Shown one piece after another: positions 1 through 53,653 of a stretch of 53,653 nucleotides of DNA. The stretch is taken from the IMG/VR virus record IMGVR_UViG_2806310702_000001, one strand, 5' to 3'. The stretch is from an uncultured virus (IMG/VR IMGVR_UViG_2806310702_000001). Its lineage: Duplodnaviria > Heunggongvirae > Uroviricota > Caudoviricetes. The position numbers and the translations under genes were made by a program. Below the pieces are notes generated by a model. The model did not search any database. It was given only the letters and a program-made list of their open reading frames with translations, and had not been told where the DNA came from. Positions within the stretch are counted from its first letter, which is position 1, and each line of letters opens with the position of its first letter.

Positions 1-7
1 AGTGGTA

Positions 8-1555
8 TTAATTTGCAAAAGAAGTTATACTACTTAATTCTTTTTTATCCCATTCCATATATGGTCTAATGAGATTCTTATTCAAAATTAAATTGTTGTT
101 ATCTAAATGATAGTTAAACGAATGATAATTAATGATTCTACCTTTATTGTTAATATAATGTTTAATTAATTGTTTACATAATGCTAAATTATTGTTAATA
201 TCACTCTCCCATAAATATAAAATTTCTATACCATGATTATTTACAATATAATTGTGTTTAGTTTTGTCATTAGCTATTCTTTTTCTCTGCATTTTATATT
301 TAATATTGTTATAATACCTATTATCACAATGCCAATACGTTCCCATTACTTCTATCAGCAAATTATGTTTTAATAAATAATTATCTAGCGCATAATATCC
401 TATAGGATATTCATTAATATAATTTTCACTTAGTTCTTCTAAAATGTTATTAATTTTTATTTGAATTGAACTATTGGTTTTATAAGCTCCTTTTTGTAAG
501 TTATTAATTGCATTCTTCTTTAACATAGTTTTCCATTTATCAGTTTTAACAGTGATATTTTTAAAAAACTTTTGACTACAATTAACTGAACAAAAATGAT
601 GTTTTCGCATTCGAGATTCGAACGCCGATTTTGTTTTTATTATGACTTTTTTACACCAATCACATGTACATTGAATATTATCCTTTTGCAAATAGTTATT
701 TTTACACTTTCTATTACAGAAGTAATCGTTATAATTTAAATATTCATCTTTTCTAACTAATATATCTTTATTACAATATGTACATTTCACTTGTACATGT
801 AGATTATATAATTTTAAATTATTTTTCGATGCAAAATTTAATATTTCCTCGATAGATTTATTCGGTATAAATTTTTGCATTTCGTTAATCGTATTTACTT
901 TGTTATTTAAACTCAGATCAAAAATTGTTCTTAAATCTTGTATTGTCCAATCATCATATATCGTAATATTATTTTTTAACCTAGCAATCCTATCGCACAC
1001 TTTGCATTTATTATTATATCCATCTGATTTATATTTATCTAATCCAAATTCATTTAATGGTTTAATATGGTGACATTTATTACATTTTTTCATATTATTT
1101 GTTTTTTGATTATGTATTTGTGCTTGCTTGAAAGATTTCTGGCATTTTTTACTGCAAAACTGTTTATTATTTATAATGTCACACACCCACACCGACATTA
1201 TTTTACTACAATTTTTGCATTTGATTTCTACTTTAATGTTATTCATTTTGATTTTATTTATATATATCATTTTAATAATATCATCTAATGGTTTTTGTAA
1301 TATTGTAGTTAAATCGTTGATTTGCATTATTTTTTTATTAATTAAATTATCTATTAATGTATTTAAATCATATATGTTCCATTTTGGTAGCAATGTATAT
1401 TTTTTATGATAGTCATACCAACTACATACTTTACACTTTGTATTATATTTCTGACTTTTATTTTTATCCATACCTATTTTATTAAATTCACATACTGGCT
1501 TCTCTTTGCCACAACATTTACATATCTTCGTCTGTATTTCTTTTATATCTCCCAT
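8..1555 (-). CDS. Zn-ribbon-repeat protein with C-terminal Vsr/DUF559-like nuclease domain (putative free-standing homing endonuclease)
   Basis: Repeated CxxC...FCSxxC motifs; C-terminal LDNYL..LIEVMGTYWH..D..K...GIEILYLWESDI; GGAGG RBS. Confidence 0.7.
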   Translation of the reverse strand: MGDIKEIQTKICKCCGKEKPVCEFNKIGMDKNKSQKYNTKCKVCSWYDYHKKYTLLPKWNIYDLNTLIDNLINKKIMQINDLTTILQKPLDDIIKMIYINKIKMNNIKVEIKCKNCSKIMSVWVCDIINNKQFCSKKCQKSFKQAQIHNQKTNNMKKCNKCHHIKPLNEFGLDKYKSDGYNNKCKVCDRIARLKNNITIYDDWTIQDLRTIFDLSLNNKVNTINEMQKFIPNKSIEEILNFASKNNLKLYNLHVQVKCTYCNKDILVRKDEYLNYNDYFCNRKCKNNYLQKDNIQCTCDWCKKVIIKTKSAFESRMRKHHFCSVNCSQKFFKNITVKTDKWKTMLKKNAINNLQKGAYKTNSSIQIKINNILEELSENYINEYPIGYYALDNYLLKHNLLIEVMGTYWHCDNRYYNNIKYKMQRKRIANDKTKHNYIVNNHGIEILYLWESDINNNLALCKQLIKHYINNKGRIINYHSFNYHLDNNNLILNKNLIRPYMEWDKKELSSITSFAN

Positions 1556-1607
1556 TATTAATTCCTCCTGTAGAATCTATATTTTCCTGATTTTTTACAA
1601 AATAAAA

Positions 1608-1672
1608 AGAGGAAACGAAGTTCAGGAATACTTCGCTTTTATTAAGGCTCATGACTTCCTTAACTATCCTCT
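1608..1672 (-). ncRNA. Three-way-junction structured leader RNA
   Basis: Minus strand: AGAGGA/TCCTCT closing stem, TTAAGG/CCTTAA stem, GCGAAGT/ACTTCGT stem with ATTCCTGA loop, followed by a T-run. Confidence 0.55.
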
Positions 1673-1737
1673 ATATCTATATTATAGAGTCTCCACTCTT
1701 TAATATCAAACTTAATGTTACCTTTCTGAATATTCCT

Positions 1738-1935
1738 TTAAGCACTCTCAAAATGAGGTATAGTTAATCCTAAATCTATTAATTTATTTAATATCTCAAC
1801 TCTTTTCTCATACCATTCTTCACTTAATACCTTAGCCAATTTCTTATTATTAACTAGCCAATAATCTTCTATGTCATCTATAAACTGCAAATACTTATTG
1901 TATCCAACTTTGATTACATATTTATATTCTTCCAT
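1738..1935 (-). CDS. Hypothetical protein
   Basis: 65-aa ORF with GGGGG RBS, downstream of 1979..2281. Confidence 0.6.
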   Translation of the reverse strand: MEEYKYVIKVGYNKYLQFIDDIEDYWLVNNKKLAKVLSEEWYEKRVEILNKLIDLGLTIPHFESA

Positions 1936-1978
1936 TCTTAATCCCCCTAATCAAGCACATTCTTAATATTTTAAGATT

Positions 1979-2281
1979 CTAAACTAACTCCCACTTACCG
2001 ACTTCTAAATAGTCTTCAATATCCCAGCCATCATATCCAACTAAATGCCTCTTATATGTAACAATTCCCTCTTTAACTCTTAGTGTATCAACTCCAAAAG
2101 TATCATCAAATACTTCACTACTATTAAGATCATCAATACTTGCTACTTCATATCCTAAAATCTCATCCTTACATTTTTCTATTGTTTCTAAACTATCTGT
2201 ATATGTAATTACATCGTATAATTTACCTTTCTTATCTTTGTATTGTTCCTTGATTATTAGATAAATTGTTTTAATTTCCAT
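1979..2281 (-). CDS. Hypothetical protein, paralog of 38703..39005
   Basis: GGAGG RBS; near-identical second copy in the window. Confidence 0.8.
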   Translation of the reverse strand: MEIKTIYLIIKEQYKDKKGKLYDVITYTDSLETIEKCKDEILGYEVASIDDLNSSEVFDDTFGVDTLRVKEGIVTYKRHLVGYDGWDIEDYLEVGKWELV

Positions 2282-2475
2282 ATTTAAAACCTCCTATTTA
2301 TTTTTTGGATTTGTTGGTTTCATTTACCTTACAAATATAATTATATCTCAAAATATACTATATGTTAAGATATATTATTTAAAAATATAGTACATTTATG
2401 AATATATTATTGAAACGTATATCATTTATTGATATACTAAATACAATAGATAATATGTAACTGGGAGGTTTCATT

Positions 2476-2670
2476 ATGTTTGTAACATTAAAAGAACAAC
2501 TTCAAAATATAGACAAAACAATGTATTGGCTAAGTAAGAAAACAGGAATTAGTCAAAATGCTATAGGTAAATTAGCAAATAATAAATCTACATCTATAAC
2601 TTTTGATAATTTGCAAAAAATCTGTCTAGCTTTAAAATGCACACCAAATGATATACTAAAAATTGATTAA
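2476..2670 (+). CDS. Cro/XRE helix-turn-helix regulator
   Basis: YWLSKKTGIS...ITFDNLQKICLALKCTPNDIL; GGAGG RBS; divergent from 2281. Confidence 0.85.
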   Translation: MFVTLKEQLQNIDKTMYWLSKKTGISQNAIGKLANNKSTSITFDNLQKICLALKCTPNDILKID

Positions 2671-2778
2671 CGCTAATGAATAATATTAATTAGTGAATAA
2701 TTAGTAACAACTATTTTTTACGCAATAAAAAAATAACTACTTAATTAAAAGTAGTTATTTACATATATTCATATTTAA

Positions 2779-3231
2779 TTATTTAACTCTTAATAATTCT
2801 TTTTGGATTTCTTCTAATATCTTTAAGCATAATTTATATAAGAAAAGCTTATGAGGCTCTCTTTTAAATGCTTGAAGATATGAAAAGATTATTACAAAAG
2901 TACATATACTAGAAAATATGACTGTTCCCCAAAAATTTGTAAAATTTATTATCGCATTGATAATACCAGATGCTAAAATAGATATGCTAATCATAACAAT
3001 ATTCATAACTTCATTTCTTGTTGTACTTTCCATATTAGATATTAACAAGTTTAATCTTAATTTCTCTACGTTAATATTTATTTTTTGATCTTTTATCTTT
3101 TCTATATAGTTATTTTTTATTTTATCTCTTAATCCTTCATAATATCGATATTGTTTATTATTATTTATATGTTCACTAAATTCTTTATAATATATACCAA
3201 TATCATATTTGCCTGTTTTATGATTTTTCAT
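2779..3231 (-). CDS. Membrane protein, two predicted TM helices
   Basis: Two hydrophobic stretches; AAGGATG RBS; bidirectional terminator at about 2727-2760. Confidence 0.6.
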   Translation of the reverse strand: MKNHKTGKYDIGIYYKEFSEHINNNKQYRYYEGLRDKIKNNYIEKIKDQKININVEKLRLNLLISNMESTTRNEVMNIVMISISILASGIINAIINFTNFWGTVIFSSICTFVIIFSYLQAFKREPHKLFLYKLCLKILEEIQKELLRVK

Positions 3232-3475
3232 ATGAACATCCTTTATTTCTCCTATCTTTTTATCGATAAAAGATTTTCATTCTTTAACCATCTTTTAATC
3301 CTACCAACTAACATAGTTTGATTAATACATTTTATAAAATCAGTATATATTAATATACATACTTTATAACTACAATAGTTTAATTAATACACTTTCCTTA
3401 TATTATGGAAACGTCTAATATGTTTAGATTAGATAAATCCAAAGAGATAAGCCAAATAATATCAACTTATCTCTT

Positions 3476-3874
3476 TTATAAATTGTCAATTATTATTTTA
3501 AACTCTACGTCTAATTTCTCTATAAATTCTATAAGTAAATTAAATGCTTCTGGCTTAATTTGGCCAATTACCATATAATCAAGTTTATCTTTGTTAAAAT
3601 AATATAATTGTTCTGCTTTTATATACCCATCCTTACCATTGTCAGGATCGGTAACTGTGTCATTGTGTGTTATAGGAAAATTTCCTGCGTATTGCAATTT
3701 CTTTTCTTGTTGTTTTTTATTTTTAAAAGATGACATTACATTACAAATAATATTATAATCTAAGCCGTGTATTTTACCTGATTTATCACTTAAAACAACA
3801 AAAGAGTGTCGATTTAATCTTTGTTCATTATCCATATAATTTTTGACTAATATAATATCTCCAACTTTGCACAT
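3476..3874 (-). CDS. PemK/MazF-like fold protein (putative toxin)
   Basis: N-terminal KVGDIILV...RHSFVVLSD...ICNVMSS and YIKAEQL resemble the PemK pattern. Confidence 0.5.
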   Translation of the reverse strand: MCKVGDIILVKNYMDNEQRLNRHSFVVLSDKSGKIHGLDYNIICNVMSSFKNKKQQEKKLQYAGNFPITHNDTVTDPDNGKDGYIKAEQLYYFNKDKLDYMVIGQIKPEAFNLLIEFIEKLDVEFKIIIDNL

Positions 3875-3892
3875 TTGCTATCCCCACATTTT

Positions 3893-4129
3893 TTATTTAT
3901 CGTTATAATTTAATAAAACCTTTTTTTCTCCTGACAAAACTTCTTCACTCCAATTAATAGGTGTAACATCTTTTAAAGAATCTTGTGTAGAAACTATGGT
4001 AGTTTTTTTATTTTGTAAAATATTTAAATTAAATGATTTCAATTTATTCATATTAACACCCCCATTACCTTTCAGCTTGTCCCAATCTACTTTTATAGAT
4101 TTTAAACTTGTCCACTTCTTTATATCCAT
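3893..4129 (-). CDS. Small protein, putative partner or antitoxin of 3476..3874
   Basis: ATG at 4129 with GGAGTGG RBS; ends 18 bp upstream of the PemK-like gene. Confidence 0.45.
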   Translation of the reverse strand: MDIKKWTSLKSIKVDWDKLKGNGGVNMNKLKSFNLNILQNKKTTIVSTQDSLKDVTPINWSEEVLSGEKKVLLNYNDK

Positions 4130-4443
4130 ATTACCACTCCTTGTCCCATTTTTCAATAACTTTTTGGTAAATTATATGATATTATGTTATATTTTCTATT
4201 TAAATTAAATATAATAAAAGTTGTTATCTTTTATATTTTACCATATATTGGATACAAGTGATATTAATTATTATAAAAATATTAACTGATTATTTTATCG
4301 ATATTAAATATCAATAAGTAATACAATTTAACATTTTAAAAAAATTGACTATATGTTTTTTCTTTATATACATCAACTAACTTTAGATTTTAAACTATTT
4401 CTCATAGGTTATTAGTTCTATAACCCTTGATATGTGCACTCTC

Positions 4444-4489
4444 CGAACATATGTTTATAGTTGACATATTTTTATGTTTATTATATAAT
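4444..4489 (+). promoter_or_regulatory. Consensus sigmaA promoter with adjacent LexA-like box
   Basis: TTGACA (4461)-17 bp-TATAAT (4484); CGAACATATGTTTA at 4444-4457. Confidence 0.65.
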
Positions 4490-4632
4490 TTGCTTTGTAA
4501 TAAGGACAAGCTATAGTGAGAAGTCAATCAACAAAATACATAGAATTGGATGTAAAAAAGAAGACTAACAGTGTGTGAGACTGATAATCTTCTAAAATTT
4601 TTATAGTTATTTATATTTATTATTTATTTTTA

Positions 4633-5028
4633 TTACATTGGAGTTTGAGAGATTAGTAAGAATATATTGCATTTACGTTTGTTAAATTGTGTAATTAATT
4701 CAAACCAAGTCCATTTATTGAACTTAAATACTTCAAGAAATAATTCAAACTCTTCATCTGTGAATAATTGTAAAAATCTTTCTTCTAATAAACGTTTTAA
4801 TAATTTACGCTGTTCTAACTTGTATGCTTGTTCTATTTGTTTAGTTAAAATATTGCCTCTTACTTGATTGTCTAAAAGATACTTTCTTAAAATAGATAAT
4901 GCTACAATTTTTGATCCTAGAGATTCATCACTCTTTAATATCTCATTAAACTTAGTCTTTGAAATCTCGTCTTGTACTAAAAATTCAAATGTGTTCTCTT
5001 TAGTTTTCTTACATTTAATGTTCTCCAT
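4633..5028 (-). CDS. Hypothetical protein
   Basis: 131-aa ORF with GAAGG RBS. Confidence 0.6.
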   Translation of the reverse strand: MENIKCKKTKENTFEFLVQDEISKTKFNEILKSDESLGSKIVALSILRKYLLDNQVRGNILTKQIEQAYKLEQRKLLKRLLEERFLQLFTDEEFELFLEVFKFNKWTWFELITQFNKRKCNIFLLISQTPM

Positions 5029-5175
5029 ATTAAAACATTACCTTCCCATCATTAGTATTTTATGCGTATACTCTTGTATTTCAATCTTCCTTATACAATT
5101 TGTGAAAAATTAAACACTTCAAGAATAAACCTCACATTATAGATTATAATACCATATTTTCTGTTTTGCAAGTTA

Positions 5176-5478
5176 TTAATACATAATATTTTTATAAAAA
5201 TGATGCGCTGTATTAATAGATCTAATATTATCTACTTTTCCTAATAAGGCTTTTTTATAAGCAAATGTAGATTGCTTCCATTTTCCTATAGTTTCTCTAA
5301 AATACAAACATATATCTGAAGATAATAATATATTATTACTACAAATAAAATTTTCGTCTATTTCCTTTATCTTTTGTAAATTTTTAAAACATTTTTCACA
5401 TACATGATATTTTAACCCAGAATAGTCTCTTAAATAATAAAAAGATTTTGTTGATTTTTTACATAATTTACATTGCAT
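5176..5478 (-). CDS. Small Zn-finger protein
   Basis: CKLC...CEKC; AAGGATG RBS. Confidence 0.6.
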   Translation of the reverse strand: MQCKLCKKSTKSFYYLRDYSGLKYHVCEKCFKNLQKIKEIDENFICSNNILLSSDICLYFRETIGKWKQSTFAYKKALLGKVDNIRSINTAHHFYKNIMY

Positions 5479-5610
5479 ATATTATATCATCCTTTCATTT
5501 TAGCTTATTTTGTTGTTATAAAACTTAACAATATAAAAATCCATTAGAAGTGAGAATGGAGCGTTAGTGAAATGTAAGAGAGAAACCCTTTGTTATTAAC
5601 TTAATATATT

Positions 5611-6498
5611 TTAATTAATTTTCAATTCCCTTAATTCTTCTATAATTGTATCTAAATCTTTTTGTACCATGTATCCGTCTTTCTGTAATCTTTTAATAAT
5701 CCATTGCACACCTGTAGGAGTAAACATAGCTACATTTTGTTTTACAGTATCATAACCTATTTGTGTATCTCTAACTCTATGCTCAAAATATTGTTGATTA
5801 TTTGTATAGGATGCATAAGCTTCATAATGTCTTGCTCCTGATTGTTTTCTACCTTTATAATCTATATATGTATCAGTCATTATTATTTTATTTTCTCTTA
5901 AGTATTTATATAGATTATTTCTTCCTAATCCTTTTATACCTAATATTTTAGAAACGTCATTTACACTGTACAATCCATCATCACTTAGAAATTCATCTAC
6001 AATTGTTGTTTTCTCCCCTGCAATAATTAATAGTTCATCCTTTTCTTTATTCTGAGCTTCTAATCTTTTACGTTCTTCCTTTTCCTCTTTGTATTTTGTT
6101 AATAGCGTAATTGCAAAGTCTGGATTGTTAAGTATATTGTCTATTGTATCTTCTGTAGCATACATTCCATGCTTTCTTATACTTGGCAATACATCATTAG
6201 TAACCCATCTTTTAAATTTCTTAGAACTAGGTATTTTAGATCCTAATATTAAACTATAAAGCCCACTTTCATTTACTAATGTCGTTTGAGTTTTGACCAC
6301 CTTGCCATTTTGGCAATGTGGTATTATCTCTTTAATTTTATCTTCAGAATCAACCTTTTTACTGACAGTAGCACTTGTGTCAGAATATCCTAAAATTTTT
6401 GCAATGTCCTTTCCTACAAACCATATTTCATTGTTCTTTACTATTGTTCTAACTTGTCCAAATTCTTCACTCTTAAATACTTGTAAATTATTATTCAT
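5611..6498 (-). CDS. BRO-N plus KilA-C (ANT) antirepressor-like protein
   Basis: F.SEEFGQVR...WFVGKDIA...NESGLYSLI...FKRWVT.DVLPSIRKHG; GRNNLYKYLRE. Confidence 0.9.
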   Translation of the reverse strand: MNNNLQVFKSEEFGQVRTIVKNNEIWFVGKDIAKILGYSDTSATVSKKVDSEDKIKEIIPHCQNGKVVKTQTTLVNESGLYSLILGSKIPSSKKFKRWVTNDVLPSIRKHGMYATEDTIDNILNNPDFAITLLTKYKEEKEERKRLEAQNKEKDELLIIAGEKTTIVDEFLSDDGLYSVNDVSKILGIKGLGRNNLYKYLRENKIIMTDTYIDYKGRKQSGARHYEAYASYTNNQQYFEHRVRDTQIGYDTVKQNVAMFTPTGVQWIIKRLQKDGYMVQKDLDTIIEELRELKIN

Positions 6499-6952
6499 AT
6501 TAGTCCTCCACAGTTTTTGGGTACTGTTAAACCCCTAATGTATGCTAATTAAAGCACCAATATACACACACGCACATTTCACTCCTATATATGGAGGACT
6601 AATTCTATACATGGAGTATAGTGTGTGTATGTATATATTGCTACCTTAATAAATTACCACTTATTTTTAAATATAAAAGAGTAGCCTTATTAACTACTCA
6701 AACTTTTAAATTTATATATTTTTAACTATATTTATTAACACATATTTTAATTAAATTGTATATAAAAGTCGCATTTTATGAATTAAAAAATAAGAAGATA
6801 TATTAAATATATCTAAAGTGATTACATTATATATATCTTCTTACAACTCTCAAACCCTCATTCTACCGTTATAAATTTAATCATATATTCATTTCTATAT
6901 CTCTAATGATAATTTATACGATTGAATGATTTAATTTCATTTAAAATTGATT

Positions 6953-7777
6953 TTATTTTGTGTATTGATTTTCTCTTAGTTTTTTAAATATAAAATCCAC
7001 TCCATTTGGCTTTACGTATGTAGTATAATTTAATTCATTTGTATACTTATTTACACTTTCTACAACTTGAAAATAATGTTTATATTTTTCATATGGTCTA
7101 TTTTTTCTTCCATTTTCACTCATTAATATCCCTATTTCTCTAAGAAATTTAAATAATTTATTTCTGCCCATGTCTTTAATATTATATATCTTTGCACATT
7201 CTTCCATTGATATTGAATCTGTAGAGGCTAAAAATCTATCATGTTGTTCCACTTTCGGTTCTTGTATTTTAATTATGTTATCTTTCTTTTCTAATTCAGC
7301 ATTAATTTTAGAGTTATACTCACCTAAAGCAATCATCCTTTCCTCAACTGTTTTACCTGTTACGGCTTTTACTATCAATTTATTTCTATCCAATATATCT
7401 TGTTGAAGCTGCTTATATTTTTTCTCAACATTAATCAGATATTTTCTATACTCTTTTGATTTAGCTTTAAGTTCTTTGTTAGCTCTAGGACTTGCACCTG
7501 CGACCATACATATTTCTTTTGCAATATCTAAAGTTAGAATATATTCTTGTGTCGGTCTGCCACCTTCTAGGTTATTTTCTTTAAAGGATAAAACCTCAAA
7601 ATCAGTATGTTCTATAGCGTCTACACTTTGCAAATTGTTTTTAATCCATGTCGCAAATTCCTTCCTAACACCTAATCCATTCCATAATTCTCTGCCATCT
7701 ACAACACTATTTCCGTATTCAGTTTTATAAATCTTAATCATTCCATCTTCTAATACTTTTAGTTCTTTTTTACTCAT
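6953..7777 (-). CDS. AntA/AntB plus KilA-C antirepressor
   Basis: VDGRELW..LGV...FATWIK...GGRPTQEYILTLDIAKEICM; GRNKLFKFLRE. Confidence 0.9.
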   Translation of the reverse strand: MSKKELKVLEDGMIKIYKTEYGNSVVDGRELWNGLGVRKEFATWIKNNLQSVDAIEHTDFEVLSFKENNLEGGRPTQEYILTLDIAKEICMVAGASPRANKELKAKSKEYRKYLINVEKKYKQLQQDILDRNKLIVKAVTGKTVEERMIALGEYNSKINAELEKKDNIIKIQEPKVEQHDRFLASTDSISMEECAKIYNIKDMGRNKLFKFLREIGILMSENGRKNRPYEKYKHYFQVVESVNKYTNELNYTTYVKPNGVDFIFKKLRENQYTK

Positions 7778-7871
7778 TATATATCCATCCTTTATTTATA
7801 ATATTTTAGAGCAACATTAAGCATTCTAAGTCATCTTCATCTCATTCCATTTATTTTTAGATATAAAAATT

Positions 7872-7900
7872 GACTAGGTACGTTACCGTTGTACCTAGTC
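7872..7900 (-). terminator. Intrinsic terminator inside the antA leader
   Basis: GACTAGGTAC/GTACCTAGTC perfect 10-bp stem followed by a T-rich tract on the minus strand. Confidence 0.75.
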
Positions 7901-8008
7901 TTTACTCTAAAAATATTATTGGTGTTGGATGAGGACACCTTGCAATGTTTAATATTCACTATAAAAATAGGACAAACTAATCAAAGCCTGTCCTTCATAT
8001 AATCTTAA

Positions 8009-8368
8009 TTATTTATTTATCACTATTGGACTATTTAATTCTTTGATCCCTGTATTTATTGTGTGAGATATATCTTTATTAATAGAATCTAATTCTACGT
8101 CTGTTAATGTAGGAAATATTTTTAGTAATCTATTTTTCATTTCTTCTTTTTTAATATCTCCTGATTTTTCTATATCCTTAAATTCATCTTCCAATCCAAA
8201 ATACATACCTCTAGCAATTCCTAATGCACGATTATACTGTACTGCCTTACCCTTTTCTTCTATATACGCTTTGAATTTAGCTATAAAATATGGAATTACT
8301 ATACTTAATATCGCAGTTAATATAGTTACTATACTTTTAAATACCAAAGCCATTATTTGTTCCTTCAT
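8009..8368 (-). CDS. Putative holin
   Basis: Single N-terminal TM helix and charged tail; adjacent to the endolysin. Confidence 0.65.
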   Translation of the reverse strand: MKEQIMALVFKSIVTILTAILSIVIPYFIAKFKAYIEEKGKAVQYNRALGIARGMYFGLEDEFKDIEKSGDIKKEEMKNRLLKIFPTLTDVELDSINKDISHTINTGIKELNSPIVINK

Positions 8369-8407
8369 TAAACTCACTCCTTATATTTACAAATTTAAAT
8401 TATATCT

Positions 8408-9157
8408 TTATCTAGGACAAGTAGCCCTTTTAGGTACCCATGCTTTGATTCCATCAATATCTACCAAGTAATATTCTAATTTTTCATCTTTAGCAGTAAT
8501 TAAATCATTACGATAGAAAAATTTTACTATATTCATGAATCCATCTCTTACAAATACGGCAGGAGAATCATAAGCCATTTTTAAAGACAATGGTTTAAAT
8601 GTTGGTTTAGGTGGTTCGCTATGAATTGATTTACCATAATAAGTACATACTCCTTTAACTATTGCATCAGCAATTCCTTTAATACCAACCCTCCTATAAA
8701 TACCTACATCTTCAGCATTATCACAGAAAAATGGTTCTATTATTACTGCCGTCATTTTAGTATGTCTAAGTTCATACAGTCCTCTTACGTCTTGTTTTGC
8801 ACCTCTATTATAAAACCCTAGTTTAGCCAATTCATTCACAATACATTCAGCTAACCTTTTTCCACTAGATGATGAATAAATTACTTCACACCCTTTAGCC
8901 GAACCATTAAAAGAATTTAAATGACAAGACATAAAAAAACTAGATCCATTTGAATTAGCCAAATTAACTCCATGTGCTAAATCTTGCCTTATAGTAGGTG
9001 TTCTTGTTGGAGTTACATCTTGTATATCAAATCCATTTTCCATAAGTCCTTTAATTACTAAAGGATAATATTTTCTATCTTCTGTTACTTCATTGACTAT
9101 ACCATTAGCACCAGTTACCCCATAATTATGTCCACCTCGTATTGAACCTTTTATCAT
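8408..9157 (-). CDS. Endolysin, N-acetylmuramoyl-L-alanine amidase (Amidase_3)
   Basis: GGH...E, SCHLNS, GLYELRHTKMTAVIIEPFFCDN. Confidence 0.92.
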   Translation of the reverse strand: MIKGSIRGGHNYGVTGANGIVNEVTEDRKYYPLVIKGLMENGFDIQDVTPTRTPTIRQDLAHGVNLANSNGSSFFMSCHLNSFNGSAKGCEVIYSSSSGKRLAECIVNELAKLGFYNRGAKQDVRGLYELRHTKMTAVIIEPFFCDNAEDVGIYRRVGIKGIADAIVKGVCTYYGKSIHSEPPKPTFKPLSLKMAYDSPAVFVRDGFMNIVKFFYRNDLITAKDEKLEYYLVDIDGIKAWVPKRATCPR

Positions 9158-9244
9158 AAGAGTTCACCTTCTTTCTTGTTAAAAATCTTATTTTAAATTT
9201 AACTTTTATAGTATTAAAGGAGAACCAATTGGCTCTCCTTTAAA

Positions 9245-9514
9245 TTAAATTTCTTTATTTGATATTTCCTTAGTCTCTTTTATATCTTCTTTAGTCTTAT
9301 CTACCTTCTTTGATTTATCTTTAGACTGAAATATGTTGTCCCAATTTGAATCACTTGGAATAAAAAATGTCTTTATTAATTCTTTATCTAAAATTTGTTT
9401 ATCAAAGCAAAGATCACCTTTAGTATTTATAGTTATTGTTTGATTAATTAAATATCTTATGTCTTGAGGTGGACTTGCAAAATGATTGTATATTAGTTTA
9501 ATAGGCTTATTCAA
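9245..9514 (-). CDS. Hypothetical protein
   Basis: TTG start with RBS; terminator hairpin at 9215-9242. Confidence 0.55.
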   Translation of the reverse strand: MNKPIKLIYNHFASPPQDIRYLINQTITINTKGDLCFDKQILDKELIKTFFIPSDSNWDNIFQSKDKSKKVDKTKEDIKETKEISNKEI

Positions 9515-9528
9515 CTATACCACTTCCC

Positions 9529-10299
9529 TTATTCTATTATTGTATATGTAGCCATATCGTCATTTTCATCTGCAAATAAATCAAAATCGGCGTTAATTTT
9601 AGCAACATTTGAAGCATCTAAATTAACAGTCATATTTGATTTTGGTTTGCAATTATGAATATGTAATTGTATGAATTCTTCAAGACCTTCTGTGTTTCTT
9701 AACATAGTATCAGCAAAAATTTCATAATTAACTGGATACTTTTTAGCATTTATAGTAAAACTTTTTACATTCTTACTTTTATTTTCTAAGTAATACACTC
9801 CTATTTTATCTCCATCAGATACATCTTCTGAGCTAAACTTTAAAGTTTTATCTGATATTGAGTATTTACCTTGTGAAGCTAGTGTAGTTGCGTCTATTTT
9901 TTTCTTATGTGTAAAACCATCTGCATTTAAAAGAAATACTTCTAAAGTTCCTTTTGCTGGCGTTCCTGTCATAGTCACTGAGTTATCTTTAACTGTAAGC
10001 ACTTCTCTTTTCATAACTTCTTTATCACCTTCAACAAACGCTCCTCCTAATAAAATAGGCAACCAATCAAGCGAAAATACTTCCATTTCTAGTTTGAAAT
10101 GTCCCTTTTTGTTGTGGTCAAACGCAATTTTATTAACTCCTTTTGCTTTTGCATATACTCTATCTGAACTAAATCCTAATTCAGATGTATTAGCATATTC
10201 ACTATATAATACAGTTTCTGCACCTTTCTTTGTTTTTTGTTTTAAAAATACGTTACACGCATCCTTAATTGCAAATAATTTATGATCTAATCCACTCAT
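9529..10299 (-). CDS. Putative major tail (tube) protein
   Basis: Position after neck genes; beta-rich pattern (VYAKAKG, QLHIHNCKPKSNMTVNL). Confidence 0.6.
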   Translation of the reverse strand: MSGLDHKLFAIKDACNVFLKQKTKKGAETVLYSEYANTSELGFSSDRVYAKAKGVNKIAFDHNKKGHFKLEMEVFSLDWLPILLGGAFVEGDKEVMKREVLTVKDNSVTMTGTPAKGTLEVFLLNADGFTHKKKIDATTLASQGKYSISDKTLKFSSEDVSDGDKIGVYYLENKSKNVKSFTINAKKYPVNYEIFADTMLRNTEGLEEFIQLHIHNCKPKSNMTVNLDASNVAKINADFDLFADENDDMATYTIIE

Positions 10300-10329
10300 G
10301 AAATTCACTCCTTGTTTTTTAATTTACTT

Positions 10330-11172
10330 TTATATTTGTTTTTTATTTAATTCTTTAATATTAGAAATCCAAATAGAATTTTTCATACTTTTCGGATCAA
10401 CGTCTACTGTACAATAAATTTGTTGAGTATTATTTATAGACTTAAAGCATATTACTTTATATGTATGAATTAATTGATAGTAAGTTAAATTTAAATACTC
10501 ATCATAATTAATTAATCGTTTATCAACTATAAGAGCGTTAATCATATCTATGATCCCAATATAGTTTTGTTGTTCTTTTCTCTGTCTACCTTTCATAAGT
10601 TTTTCATATACATCTTTTCTTCTAGCACTCATATTTTTAGGTTTTTCTTTTATTTTAGCAACCTCTTGACAAGTGATAAGACGTATATAAGCACACAACG
10701 TATCAAAATTATCTCTATTAATTATATATTGATCATCAATAATAAAGCCAATATCCTCTTTTAAATATTTTATGTTGGTTGTCTTATAGAATATAGTTAA
10801 GCCAGTAAGTAATAATTGATTGTATTGTCTAACAATGTCAATATTATCTTGTTTATTAGATAATGTTAAAAAAAATAAATCAAGTAGTTTTACTTTGTTA
10901 ACATCGATGTTAGATGTAGCATCTTCCTCGTTCCATAATTCTTTTAACAAAATTTCTTTAGTTAAACAAAATATACTTAAATAAGTAGCAAAGAATTTTT
11001 CACCACCACAATTAATAATATCCTGTATTGTTGGTTGGTGTATCACACCTAATAAATTTTCTTGCTCATTACCTGATATTAAAATATTTTGTTTAAGCAA
11101 TAATTCTAATTCATCAATTTTAATCAATGTATTTACATCAACGTCTTTATTATCTTTATTTAACTCAACCAT
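10330..11172 (-). CDS. Virion assembly protein, hypothetical
   Basis: Long ORF within the structural operon. Confidence 0.55.
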   Translation of the reverse strand: MVELNKDNKDVDVNTLIKIDELELLLKQNILISGNEQENLLGVIHQPTIQDIINCGGEKFFATYLSIFCLTKEILLKELWNEEDATSNIDVNKVKLLDLFFLTLSNKQDNIDIVRQYNQLLLTGLTIFYKTTNIKYLKEDIGFIIDDQYIINRDNFDTLCAYIRLITCQEVAKIKEKPKNMSARRKDVYEKLMKGRQRKEQQNYIGIIDMINALIVDKRLINYDEYLNLTYYQLIHTYKVICFKSINNTQQIYCTVDVDPKSMKNSIWISNIKELNKKQI

Positions 11173-11174
11173 AG

Positions 11175-11702
11175 TTATCTAAAATCCTTTATAAAATATC
11201 TTAAACTATATCCAACCATATCATTAGTTATAATAATATTCCAACTTAATTTATTTAAATCTCCTAATCCTAAACCATACGATCCCGTTAAAGTCTTTTG
11301 TATTTCATACTTAATTTCTAAATCTCTCCTACCTTTATTAATAAGAAGAATATCATTATCATTACTAACTAATATATCTATTTGTAAAGTAGCATCTTGA
11401 AATATTCCTCCTTGCTCTCTACCATCAATCCAATTTACATAAATACGACTACCTTTAACAGTTGTAGTATTTATATCTTTAGGATAAGGATATATATATT
11501 CATTAATAATAGGATTTTGTTTGGTAATTTCAATATCATTAGCTTTAAATGGTTGATTATTCGGAATGGTTAATAACTTTAATAAATTTTGATTCTCCAT
11601 CAATGCGTATACCACATCGAAAAGATATTTATTTAATATACAACTTTCTTTTAATTCTAATCCATGTTTAAATTCACTATCTTTATAAGTTGTAATTGGC
11701 AA
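11175..11702 (-). CDS. Putative tail completion protein
   Basis: Size and position in the neck cluster; TTG start with GGAG RBS. Confidence 0.45.
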   Translation of the reverse strand: MPITTYKDSEFKHGLELKESCILNKYLFDVVYALMENQNLLKLLTIPNNQPFKANDIEITKQNPIINEYIYPYPKDINTTTVKGSRIYVNWIDGREQGGIFQDATLQIDILVSNDNDILLINKGRRDLEIKYEIQKTLTGSYGLGLGDLNKLSWNIIITNDMVGYSLRYFIKDFR

Positions 11703-11719
11703 TTTAAATCAACTCCATT

Positions 11720-12334
11720 CTATTCATCAGCTAATAAAGGTTCTGTATGAAATTCTAACAATCCCATACCTGTTAAATCTTCACTATATAATAAAGATTC
11801 TCTAATTTGCATTTCTCTCTCAGATGTAACAGGTAGACTCTTATATATATAATCATCTTTTAAATTATCATATACGGTTAATAAAAATTGACCTTTAACA
11901 ATATGTACAGAGTCTTTTAATTTATAAATCACATCATAATATTGAAATTGGCTTTTAACCATTTCTAATGTAAGATTTAAAGGTTTATCCACCATCTTTT
12001 TAACTTGCTTATGTTGATCTCTCTCTACAATTTGATCTTCTGTGATCTCAACCTTTTCGGTTTTAGCAGTTATTAAATAAACAGTATTACTTGAATCAAC
12101 TGCAAATTTACCAATACTATCTTTAGAATCTATTCCAGCCATAGGTACTTCTTCTAATTGTACGCCATCATCATCAATTACATCCACAAAATGATTGACA
12201 ATACTTGAATTAGGTTCACAAATTGATGGTAGTGGTTTTAATTTTACCACTGCTACATTTGTATAGGTTACTGTATCTAAAGCTACAATGTCATCTCTAG
12301 TTAAGTGCCATTTTTTCTTTTTTTCATTTATCAT
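11720..12334 (-). CDS. Hypothetical structural-region protein
   Basis: ORF with AAGGAG RBS in the structural operon. Confidence 0.6.
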   Translation of the reverse strand: MINEKKKKWHLTRDDIVALDTVTYTNVAVVKLKPLPSICEPNSSIVNHFVDVIDDDGVQLEEVPMAGIDSKDSIGKFAVDSSNTVYLITAKTEKVEITEDQIVERDQHKQVKKMVDKPLNLTLEMVKSQFQYYDVIYKLKDSVHIVKGQFLLTVYDNLKDDYIYKSLPVTSEREMQIRESLLYSEDLTGMGLLEFHTEPLLADE

Positions 12335-12393
12335 TGTCTATATCTCCTTTCGTTTGCTTTTATTTTTAATGTAATTTTCATTGCTATCTCAAT

Positions 12394-13587
12394 CTATATC
12401 CAAGCCGATATAATCTCGATCTTTTTAATTTCTTCGTTACCTATTCTATTCTTACAATGTAATAAAACGATTCCTTCATCTTGATTATGATTAGCTTGTA
12501 TAGTACAAGTACAATTTTCTTTATCAATTTTTGTAATTTTAGCTAATTTAGTTTCCTTACCATTCTCATCGGTTAAGGTAAACTCACACTTATCATTATA
12601 TGGTTGTCCATTATCTACAAATGTAACTTTATATGTAGCTTTTCTCCCCCATGCAAGTGTTGATTTACCTTCAATTTGAGTTGTAAAGTTATTAGTTTCA
12701 TTTTCTAAAATTTGAACATCTACAGATTTTTGAATTCCTTCATATTCAATTGTAAGTTTACAAGTTCCATATTTTAATCCTATTATTTTATTATCTTCAA
12801 TTTTAACTATCCCTTCATTTGAAATAATATATTTCAATATAGGATTATCAACTTTTGTATCATTCTGGAAGCATTGAATATCAATGGTTGTACTTGTTCC
12901 AAGAGTTGATAAAATTGGGTTTTTATTTAGTATTTTAAAATCATAATGGTTCTGATATTTATAGTAATCAGCTATACCTAATTCAAGATTATCGGTATTA
13001 CTATTAAATTCATCTTGTTCGCACATTATTTTTAGTAACCCTTTATCATCTTCATTTATAAAAGTGACTTTCCAACAATGTCTGTTAATTATTAATCTCA
13101 TATCTTCATATACAGTTTTAGTAATTTCATTATTGGGTAATAAAATACTTTCCTTTGAATTACCCCATTGTATGAATTTATCTTCTTTAACTCCTGTAGT
13201 ATACAATTGTTCATTATTTACTAATGCAATATGAGTTTGTATATTACCATCTTTATCAATCCATTTTAATAAATGATTAAATTTTCTTAATTTAGAAGTG
13301 TTGTAAAATGGGTTATCTTTATCTATATCAGAAATAACAATATAATCATTATCCATATACTTCACCATATATCCTCTATTAATATCCACATCTTTAGATA
13401 AGATTAAATATCTTTCTTCTTTATGTTCATTAGTAGGATTGCTATGGTTTCTTACTATTGCATTTTGTTTATTTCCTTCAATTAATATACTTGTACCTTC
13501 TGATTTTAACTGTTGTTGGAATAATTTATAAGCACTCCATTTAACCTTGTCAACTGTTGGAGAACGATAATTACTATAATCTTTCAT
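12394..13587 (-). CDS. Putative head-closure protein with C-terminal Ig-like domains
   Basis: Position after the adaptor gene; Big_2-like SNEGIVKIE..KIIGLKYGTCKLTIEY. Confidence 0.55.
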   Translation of the reverse strand: MKDYSNYRSPTVDKVKWSAYKLFQQQLKSEGTSILIEGNKQNAIVRNHSNPTNEHKEERYLILSKDVDINRGYMVKYMDNDYIVISDIDKDNPFYNTSKLRKFNHLLKWIDKDGNIQTHIALVNNEQLYTTGVKEDKFIQWGNSKESILLPNNEITKTVYEDMRLIINRHCWKVTFINEDDKGLLKIMCEQDEFNSNTDNLELGIADYYKYQNHYDFKILNKNPILSTLGTSTTIDIQCFQNDTKVDNPILKYIISNEGIVKIEDNKIIGLKYGTCKLTIEYEGIQKSVDVQILENETNNFTTQIEGKSTLAWGRKATYKVTFVDNGQPYNDKCEFTLTDENGKETKLAKITKIDKENCTCTIQANHNQDEGIVLLHCKNRIGNEEIKKIEIISAWI

Positions 13588-13602
13588 ATATATCGTCCTC
13601 CC

Positions 13603-14019
13603 TTAGTTATAATCAAAGTCTTCCATATTATTTAATAGTTCATTGATTTTGTTTTGAGTTCTTGCTAAAGTTGATTCTCTTCCTTGTAATTGCTCCCTAT
13701 AGAATTTTTGACCAACTTCTTTTTGAAATGGTTGCCATAATTCTTCAAACTCAATTAATTCATTTTCTAAATATGAATACCTTAAGCAATAAGCTAACAG
13801 TAGTAATTGGTTGTTATCTAAAAGAATATTCACCCGTTCCTTTTCATCATCATAGTTTAAATTTGTATAAGATTCATCAATTACAGTATTATAATGTATA
13901 ATTGCATTATGTATTAATTGATATTTACCTTCATTTGATTTAGGTAGATTATCTGTATCTATACCACAATTATCAAGAAAACAAGTGAATATTTCATCAT
14001 AGGAAGTATATGAGGTCAC
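13603..14019 (-). CDS. Putative head-tail adaptor
   Basis: Helical 138-aa protein two genes after the capsid gene; GTG start with GAGGTG RBS. Confidence 0.5.
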   Translation of the reverse strand: MTSYTSYDEIFTCFLDNCGIDTDNLPKSNEGKYQLIHNAIIHYNTVIDESYTNLNYDDEKERVNILLDNNQLLLLAYCLRYSYLENELIEFEELWQPFQKEVGQKFYREQLQGRESTLARTQNKINELLNNMEDFDYN

Positions 14020-14038
14020 TTTAAATCACCTCACTTTA

Positions 14039-14566
14039 TTATTTTTCATACATTTCTTTTAAATTTTTATCAAAGAATAAATCAGAATTTTCGTATTCTA
14101 ACCCTGCCCACTCACAGATTACTTTTCTTTTAGCACTAGAATCTACTCCTTCATCAACAGCAATTGCTACAATATATTTTTTTAAATCTTCAATAATAGC
14201 TTGTTCTTTACCATCAGTTAATTCTTTTAATTTCTTCTTAAGAGATAAATGATTTCCTTCAGTTAGTAGATTAATGACCTCTTGTTTAGTCATAGCTATA
14301 CTTTCAGCTTGTTCTATTTCAGGAATGTTTTCCTTCGCCAATTTAACATCTTCATCTTCTGTTTCTTTTATAATTAAAGCTCCTGTTTGAAATACTGTAG
14401 TTTGATTTTGCAAATAATCAAATACTTCAAATGGTACAGGTCTTTCATTCAATATTGAACCTTTTGTACCTTGCCATGTATATGTAGTAGTAGTTCCATC
14501 ATGTGGGTAGTTTACTATAAACGGTGTTCCTTGTTTTCTTATTAATATAACTTTTTTATCTTCCAT
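14039..14566 (-). CDS. Hypothetical head-region protein
   Basis: ORF with RBS directly after the capsid gene. Confidence 0.6.
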   Translation of the reverse strand: MEDKKVILIRKQGTPFIVNYPHDGTTTTYTWQGTKGSILNERPVPFEVFDYLQNQTTVFQTGALIIKETEDEDVKLAKENIPEIEQAESIAMTKQEVINLLTEGNHLSLKKKLKELTDGKEQAIIEDLKKYIVAIAVDEGVDSSAKRKVICEWAGLEYENSDLFFDKNLKEMYEK

Positions 14567-14607
14567 TAATATCTTCCTTTCTATTTAAATTATTTTTTAT
14601 TAGTTGT

Positions 14608-14632
14608 AAAGAAGGGTTATTAACCCTTCTTT
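14608..14632. terminator. Terminator after the capsid gene
   Basis: AAAGAAGGGTTA-T-TAACCCTTCTTT inverted repeat. Confidence 0.7.
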
Positions 14633-14634
14633 GA

Positions 14635-15687
14635 TTATAGTATTATTGCTTTATCACAAATGTAACCCATTGCTTGTCCTGTAAGTAAAGTTACATCTAG
14701 TTTATAGTCTATTTTCATATATACAGTTTCATTTTCTATTGATGGCATATCTTGTGCAGTTCTTAATGCACCAAATTCAGTAATTTTAAATGGTGATTTC
14801 TTACCTCCTGCTAACATAATACCTTCATTGACTGGTAAATCTACTTTAGAATTTTTATCGTCTATAAACGGATTATCAGTAGCTATACAAGTAGTTCTTG
14901 ATACCTTGTCTATATTTACATCTCTTAATAAAGTATTTTTTAACTCATCAGATAAAAATACATTTTTAACTTCACCAACTTCGGCAGAACCTTGAGCTAG
15001 AGCTAGAGCATCTATTAAATTAATATCGGCTATTAGTACAGGTGTTACTCTACCATATCTTAAAAGATTATTTTCTATAGTTCTAAAATCAGTTAATTTG
15101 ATACCTGTACCTTCCCATACTTGTTTTGCAGGAATTTGAACTGCTTTAACTGCTTTTCTTGTAGCTTCCATAATCTTTTTAAATAAATACTTAACCTTGT
15201 ATTCTTGAACATAGTTAACGGCATTTCTAAATTCGTTAACAGGATCAGAAATCATTCTATCTATATTATAATAAACACCGAATTGATGATTTTCTGGTCT
15301 TGCAGGTATTTCTTTTCTATAAGGTGAAACTCTTACAAAGTCTACTCCTGAAGCAGTAGCACTTAAAGCCATAGAAATTCTTGCTTGCTTTTCTAATACA
15401 TATTTTTTTGAATCATATCTACCGACTTTTGAATAATCGGAAATTGCATCTAATATAGGTTTAATTTGTGCTTCAGCTTGTTTATCAGCTACCTCTACTA
15501 TTAAAGCATTAAAACTTCTTAATTCTTCCATGTTTCTTACTTCACCATTTGAAGTAAAAACTTTATTACATAAAGCTTTTATAGCTTCTTCATCTGATAG
15601 TATAGTTTTACCTGTTTCATCCTTCTTTTCGATCATTTTGTTATTGTACACTCTTGTTGCTAATTCTTTCATTTTGTTAAAATCCAT
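14635..15687 (-). CDS. Major capsid protein
   Basis: 350 aa; strong AAGGAGG RBS; order portal-protease-decoration-capsid; followed by a terminator. Confidence 0.7.
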   Translation of the reverse strand: MDFNKMKELATRVYNNKMIEKKDETGKTILSDEEAIKALCNKVFTSNGEVRNMEELRSFNALIVEVADKQAEAQIKPILDAISDYSKVGRYDSKKYVLEKQARISMALSATASGVDFVRVSPYRKEIPARPENHQFGVYYNIDRMISDPVNEFRNAVNYVQEYKVKYLFKKIMEATRKAVKAVQIPAKQVWEGTGIKLTDFRTIENNLLRYGRVTPVLIADINLIDALALAQGSAEVGEVKNVFLSDELKNTLLRDVNIDKVSRTTCIATDNPFIDDKNSKVDLPVNEGIMLAGGKKSPFKITEFGALRTAQDMPSIENETVYMKIDYKLDVTLLTGQAMGYICDKAIIL

Positions 15688-15749
15688 TGTATAATCCTCC
15701 TTAGATTCACGTTTATATTGTGTATATTTTAATTTAATTTTATTTTATA

Positions 15750-16295
15750 TTATTGACACTCTAGTCTTACTGTTTGCTTATCAAAAGCAAATCCAAAATC
15801 AGTATTTACACTTACTACATTAAATTTGTTAACTGACTCAGCATAGCTTGCATGAGCTGATAGTGGATTTGAAATTATATATTTTTTCTTTGTAGCATCG
15901 AAATGTGCAACCATTCCTTGTTTAGCTTCTTTAACTCCCGCATTTAATTCTATTGCAGACGTTTCAAATCTAACTCCTGTTTCAAGTCTTGTTAATCTTA
16001 CCATTTCGTCTTTCGTATTGAAGAAATCTACATAAGTTTCTCCTTCCATAAGTTGTTCTTCCTCAACTGTTGTTAATAAATATCCCTTTTTCTTATGGTC
16101 TGATAATGGCTTACAAGTTAAATTACCTTCTTCATCATATTCTCCTAATTCAACTAATGTGAAATTATCAATTTCATCTTTATCCTCACAAACTAATTTC
16201 GCACCATTAACTATATGTTTTGCCCATATAGTATTTAAATTTCCTATTTCGTGATTTCCTCTTACGGATATAGCTTTGTATAATCTTGTTGACAT
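15750..16295 (-). CDS. Putative capsid decoration/cement protein
   Basis: Likely start ATG 16295 (GGAGG RBS); lies between the scaffold and capsid genes. Confidence 0.55.
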   Translation of the reverse strand: MSTRLYKAISVRGNHEIGNLNTIWAKHIVNGAKLVCEDKDEIDNFTLVELGEYDEEGNLTCKPLSDHKKKGYLLTTVEEEQLMEGETYVDFFNTKDEMVRLTRLETGVRFETSAIELNAGVKEAKQGMVAHFDATKKKYIISNPLSAHASYAESVNKFNVVSVNTDFGFAFDKQTVRLECQ

Positions 16296-16335
16296 ATTAT
16301 TGTTTCCTCCTTCAGCTTTAATTAATTTAATTTTA

Positions 16336-17907
16336 TTATTTTTTAAATCCATAAAATTCTTCGAACTCATCTACAGTTTTATTTAAATTTTCGTTACTTG
16401 TACATGGTTCAGTTATGGAATTTATACTTATTTTAGTATCTGGTATTAATTTATCATCTGATTGTATTGGTACAATTTGTGATACAATCATATTATTTAA
16501 CGCAAATTTAGCTTTTTCAGCTTCATCTTCTTTAGCATTTATAGATTGCTTAATTAAATTTTGCACTTCTTCTTTTCCAAAATCCTCTAAAGCATCTACA
16601 CTTTCAAATTTCTCTTTGTAGTATGTAGTAGCACTATTTAACTGTTTTTGATATTGTTCTTCGTTATATTTATCTACTATTGGTTGCATTTCTTTAACTT
16701 TTGCATTTAAAGAAGTTAAAGTTGCTGTTAATTCATTAAACTTTTTAACTGTAGATTGGTCTTCATCTTGTTTAGATGTAACTTTAGAATTTAATGATTT
16801 AATAGTCTTATCTTTTGAATTTAATTGTTTTTCTAATTCAGCTATTGTATCATTAGCAGTTTTTAATTCGGTTTCTTTTTCTTTTAAAGCATTTGTTGAT
16901 TTTTGAACCTCTGATACGGGTACCCAATCATCAGAATGTTTAACTCGTACCTTTTCATCATATGAAATAGTTATATTTTCATTTTCCATTGTATAAGATA
17001 CTTTATAATTTACCCATTCGTCATTTTCACAAATTTCATATACAAAGTAATTTTCAGTTGGGTATATATCATAATTACTCACCCATACATTCCAATATTC
17101 ATCTGCTGTCATTACTTTACTTAAAGCGTCCATTATCTTACTTCTTATATCTCCTAATGATATTGAATTAAGAGATTTTATAAAAGCATTTTCCACAATA
17201 CCATCCTCCTTGTTTGTAGAATTATTTTGTTTGTTAATTACTTGATTAATAGCTTTGTTCCATGTATTTTTTTCATTTAAACTCAACAATTGTGCTGAAT
17301 CATATGCTGGTTCTATTTCTATGCAATCACCCCTGTTTTCTGAATTTAAAAGTGTATGAGCTGTATATAAAATAGGACTTTGTATATGTTCAATTCCGTC
17401 TATCATATTATAATTACAATATAAAAATTCAACAGACATATGTATTTTGACACCATTGTTAAGCCATTCCATAAGCAATCCTGTAACATCCTGATACTTG
17501 TCATCATTCCAAATAACTATATCGCCATATAATACTCTTTTGGTGTTACCATTTTCATCGGTAAAATCATCAATATAAACATTTTCAATGAAACCTATTG
17601 CAATAGTGTCTGTAATTACTACATCATCACCATTTCTATTTTTACTTTCTTTTTCTTCATGATCTCCTAATGCATCTATACCGTTATTTTCTTCATTGCT
17701 TATGTATTTACACACAATTCTTTTTCCTATTAAAGTATTCATATTCTCGGCACAAACATCTTCGCTAATAATTTGATTATTCCAAGATTTTTCAAAGTCA
17801 TGAATTATAACCGTACCTTTTAATAAAGTAGGATCTTCCTCATTAACTTTAATACTGTTAAATTGTGCTTTAAACGTAGATTTCTTTTGTTTTTTATCTT
17901 CTAACAT
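16336..17907 (-). CDS. Prohead protease-scaffold fusion
   Basis: N-terminal H...MSVE...IEPAY protease-like motifs; C-terminal coiled coil. Confidence 0.7.
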   Translation of the reverse strand: MLEDKKQKKSTFKAQFNSIKVNEEDPTLLKGTVIIHDFEKSWNNQIISEDVCAENMNTLIGKRIVCKYISNEENNGIDALGDHEEKESKNRNGDDVVITDTIAIGFIENVYIDDFTDENGNTKRVLYGDIVIWNDDKYQDVTGLLMEWLNNGVKIHMSVEFLYCNYNMIDGIEHIQSPILYTAHTLLNSENRGDCIEIEPAYDSAQLLSLNEKNTWNKAINQVINKQNNSTNKEDGIVENAFIKSLNSISLGDIRSKIMDALSKVMTADEYWNVWVSNYDIYPTENYFVYEICENDEWVNYKVSYTMENENITISYDEKVRVKHSDDWVPVSEVQKSTNALKEKETELKTANDTIAELEKQLNSKDKTIKSLNSKVTSKQDEDQSTVKKFNELTATLTSLNAKVKEMQPIVDKYNEEQYQKQLNSATTYYKEKFESVDALEDFGKEEVQNLIKQSINAKEDEAEKAKFALNNMIVSQIVPIQSDDKLIPDTKISINSITEPCTSNENLNKTVDEFEEFYGFKK

Positions 17908-17949
17908 TTAATTTATCACCTCCTTTCAATAGTGCGTACTAAAGTATCT

Positions 17950-18330
17950 TTATTTAATGTTATGTATCACAAGTTTACTATCACATATCTTTTGATAGCA
18001 GACAATTTTTTCTTTGTTTTTATAAATTATTCTAAAAATAGCCCTACCATTTTCTATATCCTTAGATATAGATTCAATCGTCAAATTCGTTTCACTATTT
18101 GGTAGCGACCATCCTAGGTGTTTATTTGATTTATAACGCAAACAGGAAATTACAAAACTTTCTTTATTTTCTATTCTGGAAATATATTCTTCAAAATTTT
18201 TGTATTCTATTATTCTATTTGTTATGTCTATACCATTTGCTTCTATATGCGTTTCAACAATATAGTCTATATACTGACCTTGCGAACTTTCTCCCCATGT
18301 ATCAGTAATATTAATTCTATTACTTAGCAT
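17950..18330 (-). CDS. Hypothetical protein flanked by 18-bp direct repeats
   Basis: ATG 18330 downstream of AAGGAGGTGA; repeats at 17915 and 18335. Confidence 0.6.
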   Translation of the reverse strand: MLSNRINITDTWGESSQGQYIDYIVETHIEANGIDITNRIIEYKNFEEYISRIENKESFVISCLRYKSNKHLGWSLPNSETNLTIESISKDIENGRAIFRIIYKNKEKIVCYQKICDSKLVIHNIK

Positions 18331-18536
18331 TCTCATCACCTCCTTTCAATAGAAACACAATTATCTTTCTAAATACCATTTTTTAATTTCATCTTTAGTT
18401 TTATCTTTTAAATTATTGAATAATTCATCTTTTATAACTAACTTTTTTCCATTATTAGATATTAGAATAGAATTATTATTTTTAACTATTATAATGTTGT
18501 TTTTCATTTACAACTTCCTTTCTAAACATTTTGCAC

Positions 18537-20114
18537 TTAGACGCCTCGCTCTTTGCTTTCTATAGTTGCGTCACTTGAATCAGAATCATCTAATTTTGGA
18601 CTTCCTATATCATTTCCATCTTTACCACTAAGAACATTGGTATTTAACGGTGGCATAATCTTTTCTCTTAATTTTAATTTTTCTATTTCATAAATAGATT
18701 CTTCAAAATATTCTTCAGAACTTATACCTAGTATATCTAAAACATACTTAGCTGAATATCCTTGTGCTTCTAATTTAATTAATGTATCAAGTTTCTTTTC
18801 TCTTTCGATAGGAGTGTCTTTATTATATTGAAATATATAATTACAACCTTTTTCTTCACCTAATATAATATCTATAAGTTGATTATATATTTCCTCTATA
18901 ATTTCTAACATAACACCTATTTTTTTATAAAATACATCTAAATTTAATTTAGCTGATGCATAATTACCTTTTGTACCATTTGTTAAAACTTGCGAAATAC
19001 CTGTAGCATTAGTTATATCATTATCGATGGAATCATATTTTTTAGGATCTAATGTTTTATCTCCATTTTTTATTTCTGGGAATTCAAAAGTTGCAAAATC
19101 AGGCATAGCAATACAAGCAATACCATTCTTATCTTTAACGCCTTTTTCTAATGCTCTTTTAACACCTGCTAAAACTTTTCTTTTGGCACTTTCTTTAACC
19201 TTAGAATCATTATCATCTTTGCCTCTAAATTTTAAAACTGCCATAGCTTTTATTATTTTATCTGCTATAGATTGTTCTAAATCTCTAAGTTTTTGTTTAT
19301 GCTGAATATCAAATAAAGTTTGAGTACCATAAGGTATACCTAATCTTTGATTTCTACTTAAAGTATGTATTCTTGCTACCAAAGTTTTACTAATAGGCAA
19401 CATTACATATCTTAAAGCATCTTCATTTTCACCATTATACTCTTTCCATTTTTTATATTTATTTTCTGTTATCAACGGAGATAAATTTTCAAATGTTAAT
19501 TTTCTTTCTAATTCAGACATTTCATCAAACCACTGTAAATCAATAACTGCCACCATTTTTCCTTTTGCTCGCCCATATGGAAATACATATTTTAAATTAT
19601 TGAATACATTAAAATAAGGTTCTCTTTTAGAACCTAACCAAGTACCAATTAAAGTACCACTATGAGCTAATTGAACTAATAAGTCTCTAGTTAATTGTTT
19701 GTGTTGTATTTTCTTTTCTAAATAAAGATTTATTGTAGATAAATCTTCTTTATAATCTTTATCTCTTTGTAACACTTTAATTTGATAATCCAATGGAGGT
19801 AAACTAAATATTAAATCATATAATTGAAATACATTTCCATCAATAATATAATAATAGGTTAACAAATTAACTATGTTATTGATATATTTGTCAGGATTAT
19901 TAAACCATAATTGTAAAGTGTCTAAGTTAACAGTTTTTATCTTACCATTATTACATAAATCCATTACAAAACCATCTATAAAGGCATCAACTACATCATC
20001 ATATGTATTGTATTGTCGTTCTAATTCATTTATATGTTCTTGTAATTGCTCTATTTGCAAAGATTGCTTTTCTATTGTTGTAGATTTATTTTTACTTCCT
20101 TTTGTTCTTGCCAA
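18537..20114 (-). CDS. Portal protein
   Basis: 525 aa directly after the terminase; ITNATGISQVLTNG...NYASAKLN motif. Confidence 0.8.
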   Translation of the reverse strand: MARTKGSKNKSTTIEKQSLQIEQLQEHINELERQYNTYDDVVDAFIDGFVMDLCNNGKIKTVNLDTLQLWFNNPDKYINNIVNLLTYYYIIDGNVFQLYDLIFSLPPLDYQIKVLQRDKDYKEDLSTINLYLEKKIQHKQLTRDLLVQLAHSGTLIGTWLGSKREPYFNVFNNLKYVFPYGRAKGKMVAVIDLQWFDEMSELERKLTFENLSPLITENKYKKWKEYNGENEDALRYVMLPISKTLVARIHTLSRNQRLGIPYGTQTLFDIQHKQKLRDLEQSIADKIIKAMAVLKFRGKDDNDSKVKESAKRKVLAGVKRALEKGVKDKNGIACIAMPDFATFEFPEIKNGDKTLDPKKYDSIDNDITNATGISQVLTNGTKGNYASAKLNLDVFYKKIGVMLEIIEEIYNQLIDIILGEEKGCNYIFQYNKDTPIEREKKLDTLIKLEAQGYSAKYVLDILGISSEEYFEESIYEIEKLKLREKIMPPLNTNVLSGKDGNDIGSPKLDDSDSSDATIESKERGV

Positions 20115-20179
20115 TTTTGAATAGTCACCTCCTTTTGTTTTGATTATTTATTATTTTTCTAATTAGTTTTTGTTGTTAT

Positions 20180-21967
20180 TTAAATGTAATATACTAATGG
20201 GTCATCGTCCTCTTCGTCTTCATCATATAATTCTTTTTCTAACAGTCTACCTAAATAATTAGCAAATGCTATGCTAGAGTATCTATCTTTTCTTTTCCCG
20301 CTTTTTTCTTTTACTTTTATATATCCTCCAACTATATCAAATTCCAAATTAACTAATTCGTTTAGTAATGCTGTTGTTTGTAAAAATGGAGTTAGTATTT
20401 TAGACTTTTCTTCTGGTGGCAATTTTTCATACTCTTTTTTTTCACTTAACATATCTTTTGCTTCTAATTCATTAATAAGTAACTCTATATTTCCTTGTTG
20501 TAAATCGGTTCTTAGCGCAGTTGCTAATTCATGATTTAACCTTTGTCCTGCTTTAATACTAAATACAACTGGTAATGGATTAGGGGATAAAGCTCTTTTT
20601 TTCATTTCTTCATCATTGTAAGAACACCAAGCGTCATATTCTATATCTCGTTCTTCATCATATAATACTTTAACACATTCATCGTATATAGCCATACCAT
20701 TACCATGACAGTCAATAGCAACATACGAAGCTTGAAAATCGTTAAACAATTGTTTTAGTCGTATAGCTTGATTTTGAGAATGTTGTCCTTCCATGGTTTC
20801 TATGTATGGTATTTTTCTAATATACCTATCTCCACTAGGAATTAATCTCATACAAGTAAACACAGTAGCGTCGTTTTCTGTCCCTCCCATTAAAGCACAG
20901 TCAACACCTATTATTCTTATTTCTCCACTTTTTAAACCTTCTTTTTTTTGTTTTTTCTTATTTGAACTGTAATCGAAATTATTAACAGGATAAAATGCTT
21001 TTTTTAGTATTCTATTTTTTTGTATGTCGTCTAATTTAAATAATGCATTTTCATTTTGACCATACATAACATTTTCATATTCCATTAAAAATAGTATTGA
21101 GTCAAAATCAGATTTCATCTTTTCTTTCTCTATTCTTTTTTTACTCAAAAGTCCATGATGTATAGCTAATAAATAATCCAAAGCCATAAAACAAGCGTCT
21201 TTGCCTTTTAGCATTAAATCTCGCGTAGATTGCATAGCTCCCCACATCCAATGACTTCCTTTATACCAAGCCGAAGATATATAAATCTCAACATTTTCTT
21301 CCGTTAAGTGTTTGTATTCTTCTTTCTTTAAATAAGGAGGTTGTCTAAATACGTTTAGCATTGGTAAAAGAACTGACTCTAGTATTTTCTTATCTATCAT
21401 TCTGAATTCTTCTAAAATAATACAGTTTCCTCTATATCCTCTAGCGTTTTGAGTTGATGGTACTGCCGTTATAGTACTACCATTTTGAAACACCACTGTT
21501 GCTTCGTTAGAACTAGATTTTATCTGTTTGATCTCTCTTGCTAAATTAGGATATTGCATTAACTCTTTTTCGATTTTTTCGGTTATAATTAATTTTGCTT
21601 GCCCCTTCGTGCCTGACGCTAAAATTATTTTTGAGTTTGGATACAGTACAGATCTTGCACAACAATAAATCGCAATGGTAAAAGATTTTGATATACCTCT
21701 TGAAGCGACCAACATAAATACAGTATTTATATGCATTAAGTATAATATTATTTTTTGAAATAGATGTAACTCTATTTGAAAATATGACTCTACAAATCTA
21801 TGCATATTTAATCTGTAAAAAGTAGTCCACAATTTAATTTTATATCTCATTTTTTCGTTTTTACTCATATTCTCTACAGTGTTATTTACCTTAGCATTTT
21901 TTTTAAATATATCTTTAGTTTGACTATATTTTTGATTATCTACTTTGTAATTTGTATAAGAAGCCAT
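20180..21967 (-). CDS. Terminase large subunit
   Basis: Walker A ASRGISKS, Walker B IILEEFR, YISSA, nuclease IIGVDCA and KDRYSS. Confidence 0.92.
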   Translation of the reverse strand: MASYTNYKVDNQKYSQTKDIFKKNAKVNNTVENMSKNEKMRYKIKLWTTFYRLNMHRFVESYFQIELHLFQKIILYLMHINTVFMLVASRGISKSFTIAIYCCARSVLYPNSKIILASGTKGQAKLIITEKIEKELMQYPNLAREIKQIKSSSNEATVVFQNGSTITAVPSTQNARGYRGNCIILEEFRMIDKKILESVLLPMLNVFRQPPYLKKEEYKHLTEENVEIYISSAWYKGSHWMWGAMQSTRDLMLKGKDACFMALDYLLAIHHGLLSKKRIEKEKMKSDFDSILFLMEYENVMYGQNENALFKLDDIQKNRILKKAFYPVNNFDYSSNKKKQKKEGLKSGEIRIIGVDCALMGGTENDATVFTCMRLIPSGDRYIRKIPYIETMEGQHSQNQAIRLKQLFNDFQASYVAIDCHGNGMAIYDECVKVLYDEERDIEYDAWCSYNDEEMKKRALSPNPLPVVFSIKAGQRLNHELATALRTDLQQGNIELLINELEAKDMLSEKKEYEKLPPEEKSKILTPFLQTTALLNELVNLEFDIVGGYIKVKEKSGKRKDRYSSIAFANYLGRLLEKELYDEDEEDDDPLVYYI

Positions 21968-22845
21968 TATTCACTTTTCTCCAAACCAAATATCTTTTTA
22001 AATGGCCTAACAATCCATTGAGAAAAATATTTACCTACACTATCGAAATCAGCAAACAATGGTTTCTTGTCGAAAATTTCACACGGCTCATCATTTTCAA
22101 TCATTTTAATCCATAGCCCATAAGTAGACAATCCTTTATCATCATTAGCACCTGTACTTTGTATAGGTTTTATATTACCATCATTATGTAATTTTGATGA
22201 CGTTTCCATAAGTTTATTAAAATTAGTTATGTTTCCCGTCATAAATTCTTTTTCTGCTTGTAAATGAACTCTTGCAATATTTTTATATAGATTCTTCTGA
22301 ACAGGAGTATCTGTAGCATAGGATTTGGTATATTCAGAGTAGAAATTATCCAAATATTTATAATCATCCGTAGTAAATCCTTTACCCCATCTTTGTTCCC
22401 ATTGACTGATATTTTCTACATTATTGTGTTTATTGTTGTTTATTGCTTGTATTTGAGTATTTTTAATAATTTCATTATCATATAAATCCGTATAATTAGT
22501 ATCTTTCCAAGTTAAATCTTTATATTGAGGTAAGGACGACATTTGTTTTATATACTCACCCCAAGTATCTTTATCTGAATTTAGACATTCTTCCCATTTT
22601 TCTTTGATAAAAGGTTTATTCAATACATGCAATATAAAAAATATAGACTCCATATCATCGTATTTAACAATATCTTTCATACACTTCTTACCTATTGCGA
22701 TTCTATTATTTATATATGGACTTATATTTTGATAAAAATTATTGGTATTATACATTCTTTCCTTACCACAACATAGACAAATTTTATGATCACTTTTATC
22801 TTTCTTTTTTAAGTTGGTTTTTGTTTGGGACTTTTTAGCTACCAT
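21967..22845 (-). CDS. Putative terminase small subunit
   Basis: Translationally coupled to the large subunit; N-terminal CLCC. Confidence 0.5.
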   Translation of the reverse strand: MVAKKSQTKTNLKKKDKSDHKICLCCGKERMYNTNNFYQNISPYINNRIAIGKKCMKDIVKYDDMESIFFILHVLNKPFIKEKWEECLNSDKDTWGEYIKQMSSLPQYKDLTWKDTNYTDLYDNEIIKNTQIQAINNNKHNNVENISQWEQRWGKGFTTDDYKYLDNFYSEYTKSYATDTPVQKNLYKNIARVHLQAEKEFMTGNITNFNKLMETSSKLHNDGNIKPIQSTGANDDKGLSTYGLWIKMIENDEPCEIFDKKPLFADFDSVGKYFSQWIVRPFKKIFGLEKSE

Positions 22846-23064
22846 TATTCACTCACTTCCTTTTACTCCTTTCTAAATTTTCACATAATAAAAAAGAAGC
22901 TATATTTAAATAGCTTCTTAATTCTTCAATTTCCCTATGGGATTTTACATCTTATAATTATCCTATGGATATTATATAAATATAATTACAATTAGACGTA
23001 CCTATTTAGATACGCCTTATCTAACTATATTTATATAATATTTTTTAATTCTATTTTAATTTAT

Positions 23065-23796
23065 TTATATGTAATATTTCTTTAATAATTTTCTTATATA
23101 ATCTAGTCCTTTTTGATAAACTACTGTTTTAACATTTATTTTAATTTCACCGTTAGGTTTCTCAAATTTATTCTCAATAGTTCTAAAGTATTTACCGTCT
23201 ACAAATCTTTGATAAGGTACATTGTTACTCATCAACACATCATGCTCTCTAAGAAATTTGAATAAATTGTTCCTGCCTATGCCCATATTTAAAACTTTTG
23301 CACATTCACCCATATCTATTGTATCTTCACTTTTAGTTACAGCATCATAGAATTCAGCTTTAGGTAGCATAATATAGTTTTCTTCTTTTAATTTTTCATT
23401 TTCTTCAGCCTTATCAGCCAATTCTCTTAAAGCTTCTGCATAAGTTTGTGGCAATTTATATGTAGTTATTTGTCTTAAACTTTCTTCCATCTTATTAAAA
23501 GCATCAACATAAGTTGCAGTGAATAATACACCTTTTTTACCTATCATTTTATTAGCTATCATTTCACAACCTTTTTTAGTTACTAAATAACATTTTCTTT
23601 CTTCGTTTTTTGAATCTTTATACGTAGTTTCAATAAAATATTCTACCAATCCAAAGTTGGCTTCGTTAAGATATTTGCAATAATTTCTTATATCTCTTAA
23701 TAATTTGCTATGTTCTTTACTTACCATCTTTGCAACTTCTCTACTATCTGTTAATAACTTTCCATTTTGATTTATTACTTTTAATTCATTTACCAT
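23065..23796 (-). CDS. Rha plus KilA-C antirepressor
   Basis: DSREVAKMV..EHSKLLRDI...TKKGCEMIANK; LPQTYAEALRELAD; GRNNLFKFLRE. Confidence 0.9.
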   Translation of the reverse strand: MVNELKVINQNGKLLTDSREVAKMVSKEHSKLLRDIRNYCKYLNEANFGLVEYFIETTYKDSKNEERKCYLVTKKGCEMIANKMIGKKGVLFTATYVDAFNKMEESLRQITTYKLPQTYAEALRELADKAEENEKLKEENYIMLPKAEFYDAVTKSEDTIDMGECAKVLNMGIGRNNLFKFLREHDVLMSNNVPYQRFVDGKYFRTIENKFEKPNGEIKINVKTVVYQKGLDYIRKLLKKYYI

Positions 23797-23890
23797 TTTA
23801 TCGACCTCTTTCTTTTATTTTTTTAGTAATATATAATCTCTTATATATTCCAATTGACATTCGACTTGATATAATTAGGTATACAAAAAT

Positions 23891-23914
23891 AGGACTAGAA
23901 TTTAATCTAGTCCC
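23891..23914 (-). terminator. Intrinsic terminator inside the rha leader
   Basis: GGACTAGA/TCTAGTCC stem followed by ATTTTT on the minus strand. Confidence 0.7.
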
Positions 23915-24198
23915 TTTAGAAAATATATTACCAAAATTATAAAATAGGGTGGTCGAATACCCATTGCAATATACAAATAAAGTAGGAATAATATTTTCAT
24001 TAATCCTACTTTTTATTTTTTAATTCATTTGTAGATAAAATTTAGTTTTTATTTATATACTCACTGATATTAGCAATCTACAATAGTTACCAACTAATGT
24101 AAATTGCTAACACTATTAATATATAAATAAAATTTAGGGGTATACGAAAACTATATATAAACTTAATTTAATAAGCTTATAATCAATATTTAAATTTT

Positions 24199-24786
24199 TT
24201 AATCTACTTTTACTTTAATATTAAATAATTCTCCAATTGCTTTTACAGTATCTTTGACACCTTGTTGATATATTTGATCTAATACTTCATCTTTTTCATC
24301 TTCACAACATTCATCACAACATTTACAACATTCACAATGTTCTTTATCAGAATTGTACACATAATTTTCTTCTAATGATTTAAGATTTTCTAAATCCTCA
24401 TCATCTTTATTATCAAAGCTCTTAATTATTATTACATTTTCGCTTTCATTGCACTTATCTACAATATCTTCGCCATATTCATGCAATATAGACTCTTGAA
24501 TAAGTACATTGTCAGCTACATATTCATCATACAAGTTTCCGTCTTTATTTGTTAAAAATTCGATAATAAAATCATTATCACCATATTTAAAAACGCTATA
24601 ATAAGGATACTCACAATCTAATTCTACGCTGAAATAATACTCGAAATCATCTTTACTATACTCCGAATACTTTAATATTTCCCACGCAGTTTTATAATCA
24701 CACAGGAACATTACTTCCTTATCAGTATTAAAATAATTTTCCATTATATAATCTAAATTATATTCTTTAACATTTAACTTTTTCAT
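24199..24786 (-). CDS. Acidic hypothetical protein with Cys-rich cluster
   Basis: D/E-rich; HCECCKCCDECC. Confidence 0.65.
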   Translation of the reverse strand: MKKLNVKEYNLDYIMENYFNTDKEVMFLCDYKTAWEILKYSEYSKDDFEYYFSVELDCEYPYYSVFKYGDNDFIIEFLTNKDGNLYDEYVADNVLIQESILHEYGEDIVDKCNESENVIIIKSFDNKDDEDLENLKSLEENYVYNSDKEHCECCKCCDECCEDEKDEVLDQIYQQGVKDTVKAIGELFNIKVKVD

Positions 24787-25003
24787 TTAATCAATTCCTT
24801 TCTATTAATCATTTTAATCTATTATCCACTTTATTTAATTCTAATTTCTAGCAAAAATAGCAACCACAATATATGTAGTTGCTTAATTTAAGTTGTTTTA
24901 TTTTTCACCTAACTTACGTCCTTTCTACGGTATTTGTTATATATGTATAGTCTAATAGTTAGACTTATAACCTTTTATTATATGTATATGATTTAATTTC
25001 ATT

Positions 25004-25207
25004 TTATTTACTTGATTTGAAAAACGATGCAATAATACTTAATACTACTGTTACTGCTAGAGCTATTGGAAAATTTATAACTTTAATTGCAAAATAGATA
25101 GCTATAAAGTTCCATAATAACTTTATTAGCCAAGCTGTAAGGCAATATCCACAAGATATAGCTATTATCACTCCAACTACAAAAAGCATTTTTTTCAATT
25201 TAATCAT
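25004..25207 (-). CDS. Small membrane protein
   Basis: Two hydrophobic helices; overlaps the upstream stop. Confidence 0.6.
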   Translation of the reverse strand: MIKLKKMLFVVGVIIAISCGYCLTAWLIKLLWNFIAIYFAIKVINFPIALAVTVVLSIIASFFKSSK

Positions 25208-26244
25208 CCTTTCATTACAATATTAATGTATAATCTTCTTTTTTTATCATTCTCTTTTAATTCTTCTAAGTAATATGTTTTTATATTATTATAGTTTACT
25301 TTTTCATCATTATTGTATCTTATGATAGTATAGCAATAATCTTGCTTAGTATAATTTAACTTACCACAATCAGCATATTTCATAGGGTTGCACATACAGC
25401 CATTTTCTACAGCAAATATACCTTGTCTACGTGATACTATCATCTGACTTTGCTTATGAGTATGTCCAAATACTGCAACATCAAATTTTTCTTGTTTATT
25501 TAAGAAATGTGCAACTACTGACTCACATAATCTACCATCAATCTGTGAGAATCCTTTTGGATGGCATACTATTAATTTTTCGTCTAAATTTACATACCAA
25601 TGAGGAATATAAGTTATTTCTTCAATTCCTTCATAAGTTACTTTTTTATCATCTTCATAGATTGTAAATCCATCTACTAACATACTTAAAATATTAGGAT
25701 TTAAAAACTTTTGTAGATCCTTCTTTTGCATATTACAAACTTCCTTATATAATCTTTCTTCATGATTTCCATTAAATAATACTATCTTTTGTCCATTATT
25801 TAATATTCTTCTTACTTTCTTCAAGAAATTATATGCATAAATTAATTCTTGTACCAATGACATTCTTTGTACTTCAGGGAAACTTGATATAGCTTCACAA
25901 TCCATTAAATCTCATGCTATAACTAGGGTATCAATCTCATGCGAATGTTTTTGTATTATTTCTAATACATCTTTTCTCTCATATGGTACATGGAGGTCAT
26001 TTATAATCATTACATTTTTATCATATTTCTTATTTAATTCTATTAAGGTATCTTGTCTACCTAAGTTATAATCAAAACTACGACATCTTCTAGTAGATTC
26101 ACCTAGATTCTTACCTTCTGTTTCATTCATTAACTTCCATATTTTCTTATTATTTAATCCATATGCAACTTTGTTTCTATATAATCTAGCTTCATACTGT
26201 CTGATAGTTTCATTATCTTGTTTTTTAATTTTATTATCTAACAT
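25204..26244 (-). pseudogene. Calcineurin-like metallophosphoesterase interrupted by an in-frame TGA
   Basis: DLH, IA*DLMD (TGA 25912-25914 at the G of the GD motif), GNHE, GHTH. Confidence 0.8.
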
Positions 26245-27071
26245 TAATAAACTAATTCCTTTCTATTTAATTTATTTTCATATTTTTTTATAATGTCTGA
26301 AATATCTACATCATTATCTCTACATAATGCTACTATTGTACTTACTGCATTGGAAAGTTCTTCATCATGCAACATTTTTAAAGTTCTTGGCTTAGTCTTT
26401 TTACCTGTTGAGTTCATAAAATTTGTGATTCTAGCATTTATATTTATGCTATGTTTGTACAATATTTCTTTCTTGAACTTAGTCCATGCTTCACCAAAGT
26501 TACCTAATTTACTTCCGTAAGCTCTAACTAATGCGTTAATTAAGCTTCTATCAGCCCATTTTAAGTTCTCACCACTTAACAAATCATTTTCTTTATCTAA
26601 TATTTCATTATCATCTTTTAATTGTATTATTTGTTTTTGTTGATTTTCTATATTCTCAAATAAACTTTTAACAATAGTTTTATGTGTATCATCTAACGCA
26701 CCAAAATATGTATTAACCATTAAGTCTGCATTGGCTACATATCCACCTGTTTTACGAATAGTCTTTAATATCTTCTTAACTTCTTTCTTAAACTTTTTAG
26801 CAATTGGTTTTCTGCTTTGCATTAAGACTTCATACATACCATCCTCAGTTAAAAAATACATGTTCCTTATCTGACCACTATAATATATCGGTGAGGTTTG
26901 TTTTTCATCTTCATCAATTTTATTTAGCATTTGCCCCACTTTTGAAGTATCATAATCAATCATTTCAGCTATATCTTTTGCTAAGAATAATGGATTTTCT
27001 ATTGTTCCATAAATTCTAAAATCCTTATTAAACACTTTTCTTTCATCAATTACTTTTAACTCATTCTTCAT
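26244..27071 (-). CDS. BRO-N domain antirepressor-like protein
   Basis: FRIYGTIENPLFLAKDIA...FLTEDGMYEVLMQSRKPIAK. Confidence 0.88.
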   Translation of the reverse strand: MKNELKVIDERKVFNKDFRIYGTIENPLFLAKDIAEMIDYDTSKVGQMLNKIDEDEKQTSPIYYSGQIRNMYFLTEDGMYEVLMQSRKPIAKKFKKEVKKILKTIRKTGGYVANADLMVNTYFGALDDTHKTIVKSLFENIENQQKQIIQLKDDNEILDKENDLLSGENLKWADRSLINALVRAYGSKLGNFGEAWTKFKKEILYKHSININARITNFMNSTGKKTKPRTLKMLHDEELSNAVSTIVALCRDNDVDISDIIKKYENKLNRKELVY

Positions 27072-27307
27072 ATTATCATTCCTCCTAATATTTTTGATTT
27101 AAAATAATAAAAGAGTTAGCATTTCGCCAACTCTAAATTTCTTAATGGTGGGTAATTATCCCACAAATTAAGAGGATATGATTTCTGCATGTTTCACAAC
27201 ATTCATATTATCATCAATTAAATATCCATTAGGAACTTACCCTAATATTAATTAAATATTTAATTGTAACTATCAATATTAAATTTTATATGTATATTTT
27301 AATTTAT

Positions 27308-28012
27308 TTATGCTATATTATTTAAGTTATCATTTATTAATTGTAATCCTTGTTCAGTTATTCCAATATTCTTAAATCCACCATTATCATAAATCTTAAA
27401 GTATTTATCACCTTTGTTATTAACCTCTTTAATAGTTTTATGTATATAACCATTATTTTTTGCCCATCTTGTAATCTGCCCTTTTTTAAGATTAAATGAT
27501 TTGGTAGCATCTGTAATACTTGCTATTCCGTTTTTATCTAATCTTTTCTTAGCTAATGCAACAAGCGGTTCATCTTCTTCAATCTTTTTAATTAATAAAA
27601 CTTTTTCTTCTTGTTCCTTTATCCACGCCTTAGCTCTTTCAATAGGGTCTTGTATTAAATAACTATCAGTTTGATTTTGTTCCATCTGATTAAACTTTTC
27701 AACGTATTTAGCCGTGAATAAAATTCCCTTTTCACCTGTAAACTTATTAGCTATAAATTCACAACCCATTTTAGTAAATAAGTAGCATTTTCTTTCTTTA
27801 TTTTGTGTATCTTTATAAGTAGATTCTATGAAATATTTAGCCGGTGCAATTCCGTTCTCACCTAAAATTGGAATTATACCAATCATTCCTGCACTTTTAG
27901 AACCTTCTAATTTTCTAAGAATTAATTTATGTTCTACCCCTAACATTTTTGCCACTTCTCTACTATCAATTGTTAATTCTTTGTTGCTGTTTAAAACTGC
28001 TAACTTATTCAT
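27308..28012 (-). CDS. Rha family regulator/antirepressor
   Basis: TIDSREVAKML...CYLFTKMGCEFIANKFTGEKGILFTAKYV; DPIERAKAWIKE. Confidence 0.88.
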   Translation of the reverse strand: MNKLAVLNSNKELTIDSREVAKMLGVEHKLILRKLEGSKSAGMIGIIPILGENGIAPAKYFIESTYKDTQNKERKCYLFTKMGCEFIANKFTGEKGILFTAKYVEKFNQMEQNQTDSYLIQDPIERAKAWIKEQEEKVLLIKKIEEDEPLVALAKKRLDKNGIASITDATKSFNLKKGQITRWAKNNGYIHKTIKEVNNKGDKYFKIYDNGGFKNIGITEQGLQLINDNLNNIA

Positions 28013-28320
28013 AATTTATCAACCGTCCTTTTATAATATTATTTTATGGCGTATTTCAATTTTTATAAAGCAGTTACAAATACACAAAGTTATCAGCAAA
28101 ATATTAAATTTAGGAAGGTTGATATTGACGTATACATAGGTAGCTTGTCCTACATATACCACATCTATATGGAGTAGTCTTTTGATAAAGGTGTAACTAT
28201 CTCAAAAACACCTATCTACTATTTAGTAGATAATATATTCAATTTTATAAATACTAAAAGCCTACCAAATTAGTTGATAAACTTTATATTATTTATAAAA
28301 CATTTTAATTTAATTTTATT

Positions 28321-28354
28321 TAAAAGGGTGTGATATTTATTATTCCACCCTTTT
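28321..28354. terminator. Terminator closing the RNA cluster
   Basis: TAAAAGGGTG...CACCCTTTTA inverted repeat. Confidence 0.7.
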
Positions 28355-28379
28355 AATAATTTTGTATCATGCATTTTTT

Positions 28380-28885
28380 ATTCGAAATAAAATTCTAGTC
28401 AGACCCTTGGCTTATGCAGAACCTTAATAAATCTCCGAATACTCTCTCTGACAAAAAGTATTCTTCAAAGATAGTTAATACTATTAAAATTACTCACTAC
28501 TCCGAGAATATTCATAATCATTGTAGTTTTCATTTATATACTAATTTGCTTCACTTTTGTGCATATCACACTACTCATTACTACGGATTCATGACTTATT
28601 GCCATTCCTAATTAGCATTTATAAAAATGTTACAACATTAGTGAGGTTATTATTCACTCACCAATGTTGTAGTGGGGAGCGAATCACCCACCTTTATACA
28701 TTTGGCTCATATTTTGATTCTCCGCCACAGAGAATTTTTATTATTACCCCACACGTGAGTAATATAGTTGTTATTATATGATGGATTTGAAACAGTAGCC
28801 CACGTGTTCTTCCATTCCAATTACGGGTATCTACACCCCAAGCACACCGACCAATATGGTAGCATTTATAGCGTTAAGCTAACGG
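28380..28885 (-). ncRNA. Large structured ncRNA, ROOL-like; ends approximate
   Basis: About 500 nt with no credible ORF, raised GC, many hairpins, directly 3' of a tRNA; motifs resemble ROOL RNAs as I recall them. Confidence 0.65.
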
Positions 28886-28923
28886 TCATAATTTAATACC
28901 TAGTTTATACACTGATTAGGTAT

Positions 28924-28998
28924 TGGCATAGGTAGTAGGAATCGAACCTACATCAATAGTTTTGGAGACTATCATGTTAGCCATTACACCATACCTAC
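28924..28998 (-). tRNA. tRNA-Trp (CCA)
   Basis: Full cloverleaf GTAGGTA/TACCTAT, ATAGT-CTCCAAA-ACTAT, GTAGG-TTCGATT-CCTAC, encoded CCA end. Confidence 0.95.
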
Positions 28999-29018
28999 AT
29001 ATTATATTTAAGGGAGGG

Positions 29019-29109
29019 AGGATTGCATGAGATTCGAACTCACATCTCTGATTTTATCTAAGGGGGAGGTGTATATAAAATCAGTATTTTACCGTTAAAC
29101 TACCAATCC
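29019..29109 (-). ncRNA. tRNA-like RNA with extended anticodon arm and anti-SD loop
   Basis: GGATTG/CAATCC acceptor, D arm, GTGAG-TTCGAAT-CTCAT T arm; 10-bp stem CTGATTTTAT/ATAAAATCAG enclosing ATACACCTCCCCCTTAG. Confidence 0.8.
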
Positions 29110-29158
29110 ATATTTCCTATGAAATTAATCATAGGAATTTTTAATTATTTGTTACTCT

Positions 29159-29380
29159 TTATCCTTCTGGTATTTCTTCTGATTCTGTCTTTTCTTTAAA
29201 TGATAATACTCCATATTTTCCATTAAAATATTTGATTTCATCTAAATCAGTTAGTAATTTAAAGTCTGTGTCTTCCTCAGTTTGAAAATATATCTTACCA
29301 TCTTCAATTTTAAAGTCAACTTCAACTTGTCCAATTGTATTCTCAGTTCTTTTAAATTTAACTAATTTCTTTTCTGCCAT
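29159..29380 (-). CDS. Small acidic phage protein (possibly YonK-like)
   Basis: AAGGAG RBS; size and position after phoH as in SPbeta-like phages. Confidence 0.55.
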   Translation of the reverse strand: MAEKKLVKFKRTENTIGQVEVDFKIEDGKIYFQTEEDTDFKLLTDLDEIKYFNGKYGVLSFKEKTESEEIPEG

Positions 29381-29432
29381 TGTTATTTATCGCTCCTTTC
29401 TATTTTTGATAAATTAATCTTATTTATAATGC

Positions 29433-29699
29433 TTAATCATTTTTTATAATAAAGTTTTCCCATTTTTTATAAGCATCCACATAAGTTTCTTTCTTATCTC
29501 CATTATGTGTTATCTCATAGTACATACCATCGCTTACCGTTGTACTTAACATCGCTTTATTATTCTGTAAAGTCTTACAACTCCACACAACAAATACGTC
29601 ATCTTCAGTAATTTGTTTCTTATCTGTTTTATCTGCATGTTGATTAAAATATTTTACTATAATCTCTTTGCATAATTCTAAAAACTTATCATTATCCAT
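29433..29699 (-). CDS. Conserved phage hypothetical protein
   Basis: VFVVWSCKTLQNNKA.LST...DGMYYEITHNGDK.E.YVDAYKKWEN. Confidence 0.75.
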   Translation of the reverse strand: MDNDKFLELCKEIIVKYFNQHADKTDKKQITEDDVFVVWSCKTLQNNKAMLSTTVSDGMYYEITHNGDKKETYVDAYKKWENFIIKND

Positions 29700-29714
29700 C
29701 TTTTATCATCCTTT

Positions 29715-29848
29715 CTAATCTAACATGGTAAATACTTTACTTGCACTACTTCTTACATCTTCATCTAGTACAATTATTCCTACCAATGGATTGCCTTTTA
29801 ATTTTTCTATCATTATTCTTAAGCCATTATCTTTTATATATTTTTCAT
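29715..29848 (-). pseudogene. C-terminal remnant of phoH
   Basis: Reads EKYIKDNGLRIMIEKLKGNPLVGIIVLDEDVRSSASKVFTMLD*, a PhoH-like tail. Confidence 0.65.
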
Positions 29849-29896
29849 ACATTAACAAGAAAACACGTACCCTTTAGGGTAGGTGATGAATTGTTT

Positions 29897-30298
29897 TTAC
29901 CCTTGTTGCTGTATATATTTTTCTATTGTTTCTTTACTCACTTTACCAATACTACAGGCAAAATATCCATCACTCCAAAAAGTTCTTTCTTGCCAAAAAT
30001 GATTATTTAAATAGTATTGGGTTTTACCAACTCTCCAAACCCTATAAGTAGAAATTTGTTTAAACCATCTTACAATCTGCAATATTGATTGCGTTGGAGA
30101 ATATTGAACTAATAAATGGATGTGATCTTTGCCTACTTCCATTTCTATTATATTTAAATCTTTTTCTTCTGCTATTGCATAAAACAGTTTTTTAATATCA
30201 TCACCAAGTCTTATTAATAACTTTTTTCTATACTTACAAACAAATATCAAATGTGTCATTAATAAAAATTTACTATGATTTTTACTTATATATTTCAT
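29897..30298 (-). CDS. tnpA: Y1 HUH transposase
   Basis: HLIFVCKYR, DHIHLL, FWSDGYF, IEKYIQQQ. Confidence 0.95.
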   Translation of the reverse strand: MKYISKNHSKFLLMTHLIFVCKYRKKLLIRLGDDIKKLFYAIAEEKDLNIIEMEVGKDHIHLLVQYSPTQSILQIVRWFKQISTYRVWRVGKTQYYLNNHFWQERTFWSDGYFACSIGKVSKETIEKYIQQQG

Positions 30299-31634
30299 AA
30301 ACAAATCCTTTTTGGAATTTATAAGGTGTTAATAAATCCACTTTAGGCACTTTTTTAATCTCTTTAAGTGCAACATATTTACCACCATTTTGGCTTCCTT
30401 TTACTGTATAAATCTTACCCTCATATCTAACTAAATCATTTGGCTGATAGAAATATTTTTGTTTTCTAATTCTTCTTTGACCTTTTGAAATCTTCTCACC
30501 TCTATAAATTCTAAGGTTTTCTGTACTATGGTTTTTATTTCTAGTCCTTCTTCCACAGTTTAAGTCTCCACCTGAAACCTTATTACCAGTTCTAACATCT
30601 ATTATTTTACAATCATAAAACTTTTCTAAAGACCGATTATTCCTTCTTGCCTGCGATACATTAAATATATCATTATTTCTAATTTGATTAATTCCTTTTG
30701 CTATCGCAAATGCATCATTATAATGTGTTTTTTTAATTTTATGTGTAATTCTATGATTTTTAGTTATATAGCCATAGGTTATTGAAATGTTACTGTGTTT
30801 TTCTTTAAGAGTATTAATTAAATACCATCTTATCATGCTCATAAAAGTAGCATCTTTAAATCCTCTAACTTTTTTTCCATTTATGCACCAATCATAAAGA
30901 AATTTACCTTTTTTATGGTTAGGTGAAGTATGGCATTTACTACAAAGTGTAATTAAATTGTTAGGACTATCTGAACCACCTTCACTTCTATACTTAATAT
31001 GATGAATTTCTAAAATCTGTTCTTTAGACTTATTTTTACAATTAGGATTTTGACATTTGTGATTATCTCTATGAAGAATGTACTCTCTTAAGTTCCAGAA
31101 CCCCATCATTTCTCCTTGCTGATATTCTTCACCACTTATATTAGGGTTTTTGATTTTCTGTATATCAAAATTTGCTATTTCTACAACGCATTTTGTTATA
31201 GGTAGTACATTATATAAACTATCAATAAATTTAATATGACTATCTAATTTATGTTGTAAGCTAGGTGCTAACCAACCTTTGTGCTTACTTTTGGTTCTAT
31301 TATTCCATCTAGCTTTTCTATATCTCAATCTATTTCTTCTTTGCCTTCTATACATTGCTTTTTCTTGTATTCTATCTTTTATTCCTTGAAGAAGTTTAAC
31401 TTCACCAACTATTAATTCTTTCTTATCAGTTATTGCACTAAAACCTATATTCAAATATCCACTATCAATTCCTAAAGTTATTCTTTGAGTATAATTACTA
31501 GTTTCATAATTTAATTGAACAGTAAATGGTTTTAACTCTTTAACTATCGCTTTCTTATTCTTTAAAAGTTTTCTTGCTTTTGCTTCATTTGTTGGCATTA
31601 ATGGATTCCCATTAATATCTATTACATATACCAT
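30282..31634 (-). CDS. iscB: RNA-guided endonuclease IscB
   Basis: PLMP N-terminus, RuvC-I GIDSG, RRQRR bridge helix, RuvC-II VVE, HNH, RuvC-III HYNDA. Confidence 0.95.
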   Translation of the reverse strand: MVYVIDINGNPLMPTNEAKARKLLKNKKAIVKELKPFTVQLNYETSNYTQRITLGIDSGYLNIGFSAITDKKELIVGEVKLLQGIKDRIQEKAMYRRQRRNRLRYRKARWNNRTKSKHKGWLAPSLQHKLDSHIKFIDSLYNVLPITKCVVEIANFDIQKIKNPNISGEEYQQGEMMGFWNLREYILHRDNHKCQNPNCKNKSKEQILEIHHIKYRSEGGSDSPNNLITLCSKCHTSPNHKKGKFLYDWCINGKKVRGFKDATFMSMIRWYLINTLKEKHSNISITYGYITKNHRITHKIKKTHYNDAFAIAKGINQIRNNDIFNVSQARRNNRSLEKFYDCKIIDVRTGNKVSGGDLNCGRRTRNKNHSTENLRIYRGEKISKGQRRIRKQKYFYQPNDLVRYEGKIYTVKGSQNGGKYVALKEIKKVPKVDLLTPYKFQKGFVYEIYK

Positions 31635-31649
31635 AAAATTTAATCCTTT

Positions 31650-31894
31650 CAGATAATTTAACCTCACCTTTCGGTGGTAAGTTCTCTTCGCCAATGATTA
31701 AAAAGGTTTTGTATCTTTAACACACTTTTCCTGCCATCAGAAATGTTTAATGTTAAAGCGTAGTGTTCAAGACTAGAGAAGTATCTTGAAGTACCTATAT
31801 ATTCTTAATAATCGTAGTCATTTAAGACTTAGGCTATTCAACCGACTTGCAATTTCTTACAAGCCACTACCCTTTAGGGTAGTTGGCAGTTGAC
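31650..31894 (-). ncRNA. omegaRNA (HEARO-type) scaffold
   Basis: GTCAAC...CTAAAG...GGCTTG...AGCCTAAG...GACTACG...CATTGGCGAAG pattern upstream of iscB. Confidence 0.88.
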
Positions 31895-32476
31895 TTCTAT
31901 ATTTGTATTCATAAATTTTATCTAAATCTATATTATGTATTACTAAGTATTCATTATCTAACAATTCTAAGTAATTCTCATTATTTTCATATTTAATGTA
32001 TAAGTCGTTTATTTGATCTGTATTTAATTCTATTTCTCTATAACCTTTGTATTCTTCCTGTATATTTATACAATTATTCTTAATCTTATTTGTTTCTAAT
32101 TTAAAATAATCTCTTGCAATTAAATTGCACAATATGTCGTTTGTTGTAAATACTGCTTGGTTACCAAGTGTCTTAGCACACGCAATAATTAAATTATCAT
32201 GTGTAATTGGTAAATTTAATGATTCTACTAATTCATAATGTAATTGTTCAACTATAATTACTTCATATTTATCTTGATTTTCATTTAAAAATCTTACTAC
32301 TTGTCTTGCCTTATATTTTATCTCTTGATCCTTATTTGCACTTGTCTTAATATTTTCTAATTCATCTAATGTTATAGAAGATATGTAAAACTTATCTGTT
32401 TGCTTTCTAATGCAATCTAAGTTCTGTAATAGTATATTGGTATCATAAAACTTTATTTTCTTAATTTCGTCCATAC
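31895..32476 (-). pseudogene. PIN-PhoH N-terminal part, interrupted by the IscB element
   Basis: FYDTNILL, LDELENIK, DNLII, FTTND PIN motifs; frame runs into the element. Confidence 0.8.
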
Positions 32477-32533
32477 CATTCACATTTACCCTTTCATTAT
32501 ATAATAGGGGAAGAATAAACTTCCCCATATGTC

Positions 32534-32821
32534 CTATTTATTAAATTGTTCTTTTACGGCTTTACTTTGTTTAAATGTTAAAGCATGAGATTCAGGTATT
32601 TGAATTTCTTCCCCGCTACGTGGATTTCTTCCAACTCTTGCACCTCTAGTTGTATTTTTGAATGTTCCTATAGGAGTAGTTAATTTTCCTTCTTCTTTAA
32701 CAACCTCTGCTACAGTTTCTAATACTACTGAATATACTGCATCCATATCTTTTTTAGAAACTTTGACTTCCTTACCTTCTAATTTTTCTACCATTCTTCC
32801 TAATAATTCTGTTTTAACCAT
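32534..32821 (-). CDS. hup: HU-family DNA-binding protein
   Basis: GTF...RGARVGRNPRSGEEIQIP...FK.SK. Confidence 0.92.
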   Translation of the reverse strand: MVKTELLGRMVEKLEGKEVKVSKKDMDAVYSVVLETVAEVVKEEGKLTTPIGTFKNTTRGARVGRNPRSGEEIQIPESHALTFKQSKAVKEQFNK

Positions 32822-33094
32822 GCTTTTATTTCTCCTTTCAATTTTAAAGTCACATTGGACTATTTATGTTTTTAATTTTTAATTCAATTTTGTTTTACAA
32901 TAGGGGAGATTTATACAACCTCTGGGTTTTTGTAAATATAGATACTACCTGTCTCCCTTAGAGGAGATTATAATTTTCGACTTTGAGTCCACCCTCAACC
33001 TAGTCGTACCAACGGTTTGAGGGTATTTTCATAAAATCATAATTTTTGGTAGACACCCTTCAAACCTAGATATATCAAGGGTTACAGAGTTTGT

Positions 33095-35803
33095 CTATTT
33101 TTCTTCCTTATTCCATTTTTCACGTTTCCATTTATTTTTTTGTGCTTGTAATATTTCCTTAGCACACTTTGGACAATACTTCACTCTATTATTGGATACT
33201 ATTATTCTCTTACCACATTTTTCACATTGAATTGTATCCTTTAATTTGTTCTTAATATTTATTTTTAAATTTTCTACTATTATATCACCAAAGCACTCCC
33301 ATAGGGTAGTTTTGAATTTGGCTTTTTTATCTCCATATAGATATTTAATTAAAACATCTGTTATATATACTTCATCATTATAAACTTCTAACAATTGATT
33401 CTTAATATCTTGATATAAAAATACTACATTATCAACTTTCCCATCCTTATTCTTACCCATTAAGAAAGGTTTTTTCAAGTCTAATTCGGTATATTTATCA
33501 ATTATTTTTTTATCTACTTTGACTTTTTTATTGTGCATTAGCATAGTATAATCAAATTTACCTAACTGGGCGTTTTTAAAACTTATTCTAGGATTGGGTA
33601 TTATTTTTTCTAATCTATTTACTACACTATGATTAGTTGTTTCCACTTTATTATTATCCTTGTCTTTTGCGTATATAAAGAAATGAGGCACTTTTAGTTT
33701 AGTATATTTATTTATTAACTTTTTCATTTTTTTTGGTCTTTGAGGTTTGTACAATGTCTTAGCAAAATCTATAGTGAAATTGTTCTCCATACATAACAAT
33801 TTAATTACATCGAGATTTACATTATCACCATTCCATATCTTACTTATATTATTACTAATTTCACCTATATTCCCTCCTGTATAGGCTGTTTTAAGACCAT
33901 TAAATATACTATGACTATTAATTACCTCTGGTTTTGCTTTTCTCATATTATAATATAATGGTACAATTCCTTGCATATTTCTTTCAGCAACTTCAACAAT
34001 CAATGGTTCAGCGCATACTAATGATCTGTCACCATCTACATCAAACATTAATATCTTACTTATGACATCATGCGTACTGGTATATATTGCTTTAGTATTA
34101 AACCATCTTTTTATTTCCTTTATTCTATCTTCATTTTCTTCACTTTTATATGCTATGTTTTTTCTTACTGCGTGTTCTCTATATAAATGAGGACTTCTTA
34201 AACAGTCCAATTGTGGTTTATCATTATAAACACTACACCATACTTCACCATTCTGCAATAACCCTTTAGGATTTTCTTCATGTAAAAATAGCCATTCACA
34301 AAATGCATATGTATCGGGTGCTAAGAATGTATATATGGCATCTATATCTAATTTACCTGCTCTACCTTCTTTTACTAAACTCTTTTTCACATTTTTTAAT
34401 ATTTCTTTGTTATATGTATCATTTAATAATTCTGGATATATTTCTAATGCTTGTTGTAGATAGTTTTTATTTTTATTTGCAGTAGTAACACCTAAAACTT
34501 TTAGCATTGTTTTTTTATTATTGCTAATATTGTTAATTTTTTTGATGGTTTTTTTAGATATTTCTTTTAATTCATTGTCTGTAATATCCGTTAATGTTTG
34601 TAACATTTGATAATTTATTTTAGCTTTTTCAAATCTACATTCTTCCTCATTACATGTTCCTGCTTGGCAATCGTATTTTATAAAATTATCTATGTACTCC
34701 TCCCAACTTTTATAATATTTCCACATCTTAAATTGACTCTTAGTAAATATAATTTCTATTTTTTCTTTCAATATATCATGTTCTTTACCATATATATCTT
34801 TTACTATTCCACAATATATACCTAACTCCTTGCTTTTTTCTCTAATAAACTTATCAAATGGTGAAGATATTAATAGCCCTTTTATCCAAGGTGATCTAAA
34901 CATTCTGTTTTTACCTAATTTGGGTAGCATTATCCCACAACCATCCATATGAGGAACTGGAACATCTTTGACTACTCTTTTAATTGTATAAGTTTCATCA
35001 TCTATTAAATCTACAGTTTCTTGCACATTAGTTTCAAAATCATCAACAACTATAGTTTTAGTTATATCAAAATCTTTCCATTCGTCTGTGGCACTATTAT
35101 TTAAAGCTAGATATGCTAAATACTTGTTTATGTTAACTCCACCACATTTGTTAATACGTTCTGTGGTTAATCCACAACTTAGAGTATTATAATGTTTTTT
35201 TAATTGATTTTCTTTAATAAAAACTGTCTTTTTAGTTCTTATTTGTCCTGCACTAGCTGTTAAACAAACATATTTTTCTCCTTTAAGCATAAATCCATCT
35301 AAAATTAAATCTTCGATTATTTCAAAGAAATAAGTTTGTACAATTATTAAATCTTCGGTTAAAGTGTCTATTGGTACTTGCATAACTCTAGTTAATGTTG
35401 ATTCAAATACGGAAATAATATTTTTTATATTTAAATAATTCTCATTTAACATTCTTATTTCATTATTTTGATGGTTTGCTTGTCTTGTACTTTTGAATTC
35501 CACATACAATGCATCTTTGATTTTTTTTATCTTTTTATTTATTTTTTTTATTATACTTTCAGTTATTGTATATAAGACGGTATATTGAGTATATATATCT
35601 TTATCTTTATCTTTATCTTTATCTTTATCTTTATCTTTATCTTTATCTTTACATTTATCTTTCTTTTGGTTTAATCTGTTTAATTTCTCGGCTAATATTT
35701 TTCTAAATAAGTAATATTTATTTAATCTATTATGTATTTGCATTTCATTTTCATTATAAAATGCACTTGTATCTACGCTATATATATGTATTTGTTTATT
35801 CAA
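33095..35803 (-). CDS. YonO-type single-subunit RNA polymerase
   Basis: ASAGQIRTKK, DGCG, RSPHL, catalytic MFDVDGD, IDFAK; upstream of HU-phoH as in SPbeta. Confidence 0.85.
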   Translation of the reverse strand: MNKQIHIYSVDTSAFYNENEMQIHNRLNKYYLFRKILAEKLNRLNQKKDKCKDKDKDKDKDKDKDKDKDIYTQYTVLYTITESIIKKINKKIKKIKDALYVEFKSTRQANHQNNEIRMLNENYLNIKNIISVFESTLTRVMQVPIDTLTEDLIIVQTYFFEIIEDLILDGFMLKGEKYVCLTASAGQIRTKKTVFIKENQLKKHYNTLSCGLTTERINKCGGVNINKYLAYLALNNSATDEWKDFDITKTIVVDDFETNVQETVDLIDDETYTIKRVVKDVPVPHMDGCGIMLPKLGKNRMFRSPWIKGLLISSPFDKFIREKSKELGIYCGIVKDIYGKEHDILKEKIEIIFTKSQFKMWKYYKSWEEYIDNFIKYDCQAGTCNEEECRFEKAKINYQMLQTLTDITDNELKEISKKTIKKINNISNNKKTMLKVLGVTTANKNKNYLQQALEIYPELLNDTYNKEILKNVKKSLVKEGRAGKLDIDAIYTFLAPDTYAFCEWLFLHEENPKGLLQNGEVWCSVYNDKPQLDCLRSPHLYREHAVRKNIAYKSEENEDRIKEIKRWFNTKAIYTSTHDVISKILMFDVDGDRSLVCAEPLIVEVAERNMQGIVPLYYNMRKAKPEVINSHSIFNGLKTAYTGGNIGEISNNISKIWNGDNVNLDVIKLLCMENNFTIDFAKTLYKPQRPKKMKKLINKYTKLKVPHFFIYAKDKDNNKVETTNHSVVNRLEKIIPNPRISFKNAQLGKFDYTMLMHNKKVKVDKKIIDKYTELDLKKPFLMGKNKDGKVDNVVFLYQDIKNQLLEVYNDEVYITDVLIKYLYGDKKAKFKTTLWECFGDIIVENLKINIKNKLKDTIQCEKCGKRIIVSNNRVKYCPKCAKEILQAQKNKWKREKWNKEEK
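35597..35650. repeat. (ATCTTT)9 microsatellite encoding (KD)9
   Basis: Nine exact tandem hexamers. Confidence 0.95.
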
Positions 35804-35822
35804 ACTAATAATAATCTCCTCC

Positions 35823-36811
35823 TTATTGTTTATGTATTTGGATTAAGTATTTTTGTAATTGTTCATGTATGTATTGATAATACCAATTGTATTCTTGATA
35901 TTTATAAACGTTATTTTTATATATCATTCTAAATAAAGGTATATCATGTATTTTGCAATATTCATCTTTTTTCTATCTCTTAGTCTAGCCTTTATTCTTT
36001 TTGGATCTTTTGTATTGTATCTATGTTCTACATCATCAACTTCTATTAATCCTAGTAATTCATTATTGTTGTTTAAGATTGCAAAATCAAACTTTAACTT
36101 TTCTTTCTTTTTACTTCTTAAATCGTCAAAGCTATATTGTGTTACTACTTGATATTTATTTTTAATCAAGTAGTCGTACACAACCTTTTCTGAATATGGT
36201 AAATTGCATATTGGACACCATCGCCCCTTTTTAATATTCAAAGGCATTATATCCCACTCATAATTATGTATATTACATTTTACTCTTACATGAGTAACTG
36301 CATTTTGATAACGACTTAATAATTGACCATTTTGCTTATGTACTATTTGTTTAACTTCATTTTCAAAATCACCTGCGTGATGACTACAATAGGGACACCA
36401 AGTGGGTTTATTCATTAGACGGTCTGCTGTGGCTTCAAATATATGTTCATTTTGACACTTTACTTTATACTTATCTTTAGCATAAGTCCACTTATTGCTA
36501 AGTAATACACCTCCTTTATGTTCAACATACATTTTTAATTTATTATAAAAATATTGTTCATCTTTAGATTTTGCAATTTTTGCTTTTTCACTCTGTAATT
36601 CTTTCGTACATTTATTGCATGGTTGGAAGCTTTTAGCTAAAATATTTTTAGCATTAATTGTTTTGTATATATCACCATGTTTATCACAATGATATATAAA
36701 TTCTATTGGCTTTGTGCCTCCTGTATAGTCATTCAATATATTAATTTTATCACCATATTTATTAAATACCTTTATTTTAAATTCTTTAGTAGACATTTTT
36801 CTTTGTGGCAA
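35823..36811 (-). CDS. Zn-ribbon plus PD-(D/E)xK-type nuclease; C-terminus lies in the -1 frame
   Basis: WCPYC/WCPIC; LKFDFAI..LIEVD; -1 frame continues KDEYCKIHDIPLFR to TAA at 35823. Confidence 0.7.
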
Positions 36812-36993
36812 CCTATCCCCTCCTTTTATTTCTCATTTTTTCATTATATTTATCCCTCAACGGTACTATCATGAAAATTTCATTAATAAGCGTTTAATTT
36901 TGCTTTTATCATATAAATTATCACTTAAGGTGTTTAATTGCATTTATCATTAAAATTCTCACCATAGAATCACGCTTTGAGGTGGTTTAATAA

Positions 36994-38601
36994 TTAATCG
37001 TTTTTATGATTTTTGATAATATTTTTATAAATTACTTTATCTAAATATTCATTTTTTTCTTTATCACCTATGTCCACAATTCTCCAATATGGAACTCTTA
37101 TTAATTTTATGTTATGATTTCTACAATAATTATCTTTTATAACATCCCTTCTTTTGTTATCAAAGAATTTCTTTTCTCCTTCATCTATTGTCTCTCCTTT
37201 GAATAAAATAGGGTAAAAATGCTGTTCTCCGTCATATTCTATACATATATTATATTTAGGCAAATAAAAATCAAATCTTAACACCTTATTAGTATACGTA
37301 TTAATGCAATCTTTAAAAATATATTGATTAACATATTCGATATGTTTATTCTTTAGATAATTAGATATATTTAATTCACCATTACTTGCTGTACATAAAG
37401 GACATAATCTACCTAATTGTAGTTTAGCCCATGTACTTTCAAATACTCCATGTTTTTTACATATTATATTTAATGGCATACGAGAACCTTTAAATTCACA
37501 TGGTTTAATACAATATGGCTTATCATTAAGCTTCAACCAAATATTAATATTTTCTATACTATATGGATTGGCGCGACTCGCTATTGATCTATTATTCTTT
37601 TTATTTAAATTGCTACTTAATATTCTATATTTATATCCATTATTATCTGCAACATGGACATAAATTTTTTTATTAACACATTCTAATTTGAAAAACTTAA
37701 ATTTATTTTTTGTTAGAATTTTTGCATTATATTCCCAATAAATTCTATTGTTTTTAGAAAATATCTTTTTATTTTCACTTAAACACATTTTAAATTTTTT
37801 ATTATATAAATACACGTACCTATACTTATCCGTATCTTCCATATGTATTAAAAAACTTTTTCTTGTATTGTCATAATCTAATTTTAAAACTTTATAATCA
37901 GATTTCATATTTTTTACTATAATTCTTGCATTGTTTAAATTATAATTGTATTTATTGGCTATACAAATTTTAGAATTAGTAAATTTAAAGTTGTTTGTTT
38001 TTAAATACTCTTTAAAATTTTTTATTTTTGTATAGTACTTAAATCCTTTGCTATCCTGTACCCCAATACTTATTTGAAGATTACCATTTTTTAAAAAATC
38101 TTTATCAATATCCACAAGTTTGAGATTACTATTGTTTTCTACTAATAATTTTATAGATTCATCACTCCATTTTCCATTACCACCACATTCATTACAAAAC
38201 ATTCTCGGCGAACTATTTTTAAATCCTTTAAATTGTTGCAACTCTCTTTCAAACACATTTCCACATCTACATTTTAATTTCAGTATTATAGACATTCTAC
38301 TGCCAATTTTAGTTCTATAATATCCTAAATATTCACAATCTGATATTTTTGTAACACATTCTTGTAAAGTTTGATTATTCCATTCCATAGATTTACTGCA
38401 TTTATTGCACTTTCTTTTCCCCTTTATTCCTTCACGCCCTTTAAACTGTTGCAACTTAACTTCAAATATTTCTCCGCATTTACATTGTAATTTTAAATAA
38501 ACATGGTGGTGTACTTTATCTCTATGAAAACTTATAAATTTACAATCACTATTGTTCTCAATGAATTCTGTTAAAGTATCTTCATTCCATTTTGTTTTCA
38601 T
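36994..38601 (-). CDS. Zn-ribbon-repeat nuclease (putative homing endonuclease)
   Basis: CKCG repeats; SNGE...LRFDFYLP..NICIEYDGEQH...KDNYC...IKLIRVPYW. Confidence 0.75.
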   Translation of the reverse strand: MKTKWNEDTLTEFIENNSDCKFISFHRDKVHHHVYLKLQCKCGEIFEVKLQQFKGREGIKGKRKCNKCSKSMEWNNQTLQECVTKISDCEYLGYYRTKIGSRMSIILKLKCRCGNVFERELQQFKGFKNSSPRMFCNECGGNGKWSDESIKLLVENNSNLKLVDIDKDFLKNGNLQISIGVQDSKGFKYYTKIKNFKEYLKTNNFKFTNSKICIANKYNYNLNNARIIVKNMKSDYKVLKLDYDNTRKSFLIHMEDTDKYRYVYLYNKKFKMCLSENKKIFSKNNRIYWEYNAKILTKNKFKFFKLECVNKKIYVHVADNNGYKYRILSSNLNKKNNRSIASRANPYSIENINIWLKLNDKPYCIKPCEFKGSRMPLNIICKKHGVFESTWAKLQLGRLCPLCTASNGELNISNYLKNKHIEYVNQYIFKDCINTYTNKVLRFDFYLPKYNICIEYDGEQHFYPILFKGETIDEGEKKFFDNKRRDVIKDNYCRNHNIKLIRVPYWRIVDIGDKEKNEYLDKVIYKNIIKNHKND

Positions 38602-38702
38602 TTAATTATACCTCTTTCATAAATTTAATATATTTTACCAATATTATCTTTTGTATTTCAATTAAAGTGTTAATATGTATCATTCGTTTTCAAATCATAT
38701 AT

Positions 38703-39005
38703 CTAAACTAACTCCCACTTACCAACTTCTAAATAATCTTCAATATCCCAGCCATCATATCCAACTAAATACTTCTTATATGTAACTACTCCCTCTTTGA
38801 CTCTTAATGTATCTGTATGGAAAGTATCATCAAATACTTCACTACTATTAAGATCATCAACACTTGCTATTTCATATCTTAAAATTTTATCCTTACATTT
38901 TTCTATTGTTTCTAAACTATCTGTATATGTAATTACATCGTATAATTTACCTTTCTTATCTTTGTATTGTTCCTTGAGTATTAGATAAATTGTTTTAATT
39001 TCCAT
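38703..39005 (-). CDS. Hypothetical protein, paralog of 1979..2281
   Basis: Near-identical protein and upstream region. Confidence 0.8.
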   Translation of the reverse strand: MEIKTIYLILKEQYKDKKGKLYDVITYTDSLETIEKCKDKILRYEIASVDDLNSSEVFDDTFHTDTLRVKEGVVTYKKYLVGYDGWDIEDYLEVGKWELV

Positions 39006-39158
39006 AATTAAAACCTCCTATTTATTTTTTGGATTTGTTGGTTTCATTTACCTTGCAAATATATGATACTACACAATATATATATTGTCAAGTGATATAT
39101 TTGAAACATATATATATTTTATGTATAATATAATTAAGTGATATATAGGAGGTATCTT

Positions 39159-39350
39159 ATGAAAGTTTTAATAGATCAAAAATTACAGAACATGGAGAAA
39201 ACGAGGTATTGGCTTCATAAAGAAACTGGAATAACTTACGCTAATATTAAAAAAATTTGTGATGGAAATACTGAAAGCATTAGATTTGATATAATCAATA
39301 AACTATGTACGGTATTTAATTGTAAGTTCGAAGACTTATTTAAATTATAA
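39159..39350 (+). CDS. Cro/XRE HTH regulator, paralog of 2476..2670
   Basis: YWLHKETGIT...SIRFDIINKLC.VFNC; GGAGG RBS. Confidence 0.85.
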   Translation: MKVLIDQKLQNMEKTRYWLHKETGITYANIKKICDGNTESIRFDIINKLCTVFNCKFEDLFKL

Positions 39351-39505
39351 TAAGCTACTAATAACTACTTTTTACTTGAGTAGTTATTTACATATATTGC
39401 ATATAAATAACTATGTATTTTAATTAATTTTCATCAAACGATAGATTATTAAGAAAACCATCTACATTTTATTTTATGACCATTTTCCTCACGGTATAAT
39501 GTGGC

Positions 39506-39829
39506 TTACAGCCGTTTTAAAATTCTTTGATTTTGCAATTTCAATTCATTTTTTAAAATAATCATATCAGCCCATTCATTTACCACTTCTAAGCCTAATA
39601 TTCCCATTATGTATAATACTTGCATTAATTCAGCTATTTCATTATCACTGCCAAACTGTATGTCATATGTATATCTTCCATATTCTTTGCTATAAGACAC
39701 TTTAAACTCTTTTTCCTTATATACACCGTCTACGACTTTAAACCTCTCATACGAACTCATATGATTGATTTTCATATATTGAGTATTTTTTAATACTTCC
39801 ATCTTTAAACTTTCATATGTATTATTCAT
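39506..39829 (-). CDS. Hypothetical protein
   Basis: Coupled to the upstream ORF. Confidence 0.6.
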   Translation of the reverse strand: MNNTYESLKMEVLKNTQYMKINHMSSYERFKVVDGVYKEKEFKVSYSKEYGRYTYDIQFGSDNEIAELMQVLYIMGILGLEVVNEWADMIILKNELKLQNQRILKRL

Positions 39830-40170
39830 TATTTATTGTCATCTCCTTCAGCAGTTTTCTTTTCTTCTTGATAATATAGTATAAATGTTATTTTCTTATC
39901 TACATTTTCCCATAGAACACTATCTAAATCTTGTCCATTAACCCTGTATGTATATAAATTTGATTTATCATTTCCTTCTGTAGTCAATTTTTCTCTTAAT
40001 AGTATTCCTTGATCCTTGAACAATTCTTTATTGTTCTTATTTAAGATTTTTACTTTTACTTCATCACCTAGCATACCATCTAATATAGAACTAATTGGTA
40101 TATATTTGTCTCCTGTATATATTGCATATTCTCCATTCATGTTAAAATCTAATTTTCCTGTATATTTCAT
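39829..40170 (-). CDS. Hypothetical protein
   Basis: AAGGAG RBS. Confidence 0.65.
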   Translation of the reverse strand: MKYTGKLDFNMNGEYAIYTGDKYIPISSILDGMLGDEVKVKILNKNNKELFKDQGILLREKLTTEGNDKSNLYTYRVNGQDLDSVLWENVDKKITFILYYQEEKKTAEGDDNK

Positions 40171-40299
40171 AATAATCTCTCCTTATCATTTTATTTTTAT
40201 ATTTTAATTTAATTTTATAACTTACCTTACTAAAAACTTTATCTTTTGTATTTTAATATATTTATCTGATGTTTTAATAATTTAATATGTATATAAATC

Positions 40300-42099
40300 C
40301 TAACTTACGTATTCTTCTATAAATTTATTTCCTTGGTTAATTTGACTTAAATATAAGTTTTCTTTTGGTCTTGTAACTCCTACGTAGAATAATCTAGCCT
40401 CTTCTATTAAATTAGTTTTTTTATTGGGAAATTTTCCATCCTCTATTCCTACTATAAATACATTTTTAAATTCTAACCCTTTACTTTTATGTATACTCAT
40501 CATTTGCACCTTATCTTCTTTCTGTTTTGCTTTTTTATTATTGTCTTCATCACTATATATATATGTAATAAAATTACTTAAGTTATCTCCCTTAATAAAA
40601 CTTTTAAATGAATTTAGTGAATTTAGTCTATCTATAATTTCTTCTTGATTTGTATAATTATTTTTAATATAGTCTTCTAATTTAAGTAATGTAATGATAT
40701 TATCAACTAACATTTTTAAATTTTGTTCTTTTTTATATTGTAAGTTCAATCTGTTTATTATATTCTCAAATTCTTTTAAATTATTTAACTCCCATTTTTT
40801 TGAACTGTTAACCAGAGTAAAACTTTGAAATAGTGATAATCCATTCATAGCTGAAAGTTTTCTAATATTTTCTTTTGTGGAGTTACGTATATATGTAAAT
40901 GGATATGGTCTATATCTTAATAACATGTCAACGGCTCCATCATCATGTGGATTTTCAACTAATCTTAAGCATGACAGTATACACTCTATTTCTTTTCGTT
41001 TAAAAAAACTACCGTTATTATCAATGTAATATGGTATATCTCTACGTTTTAATTCATGTTCTATATGTATTGAATGTGAGTTTAATCTGTATAATATAGC
41101 AATATCCTCTAAATTTTCCCCTTCCTTTATTTTCTTTTCTATTTCATTTACAATTTTAACAGCCTCATCTTCTTGTTTTTCGTTATTATATATTTGTATA
41201 TTTCCATTTTGTAATAAACTTGCATTTGAATCTGAATAATATTCATAACCACCATAATATCTCTTTATAAATTTGTTGGCATTATTCACAATATTAGCAC
41301 ATGATCTATAGTTAGTATCTAAATTAATTATTTGTGCATTAGGATACTCATGTTTAAAATTCATACAATATTCAGGATTTCCCCCACGAAACGTATATAT
41401 TGCCTGTCTATAATCAAATACACAAAATATATTTTTACTAGGACATAGTAATTTTATTAATTCATTTTGAATTAAATTGGAATCTTGATGTTCGTCTACT
41501 AGTATATAATCAAAATTGTATTTATTTTTATTTTGGTTTAATACTTTTAAACAGATTAATAATAAATCATCAAAATCGACCCAATTCTTTTTTTGTTTAT
41601 ATATTTCATACTCCTTATAAAAAATCCTTAAATCAGATTCTAAGTATTCACTTTCTTTGTAAACGAAATTATCATTATAATTTCTCATATAATTCTTTTG
41701 ATAACTTATAAAGCTTATTATATCCTTATAATCCACTCTATTGCCACCATTTAACTTTTTAAATAAATTTTCAATTTCAAAGTCTCTAATTCTGTTGTTT
41801 TTAGATAAATTATAACCTTCCTCTATAAGTATCTTTGAACAAATAGAATGAAAAGTTCCTACATGGATATTATCTAAATCTAACCTATGTAATTTTTGTT
41901 TTAAATCTTTTGAAGTATTCTTAGTAAAAGTTATGGCTAAAATCTTATCTTGATTAATATTGTTATCGACCATATTTTTAATTCTATTAACTAACACAGT
42001 TGATTTTCCACTACCAGCTCCAGCTATAACTGCAACAGCACCTTCTAAAGTATTTATTGCTTCTAATTGTTGTTTATTAAATTTCACTTGCATCACCAT
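40300..42099 (-). CDS. UvrD/PcrA-type SF1 helicase
   Basis: AGAGSGKS, AITFT, LVDEHQD, NYRS, SIHKSKGLEF, EEARLFYVGVTR. Confidence 0.93.
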   Translation of the reverse strand: MVMQVKFNKQQLEAINTLEGAVAVIAGAGSGKSTVLVNRIKNMVDNNINQDKILAITFTKNTSKDLKQKLHRLDLDNIHVGTFHSICSKILIEEGYNLSKNNRIRDFEIENLFKKLNGGNRVDYKDIISFISYQKNYMRNYNDNFVYKESEYLESDLRIFYKEYEIYKQKKNWVDFDDLLLICLKVLNQNKNKYNFDYILVDEHQDSNLIQNELIKLLCPSKNIFCVFDYRQAIYTFRGGNPEYCMNFKHEYPNAQIINLDTNYRSCANIVNNANKFIKRYYGGYEYYSDSNASLLQNGNIQIYNNEKQEDEAVKIVNEIEKKIKEGENLEDIAILYRLNSHSIHIEHELKRRDIPYYIDNNGSFFKRKEIECILSCLRLVENPHDDGAVDMLLRYRPYPFTYIRNSTKENIRKLSAMNGLSLFQSFTLVNSSKKWELNNLKEFENIINRLNLQYKKEQNLKMLVDNIITLLKLEDYIKNNYTNQEEIIDRLNSLNSFKSFIKGDNLSNFITYIYSDEDNNKKAKQKEDKVQMMSIHKSKGLEFKNVFIVGIEDGKFPNKKTNLIEEARLFYVGVTRPKENLYLSQINQGNKFIEEYVS

Positions 42100-42697
42100 T
42101 TACCTCCTCTAAAAGTTCATTTAATAATATTGATTGTCTTTTCTCTCTATCTGTTAATTTTGCATTTTGGGTTTCTAATTTATCATATTTTTTACGTAAA
42201 TCATCAGTTCTTTTTCTCATTATTCTATGTATACTTTCTTTATTTAAACTTTTATATGCTAACCTTTTAGCTATATCAATGTCTTTAACCTCGATCCACA
42301 AAAAAGAACCTACATTCAATGATTTACATATATCAGCCTTACATATTCTTGTTAAATCTCCATGGAACAATTTATCTCTCATACTATCTTTGTTTAATTC
42401 ATCATAGATAATTTTATGTAAATGATTTTCCAATTCCCTTCTTTCTTTTCCATGAGTTAATAGCGTTTTTGTTACTTGACTTGTTTCACTTTGAATTAAA
42501 CTAACTTTTTCCTTTAATTCTTTATTTTCTTCCTTTAATATTTTTATAGCATTATTGATTTTTTTATAACTATCTTTTAATTCGTTTATTTTATTTTCAG
42601 CTTTTTTCAACCTTGTTTCTTTAGCTTTTTCTTGTATTTCCATTAATTGTTCACTTGTCATACTTTCAAAATCCACATTTATTACTTTATTCTCCAT
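42077..42697 (-). CDS. Coiled-coil hypothetical protein
   Basis: Likely start MENKVI after GGAGG; coupled to neighbouring genes. Confidence 0.6.
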   Translation of the reverse strand: MENKVINVDFESMTSEQLMEIQEKAKETRLKKAENKINELKDSYKKINNAIKILKEENKELKEKVSLIQSETSQVTKTLLTHGKERRELENHLHKIIYDELNKDSMRDKLFHGDLTRICKADICKSLNVGSFLWIEVKDIDIAKRLAYKSLNKESIHRIMRKRTDDLRKKYDKLETQNAKLTDREKRQSILLNELLEEVNGDASEI

Positions 42698-42698
42698 A

Positions 42699-43907
42699 TT
42701 ATAAAACCTCCACATAATTTATTTCATTTGGCAAATATTGCTTCATTTCATCACACCAACCTTGTACAACTGTTACAATTTCACTAAGATTATTAATTAC
42801 TACATCATCATTTCTTGCTTCTAATAATGCTCTTGAGTATTTAATAGGTGCTAATTTTTGTTTAATAAAATGGTCTATATCAACTACTAGACCTGATATA
42901 CTTGTTATTGATTCTATTTGTCTTCCTAAATCGTCTTTTTTATTGGTTAAAAATTCAATATCACTTTTCATTTTTTCATATTCTAAAGAATCTTTTTGAT
43001 ACAACTCCGCTTTTTCAGTCATTAAATTCAATCTATATTCTATTTTTTCTTTTTCTGATTTAGTAGATTGTAATTCTTTTTTTAATTGTTCTATTTGAGC
43101 ATAATCAGTATTATCTACTTCTACTGTTTTGGTAATAACTTTAGGTTCTTTACTTCTTTCTTTTTCAAGTTGTTCTTGTAATTGTTTATTTTTATCCTCT
43201 AATTGTTTTTTCTCGCTTATAATTTGCTCTGTTTTCTTTTGTGTGAGCTGTTTAATTTTTTCTTGACCAATATCATTAAAAAACTTTTCTTGTTCATCCT
43301 GTGGCAATTTAGCCCATATTTTATAAGCCGTAGTAGATTTTAATGCACCAGATTCAACTAATGATTGTAATTCAGGGATAAGTTCATTGAGTTTTTTGTA
43401 ATTTAACAATGTATCTTGACTGATTCCTATTTGCTTTGCTAAATCTGATTGTGATTTTGCTTCATCCGAATAATTCGGATTAAGCTCATTAAGATTCTTG
43501 TATTGATTGCTACCATTACCTCCTTTTTTAACTCCATATATTCGTTCTAACTCCCTAATACATCTCGCCATCTTCATAGGATTTACATTGCCTACACCTC
43601 TTTGCATTATGTTTGTACATATCAAATCTTCTAATATCATATCTTCTTTTGAAATATGTAATTTCTCATCCTCATTAGGATAATGAGTTATTCTACATGG
43701 TATTTCTAATATACCAATCTCTTTACAAGCTTTAACTCTTTGATGTCCACTTACTATTAACAAGTCTTGAGTTACTACTATTGCTTCAACTACTCCTCTT
43801 CTTACTATAGACTTTATAAAGTCATCCCATCTTTCTTTAGGAATATCATCAAAGAATTCTTGGTTTCTTGGATGTGATTTTAATTTAGATATTTCTATCA
43901 TTTGCAT
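42699..43907 (-). CDS. ParB N-terminal-domain protein with HTH and coiled coil
   Basis: LKSHPRN...IVSGHQRVKAC; SQSDLAKQIGIS. Confidence 0.85.
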   Translation of the reverse strand: MQMIEISKLKSHPRNQEFFDDIPKERWDDFIKSIVRRGVVEAIVVTQDLLIVSGHQRVKACKEIGILEIPCRITHYPNEDEKLHISKEDMILEDLICTNIMQRGVGNVNPMKMARCIRELERIYGVKKGGNGSNQYKNLNELNPNYSDEAKSQSDLAKQIGISQDTLLNYKKLNELIPELQSLVESGALKSTTAYKIWAKLPQDEQEKFFNDIGQEKIKQLTQKKTEQIISEKKQLEDKNKQLQEQLEKERSKEPKVITKTVEVDNTDYAQIEQLKKELQSTKSEKEKIEYRLNLMTEKAELYQKDSLEYEKMKSDIEFLTNKKDDLGRQIESITSISGLVVDIDHFIKQKLAPIKYSRALLEARNDDVVINNLSEIVTVVQGWCDEMKQYLPNEINYVEVL

Positions 43908-44159
43908 AAGTTATCCACCTCTTCTTTTATAATTTAATTTAATTTAATTTTTTAAATCTGTTATCATTATCTATTTTTACTTATTGCTAAGTCATTTTAA
44001 CACATCCTTTCTATTCTCGGTTTCTAAATAACAAACTTTACATGCATTTTAAATTTTTCTAATTTAATTTTGTACTAAAATTTATTTGCTTTATCTCCTT
44101 TCCACATTTATAAGTATACTACCATACTTTTCTAATGTCAATAACTTTTTTAAAATAAT

Positions 44160-44924
44160 TTAATTTAATTTTGTTAGGTTTCGTTTTTGGGTATTACTCC
44201 TTTTGATATTGCTATTGAATTTATTTGTATATATCAGACCTTTAGCACCTATTTCTATCTGCAATTGTTTATTAAAGTTGACATTATCACCATATTTGCC
44301 AAAGTAAGTTGAACAATAGTGCCTATCAGGTGTCATATAATCATTGTTATATATAATTAGACTTAATTCATTTGCAAGTATCTTATTATATTTAGATATT
44401 GTTTTGCTATGATTAATTATATTTTTAATTGAACTGTGAGTTAGCCATCCAAACTGAGCATCATTGTTTATTACTCTTTGGATTGCTATGTAATATCTTA
44501 CAAAAGCAAATCTATCTATATTTGTATTATGTAAATATTTAAATATCTTATCAAGATCATAGTCATATATGCAAAAGTAATTATCAAAATCATTTTCTAT
44601 TTCAACATAAAACACATCTTGATTCTTAATGGTATCAAATTCTATGGGACTATAATGTAAATTCATTATTTGCTTTATATATCCTTTAGATATAAGATTG
44701 TTGATTGAATTCTTGATTATTTTAATCATATTACTATTTCTGTTTAGTACATACATATAATTCATAATCATATTAATACTGATAATAGATATTTCTTTAA
44801 TTGGACTATAGTTCCTTTTTATTAAAGATAGTATAACTAATTCTTCATTTGTAATATTGTTGGAATTATATAATTCATTTTTTAAAGTTATATAGTATTC
44901 TCTATTTATCATTTTACTACCCAC
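44160..44924 (-). CDS. Putative DNA-binding or replication initiator protein
   Basis: Winged-helix-like segment (IKNSINNLISKGYI); adjacent to an iteron-like cluster. Confidence 0.4.
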   Translation of the reverse strand: MGSKMINREYYITLKNELYNSNNITNEELVILSLIKRNYSPIKEISIISINMIMNYMYVLNRNSNMIKIIKNSINNLISKGYIKQIMNLHYSPIEFDTIKNQDVFYVEIENDFDNYFCIYDYDLDKIFKYLHNTNIDRFAFVRYYIAIQRVINNDAQFGWLTHSSIKNIINHSKTISKYNKILANELSLIIYNNDYMTPDRHYCSTYFGKYGDNVNFNKQLQIEIGAKGLIYTNKFNSNIKRSNTQKRNLTKLN

Positions 44925-44979
44925 CTATCCGAAAAATTTAAGCTGATGTTAGCACGAACTTGTTCGGCTAACTCTAATT

Positions 44980-45129
44980 GTTTTTATATATATTTTCTTT
45001 TTATATATATTTTCTTTTTATACACTTCATTCTCTTTGCATTTTTGCTTGGACTGTACTCATGTGCTATTGCAAAAACGCTTGGACTGTACCAAATATTA
45101 AGTACAGCGTAAGCAAAAATGCAATAGCA
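44980..45129. repeat. Iteron-like direct and inverted repeat cluster
   Basis: GCTTGGACTGTAC at 45046 and 45079; degenerate inverted copy at 45102; 14-bp IR 45036/45111; AT-rich tandem repeat 44980-45022. Confidence 0.75.
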
Positions 45130-45372
45130 TATTTCATTCATTTTAATACCTGTATTTTTAGAATTTGTGCATATGTTCACAACCCCCCCCCTCCTATATG
45201 TAAATTTATATATTTTAATATTAGTGAATAAATATACATTTTTAATTATTGACTTAACTAATTTTTACCGTACATTAACTATAACACGATATATTAATTT
45301 TTTCAATAATTTTAATATATTTTAATTTAATTTTGATTATTTGGTAATAGGGATAACAATTTTTAATCCCTA

Positions 45373-46092
45373 TTACCTCTTAAATAATTTACCAAAGAAT
45401 CCCTTTTTATTATTTTGTTCTTCATTCTGTTGTTTGCGTTCTTCCATATGTTTTTTTAAGTCATTAACTAATTCAACATCTTTATCATAAATTTGATGAA
45501 TTTGCTTGTTGGTATTTTCTGTAGTAGCATCTATATGTGCCTTTAGATTGCTTATATTTGCCTCTAGCTTGTCTTCAATTGTTGCTGATATATAATCCTT
45601 CAATTCAACTTTAGTTTGCTCTAAGCCTTCGTTATGAGCGTTTAAAGCTGTTGATAATTGTTGTGAGATAGTATTATTAATTTGAGTTGATATATCATTC
45701 AAAAATTGCTTTTTGATTTCTTCTAACTTTAATAATGCTTGTTCGTTTAAAACATTTTCCTGAGATGTAGTTTCTGTTGTAGAGATAATTTTAGTATTTT
45801 GAGAAGGTTGTGTTTTTATATGTTCCCACCTTTTCTGTGCTTGTTTTATTGTAAAACGTTCTTTTTTTAGTAGTTCCTTAGTGAAAGCTAGGTCATCTAT
45901 ATTACTCTTAGTAAATTTCCTATTACGCCCTTCACGTTCTATATGAATATAATCACTAAAACAATCACACCAATACCTAATTGTACTTTCATTTTCATTT
46001 AAAATTTCAGCAACTTCTGAAGTTGTGTAAGTAAGTTCTTTATCAAGATCAGAATAATTAACGTCTACATATCTTGTACTTTCTTCATTCAT
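45373..46092 (-). CDS. tubY: TubY, MerR-type HTH plus coiled coil with amphipathic tail
   Basis: YTTSEVAEIL..ESTIRYW; C-terminal KKGFFGKLFKR; downstream of tubZ. Confidence 0.9.
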   Translation of the reverse strand: MNEESTRYVDVNYSDLDKELTYTTSEVAEILNENESTIRYWCDCFSDYIHIEREGRNRKFTKSNIDDLAFTKELLKKERFTIKQAQKRWEHIKTQPSQNTKIISTTETTSQENVLNEQALLKLEEIKKQFLNDISTQINNTISQQLSTALNAHNEGLEQTKVELKDYISATIEDKLEANISNLKAHIDATTENTNKQIHQIYDKDVELVNDLKKHMEERKQQNEEQNNKKGFFGKLFKR

Positions 46093-46306
46093 ATCTCATC
46101 ACCTCGTTTAAATTATACCTTATATTGTAAATTAAAACAACTTTAATAGTATGTCATTCTCAACTGCGTTAAATATATCAAAATTATTGAAGGCTAGTAT
46201 TTTCAATGCATATACCTACTTTAATAACGTCCTAATTGAGATTAAAGTATCATTAAAGTAAAAATAAAAGAGGAGTAATCCTCTCTTATTTTTTCATTAT
46301 ATATAT

Positions 46307-47383
46307 TTACATATATTTGCTAAAGAAATCATTTATATCTATCTCTTTTTCAACATTGTCTATAGAGATTTCTTTTTCATTCGAACTAATAACACTTTTA
46401 TTATCTTCATCATCTAATGCTATAGGTTCAATAATCATATTTTCACTTTTAGATGTTACTTCTCTTCTTTGTTTCATTTTATCTTCTATTATCTCATTCA
46501 TCATTTGTACAGTTGTTTTTTGAGGTTCGATACCTGTTGCTACAACTATATTCTTTTTACTATTATATCCTTTAAATGTTCTTCTTGGGTATCCAACTAT
46601 GCTTTTAATTGCTTCAACATCAACCACCCTTGTAGTAGATATTCCCATGAATTCACATGTATTTGTTGTGTATTCTGCGAAAATGCTTTCTTTTAAACTT
46701 TTAGCTAATGCTACTTGTATATCTTCTTTATCATCAAATTCTAATATTACATTACTTTTTTTCATTGTTAATAATTTACTTATTTCATCTTCATCAACAA
46801 CGCCTTCAGCATGAGATTCACTCATATTCATAAAATCATTAAACAATGTAGCAAATTCTTTATTTATATCAGATTCTTTTTCTCTCTTATTATTATCTAA
46901 TAGATATATTGATATATCTTTACCCTCATTCGTACTTCTCATTATATCATTCCAACAAGCTATTGCATTCATGTGTTCGTCTATATCCTCTGTTGCTTTA
47001 GGTAAAACTCCTACAAATCCAAAATGCTTATTTGGGTACATTTGTTTTGCTAGTCCTAAAATAGGAGGTGTTATACCTGATCCTGTTCCTCCTGCCATTG
47101 TTGCTACAAATATAACTATATCACATGATGAGAATTTCTCCATTATTTGAGCAATTATTTGTTTATAGTAAGTTTGAGCATATCCTACGGCTTTTTTTCT
47201 TTCTTTACCACAACCCTCTGCGTAAGGTATGTGGTAAGTATGTTTCGCATGTTTTAATGAGTCTAAATCTTTTTTACTAGTGTTTATAAATAATGCGTTA
47301 TAATCTCCACATATACCTAATAAAGTATCTACTATATTTCCCCCACCTTGACCAATTGGTGCAAAAACTATTTTATTTTTCAT
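46307..47383 (-). CDS. tubZ: Tubulin/FtsZ-like partition GTPase
   Basis: GQGGGN, GCGK, tubulin signature GGTGSG. Confidence 0.95.
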   Translation of the reverse strand: MKNKIVFAPIGQGGGNIVDTLLGICGDYNALFINTSKKDLDSLKHAKHTYHIPYAEGCGKERKKAVGYAQTYYKQIIAQIMEKFSSCDIVIFVATMAGGTGSGITPPILGLAKQMYPNKHFGFVGVLPKATEDIDEHMNAIACWNDIMRSTNEGKDISIYLLDNNKREKESDINKEFATLFNDFMNMSESHAEGVVDEDEISKLLTMKKSNVILEFDDKEDIQVALAKSLKESIFAEYTTNTCEFMGISTTRVVDVEAIKSIVGYPRRTFKGYNSKKNIVVATGIEPQKTTVQMMNEIIEDKMKQRREVTSKSENMIIEPIALDDEDNKSVISSNEKEISIDNVEKEIDINDFFSKYM

Positions 47384-47401
47384 TTATAACTCCCCCTATT
47401 T

Positions 47402-47647
47402 TTACATTATTGATTTTAATTTTTCTATTCCATTTGGTGTAATATAAAAAGTCTTACTTATCCCTTGTTTACAGCCTTCTTTTACGTATTGTAATTCTAA
47501 GAATTTTTTAATACTTCGTCGTACTGTTGACATGGATAATTTAGAAATATTACATAGCTTAGTATAAGTAAATGATTTTAATTCTGTAGTGCATTGATTT
47601 TCTTTGAGCATTATTAATATTTTATATTCATTTTTATTTACTGCCAT
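47402..47647 (-). CDS. tubR: Centromere-binding winged-helix adaptor
   Basis: Small wHTH directly upstream of tubZ; GAGGTG RBS before ATG 47647. Confidence 0.9.
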   Translation of the reverse strand: MAVNKNEYKILIMLKENQCTTELKSFTYTKLCNISKLSMSTVRRSIKKFLELQYVKEGCKQGISKTFYITPNGIEKLKSIM

Positions 47648-47744
47648 TCTCCAATCACCTCTCATTCTAACTACAATCTTAGTTAAATCCTTTGTTGTTC
47701 TGATAGTAGTCGCAGTAATGTAAGAAAATATTCATAATACATTC

Positions 47745-48030
47745 TTATTTTGTTTATATCATAGTCAAAACTATGTCAAACTGTAGTCAATATATGTTCA
47801 TATCATGTTTATTTCTTTCTTTACTATATTATACTATATTCCTTAGAAAATGTGTACTTATTTTCATAAATTATTCAAATTATTTTCTAATTATATCTAT
47901 ACTGTAGTCTAAAAGTAATCTTATTTAAGTCTAATTATATTTAAAGTATATTCTAAATATGTTCAAACTATAGTTAAACTACATTCTTATATTAGTTATA
48001 TTGTATTCACTATACATTCAACTCTATGTT
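47745..48030. promoter_or_regulatory. Probable tubS centromere-like region
   Basis: Degenerate ~11-12-bp repeats (TAGTCAAA, TATGTCAAA, TAGTCAA, TATGTTCA, TAGTTAAA) upstream of tubR. Confidence 0.6.
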
Positions 48031-48336
48031 CTCGGTTTGCGCTACAATTAACTTAATAATATTATACCATTAATTAGAATATATTGTAATTAAAAACATT
48101 AGATTGAGTTATTCTCTAATTTATGCAAAAATAAAGAAGAATATTTCTATTCTTCTAAACAGTTTAATATATATCCTTTTTTTAGTATCTTCTATTTTAT
48201 TTAATGTTTTTATAATGTCTTTGATAAAACTAATCCGAATTCTATGTAAAAATATTGAAGAGGAGAAAGAGATTTTTAAGCTATGATTGGCTTAATTTAT
48301 ATAATCTCTTCTCTTAAGACAACTATGATTGGTTAT

Positions 48337-48900
48337 CTATCTTATTACATTAATTAAATACTTTTGTAGTCTTTGAAAATCATCTTCAACTAAATATACA
48401 TTCTTTAATTTAACATAAATCTCATATGCATCATTTTTAAAATAAAAATTTTTATAATCTTTCAGCTTGTCATGACTAGACAAACAATCGTTTAGTTTAC
48501 TTTTAAACCTTAGTATTTGCTGTCTATTTAGTTTTCTTGATTTCATAGCATCTCTGAAAATCCCTTTGGTATCCAAATAACATAGTCTAACATTCTCATC
48601 ATAATATTTTTGAACCTCCTCTTTTTCATGTTGTTTTTTTAGTTTCTGTTCTTCATAAGTTAATTTCTTAATTAATCTTAAAAATTTTTTAATTCCAAGA
48701 TTAACTACAAATGGTATCAAGAGAAAAAATATAACTTTGGTAAATAATAATATTAATATTAAGTTATTTTGTAATGGAATATCCCCCATAATCTCTTGAA
48801 ATAAGACAACTATAAAGTAAAATATACCTATTATACCTAGAGTGCCTAAAATCCATTTCATCATTAAATTTAGAGTACGTGTATTATTGTTATTTTTCAT
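48337..48900 (-). CDS. Membrane protein, two TM helices
   Basis: Hydrophobic N-terminal half; AAGGAG RBS. Confidence 0.65.
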   Translation of the reverse strand: MKNNNNTRTLNLMMKWILGTLGIIGIFYFIVVLFQEIMGDIPLQNNLILILLFTKVIFFLLIPFVVNLGIKKFLRLIKKLTYEEQKLKKQHEKEEVQKYYDENVRLCYLDTKGIFRDAMKSRKLNRQQILRFKSKLNDCLSSHDKLKDYKNFYFKNDAYEIYVKLKNVYLVEDDFQRLQKYLINVIR

Positions 48901-48950
48901 ATCTATATCTCCTTCTTATTATCTTTAGTGATATGTATTGTGTATTAGCA

Positions 48951-49592
48951 TCAAGCTAACACACTAGAAGCAAATTTATTCAAAGTATAATCTAAATATG
49001 TTATTTGAAAATCGTTTGTGTAATATGGTTTCTCTGGAATATATGGTTTAATTATTAACACTTGAGGAAAAATTTCTTGTTCATCAATTTGATATTTTTT
49101 ATATTTTTTTTGTAAGATATGAGAATTAAAAATATAATGCATTTTTCTAATATCCGTTTCATGGTCTTTATCCACTTCAACTAATAAAGAGTGCCAAGAT
49201 TTCAAATTTTGTCCTTCATTGATAGTAAATTCGATTAATCCATCGCCACGACGTTCCCCTTTATCTGTATTAAAACAAGGTTCTTTAGTAAATTCTATTA
49301 TTTCGCCACCTAATCTTATTATTTCTGCATATACATTCATAAGATAAAGTTGATGAGTTGATATTTTCTTACCTTTTGTATATACTAATTTCCCCGTATT
49401 TATGTCTTTGTATCTTTTTATATATTTATGATCGTACAATTTTTTTAATCTTAATCTAGCTTGATATAGGGCGTTATCTAGGGATGATTTTTGATAAAAT
49501 ATTTTAGCACATTGAGATATGGTTACACCTTTAAATTCTTCTATATATTTTATTATTTTTTTATCTCTAGGCATCAGTACCATAGCACACAT
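48951..49592 (-). CDS. Replication-relaxation-like protein (wHTH plus PD-(D/E)xK)
   Basis: RDKKII...RLKKL...H...RGDGLI...LLVEVD. Confidence 0.65.
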   Translation of the reverse strand: MCAMVLMPRDKKIIKYIEEFKGVTISQCAKIFYQKSSLDNALYQARLRLKKLYDHKYIKRYKDINTGKLVYTKGKKISTHQLYLMNVYAEIIRLGGEIIEFTKEPCFNTDKGERRGDGLIEFTINEGQNLKSWHSLLVEVDKDHETDIRKMHYIFNSHILQKKYKKYQIDEQEIFPQVLIIKPYIPEKPYYTNDFQITYLDYTLNKFASSVLA

Positions 49593-49596
49593 AACA

Positions 49597-51213
49597 TCAC
49601 CTTAAATATATTTTATTTTTACTTTTAATCTTAACTACTGGAGATTGTTTCTCATGAAGAAGATACTCATCCTTTTTCTTAACTTCCACTTTATCTCTAG
49701 TAGGTGTTTTGGACGTATTGTTTTCTTTTTCTTCTTGTATTCTATATTGAATGTTTAGTAAAGCATTGAATTTATCGACATTAAATATATCTATATATTG
49801 ATGTTTCTTGTCAATACTATTTTTTATATATTTTTTAATCATTATGTCATTTATATATAAAGATTTGAACCAAATTCTGTTACTTCCATACATAAATAAC
49901 CCTTCACGAGAATCTAACCCTGTTAGCTCTGTACTATCCGATGCTACTAAGCTACTACTATCTGTATTTTGACTAAAACCTATTTTTGTACATAAGTTAG
50001 ATCTTAAACTAGGATCTAAAACGGTTCGGTCTGGTCTTTGTATTCCTATAATTAAGAACATTCCAGCTTTTCTAAATTTTCTAGTCATTTCTTTTAACAT
50101 GTTGTAACAATCTAATTTTGTTCTATACTCCTTTTCTATTTTCTCTGAATTTGGAAAATAGTCGGCAAATTCATCTAATATTATATATATTGTTGTCATA
50201 GGATGCTCTCTATTTTTCCTATTATATTCTTTAATATTTTTACATTTTTCATTTACAAACACTTTGAATCTCAATTTATATATATCAAATAGTCTTTTAA
50301 ATAATTTGTGGGATTTTTCAATAGACTTAGCATAATATTTAGTTTGTTTACAATTTTGAAAACACTCAAAATCACACATGTCAGATAAATCACTAAAATA
50401 TAACTCTAGTTTGGTTTCATCAAAATTATGAATTAGATTTGTTAACATTAGTCTTATTTCTTCCGTTTTCCCACTTCCAGTTTGACCACTTACTATGACA
50501 TGAGGTTGTTTAAACATATCAGCTATTAGCCTTTCATAAGTAATAGAATAACCGCCATATAATTGCATAGGACTTTTTAACCTATATGGAACAAAAGAAA
50601 ATCTTTCATCTATGATTGTTTCTATCACCTGTATCTTTATTTCATTTTTAAATCTATTCCACTCTAATTGAATCATGGCATTAAAGTTGCTTTCTAATAT
50701 CCCCTTAATAGCCTTTAATTTATCAAATCCTAAACCATTTGGGATGGATACTGTAATATCAAAACCATATGAATCTTCAATTTTTATATTTTTTATATTA
50801 AAGGTGTCAAAATCTTCGTTTCTTAGTTTGTTTGTAGTCATGATTTTATACCATTTAAATTTAATTTGTGTATCTTTACTTGCATCAGTTAAATCTTTTG
50901 CAATTCTCATATATATACTATTTTTATTACTACTTAATTCAGCTATTACATCAGCCTTTAAAAATGATTGTATACTGGATAGTTTTTTATTAAATTCCTC
51001 TACACTTTTACCTATAGGAATACTAACAATACAGTCAAATCCATAATGCTTTTTAAAGATATTTAATATTTCATAGGATTTATCTGATTTATTTTTAAGA
51101 CCTAGTTCCAACATTAGTTTGTTCCATTGATATTTAAATCTATTTATTTTTCTTTCCTTAAATTTATCATATGCATACATTCCAAACCCTGCTATAGCTA
51201 ACTCTGTAATCAT
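49597..51213 (-). CDS. FtsK/SpoIIIE-family ATPase
   Basis: PHVIVSGQTGSGKT, IILDEFAD, RKAGMFLIIGIQRP; start ATG 51213 after GGAGG. Confidence 0.88.
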   Translation of the reverse strand: MITELAIAGFGMYAYDKFKERKINRFKYQWNKLMLELGLKNKSDKSYEILNIFKKHYGFDCIVSIPIGKSVEEFNKKLSSIQSFLKADVIAELSSNKNSIYMRIAKDLTDASKDTQIKFKWYKIMTTNKLRNEDFDTFNIKNIKIEDSYGFDITVSIPNGLGFDKLKAIKGILESNFNAMIQLEWNRFKNEIKIQVIETIIDERFSFVPYRLKSPMQLYGGYSITYERLIADMFKQPHVIVSGQTGSGKTEEIRLMLTNLIHNFDETKLELYFSDLSDMCDFECFQNCKQTKYYAKSIEKSHKLFKRLFDIYKLRFKVFVNEKCKNIKEYNRKNREHPMTTIYIILDEFADYFPNSEKIEKEYRTKLDCYNMLKEMTRKFRKAGMFLIIGIQRPDRTVLDPSLRSNLCTKIGFSQNTDSSSLVASDSTELTGLDSREGLFMYGSNRIWFKSLYINDIMIKKYIKNSIDKKHQYIDIFNVDKFNALLNIQYRIQEEKENNTSKTPTRDKVEVKKKDEYLLHEKQSPVVKIKSKNKIYLR

Positions 51214-51243
51214 TTTAAACCTCCAAACAATTAATTGTTGCAA

Positions 51244-51513
51244 TTATAGTAATATTTTAATCATAGTAAATATTGTACCTACTGTAGCAATTTCAGGTAT
51301 TTTATAAGCGTTTAAAGTTTCGCCTATGCTACCATTATTTTTTAATAGTAGGCTTATTGTTTCAAAGCTTATTAATCCAATAGTTAACAATATACCACAC
51401 TTCATTACGGGAAATCCCAATGTACCATCTATAGTAGTATAAGACTTTAATTGGTTGAAATTTTCTATTATCTTATTATCCATGCCATTAATTAAAAAAT
51501 TACTTACTAACAT
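51244..51513 (-). CDS. Small membrane protein
   Basis: Hydrophobic segments; AAGGAGG RBS. Confidence 0.65.
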   Translation of the reverse strand: MLVSNFLINGMDNKIIENFNQLKSYTTIDGTLGFPVMKCGILLTIGLISFETISLLLKNNGSIGETLNAYKIPEIATVGTIFTMIKILL

Positions 51514-51537
51514 TAATATTCCTCCTTAAATTTATAA

Positions 51538-51783
51538 TTACATATTTTCACCAATTTTTCTCATTCCTTCTGGAGTGATATAATAAGTATTTTGCTTACC
51601 TTGTTTTGATCCATTGGCTATTAGATTTAACATAGTTAATAATTTTAATATATTTCTTATTTGCGATACAGATAAATCTATGTTATTTGTTATTTCTTTA
51701 ATAGTTAATGATTTATATTCTGTAGTGCATTGATTTTCCAATAATAATTCTAATATTTTATAGTCACTTTTGTTAATTGTCAT
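51538..51783 (-). CDS. TubR paralog (wHTH)
   Basis: Shares NK..YKIL..L.ENQCTTE.KS.T and G.KQG...T.YITP.G with TubR. Confidence 0.85.
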   Translation of the reverse strand: MTINKSDYKILELLLENQCTTEYKSLTIKEITNNIDLSVSQIRNILKLLTMLNLIANGSKQGKQNTYYITPEGMRKIGENM

Positions 51784-51811
51784 TTCTATACCCTCCCTTA
51801 TTACTTAATAT

Positions 51812-51839
51812 ATACTATGCAATATATAAACAATTTGTT
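51812..51839 (-). promoter_or_regulatory. Candidate sigmaK-type sporulation promoter
   Basis: AACA-16 bp-CATAGTAT upstream of 51783. Confidence 0.4.
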
Positions 51840-51962
51840 ACTATAATTCTTTAAATTTGCTAATAATATATAAGTAAATTATTAATAAGTTAGCATTGAT
51901 TTAATAATATATGTTTAAAGTATTGGTGTTATGATAATAATAAATATAAAAGAGGTGTATGT

Positions 51963-52562
51963 ATGGAGAATTGGGATTGTGGAAATTTTCTTCTTATTAT
52001 ACTTGTGATAGTAGGGCTTATAGGATATATAAATATAGCAGTAATAAGATTTAAAGCTATTAAACATAAATCAAGATATTTAACCAGAATGCAAATATTA
52101 AAAATATTACATAAAATAGAGAGTATGACTGGTAGGGACTTTGAAAAATTTTGTGTGTATTTATTTAGTCAAACTAATAAATACAAAAAAATAAAACTAA
52201 CTTCAGCTACAAATGATGGTGGAAAAGATATAGTAATGACTGATTCCAAAGGAAATACAATATTTGTAGAATGTAAAAGATATACCGAATCTATGATAGG
52301 TCGAGAAATTATACAAAAATTAATTGGTGCTATGGTTCAGAATGGAGTAAAAAATGGAATATTAGTTACTACTAGTACACTAAATTCTAATGCTCTTAAA
52401 TGTTTAAATGAAGTAAAAAAACATAGTGGTTTACAAGTAGATGTTATAGAATTATATGGTATTCAAGATATGATTGAAAAATATTGTAGCAATTCTATAT
52501 TAAAAGAATTATGCATTGATTCTAATAATACTCAAACAAACGTTTGTAACTATAAGTTATAA
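51963..52562 (+). CDS. Membrane-anchored Mrr-like restriction endonuclease domain protein
   Basis: N-terminal TM helix; FE...DGGKDI...VECKRY...GILVTTS. Confidence 0.8.
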   Translation: MENWDCGNFLLIILVIVGLIGYINIAVIRFKAIKHKSRYLTRMQILKILHKIESMTGRDFEKFCVYLFSQTNKYKKIKLTSATNDGGKDIVMTDSKGNTIFVECKRYTESMIGREIIQKLIGAMVQNGVKNGILVTTSTLNSNALKCLNEVKKHSGLQVDVIELYGIQDMIEKYCSNSILKELCIDSNNTQTNVCNYKL

Positions 52563-53072
52563 CTATATACTATACCGTTATAACCGTTATAAAACGATGT
52601 CTACAGATAAGCAATAGAGCCATTCCTTTAAGTCAATAAGTAATAAGAAATAAAAGAAATAAAAAATGACACGGGACGAGTTTCATACTTGTCCATTTTT
52701 GTGTTAAAAAATAGATAATTACTCATAATAATAACAGTTTGTAACAAAAATAATTACTATACCATTTATTTTTTTATATAATATATTGGTTGAAAAATCC
52801 TGTTATATTATTTTCATCATCTATTTTTTTTAATATAAAAGTTTAAGGTTTTATTTATGTGTTTTACATTAGTATTGTTACCTTTAAATTAAAATCTATA
52901 CATAAAAAACTAAAAAGAGAAGTTAAAAAATAACCTCTCTTTTTTAGTTAAGACATACAAATGAGATTCAATATATGTTTATAAAATTTCATGTAGTTAA
53001 TGGATATTTTAATTCTTGACTAGTTGGATAAAAAATATACATATGAATTTTAAAAAATTAAGTTAAAAAATC

Positions 53073-53348
53073 TACGATACATAGTGTATCGTAAAAGGTG
53101 AAATTTTAGAGTTTAAAAATTGGATTAAACCATTGATATATAAGGGTTTAAGAATAGTCAACGATAGACATTTTTTCAAAAATAAGATGGAATGAAATAG
53201 GGTGTATCGTTCAAACCGTTGATATACAAGGCTTAGAAAGGTTCAAAAGTATAAAAATAGGTAAAATTTAATAAAAATAGGGTCGTTTAAAATATGTAAA
53301 AGTAGCTATTTATAAGGGTTTCGACGATACACTTTTCGATACACTTTT
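53073..53348. repeat. CGATACA(C) repeat cluster in a long noncoding region
   Basis: Palindrome TACGATACA-TAG-TGTATCGTA (53073-53093); further copies near 53161, 53202, 53325 and 53337. Confidence 0.7.
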
Positions 53349-53653
53349 GAATTTTTCATTACTCAAAATTTCATATCGCACTTCGACAACTTACATAAGT
53401 GACCAGACCTACTCGACCCAATATGACTGCTTTACCCTCAACAAACAATGAAAAATACGCCCCCTCTACACTATTTACTTTAAAATATTTAGTCCTAAAG
53501 TTTTAAGACATAACTATTATTATGTGTTGAAAAAATTATACTCAATCCCTACAGCCGTTGTCACGTCTGGGTTTGAACACGCTTTACTGTGCTAAAGTTA
53601 TGATAATTTTGGGTGCAAAACTGGCTTAAAATAGATAATTTATATTTTACATA

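Follow-up and report, generated by a model that had tools for sequence, protein, structure and literature searches.

In immI of P1 and P7, the c4 antisense RNA lies upstream of icd-ant and is complementary to a downstream ribosome-binding site (RBS). The P1 c4 RNA has two recognition loops (a' and b') that face two boxes, with sets of boxes flanking the RNA on either side, and its target is the RBS of icd, a small upstream open reading frame (ORF) coupled to ant. The RNA is excised from the leader by RNase P and is active in trans. In P22, the sar RNA comes from the strand opposite to ant and spans the start of that gene. Sequestration in cis by an anti-Shine-Dalgarno (anti-SD) segment is found in other 5' leaders, including riboswitch expression platforms and the mRNAs of type I toxins (hok, aapA1). 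Type C/D neurotoxin genes are carried by the SPbeta-type plasmid prophages, a family noted for the instability of its lysogeny.

The C4 antisense RNA family (RF01695) is listed for Proteobacteria and their phages (PMC2864571). At the level of listings and abstracts, literature searches on antirepressors of Clostridium or of converting phages, and on their control by antisense or anti-SD sequences, gave nothing on the leaders described below.

The prophage and its antirepressor-type genes

The window, that is, the whole stretch of 53,653 nucleotides that was analysed, is a c-st/D-1873-like, SPbeta-type prophage of Clostridium botulinum group III, a large plasmid-prophage. Five of its genes encode BRO, AntA, Rha or KilAC proteins, with Pfam domains above the curated cut-off in all five; their putative role as antirepressors is taken from this annotation only.

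5611-6498, minus strand: g1, Bro-N (7.8e-30) and KilAC (ANT, 1.5e-10)
6953-7777, minus strand: g2, AntA and KilAC
23065-23796, minus strand: g3, Rha and KilAC
26244-27071, minus strand: g4, Bro-N (2.9e-14)
27308-28012, minus strand: g5, Rha-type (Phage_pRha, 9e-23) with a weak KilAC

Every gene of the region is encoded by the minus strand. The five cassettes have the same orientation as the YonO-type late region of the SPbeta-like prophage: g3-g5 precede the terminase and structural genes, and g1-g2 follow the lysis genes.

Complementarity between leaders and ribosome-binding sites

The original prediction held that all five genes have a leader with a gene-specific anti-RBS sequence about 90-165 nt upstream. 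For each gene, the best RNA duplex between the RBS (-22 to +3) and its own upstream region (-35 to -220) was compared with those from 500 dinucleotide shuffles of the leader. For natural controls, every intergenic region of the window was used (33 regions, 9.8 kb); 186-nt pieces of these gave 135-140 control windows per gene. The elements of the three leaders that stand out are as follows.

6589-6604, minus strand: g1 anti-RBS AATTAGTCCTCCATAT; duplex of -22.3 kcal/mol with 6498-6513, equalled by 0/500 shuffles and 0/135 natural controls
6498-6513, minus strand: g1 RBS segment CTGTGGAGGACTAATA, whose last base is the A of ATG
6559-6639, minus strand: g1 long hairpin, with an outer stem of ~16 bp, an inner stem and, in the folds, the anti-RBS in its apical loop
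27166-27183, minus strand: g4 anti-RBS AATCATATCCTCTTAATT; duplex of -16.4 kcal/mol with 27074-27090, equalled by 5/500 shuffles and 0/140 natural controls
27138-27164, minus strand: g4 small hairpin (27148-27164) and ATTAAGAAA (27138-27146), the latter able to replace the RBS as partner of the anti-RBS in an alternative, RBS-open state (leader-only and RBS-open folds)
27101-27134, minus strand: g4 terminator-like hairpin with a U tract, ~20 nt before the RBS (1 found in the scan, 0.2 expected)
27074-27090, minus strand: g4 RBS segment TATTAGGAGGAATGATA, duplex partner of 27166-27183
28111-28125, minus strand: g5 anti-RBS ATATCAACCTTCCTA; duplex of -16.6 kcal/mol with 28016-28030, equalled by 5/500 shuffles and 0/135 natural controls
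28016-28030, minus strand: g5 RBS segment AAGGACGGTTGATAA, duplex partner of 28111-28125
28130-28159, minus strand: g5 11-bp hairpin just 5' of the anti-RBS, with three one-sided changes in sister phages, all G.U/U.G

Perfect palindromes, possibly protein sites, also occur within the leaders (for example, 28214-28231).

The complementarity of g1, g4 and g5 thus exceeds that of every natural control window (0/135-140 each), and in each it forms a single uninterrupted stretch. The predicted distance was right: the complements lie at -106 (g1), -112 (g4) and -113 (g5) from the start codon, and at about -160 in g2 and g3. Despite this near-identical spacing, the leaders of g1, g4 and g5 have no sequence in common. 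When the duplexes between RBS and own leader are ranked across the 59 minus-strand genes, g1 is first, g5 second (tied), g4 fourth, g3 16th and g2 20th; the chance of three of five genes landing in the top 4 of 59 is 0.0012.

The two remaining genes are different.

23947-23962, minus strand: g3 small hairpin GGGT-ATTCGACC-ACCC, a borderline anti-RBS (TCGACC with GGTCGA at 23798-23809)
23884-23914, minus strand: g3 terminator-like hairpin (T2), between the small hairpin and the RBS (1 found, 0.0 expected)
7921-7939, minus strand: g2 hairpin GGTGT-CCTCATCCA-ACACC, with the proposed anti-RBS, whose complementarity is no better than chance and whose net interaction is unfavourable
7863-7900, minus strand: g2 terminator-like hairpin (T2), which frames the small hairpin together with T1 (7961-7994)

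The g3 duplex (-11.8 kcal/mol), the only one to pair in two segments, was equalled by 47/500 shuffles and 14/136 natural controls, and in its sister copies by 1/200, 9/200 and 56/200 shuffles. For g2 (-11.0 kcal/mol), the counts were 86/500 and 38/140. Control leaders with equally good complementarity, the outcome that would refute the prediction, are therefore found for g2 and g3 but not for g1, g4 and g5. With three genes clearly above chance, one borderline and one at chance, the feature cannot be extended to all five, and private, gene-specific complements belong to g1, g4 and g5.

Among the 59 RBSs of the window, the own gene is the best target of the g1 anti-RBS (by a gap of 7.8 kcal) and of the g4 anti-RBS (by 2.1 kcal), and the second best of that of g5; for the g5-type segment, it is the top target among the 217 ORFs of plasmid p1BKT015925. 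After opening costs, the net interaction is -13.2 kcal/mol for g1, -12.3 for g5, -7.8 for g4 and +5.3 for g2. Cross-pairing of the g1 leader with the g4 RBS reaches -14.8, however, and the predicted orthogonality is accordingly partial.

Several simple sources of the complementarity were considered and rejected. In the other top scorers of the ranking (starts 39005, 2281 and 51783), the complement is the RBS of a divergently transcribed plus-strand gene, but no such gene is present at g1, g4 or g5. An origin from MITE-like inverted repeats was rejected, as the three leaders have no common sequence and a genome has only one copy of each type. Leader peptides were rejected because the small ORFs that cross the anti-RBS in g1, g4 and g5 have no proper SD and are broken in sister phages by single-base indels or start-codon changes.

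A predicted cis-acting lock

The reading that we prefer, and which on the sequence evidence we judge to have an even chance of being correct, is that g1, g4 and g5, and perhaps g3, carry a cis-acting RBS lock within conserved leader modules that are borne with different cargo genes. These stand-alone cassettes would have a long structured 5' leader in which a complement to the own RBS, ~82-95 nt upstream of the SD, would pair with it when both are on one RNA. In g4, g5 and g3, the pairing would be a long-range helix enclosing one to three hairpins in a closed domain, and in g1 a loop-to-RBS pseudoknot. A paired RBS would keep the ribosome off, so that the gene would be transcribed without being translated. 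The sequences themselves show the complementarity, its margin over the controls, its specificity for the gene and its conservation; from these we infer a common transcript for leader and RBS and a block to translation, which competing local pairings (ATTAAGA in g4, GGAGU in g1) could relieve. Such a lock would silence DNA-binding regulators on long read-through transcripts.

Considered against the generic class of cis RBS-sequestering leaders, g1, g4 and g5 have a complement beyond chance, that of g3 is borderline, and g2 has none. The predicted leader fold includes the RBS/anti-RBS pairing in g4, g5 and g3. In the cis fold, pairing of the g4 RBS with the distal segment has P 0.94, rank 2 of 59, and in a second fold P ~1; opening this RBS costs 6.2 kcal/mol, below rank 17 of 59, which is unremarkable by this measure. 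For g5, the corresponding values are P 0.90 (rank 3 of 59) and, for the long-range helix in the second cis fold, P ~1, and opening its RBS requires 12.0 kcal/mol, as against 3.3 with the local 40 nt alone. Opening of the g3 RBS costs 8.2 kcal/mol, as against 0.6 with the local 40 nt alone; its long-range pairing has P ~1 in one fold and 0.57 in another, and in an alternative fold its hairpin has another partner, the look-alike GTCGAAT (23856-23867). The predicted pairing of the g2 RBS is unstable between two folds.

When the g1 leader is folded by itself, its anti-RBS core is largely free of pairing (mean P 0.76). The g1 RBS has an opening cost of only 3.6 kcal/mol, rank 49 of 59, because the fold does not model pseudoknots, and the proposed loop-to-RBS pairing is thus beyond what the fold can display. 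Full formation of the 14-bp helix within the hairpin loop would be impossible without melting the stem.

Terminator-like hairpins lie between anti-RBS and RBS in g4, g3 and g2, so the two partners may be on different RNAs. Promoter-like matches in the leaders are no commoner than in shuffles. The promoter scan gave no sigma-70-type match between the g4 terminator-like hairpin and the RBS, and a weak promoter-like site was seen between the g5 anti-RBS and RBS (28069-28041). An intervening promoter, for which this weak site is the one candidate, cannot therefore explain the leaders in general.

Conservation and exchange of leader modules

Across four phages, 8/10 variable stem pairs remain paired through G.U. 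The g4 terminator-like hairpin has two wobble-keeping changes in BKT015925. In the g1 hairpin of 3859/11 p1, a C>T change keeps the stem through a G.U pair. The g4 helix itself contains a U.G pair, which is workable only in minus-sense RNA. Together, these pairs indicate that the leaders behave as minus-sense RNA; as double-stranded DNA, the g4 helix would be an imperfect repeat.

The anti-RBS helices are also conserved. In an alignment of close relatives (A5), 26/27 pairs of the g4 and g5 helices are invariant, one, in the outer 5 bp of the g4 helix, is broken in one genome, and none shows a two-sided compensatory change. As the helices are nearly invariant and the relatives too close, this comparison neither proves nor disproves pairing.

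Anti-RBS and RBS remain together while the cargo changes in the g4-type, g1-type and g5 leaders. The g4-type leader occurs before three different N-termini. The g1-type leader of 3859/11 p1 precedes another BRO gene, whose altered RBS still pairs (-19.4). The g5 leader is 95.5% identical, as against 67% in the first third of the gene. Because the same leader stands before different cargo genes and different leaders stand at the same genomic position, leader-plus-RBS units may be regarded as exchangeable regulatory parts, as these data suggest.

The same observations bear on a reading that we consider improbable, namely that the complementarity has no translational role. The leaders would then be conserved as terminator or insulator modules where cassettes meet, recombination junctions of mosaic genes, DNA operators or other structured RNA, with the RBS match as a by-product. 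This would accommodate g2 and g3, which are at or near chance, the zero covariation in A5, mosaic breakpoints that coincide exactly with the RBS or start codon, and the palindrome at 28214-28231, if it is a protein site. With 94.7% identity, the unswapped 3' portion of g5 is also about as similar as the leaders (95-97%), and conservation alone therefore does not reveal selection on the helix. However, three independent, non-homologous leaders each complement their own RBS better than anything else in the 9.8 kb of intergenic DNA, and do so at the same distance; the g4 helix needs its U.G pair; and the altered RBS of the g1-type copy has kept its pairing.

The feature is narrowly distributed. 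It was present in 0/10 other antirepressor-type leaders of sister phages and in 1/9 of those from unrelated IMG/VR contigs, and is therefore not a general trait of antirepressor-type genes. Searches of c-st, 3859/11 p1, p1BKT015925, G001 and G002 for diverged copies of the g4- and g1-type leaders returned only the known orthologues and otherwise AT-rich noise. Among IMG/VR protein relatives of g4 and g5, same-type leaders were confined to close relatives.

Possible release of a trans-acting RNA

A second alternative, also unlikely in our judgement, is riboregulation of the C4 kind, in both cis and trans. A leader segment would become a separate, stable small RNA, either because transcription ends at the leader terminator, as in g4, g3 and g2, or because the long hairpin is cleaved, as in g1, and would silence its cognate cassette, both resident and in incoming relatives. 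The layout is that of P1/P7 c4, on a plasmid prophage. A terminator-like hairpin comes right after the element in g4, g3 and g2, but g1 and g5 have none between anti-RBS and RBS. A very stable hairpin presents the g1 anti-RBS in its apical loop, and most of the g5 anti-RBS is unpaired when the leader is folded alone, as would suit a trans-acting RNA, whereas local pairs take up most of the g4 anti-RBS in the free leader (mean unpaired 0.16). The own gene is the first or second target (g1, g4, g5), yet the cross-pairing noted above is not negligible, the net interaction of g2 is unfavourable, and no promoter can be named.

The g2 locus offers a further hint. Its T1-hairpin-T2 block is 93.8% identical in c-st, where the upstream lysis genes are 54-63% identical, the g2 gene has decayed and its RBS is altered; the block may therefore have a role independent of the downstream RBS, in keeping with an RNA released from the leader. 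The family searches do not point in this direction. C4-type Rfam models, to which the original prediction looked, had no match at the gathering score in the whole window, nor at E<=10 in 5400-8500 and 22900-28700. No other regulatory or small RNA model matched the five leaders at E<=10, the only Rfam matches there being weak microRNA-like ones on the long g1 hairpin.

It is highly doubtful that the g1, g4 and g5 leaders, perhaps with the hairpin-terminator units of g2 and g3, are separate small RNAs, each silencing only its own cassette in cis and in incoming relatives, that give a Firmicute plasmid-prophage several mutually orthogonal immunity channels with no sequence relationship to P1 c4, and with new specificities spread by leader-plus-RBS swapping: such multi-channel secondary immunity is a proposal rather than a finding, because not all five genes have the feature, there is no Rfam match or two-box/icd layout, orthogonality is partial, and other leaders lack the feature.

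Comparison with known systems

Overall, the cis lock is a plausible mechanism drawn from a well-controlled sequence observation. Its nearest counterparts differ from it in several respects. P1/P7 c4 has two loops and two boxes, whereas g1, g4 and g5 each have one continuous complement. The target here is the RBS of the BRO or Rha gene itself, not that of an icd-like upstream ORF; no such ORF is present in the leaders, where small ORFs are unconserved and without a proper SD. The host is a low-GC Firmicute, and neither the sequence nor the structure of the leaders matches the family. Unlike P22 sar, the complement is on the same strand, 82-95 nt upstream, and no convincing plus-strand promoter for a sar-like RNA was seen in promoter scans. 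Compared with riboswitch, hok and aapA1 leaders, those described here belong to another gene class, have no ligand-binding domain or known family that was found, and span a structured insert of 80-95 nt.

The similarities are equally clear. As in P1/P7 c4, a structured RNA upstream in the same leader faces a downstream RBS, in an antirepressor module on a plasmid prophage, with specificity set by base pairing. As with P22 sar and ant, the RNA pairing, here a predicted one, involves the RBS region of an antirepressor-type gene. The preferred reading is like the cis anti-SD leaders in that an upstream anti-SD in the same RNA would occlude the RBS, with competing local pairings as on and off folds, a design that suits genes needing to stay silent. 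If the lock exists, several DNA-binding regulators of a giant SPbeta-type plasmid prophage would be silenced at the level of translation, and the prophage would provide a low-GC Gram-positive example of the job done by P1 c4, carried out by an unrelated RNA.

Antirepressor-type genes and phage context

The viral DNA has a G+C content of about 25%, with almost all genes on the minus strand, and shares 93–95% identity with Clostridium phage D-1873; phage c-st is also related. Phages of this kind are large SPbeta-like plasmid prophages of Clostridium botulinum group III, and homologues of YonD, YonE, YonF, YonG and YonO are named in the c-st annotation. TubZ, ParB-like, UvrD-type, IscB and Cro/C1-type genes are also present. 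The five antirepressor-type genes of the original prediction are all supported by Pfam domains:

5611–6498, minus strand: g1, Bro-N and KilAC
6953–7777, minus strand: g2, AntA and KilAC
23065–23796, minus strand: g3, Rha and KilAC
26244–27071, minus strand: g4, Bro-N
27308–28012, minus strand: g5, Rha and a weak KilAC

In gene order, g3–g5 precede the terminase and structural genes, g1 and g2 follow the lysis genes, and all of these are oriented in the same direction. For SPbeta, PMC5467207 describes transcription of the structural and lysis genes by YonO, as one operon with a single start. Judging from its DVDGD motif and a C-terminus resembling the c-st ‘YonO homolog’, the 902-aa protein encoded at 33095–35803 (minus strand), which has no Pfam match, is probably this phage’s YonO-type RNA polymerase. 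Its N-terminus carries a (KD)n run, encoded by a 12-nt tandem repeat at 35590–35661.

Complementarity between leaders and ribosome-binding sites

All five genes had been proposed to carry an anti-RBS, a segment complementary to the gene’s own ribosome-binding site (RBS), in the leader upstream on the same strand. The best pairing of each RBS (−22 to +3) with its own upstream sequence (−35 to −220) was compared with 500 dinucleotide shuffles, and the complete set of 33 intergenic regions (9.8 kb) supplied 186-nt windows as natural control leaders. By these duplex tests, the anti-RBS is real for g1, g4 and g5, borderline for g3 and at chance level for g2. The first three leaders are unmatched by any natural control window (0/135–140), whereas equally good controls occur for g2 (38/140) and g3 (14/136). 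The chance probability of finding three of the five genes within the top four of 59 is 0.0012.

Pairing of each RBS with its own leader, and predicted cost of freeing the RBS (energies in kcal/mol; ranks among 59 genes)
Gene; duplex energy; shuffles as good; duplex rank (minus-strand genes); RBS-freeing cost (rank)
g1; −22.3; 0/500; 1; 3.6 (49)
g2; −11.0; 86/500; 20; 6.6 (17)
g3; −11.8; 47/500; 16; 8.2 (9)
g4; −16.4; 5/500; 4; 6.2 (below 17)
g5; −16.6; 5/500; 2 (tied); 12.0 (5)

High scorers at gene starts 39005, 2281 and 51783 are trivial, as the complement there coincides with the RBS of a plus-strand gene running divergently (39138 and 2476, both Cro/C1-type HTH; 51963, Mrr-type). No divergent gene faces g1, g4 or g5, where there are only ORFs of 21–43 aa without proper Shine–Dalgarno (SD) spacing and one 103-aa ORF, which is antisense to g5 itself. 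Small minus-strand ORFs crossing the anti-RBS segments were also rejected, being disrupted in sister phages.

Gene specificity was assessed by setting every anti-RBS segment against all 59 RBSs of the window. The g1 and g4 segments place their own genes first (gaps of 7.8 and 2.1 kcal/mol), the g5 segment places its own gene second, beaten by a G-rich RBS, and the proposed g2 and g3 segments place theirs fifth and seventh. Cross-pairing also occurs, the g4 RBS pairing with the g1 leader at −14.8. On p1BKT015925, a 203-kb plasmid, the top target of the g5-type segment among 217 ORFs is its own gene. The short g4-type segment places its own gene outside the top 8 of the 217; the complete g4-type leader keeps its pairing, at −16.5.

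Leader anatomy and predicted folding

6669–6699, minus strand: terminator of the upstream unit, followed in the g1 leader by a long hairpin that carries the anti-RBS in its loop, two further small hairpins and the RBS
27166–27183, minus strand: g4 anti-RBS, followed by a small hairpin, an RBS look-alike, a terminator-like hairpin with U tract (27101–27134) and, about 20 nt after that hairpin, the RBS
28130–28159, minus strand: 11-bp hairpin of the g5 leader, preceded by several hairpins and followed by the anti-RBS (28111–28125), an 8-bp hairpin and the RBS
7921–7994 and 23947–24013, minus strand: separate design common to g2 and g3, comprising a terminator (T1), TTGCAA, a 4–5-bp hairpin whose loop contains the proposed anti-RBS, a TATAAT-like hexamer 20–22 nt after TTGCAA and a second terminator-like hairpin (T2), then about 100 nt to the RBS

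The design shared by g2 and g3 may represent a very small transcription unit, two terminators in tandem or the site of a regulator.

Folded as a single RNA with the RBS, the leaders of g3, g4 and g5 form the long-range helix in their predicted minimum-energy structures (P ~1). When −200 to +20 of 59 genes was folded uniformly and ranked by distal pairing of the SD, g4 came 2nd (0.94), g5 3rd (0.90), g2 8th and g3 11th. An 81-nt hairpin (6559–6639) presents the g1 anti-RBS in its apical loop, so pairing of this segment with the RBS would be a pseudoknot, which is beyond the folding program’s scoring; g1 ranked 30th. The RBS-freeing cost is a less striking measure than the duplex tests, and is low for g4 because the anti-RBS can re-pair with ATTAAGA at 27138–27146. 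An RNAup-like balance of duplex and opening costs gave −13.2 for g1, −12.3 for g5, −7.8 for g4, −5.8 for g3 and +5.3 for g2.

Conservation and exchange of leaders

The leaders were found again in close kin only. In plasmid p1 of strain 3859/11 and three IMG/VR contigs, the g1-type leader and the first 50 nt of its gene precede a different BRO gene in the g4 position, and the RBS there, though altered, retains its pairing at −19.4 across a one-base bulge (0/200 shuffles). Both g1 and its leader are missing from D-1873 and c-st. The g4-type leader, at 96.6–99% identity, stands ahead of three different N-termini. In BKT015925, the g5-type leader is 95.5% identical, while the gene’s first third is 67% and the remainder 94.7% identical; the sole internal mismatch of the g5-type helix is the variable position (C or U opposite U). 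The g3-type leader is kept in four genomes, and in c-st it has been replaced behind an IS element with the RBS retained. The c-st g2 region preserves the T1–T2 block (93.8% identity) with a 65-aa gene remnant and an altered RBS.

Among 84 pairs counted across four genomes, eight vary on one side and keep pairing through G·U, two are unpaired in some cells, and compensatory changes are absent. Both anti-RBS helices counted are invariant apart from a single break, in the outer portion of the g4 helix. The variation fits a structured minus-sense RNA and lies almost wholly outside the anti-RBS helices.

Other BRO, Rha and KilAC leaders (from c-st, 3859/11 p1, D-1873 and a further compared genome, G002) gave 0/10 at ≤10/200 shuffles, and more distant antirepressor-type leaders from IMG/VR gave 1/9. 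The exception (contig L014, 0/200) has CCTATCGC in front of a distant BRO gene, some 211 nt away, complementing that gene’s RBS, GCGATAGG (duplex −17.6). The anti-RBS is a trait of particular leader modules, not of the gene family.

Neighbouring RNAs and other elements

28366–28473, minus strand: drum RNA (RF02958, 51.5 bits), then a terminator (28318–28354), directly upstream of the g5 leader
28620–28890, minus strand: non-coding block of about 270 nt with several G+C-rich stems, also at L005, 2900–3160, and conserved in 3859/11 plasmid p1, no Rfam match at E ≤ 1
29019–29109, minus strand: tRNA-like gene (Rfam tRNA, 48.5 bits; not called by ARAGORN) whose anticodon loop is enlarged by a 21-nt insert, adjoining tRNA-Trp (28924–28998)
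30282–31694, minus strand: IscB-type gene (RRXRR and HNH domains), its 5′ end overlapped by a HEARO/omega RNA (31677–31894, minus strand, 141.8 bits)
45181–45200, minus strand: RBS of a small gene (45001–45180), GGAGGGGGGGGG, with a nine-G run that could be slippage-prone
2097–2339 and 38821–39063: duplicated module (100-aa gene and upstream region), 97% identical copies 36.7 kb apart, each facing a divergent Cro/C1-type HTH gene (2476–2670 and 39138–39350)

The enlarged loop of the tRNA-like gene, ACACCUCCCCCUUAG, is a generic anti-SD string, and its strongest partners in the window are G-rich RBSs (−22.8 for the gene that begins at 45180).

Comparison with known systems

In Rfam, no leader matches a C4-type model or any other family; PMC2864571 lists C4 for Proteobacteria and phages of these. 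A lock in cis is the most economical mechanism: the leader segment of an exchangeable module would pair with the RBS on the same RNA. A multi-channel function in trans, with leaders released as small RNAs, is possible but less likely. The tRNA-shaped RNA at 29019–29109, with its displayed anti-SD, recalls the c4 RNA, which is processed by RNase P; the leaders themselves resemble the c4/immI layout in outline only.

Follow-up and report, generated by a model that had tools for sequence, protein, structure and literature searches.

The locus analyzed here raises the question of whether a block of roughly 500 nucleotides that follows two tRNA-type genes in a viral genome is one large structured RNA or is composed of several smaller parts. 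The window, i.e. the whole stretch of DNA that was analyzed, comprises 53,653 nucleotides of an uncultured virus assigned to the Caudoviricetes (IMG/VR record IMGVR_UViG_2806310702_000001). In a sequence-only reading, the block at positions 28380-28885 had been described as an 'ornate' RNA that resembles ROOL and is released from a tRNA-containing transcript. The analysis described below indicates that the block probably forms the non-coding tail of a minus-strand phage tRNA operon and is a mosaic of separable cassettes, one of which is a drum RNA. The features of the locus and of the surrounding genes are collected in Table 1.

The descriptive part of the sequence-only reading was reproduced. 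The GC content of 28380-28885 is elevated (0.346 vs 0.260 for the whole window), and just 0.4% of all 506-nt windows reach 0.346 or more. The coding (minus) strand is free of ORFs as claimed, with 16, 21 and 16 stop codons in the three frames of 28366-28923 and a longest listed minus-strand ORF of 37 aa. On the plus strand, open stretches of up to 78 codons are found, including a 74-aa ORF with a TTG start (28557-28781) that extends into sequence not common to the 3859/11-type relatives. An inverted-repeat search recovered both the long hairpin (15-nt arms, 28631-28645/28657-28671) and the terminator hairpin (28320-28335/28341-28356), and the helices ATTCTC/GAGAAT, ATTAC/GTAAT and GAATACT/AGTATTC all appear in predicted folds. 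The five minus-strand motifs that had been likened to ROOL are likewise present (28826-28843, 28672-28691, 28579-28598, 28509-28519 and 28395-28409). Read on the minus strand, the single mismatch of the long hairpin becomes a G.U pair, whereas on the plus strand it is A.C; several helices share this asymmetry, which fits a transcript that runs in the same direction as the genes. Nevertheless, the folding energy of the block is only modestly better than that of shuffled sequences and shows no preference for the minus strand. The z-scores were -2.19 (minus) and -3.89 (plus) for 28366-28923, -2.35 (minus) and -2.12 (plus) for the combined modules A1 and A2 (28625-28892), and -0.16 (minus) and +0.15 (plus) for the spacer (28474-28624).

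Table 1. Positions of the non-coding elements and neighboring genes in the window, with the basis of each assignment
Feature	Positions	Strand	Basis and properties
Promoter-like site (GTAACA, 16 nt, TATGAT)	29128-29155	-	Consensus scan, 9/12 matches
tRNA-like RNA, 91 nt	29019-29109	-	Rfam tRNA model, 48.5 bits; 21-nt insertion
tRNA-Trp, anticodon CCA, encoded 3' CCA	28924-28998	-	ARAGORN; Rfam tRNA model, 65.8 bits
AU-rich hairpin (AUACCUA...UAGGUAU), directly 3' of tRNA-Trp	28896-28923	-	Fold
Module A1	28811-28892	-	Most conserved piece; GC 0.427
Module A2, four hairpins	28625-28810	-	Alignment and folds; GC 0.366
A2 hairpins	28742-28764, 28717-28735, 28672-28691, 28631-28671 (15-bp)	-	Folds
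AT-rich spacer	28474-28624	-	GC 0.278 (background), folding z about 0
Drum RNA (RF02958), 108 nt	28366-28473	-	51.5 bits vs gathering 43, model positions 1-112; GC 0.315
Terminator-like hairpin with A-/U-tracts	28320-28356		16-nt arms, 88% complementary, 5-nt loop
Rha/KilAC antirepressor	27308-28012	-	Pfam
BRO protein	26244-27071	-	Pfam
DUF6275 protein	29433-29699	-	Pfam
IS200-type (Y1) transposase	29897-30304	-	Pfam
IscB-type RRXRR+HNH protein	30282-31694	-	Pfam
HEARO RNA, belonging with the IscB-type protein	31677-31894	-	Rfam

Covariance-model matches and the drum RNA

The whole window was searched with cmscan against Rfam 15 at the gathering thresholds, and positions 28000-29300 were additionally searched with permissive settings at E≤10. 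Four matches were obtained at gathering in the window, namely HEARO RNA, drum RNA, tRNA-Trp and another tRNA-like match, and beyond the gathering matches the permissive search of 28000-29300 returned noise only; neither search yielded a ribozyme. The drum match is full-length and lies above the curated cut-off, and by covariance model the drum portion of the block is a member of this known family. The corresponding drum of Clostridium phage D-1873 scores 47.7 bits. The GAATACT/AGTATTC hairpin and the CAAGGGTCTGACTAG motif, which had both been listed in the sequence-only reading, lie inside the drum RNA. The passages of PMC5737381 that deal with drum describe a highly conserved motif of unknown function that is followed by a Rho-independent terminator, and the terminator hairpin 3' of the window copy agrees with this description. 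Among the strongly conserved positions of the consensus, UGAAG, GGAG, GGUU and UAG are kept in the window copy, whereas GCCAAGG replaces ACCaCAA and CGAAUAAAAA replaces CGAAAGAAAA. Due to these altered positions, the window drum was missed by the core pattern that was employed for the scan of IMG/VR. In the literature searched, drum had not been the subject of a functional study, and this clostridial phage locus had not been described; PMC6429828, which analyzes C. novyi NT, mentions neither 'phage' nor 'drum'.

The proposed likeness to ROOL or GOLLD was not borne out. Neither the ROOL model (RF03087, 574 positions, gathering 99.1 bits) nor the GOLLD model (RF02032, 416 positions, gathering 150 bits) matched the window at gathering or positions 28000-29300 at E≤10 with permissive filters, and none of five related phage/plasmid records matched either model at E≤1. 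The entry for ROOL in PMC5737381 gives a length of about 580 nt and a location near tRNAs, often in prophages, and the block comes close to this entry in being an ORF-free stretch of about 525 nt directly after tRNA-Trp in a Firmicute prophage. GOLLD, which is named together with ROOL and OLE as the subject of a cryo-EM preprint (10.1101/2024.12.08.627333), shares the phage and tRNA context. Such a context is not diagnostic, however, and the remaining properties of the block differ from both classes. Covariance-model similarity is absent from the block and from its relatives, a part of the block belongs to another family, the parts occur independently and in varying order, and the block has no supported multi-junction or long-range architecture. 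Its conserved units are also much smaller than GOLLD. The idea that the block is a divergent member of ROOL or GOLLD is consequently regarded as extremely improbable, and covariance models, to the extent that they can test this membership, refute it. Of the sequence-only reading, it can be retained that a clostridial (Firmicute) phage carries, beside its tRNAs, a non-coding RNA locus on the minus strand that is bounded by a terminator hairpin and includes a curated structured RNA. The locus can thereby be struck from the ROOL candidates, and one part of it now has a place in a curated family.

Drum RNAs at other loci were collected for comparison. In a sample of Clostridiaceae genomes, drum scored above the cut-off in 2 of the 150 genomes scored, in both cases 120-200 nt after a shared protein of about 460 aa. 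This protein has no Pfam, NCBIfam or firm PADLOC match, and tblastn detected neither a homolog nor a remnant of it in the window. An association of drum with a particular nearby protein gene is mentioned in the drum passages of PMC5737381. The drum-core pattern retrieved 16 loci from IMG/VR, all of which score at or above the cut-off, a sample that is biased to canonical cores of the kind that the window copy does not have. At these loci, drum is an element on its own that is usually located 100-200 nt after a protein gene, and the neighbors vary without a single partner; they include RNA ligase, metallophosphoesterase-like, PhoH and FRG/PDC-S15 proteins as well as a PBECR4 nuclease, integrases and endolysins. 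Of the 16 loci, 9 carry tRNA matches on the same strand within 2.5 kb of drum; as several loci are identical, these 9 amount to 3 of 8 sequence groups. The presence of drum in a phage tRNA region is thus a recurring arrangement. The window provides one more case, and this context narrows where to look for the function of drum. As a difference from the drum family as described, the window copy is preceded by about 415 nt of lineage-specific non-coding sequence.

Two of the collected arrangements deserve separate mention. At one locus (L030:1243-3215), drum is situated between an FRG-domain protein, which belongs to the PADLOC candidate defence family PDC-S15, and a protein of the PBECR4 nuclease family, which is a hint that some drum RNAs may occur in the context of conflict systems. 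At three loci (L026, L028 and L036), a DUF3800-XI RNA match of 62.5 bits (cut-off 37.8) at positions 2540-2587 begins inside the last bases of the drum match, so that at these loci drum is followed by another catalogued motif.

A further group of IMG/VR loci (L031, L032, L034, L037 and L038) has a bearing on the size of the RNA in question. Here, 430-545 nt of conserved ORF-free sequence lie between tRNA-Met and drum within a tRNA array (L031:1999-2432, L032:1889-2432), and this sequence consists of three near-invariant blocks with variable insertions between them. No Rfam family matched the L032 stretch at E≤1, and a profile of the two blocks nearest to drum (A6) revealed no nhmmer similarity to the window. 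The stretch could represent a larger RNA that contains drum as its 3' domain, and on account of this group drum is considered able to form the 3' part of something longer.

Modular anatomy of the sequence upstream of drum

The approximately 415 nt outside drum divide at sharp breakpoints when they are aligned with relatives. The closest relative is a contig of Clostridium phage D-1873, which is 95% identical to window positions 28302-28897, and parts of the block recur in the plasmid-type prophages p1BKT015925, p1 of 3859/11 and p1 of BKT2873 of C. botulinum group III. Module A1 holds the hairpins UAGC-UUAAC-GCUA and GGG(R)UGUAGAU(R)CCC and is present in all six phage/plasmid arrangements of the family. 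Module A2, whose hairpin at 28742-28764 reads UAUUACUC-ACGUGUG-GGGUAAUA, is kept at 90-95% identity in D-1873, 3859/11 and BKT2873. BKT015925 and another arrangement (L011) have no A2 and show a different hairpin in its place; both carry A1 alone. In 3859/11 and BKT2873, A1 and A2 occur without the spacer and without drum. The spacer was seen only in the window, in D-1873 and in near-identical contigs, and one public contig contains the spacer and diverges at about 28483, just before drum. Among the family arrangements, drum is restricted to the window and D-1873, and a drum search in the four other family records found none.

Pattern scans for A1 in IMG/VR yielded 6 and then 8 contigs, while the scans of genome contigs and of metagenome contigs yielded none. 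A hairpin pattern with two variable pairs led to two more IMG/VR contigs, L047 and L049, with the same sequence across the locus; both are otherwise unrelated to the window. They contain A1 with 94.5% identity over 73 nt, and the first approximately 80 nt of A2 (79% identity) are located directly 5' of A1, which is the reverse of the order in the window. The 2.4-kb locus of L047 has nothing else in common with the window, and no drum was detected in the L047 and L049 records in a search in which the D-1873 positive control was detected. These comparisons show that the pieces of the block can exist apart from one another and change their order, both in related phages and in unrelated ones. Other searches added little. 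Sensitive blastn against phages and plasmids returned only C. botulinum group III records and tRNA-Trp look-alikes. Of 151 Clostridiaceae genomes, 148 were scored with a covariance model of A1 and A2 and gave no match, a weak search with 11 candidates for each genome; the model also found nothing new in the collected loci. An nhmmer profile of A1 and A2 matched no other drum locus.

The L047 locus itself (790-1660 on the minus strand, identical in L049) consists of about 1 kb of ORF-poor sequence after a gene that is terminase-like by its translation. A perfect TTGACA/TATAAT promoter, as read from the sequence, stands ahead of the RNA elements. They begin with two truncated tRNA-like minihelices without anticodon arms, which score 28.0 and 21.9 bits with the tRNA model against a cut-off of 29. 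The third element has an acceptor-plus-T-arm shape and is homologous to A2 of the window; A1 follows, and a terminator is located near 790-815. In this A2 homolog, a 7-bp acceptor stem is combined with the T-arm-like hairpin ACUGG-UUCGAAG-CCAGU, and the same stem is degenerate in the window.

Compensatory base changes were used as a measure of structural conservation. RNAalifold predicted 69 pairs from the four full A1 and A2 sequences, none of which showed a compensatory change. At the level of single hairpins, all 8 pairs of the hairpin at 28742-28764 are kept in five sequences including L047, with two compensatory pairs, and the adjoining stem is broken in L047. In A1, a single pair of the 4-bp hairpin UAGC/GCUA is compensatory, having changed from G-C to A-U in two of seven sequences. 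With the minimum free energy (MFE) fold of A1 and A2 in the window as the reference, 21 distinct substitutions affect paired positions, of which 10 keep and 11 break the pair; 14 further substitutions fall on unpaired positions, and the stems are therefore not spared. The power of such an analysis is low, because the homologs are few and close (79-95% identity). No long-range pair with a compensatory change was found. The compensatory changes thus support two local hairpins and not an ornate architecture.

These results bear directly on the possibility that the block is one new large structured RNA of about 530 nt, a ROOL/GOLLD-like 'ornate' class of its own that has drum as its 3' domain and is freed from a tRNA precursor. 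Such an RNA would be in line with a contiguous, ORF-free and GC-elevated sequence on one strand that is free of internal promoter- and terminator-like sites, with the similar layout of tRNA, conserved ORF-free sequence and drum in the L031 group, and with the modestly favorable folding of A1 and A2. The pieces, however, occur apart and in another order, the spacer gives no folding signal, and the plus strand folds equally well or better. The resemblance to the L031 group is one of layout, as the upstream sequences share no nhmmer similarity and the A1 and A2 profile matches no other drum locus. Parts that turn up alone as well as in both orders are not readily compatible with a defined long-range fold, and compensatory change at long-range pairs is missing. 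A single large RNA is therefore considered improbable. The specific claim of one ornate RNA of about 500 nt is not upheld, given that its 3' 108 nt are drum, the rest occurs separately or reordered, the spacer gives no folding signal and compensation is only local.

The opposite extreme is a block that, apart from drum, has no function as RNA and consists of decayed tRNA-like genes and conserved 'linker' DNA where the mosaic phages recombine. The breakpoints of all variants coincide with the edges of A1, A2 and drum, the A2 homolog of L047 reads as an acceptor stem and T-arm in a row with truncated tRNA-like minihelices, and the degenerate stem of the window would fit decay. Half of the substitutions break pairs of the MFE fold, and neither the 148 scored Clostridiaceae genomes nor two metagenome pattern scans yielded a homolog. 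The conservation of A1 at 94.5% identity within a locus that is otherwise unlike the window, against 79% in the adjoining piece of A2, is difficult to explain in this way, as are the two hairpins that keep their pairing via compensatory changes, the GC content well above background and the promoter that precedes the elements of L047. We therefore regard a non-functional linker as a doubtful explanation. In the preferred reading of a mosaic operon tail, A1 may be a small conserved element in its own right.

A more far-reaching version of the modular reading, which is put forward as speculative and unlikely, treats A1, the hairpins of A2, the anticodon-less tRNA look-alikes and drum as cassettes that are traded by clostridial phages and that each yield a small stable RNA. 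Such small RNAs would act, for example, as mimics or decoys against RNA-targeting defences of the host. If this were true, A1 would constitute a new family of small RNAs in view of its near-identity in an otherwise unlike locus. For the assessment of other candidates of the type 'large RNA next to a tRNA', the mosaic outcome is of relevance in any case: what looks like a single large ornate RNA can be assembled from small cassettes.

Transcription signals, processing and genomic setting

The promoter-like site is located approximately 20 nt upstream of the tRNA-like gene, and its TATGAT element and the leader are kept in six variants. Promoter-like sites are no more numerous in the scanned region than in shuffled sequences, and this one is the sole site on the minus strand that lies upstream of and close to the tRNA genes; its function as a promoter is accordingly putative. 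Between 29051 and 28069, the consensus scan detected no further promoter-like site on the minus strand, and no terminator-like site was found between tRNA-Trp and the hairpin at 28320-28356. That hairpin starts 9 nt after drum and ends the non-coding unit, and a simple terminator scan did not list it.

The tRNA-like RNA was not called by ARAGORN. Its acceptor, D and T arms are normal, and the 'anticodon' stem is extended to 10 bp and carries a 17-nt C-rich loop with the motif CCUCC, which resembles the anti-Shine-Dalgarno end of 16S rRNA. The gene is kept in six phage/plasmid variants, with tRNA-model scores of 47.6-51 bits in four relatives, and its acceptor and T stems show wobble as well as compensatory changes. 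Directly after it, a C-rich trailer (UCCCUCCCUUA) was observed. The tRNA-Trp is also kept in the six variants, and the AU-rich hairpin that follows it may act as a weak terminator or mark a site of processing. An unrelated phage contig contains a hairpin with the same loop words AGUGUAUAAAC and a different stem. Relatives with a 1-kb insertion part from the window in or just past the AU-rich hairpin (breakpoint at query position 228/254). This insertion of about 1 kb, which includes a 212-aa ORF without a Pfam match, separates tRNA-Trp from A1 in four of the six arrangements (D-1873, 3859/11, BKT2873 and L011), and only in the window and BKT015925 does A1 follow tRNA-Trp directly. The earlier suggestion that tRNA processing releases the 5' end of the RNA is weakened by these four arrangements. 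In the window, co-transcription with the tRNAs is plausible, as no promoter- or terminator-like site interrupts the sequence from tRNA-Trp to 28356. The contigs of two presumed-RNA sequencing runs cover 28894-29084 only, i.e. the tRNA part.

Taken in minus-strand order, the operon would begin with the promoter-like site and continue through the tRNA-like RNA, tRNA-Trp, the AU-rich hairpin, A1, A2, the unstructured AT-rich spacer and drum to the intrinsic-terminator-like hairpin. The whole stretch would be transcribed as one precursor from the tRNA promoter, an assumption that is based on the lack of promoter- and terminator-like sites between tRNA-Trp and 28356 and that would suit a single RNA of about 530 nt equally well. 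RNase P and other host RNases would then cut the precursor into small stable RNAs. The terminator-capped drum is the likely main functional product and would act in trans, A1 would represent a second, independently selected small element, and the spacer and part of A2 would be linker or decaying material.

The genes that surround the block are all encoded on the minus strand of the AT-rich window (GC 0.260). Immediately downstream of the block follow the genes for the Rha/KilAC antirepressor and the BRO protein, an arrangement on which a further reading is based. In the plasmid prophages P1, P7 and P4, immunity RNAs of the c4/CI type are small RNAs upstream of an antirepressor gene, and these regions adjoin RNase P substrates. 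By analogy to c4 RNA of P1, the block could encode an immunity RNA that regulates the antirepressor at 27308-28012 in cis or in trans. The phage belongs to a family of plasmid-type prophages, and in the antirepressor leader itself the ribosome-binding site would be paired within a hairpin (28017-28029 with 28112-28124). The terminator hairpin separates the block from the antirepressor gene, however, and the energies of the duplexes that the block could form with two leaders were matched by 13 of 60 and 7 of 60 shuffled sequences. Inverted repeats shared by the block and the leader are AT-rich, 77-89% complementary and similar to dozens of others in the region. In addition, 3859/11 and BKT2873 keep A1 and A2 at a location without a Rha gene, and no C4-type family was among the cmscan matches at E≤10. 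An immunity RNA is for these reasons a very improbable interpretation, and a mosaic operon tail is retained as the preferred one.

The leader hairpin of the antirepressor is an observation in its own right. Its 13-nt inverted repeat is 92% complementary and would pair the Rha ribosome-binding site with an upstream CCUUCC stretch, which may provide translational control of the antirepressor.

The locus belongs to the family of toxin-converting phages and plasmids of Clostridium botulinum group III, and no toxin genes are involved in the findings reported here. Some differences between the window and its relatives were noted in neighboring genes. A PhoH-family gene (window 29718-32528, minus strand) is interrupted by an IS200/605-type element that consists of HEARO RNA, the IscB-like gene and the Y1 transposase gene. 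Residues 1-219 of the D-1873 PhoH-family protein correspond to 32528-31872 and residues 385-427 to 29846-29718; the middle part is absent from the window. The plasmid NZ_CP063960.1 contains a match to group-II-D1D4-1 (RF01998, 71.6 bits) at 112531-112616, which suggests a group II intron in this replicon. Finally, D-1873 encodes one 1029-nt Ser/Thr phosphatase-family gene after the BRO gene, where the window contains two ORFs of 110 and 233 aa (25204-26244, minus strand), and this gene may be split in the window.

Follow-up and report, generated by a model that had tools for sequence, protein, structure and literature searches.

A conserved, non-decoding tRNA look-alike with a C-rich loop in Clostridium botulinum group III phage-plasmids

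The 53,653-nt stretch of viral DNA analysed here (the window) carries on its minus strand a real, conserved RNA gene that derives from a tRNA and does not decode. This tRNA look-alike belongs to a known kind, the tRNA-derived or tRNA-like non-coding RNAs of phages. As to its role, we tentatively favour a small RNA that is processed like a tRNA and presents a C-rich loop capable of binding Shine-Dalgarno (SD) sequences. Over this region the window shares 95.9% identity with phage D-1873 and 86-89% with three p1 plasmids, and on the strength of these relatives it was assigned to the c-st-like phage-plasmids of C. botulinum group III.

A tRNA body without a decoding loop

A sequence-only reading of the window had described a tRNA scaffold whose anticodon is replaced by an anti-SD loop. 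The minus-strand sequence is as that reading gave it, and a search with the Rfam tRNA family (RF00005) supports a tRNA-derived gene that is unable to decode. The match scores 48.5 bits against a gathering score of 29 and spans model positions 1-71 at full length, with 21 inserted bases that all fall at the anticodon loop. Four relatives of the look-alike score 47.6-51 bits with the same model. The parts of the gene are as follows.

29019..29109, minus strand: tRNA-derived non-decoding RNA gene, 91 nt (RF00005, 48.5 bits; covariance model R1)
29109-29103 with 29026-29020, minus strand: acceptor stem
29100-29086, minus strand: D arm
29043-29027, minus strand: T arm
29019, minus strand: discriminator U

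The cloverleaf part of a tRNA is present, with a 7-pair acceptor stem, a D arm, a T arm and a T loop of the UUCRAnn type (UUCGAAU, UUCAAAU, UUCGAUC or UUCAAGU among the variants). Neither a 7-nt anticodon loop carrying U33 nor a usable anticodon is present, and 27 nt lie between the basal five pairs of the anticodon stem. Acceptor pair 7 of the window copy is a G.G mismatch (G7.G66, flagged in the Rfam alignment); all six other variants have U.G or U-A at 7:66. As the sequence-only reading had stated, no CCA is encoded: U73 is followed by CCC in the window, and by CCC, CTC or TAT across the variants. Over the look-alike, tRNA is the sole Rfam family found. In the surrounding 28200-29400, at E <= 1, the matches were tRNA, the drum RNA and a sub-threshold mir-83, with no small-RNA family; the mir-83 match, on the upstream hairpin, reached 27.2 bits against a gathering score of 44 and was taken as chance.

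ARAGORN, which had been proposed as a check, gave a divided answer. With default settings over this region of the window it missed the look-alike and called solely the neighbouring tRNA-Trp(cca); with introns allowed it reported a 'tRNA-Tyr(ata)' with a 20-nt intron, at an arbitrary splice placement. The second call would fit a working tRNA, either one whose insert is removed as an intron or one whose oversized loop makes it a frameshift or quadruplet decoder of G-rich codons. In its favour, the body is like that of tRNA-Gly(UCC), and glycine tRNAs with an extra C are classic frameshift suppressors. We nevertheless hold a working tRNA to be highly improbable. A bulge-helix-bulge is absent, the window stem being perfect and free of 3-nt bulges, and 20 nt is far below the size of a self-splicing intron; intron families were unmatched even at E <= 1. 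Every in-register excision leaves an anticodon made of A and U only, at odds with a body of the Gly/Trp/Arg type, and neither an RNA ligase nor a splicing endonuclease occurs among the 34 ORFs scanned. A loop that varies between 14 and 17 nt would be unable to hold a reading frame. Furthermore, pairs 2:71 and 3:70, which we take to be glycine identity pairs, are not kept, and under the identity rules as we assume them the look-alike fits no anticodon-independent synthetase.

The origin of the body was compared by running R1 over 26 genomes of one Clostridium-related genus, where it found ordinary tRNAs only. The best of these were tRNA-Gly(UCC) at 43.6-51.6 bits (7 genes), tRNA-Trp(CCA) at 46.2-47.3 bits (21) and tRNA-Arg(CCU) at 37.2 bits (2), and by these model scores they are the closest ordinary relatives of the look-alike. 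The family itself scores 90.8-113.9 bits with R1, well above any ordinary tRNA. With tRNA-Gly(UCC) the look-alike shares a U discriminator, a 4-nt variable loop, G49.U65 and the D loop AAUGGUA, but its acceptor pairs 2:71 and 3:70 are not of the Gly type; unlike ordinary tRNAs in general, it has neither a 7-nt anticodon loop nor an encoded CCA.

Relatives and constraint on the fold

R1, built for the look-alike and run on the window and the fetched loci, recovered 11 copies (the window and 10 loci) that represent seven distinct sequences. The insert is present in 11/11 copies and in 7/7 variants and is therefore not a strain-specific insertion. All carriers are c-st-like phage-plasmids of C. 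botulinum group III. Whole-record searches found the look-alike in three of four complete plasmids; the fourth, the complete relative Stockholm p1, is without it, so the gene is dispensable for at least one member of the group. A fifth plasmid, strain 1873 p1, carries it by BLAST and by pattern, and PLSDB holds it in only 4 plasmids. BLAST of the 91 nt against 401 sampled genomes of one family returned no match. An exact-stem pattern hit 9 loci in viral contigs, with the D-1873 record as the only relative; a loose D-arm pattern hit at least 120 stretches in genome contigs, with no relative among the 80 examined; and a tighter pattern gave 4 chance matches and no model match in metagenome contigs. 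The family is narrow.

Among the seven sequences, 98.3% of 179 stem cells are paired, compared with 34-53% when the partners are slid. In the variant from locus L017 two T-stem pairs are altered on both sides (G-C to A-U and A-U to G-C), and 14 of 500 column shuffles reached two compensatory pairs. Seven one-sided changes, read from the per-pair table, stay paired through G.U; they lie at 5:68, 7:66, 10:25, 49:65 (two changes) and two positions in the extended anticodon stem. Two others break pairing: the window has G7, and the BKT2873 and L016 variants share A43, which leaves a C.A at the base of the anticodon stem. The T-loop and most of the D-loop contact bases are invariant across variants. 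In addition, the body of the look-alike differs by 7-13% where third codon positions of the adjacent ORF differ by 14-28%, roughly half their rate in most pairs. The tRNA-Trp gene next to it differs between relatives at 1-2 of 75 positions, and the look-alike body evolves faster than that. The rate comparisons with L017 run the opposite way, a pattern that suggests mosaic recombination. Judged from these alignments, the stem pairing, the compensatory changes and the slow divergence of the body indicate that the tRNA fold of the look-alike is under constraint, and since tRNA-Trp changes less, the constraint is weaker than on a working tRNA.

The same comparisons bear on a decaying tRNA pseudogene, in which the insertion would have occurred in the common ancestor of a narrow lineage, too recently for the copies to collapse. 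The carriers are indeed all close relatives (86-98% identical over the element and the upstream hairpin, window 29015-29140), and one relative has lost the whole module. The faster evolution relative to tRNA-Trp, the G.G in the window acceptor stem, the C.A at the anticodon-stem base of two variants and a bulge in three would likewise suit decay. So would the fold energies, which are unremarkable across the variants (z -1.0 to -2.1) and not unusual for the window copy (-17 kcal/mol, z = -1.0 to -1.1). Against these stand the two double compensatory changes in the T stem, the 7/9 one-sided stem changes that stay paired, the roughly halved divergence relative to third codon positions in most pairs, and a loop that has kept its C-richness and its UCCC despite indels on a strand of 10% C. 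We consider such decay improbable. If the look-alike is merely a slowly decaying tRNA relic, it is an ordinary one.

The G.U-preserving changes fit only an RNA read from the minus strand. They thereby weigh against a mini-gene on the plus strand, antisense to the look-alike, composed of a strong ribosome-binding site GGGAGGGAGGA, an ATG at 29026-29028, a 23-codon ORF and the hairpin at 29114-29137. Terminator scoring picks up that hairpin on the plus strand and not on the minus strand, and the short ORF is open in the five variants read (window, D-1873, 3859, BKT015925 and BKT2873). Indels in the C-run, however, shift its frame and leave the C-terminal half unconserved (16-24 codons with different residues); the start codon and the ribosome-binding site are both missing from L017; and the sizeable neighbouring genes all lie on the minus strand. 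A plus-strand gene here appears far-fetched.

The extended anticodon arm and its predicted pairing with ribosome-binding sites

The anticodon stem is lengthened, rich in A and U, and ends in a large loop, and the sequence that follows the gene contains a second copy of the loop motif.

29048..29084, minus strand: extended anticodon arm with a 10-pair stem (29084-29075 with 29057-29048; single-sequence fold)
29058..29074, minus strand: 17-nt C-rich loop AUACACCUCCCCCUUAG, with UCCC, CCUCC and CACCUCC unpaired (fold and alignment)
28999..29018, minus strand: 20-nt spacer and 3' trailer with the second C-rich motif copy CCUCCCUCCCUUAAAUA (local alignment)

Folding of the window sequence on its own gave the acceptor stem, the T arm, a perfect 10-pair stem and the 17-nt loop at 29074..29058 with its CACCUCC, all as claimed for this copy. 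The perfection of the added pairing, which had been taken to argue against simple decay, does not extend to the family: the extended stem is perfect in 2/7 variants and imperfect in 5/7, with one C.A pair in two variants and a 1-nt bulge in three. Seven of its ten pairs are invariant, and two vary from A to G with G.U kept. The stem lies within the minimum-energy fold of 4/7 variants and is missing from that of 3/7, and the predicted unpaired UCCC holds in 4/7 of these folds. RNAalifold recovered the acceptor and T arms and not the extended stem, in place of which it paired columns 20-26 with 31-37 as a local 7-pair hairpin. The stem covariation that had been anticipated thus holds for the tRNA body, with its compensatory and pair-keeping changes, but not for the extended stem, where the seven variants contain no compensatory change.

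All seven variants have a loop of 14-17 nt on top of a stem of 9-10 pairs. Conservation of the loop, which had also been expected, was found in its C-richness and its UCCC rather than in its full sequence. The C fraction is 47% in the window loop and 0.41-0.67 across the seven variants, against 9.9% for the minus strand (0.099). UCCC occurs in 7/7 variants and CCUCC in 6/7, but the exact anti-SD 7-mer CACCUCC in 4/7; in the window, CACCTCC at 29071..29065 is one of 2 minus-strand copies in 53.6 kb. No other part of the gene varies as much as the loop, which differs in both sequence and length. It reads AUACACCUCCCC(C)UUAG or ...UUAA(A) in the window, D-1873, 3859 and BKT015925, UACCCUCCCCCC(C)AU in BKT2873 and L016, and CUAUACCUCUCCCUUAA in L017. 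Loop variants among the carrier strains include CACCUCCCC, CCCUCCCCCC and CCUCUCCC.

The trailer copy CCUCCCUCCCUUAAAUA begins inside the 3' strand of the acceptor stem. Local alignment of loop and trailer in the window places CCTCC--CCCTTAGATAAAAT against CCTCCCTCCCTTAAATATAAT with a score that 9 of 2000 shuffles reached, and the similarity is found in 6/7 variants and is absent from L017. The nearest ordinary tRNAs also have C-rich anticodon loops (CUUCCAA, CUCCAAA and CUCCUAA), and because of this the C-richness of the loop may be partly inherited and not selected.

On the reading that we tentatively favour, the tRNA body would lead tRNA-processing enzymes to excise the RNA from a longer transcript. 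RNase P would set the 5' end at G1, as the intact stack of acceptor and T arms suggests, and RNase Z or exonucleases would trim the 3' end after U73; the body may then stabilise the product in the manner of engineered 'tRNA scaffolds'. The exposed C-rich loop could pair with G-rich SD regions and lower translation of the mRNAs concerned, as the UCCC loops of RsaE/RoxS and RNAIII do. A fuller version, which is rather doubtful, is a natural 'tRNA scaffold' riboregulator of the plasmid-prophages that carry the neurotoxin locus, in which the tRNA body, the UCCC/anti-SD loop and the trailer copy together damp mRNAs whose ribosome-binding sites contain G-runs. Its targets might include maintenance or early genes of the phage itself, or genes of co-resident elements.

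Pairing of the loop was computed against the 137 ORF starts in the window, with a threshold of -12 kcal/mol or better. The loop pairs with 12 of them and composition-matched shuffled loops with 5.3 +/- 2.8, a count of 12 being reached by 2% of 200; the order of letters in the loop therefore favours ribosome-binding sites. The mechanism put forward by the sequence-only reading may hold, but the predicted pairing is generic. A 16S-type tail motif pairs with 23 starts against the loop's 12, so the pairing is not selective, and the mean pairing energies of the real loop are no different from those of shuffled loops. Pairing of the loop with ribosome-binding sites looks broad in these calculations, favouring sites with G-runs and aimed at no single gene. 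The reading in terms of SD binding is weakened because the loop varies more than the rest of the gene, because the 7-mer is confined to 4/7 variants and because the 16S-type tail pairs more.

Neither of the two genes that had been put forward as targets held up. The ribosome-binding site of tubZ ranks second (-16.7 kcal/mol), but the site is identical in all five plasmids, including one without the look-alike. That of the Mrr-like gene ranks seventh (-13.8 kcal/mol), and only 9 of the 12 pairs claimed for it involve loop bases; D-1873 p1 lacks the gene altogether, and the site fails to co-vary with the loop. In other strains the Mrr-like gene is on p2 plasmids, with the site GAGGTGT[A/C]T. The best-scoring candidate, a 59-aa ORF at 45180..45001 whose ribosome-binding site has a G9-run (-22.8 kcal/mol), was set aside as low-complexity pairing of a C-run with a G-run; the upstream half of its region, including the ribosome-binding site, is unmatched in 3/5 relatives. 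A site GGGGUGUA at about 28843..28836, downstream of tRNA-Trp, makes 8 pairs with the loop in the window and was likewise rejected, the pairing being broken in BKT015925 and absent elsewhere. For the 15-nt complement of the loop the sole other match in the window has 3 mismatches, and the three whole plasmids searched have no near-complement in common.

Genomic setting and known systems

A phage-borne tRNA adjoins the look-alike, and the region around them, early or regulatory, contains Rha/Ant, BRO, HU and PIN-PhoH genes. Its nearest neighbours are listed below.

29380..29159, minus strand: 73-aa ORF, stop codon 49 nt before the look-alike
29114..29137, no strand assigned: palindrome or hairpin TTCCTATGA-N6-TCATAGGAA, with an invariant stem and a 6-nt spacer that varies among relatives
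28924..28998, minus strand: intact tRNA-Trp(CCA) with encoded CCA (ARAGORN; Rfam 65.8 bits)
28366..28473, minus strand: drum RNA motif (Rfam RF02958, 51.5 bits, gathering score 43)
28320..28356, minus strand: terminator-like hairpin after the drum RNA, GGGUG...CACCC then UUUU (inverted repeat I9 and sequence)

Read 5' to 3' along the minus strand, the order is a PIN-domain ORF, a HEARO RNA with IscB and an IS200-type transposase, a DUF6275 ORF, the 73-aa ORF, the conserved hairpin (29137..29114), the look-alike, tRNA-Trp, about 450 nt without a convincing ORF, the drum RNA (28473..28366), the terminator-like hairpin (28356..28320) and the Rha/Ant antirepressor gene, which has a weak promoter-like site of its own and starts at 28012. 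The intact tRNA-Trp lies 20 nt downstream of the look-alike, as had been noted, and follows it in 6/7 variants; in the record that holds L017 neither a tRNA-Trp nor a C-rich trailer was found. The RNA genes on this strand form a small cluster that may be co-transcribed, with the drum RNA as its probable last member. The hairpin after the drum RNA went unlisted by the terminator scanner because its loop exceeds the scanner's limit. In the available part of one paper, drum motifs are reported with terminators following them (PMC5737381).

The palindrome ends 4 nt before G1 and is present as a single copy in the window, so a repeated operator, for which other copies were sought there, was discounted. 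Its terminator score is confined to the plus strand, and it may be a 5' leader hairpin, an operator overlapping a weak -10 or a plus-strand terminator.

This arrangement would also suit an element that acts only in cis on processing or stability, the tRNA shape being a cut signal between the upstream mRNA and the downstream RNA genes. After cleavage by RNase P the mRNA would end in the conserved hairpin, and the loop, with no role in trans, would be left over from a C-rich anticodon loop or from duplication of the 3' trailer. The position 49 nt after the stop codon of the 73-aa ORF and the hairpin that ends 4 nt before G1 are in keeping with it, as are the similarity of loop and trailer (9/2000 shuffles), the C-rich anticodon loops of the nearest ordinary tRNAs and the low conservation of the loop sequence. 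A cut signal, however, needs neither an extension kept at 9-10 pairs nor a loop kept C-rich through indels and substitutions. The adjoining tRNA-Trp already supplies processing sites, and in L017 the look-alike persists with neither tRNA-Trp nor the C-rich trailer. We regard a purely cis-acting element as unlikely.

A mimic or decoy directed at a protein is a distinctly unlikely alternative in our view. Its body would bind an enzyme that handles tRNAs or a host defence nuclease or transferase directed against them, or its loop would mimic the 3' tail of 16S rRNA towards a factor specific for that tail, so that the RNA titrates its protein during infection or lysogeny. All variants retain the tertiary-contact bases and the T loop, and the setting beside a phage-borne tRNA among the Rha/Ant, BRO, HU and PIN-PhoH genes would be apt for such a role. 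On the other hand, no protein stands out as a candidate partner, our computations fail to separate a decoy from RNA-RNA pairing, and nucleases that read an anticodon loop would not recognise this one.

The SD-binding small RNA that we favour was compared with several described systems. In the available part of a paper on Firmicutes small RNAs, an unpaired UCCC binds SD sequences and blocks initiation (PMC2790875). As in RsaE/RoxS and RNAIII of that account, the look-alike has a UCCC loop complementary to SD sequences, with a second C-rich copy nearby; in place of a 5' hairpin and a terminator it has a full tRNA body, and it has no terminator of its own. It keeps UCCC in a conserved region, as do SD-binding small RNAs with C-rich motifs, but shows no homology to a described family: neither sequence nor Rfam comparison matched it to RsaE/RoxS or RNAIII.

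Among phage RNAs, CI of P4 is grouped with the C4-type RNAs that RNase P processes. The C4 antisense RNA of phages P1/P7 is described as an RNase P substrate in the available part of a paper that cites Hartmann et al. 1995 (PMC11143913). Like C4, the look-alike is a small phage-encoded RNA, would be released by the tRNA machinery and lies upstream of an antirepressor-type (Rha/Ant) gene. Unlike C4, which is a partial mimic and pairs inside its own operon, it is a complete cloverleaf and has no complementarity within its operon. C4-like control of the downstream Ant gene was accordingly rejected: the Ant ribosome-binding site AAGGACGG is not complementary to the loop. The terminator-like hairpin also separates the look-alike from the Rha/Ant gene.

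In engineered 'tRNA scaffolds' the anticodon loop gives way to an RNA of interest carried on an extended stem, an arrangement in which the tRNA body confers processing and stability. The look-alike has the same design and is natural, and it presumably draws the same benefit. RNA species I and II of phage T4 are stable RNAs of unknown role with tRNA-like parts. They are included in the T4 tRNA cluster in the available part of PMC2330249; compared by description, they share with the look-alike the setting among phage tRNA genes and differ from it in size and architecture. The tRNA-Other of B. cereus is, in the available part of its paper, a pseudo-tRNA that acts outside translation (PMC3399842). 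Both it and the look-alike are Firmicute pseudo-tRNAs with a tie to mobile elements and a proposed regulatory pairing at ribosome-binding sites, a likeness by description; tRNA-Other as described there has a normal anticodon loop (Trp) and is part of a much longer transcript. Our literature search found no description of the look-alike, nor of a tRNA-like body released by RNase P that carries an SD-binding C-rich loop. In the available part of the BKT015925 genome paper, tRNAs are mentioned just as counts and method (PMC3098183).

Provided that the RNA is made and works through its loop, it would join RNase P-released tRNA-like RNAs with C-rich SD-binding loops, and a scaffold riboregulator, if true, would be a new way to build a bacterial trans-acting small RNA. 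C. botulinum group III owes its toxigenicity to these phage-plasmids, and the look-alike, lying in their regulatory region, could bear on their maintenance or switching. The gene is also a trap for annotation: ARAGORN misses it by default and calls it tRNA-Tyr(AUA) in intron mode, Rfam reports a plain tRNA, and the GenBank record of phage D-1873 has no feature annotated under it.

The four sequencing runs compared consisted of contigs only; the two guessed to be of RNA, one of them probably of DNA, gave short low-depth contigs over 28894-29084, which are uninformative about expression.

Variants of the tRNA look-alike and its spacer

In the two variants of the tRNA look-alike that carry a 2-nt insert in the D loop, the D-arm GUUUAAG could form seven pairs with CUUAAAU of the big loop.

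L012 1858-1948, look-alike variant with the D-loop insert
L013 1761-1851, look-alike variant with the D-loop insert

This pairing is present in the minimum-energy folds of both variants, and it may reflect either chance or a real alternative fold. Three variants also carry about 25 nt extra (AAGGCTTAACGCCGATTGAATT...) between the look-alike and tRNA-Trp, in the following regions of related loci.

L012 1949-1991, region with the extra stretch
L013 1852-1894, region with the extra stretch
L014 1626-1670, region with the extra stretch

A similar sequence, AGCTTAACGC, was found near position 28884 of the window, downstream of tRNA-Trp. In Stockholm p1 (L152, NZ_CP063817.1 155000-165000) the whole module is missing (small ORFs, look-alike, tRNA-Trp and drum RNA), and the interval from HU to the antirepressor gene holds IS200/IS605 and IS607/TnpB elements.

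From tRNA-Trp to the drum RNA

Between tRNA-Trp and the drum RNA lie about 450 nt (window 28474-28923, minus strand) with no convincing ORF. This stretch opens with a hairpin, ATACCTA...TAGGTAT, directly 3' of the tRNA-Trp CCA, and its first part also occurs in p1BKT015925. In D-1873, 3859/11 and BKT2873, tRNA-Trp is instead followed by a 639-bp ORF.

28366-28473, minus strand, drum RNA (51.5 bits), followed by a terminator-like hairpin

The drum RNA lies on the same strand as the two tRNA-type genes. According to its authors (PMC5737381), drum is linked to a nearby protein family and its function is not known.

The IscB element and a G run

A 223-aa PIN-domain ORF adjoins a mobile element on the minus strand of the window.

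Within 29897-32528, minus strand, IscB gene (470 aa, RRXRR and HNH domains)
31894..31677, minus strand, HEARO RNA of the IscB gene
Within 29897-32528, minus strand, IS200-type transposase (135 aa)

Because D-1873 has a single 427-aa 'PhoH family protein' at the position of the PIN ORF and IscB element, this IscB/IS200-type element may have split a PIN-PhoH gene in the window.

45001-45180, minus strand, 59-aa ORF without a Pfam match

This ORF, elsewhere in the window, is preceded by GGAGGGGGGGGG, in which a run of nine Gs lies inside the ribosome-binding site. The tract, flanked by the MerR-like gene and an ORF of 254 aa, is likely prone to slippage. In this region the upstream half, G run included, has a match in only two of five related plasmids.
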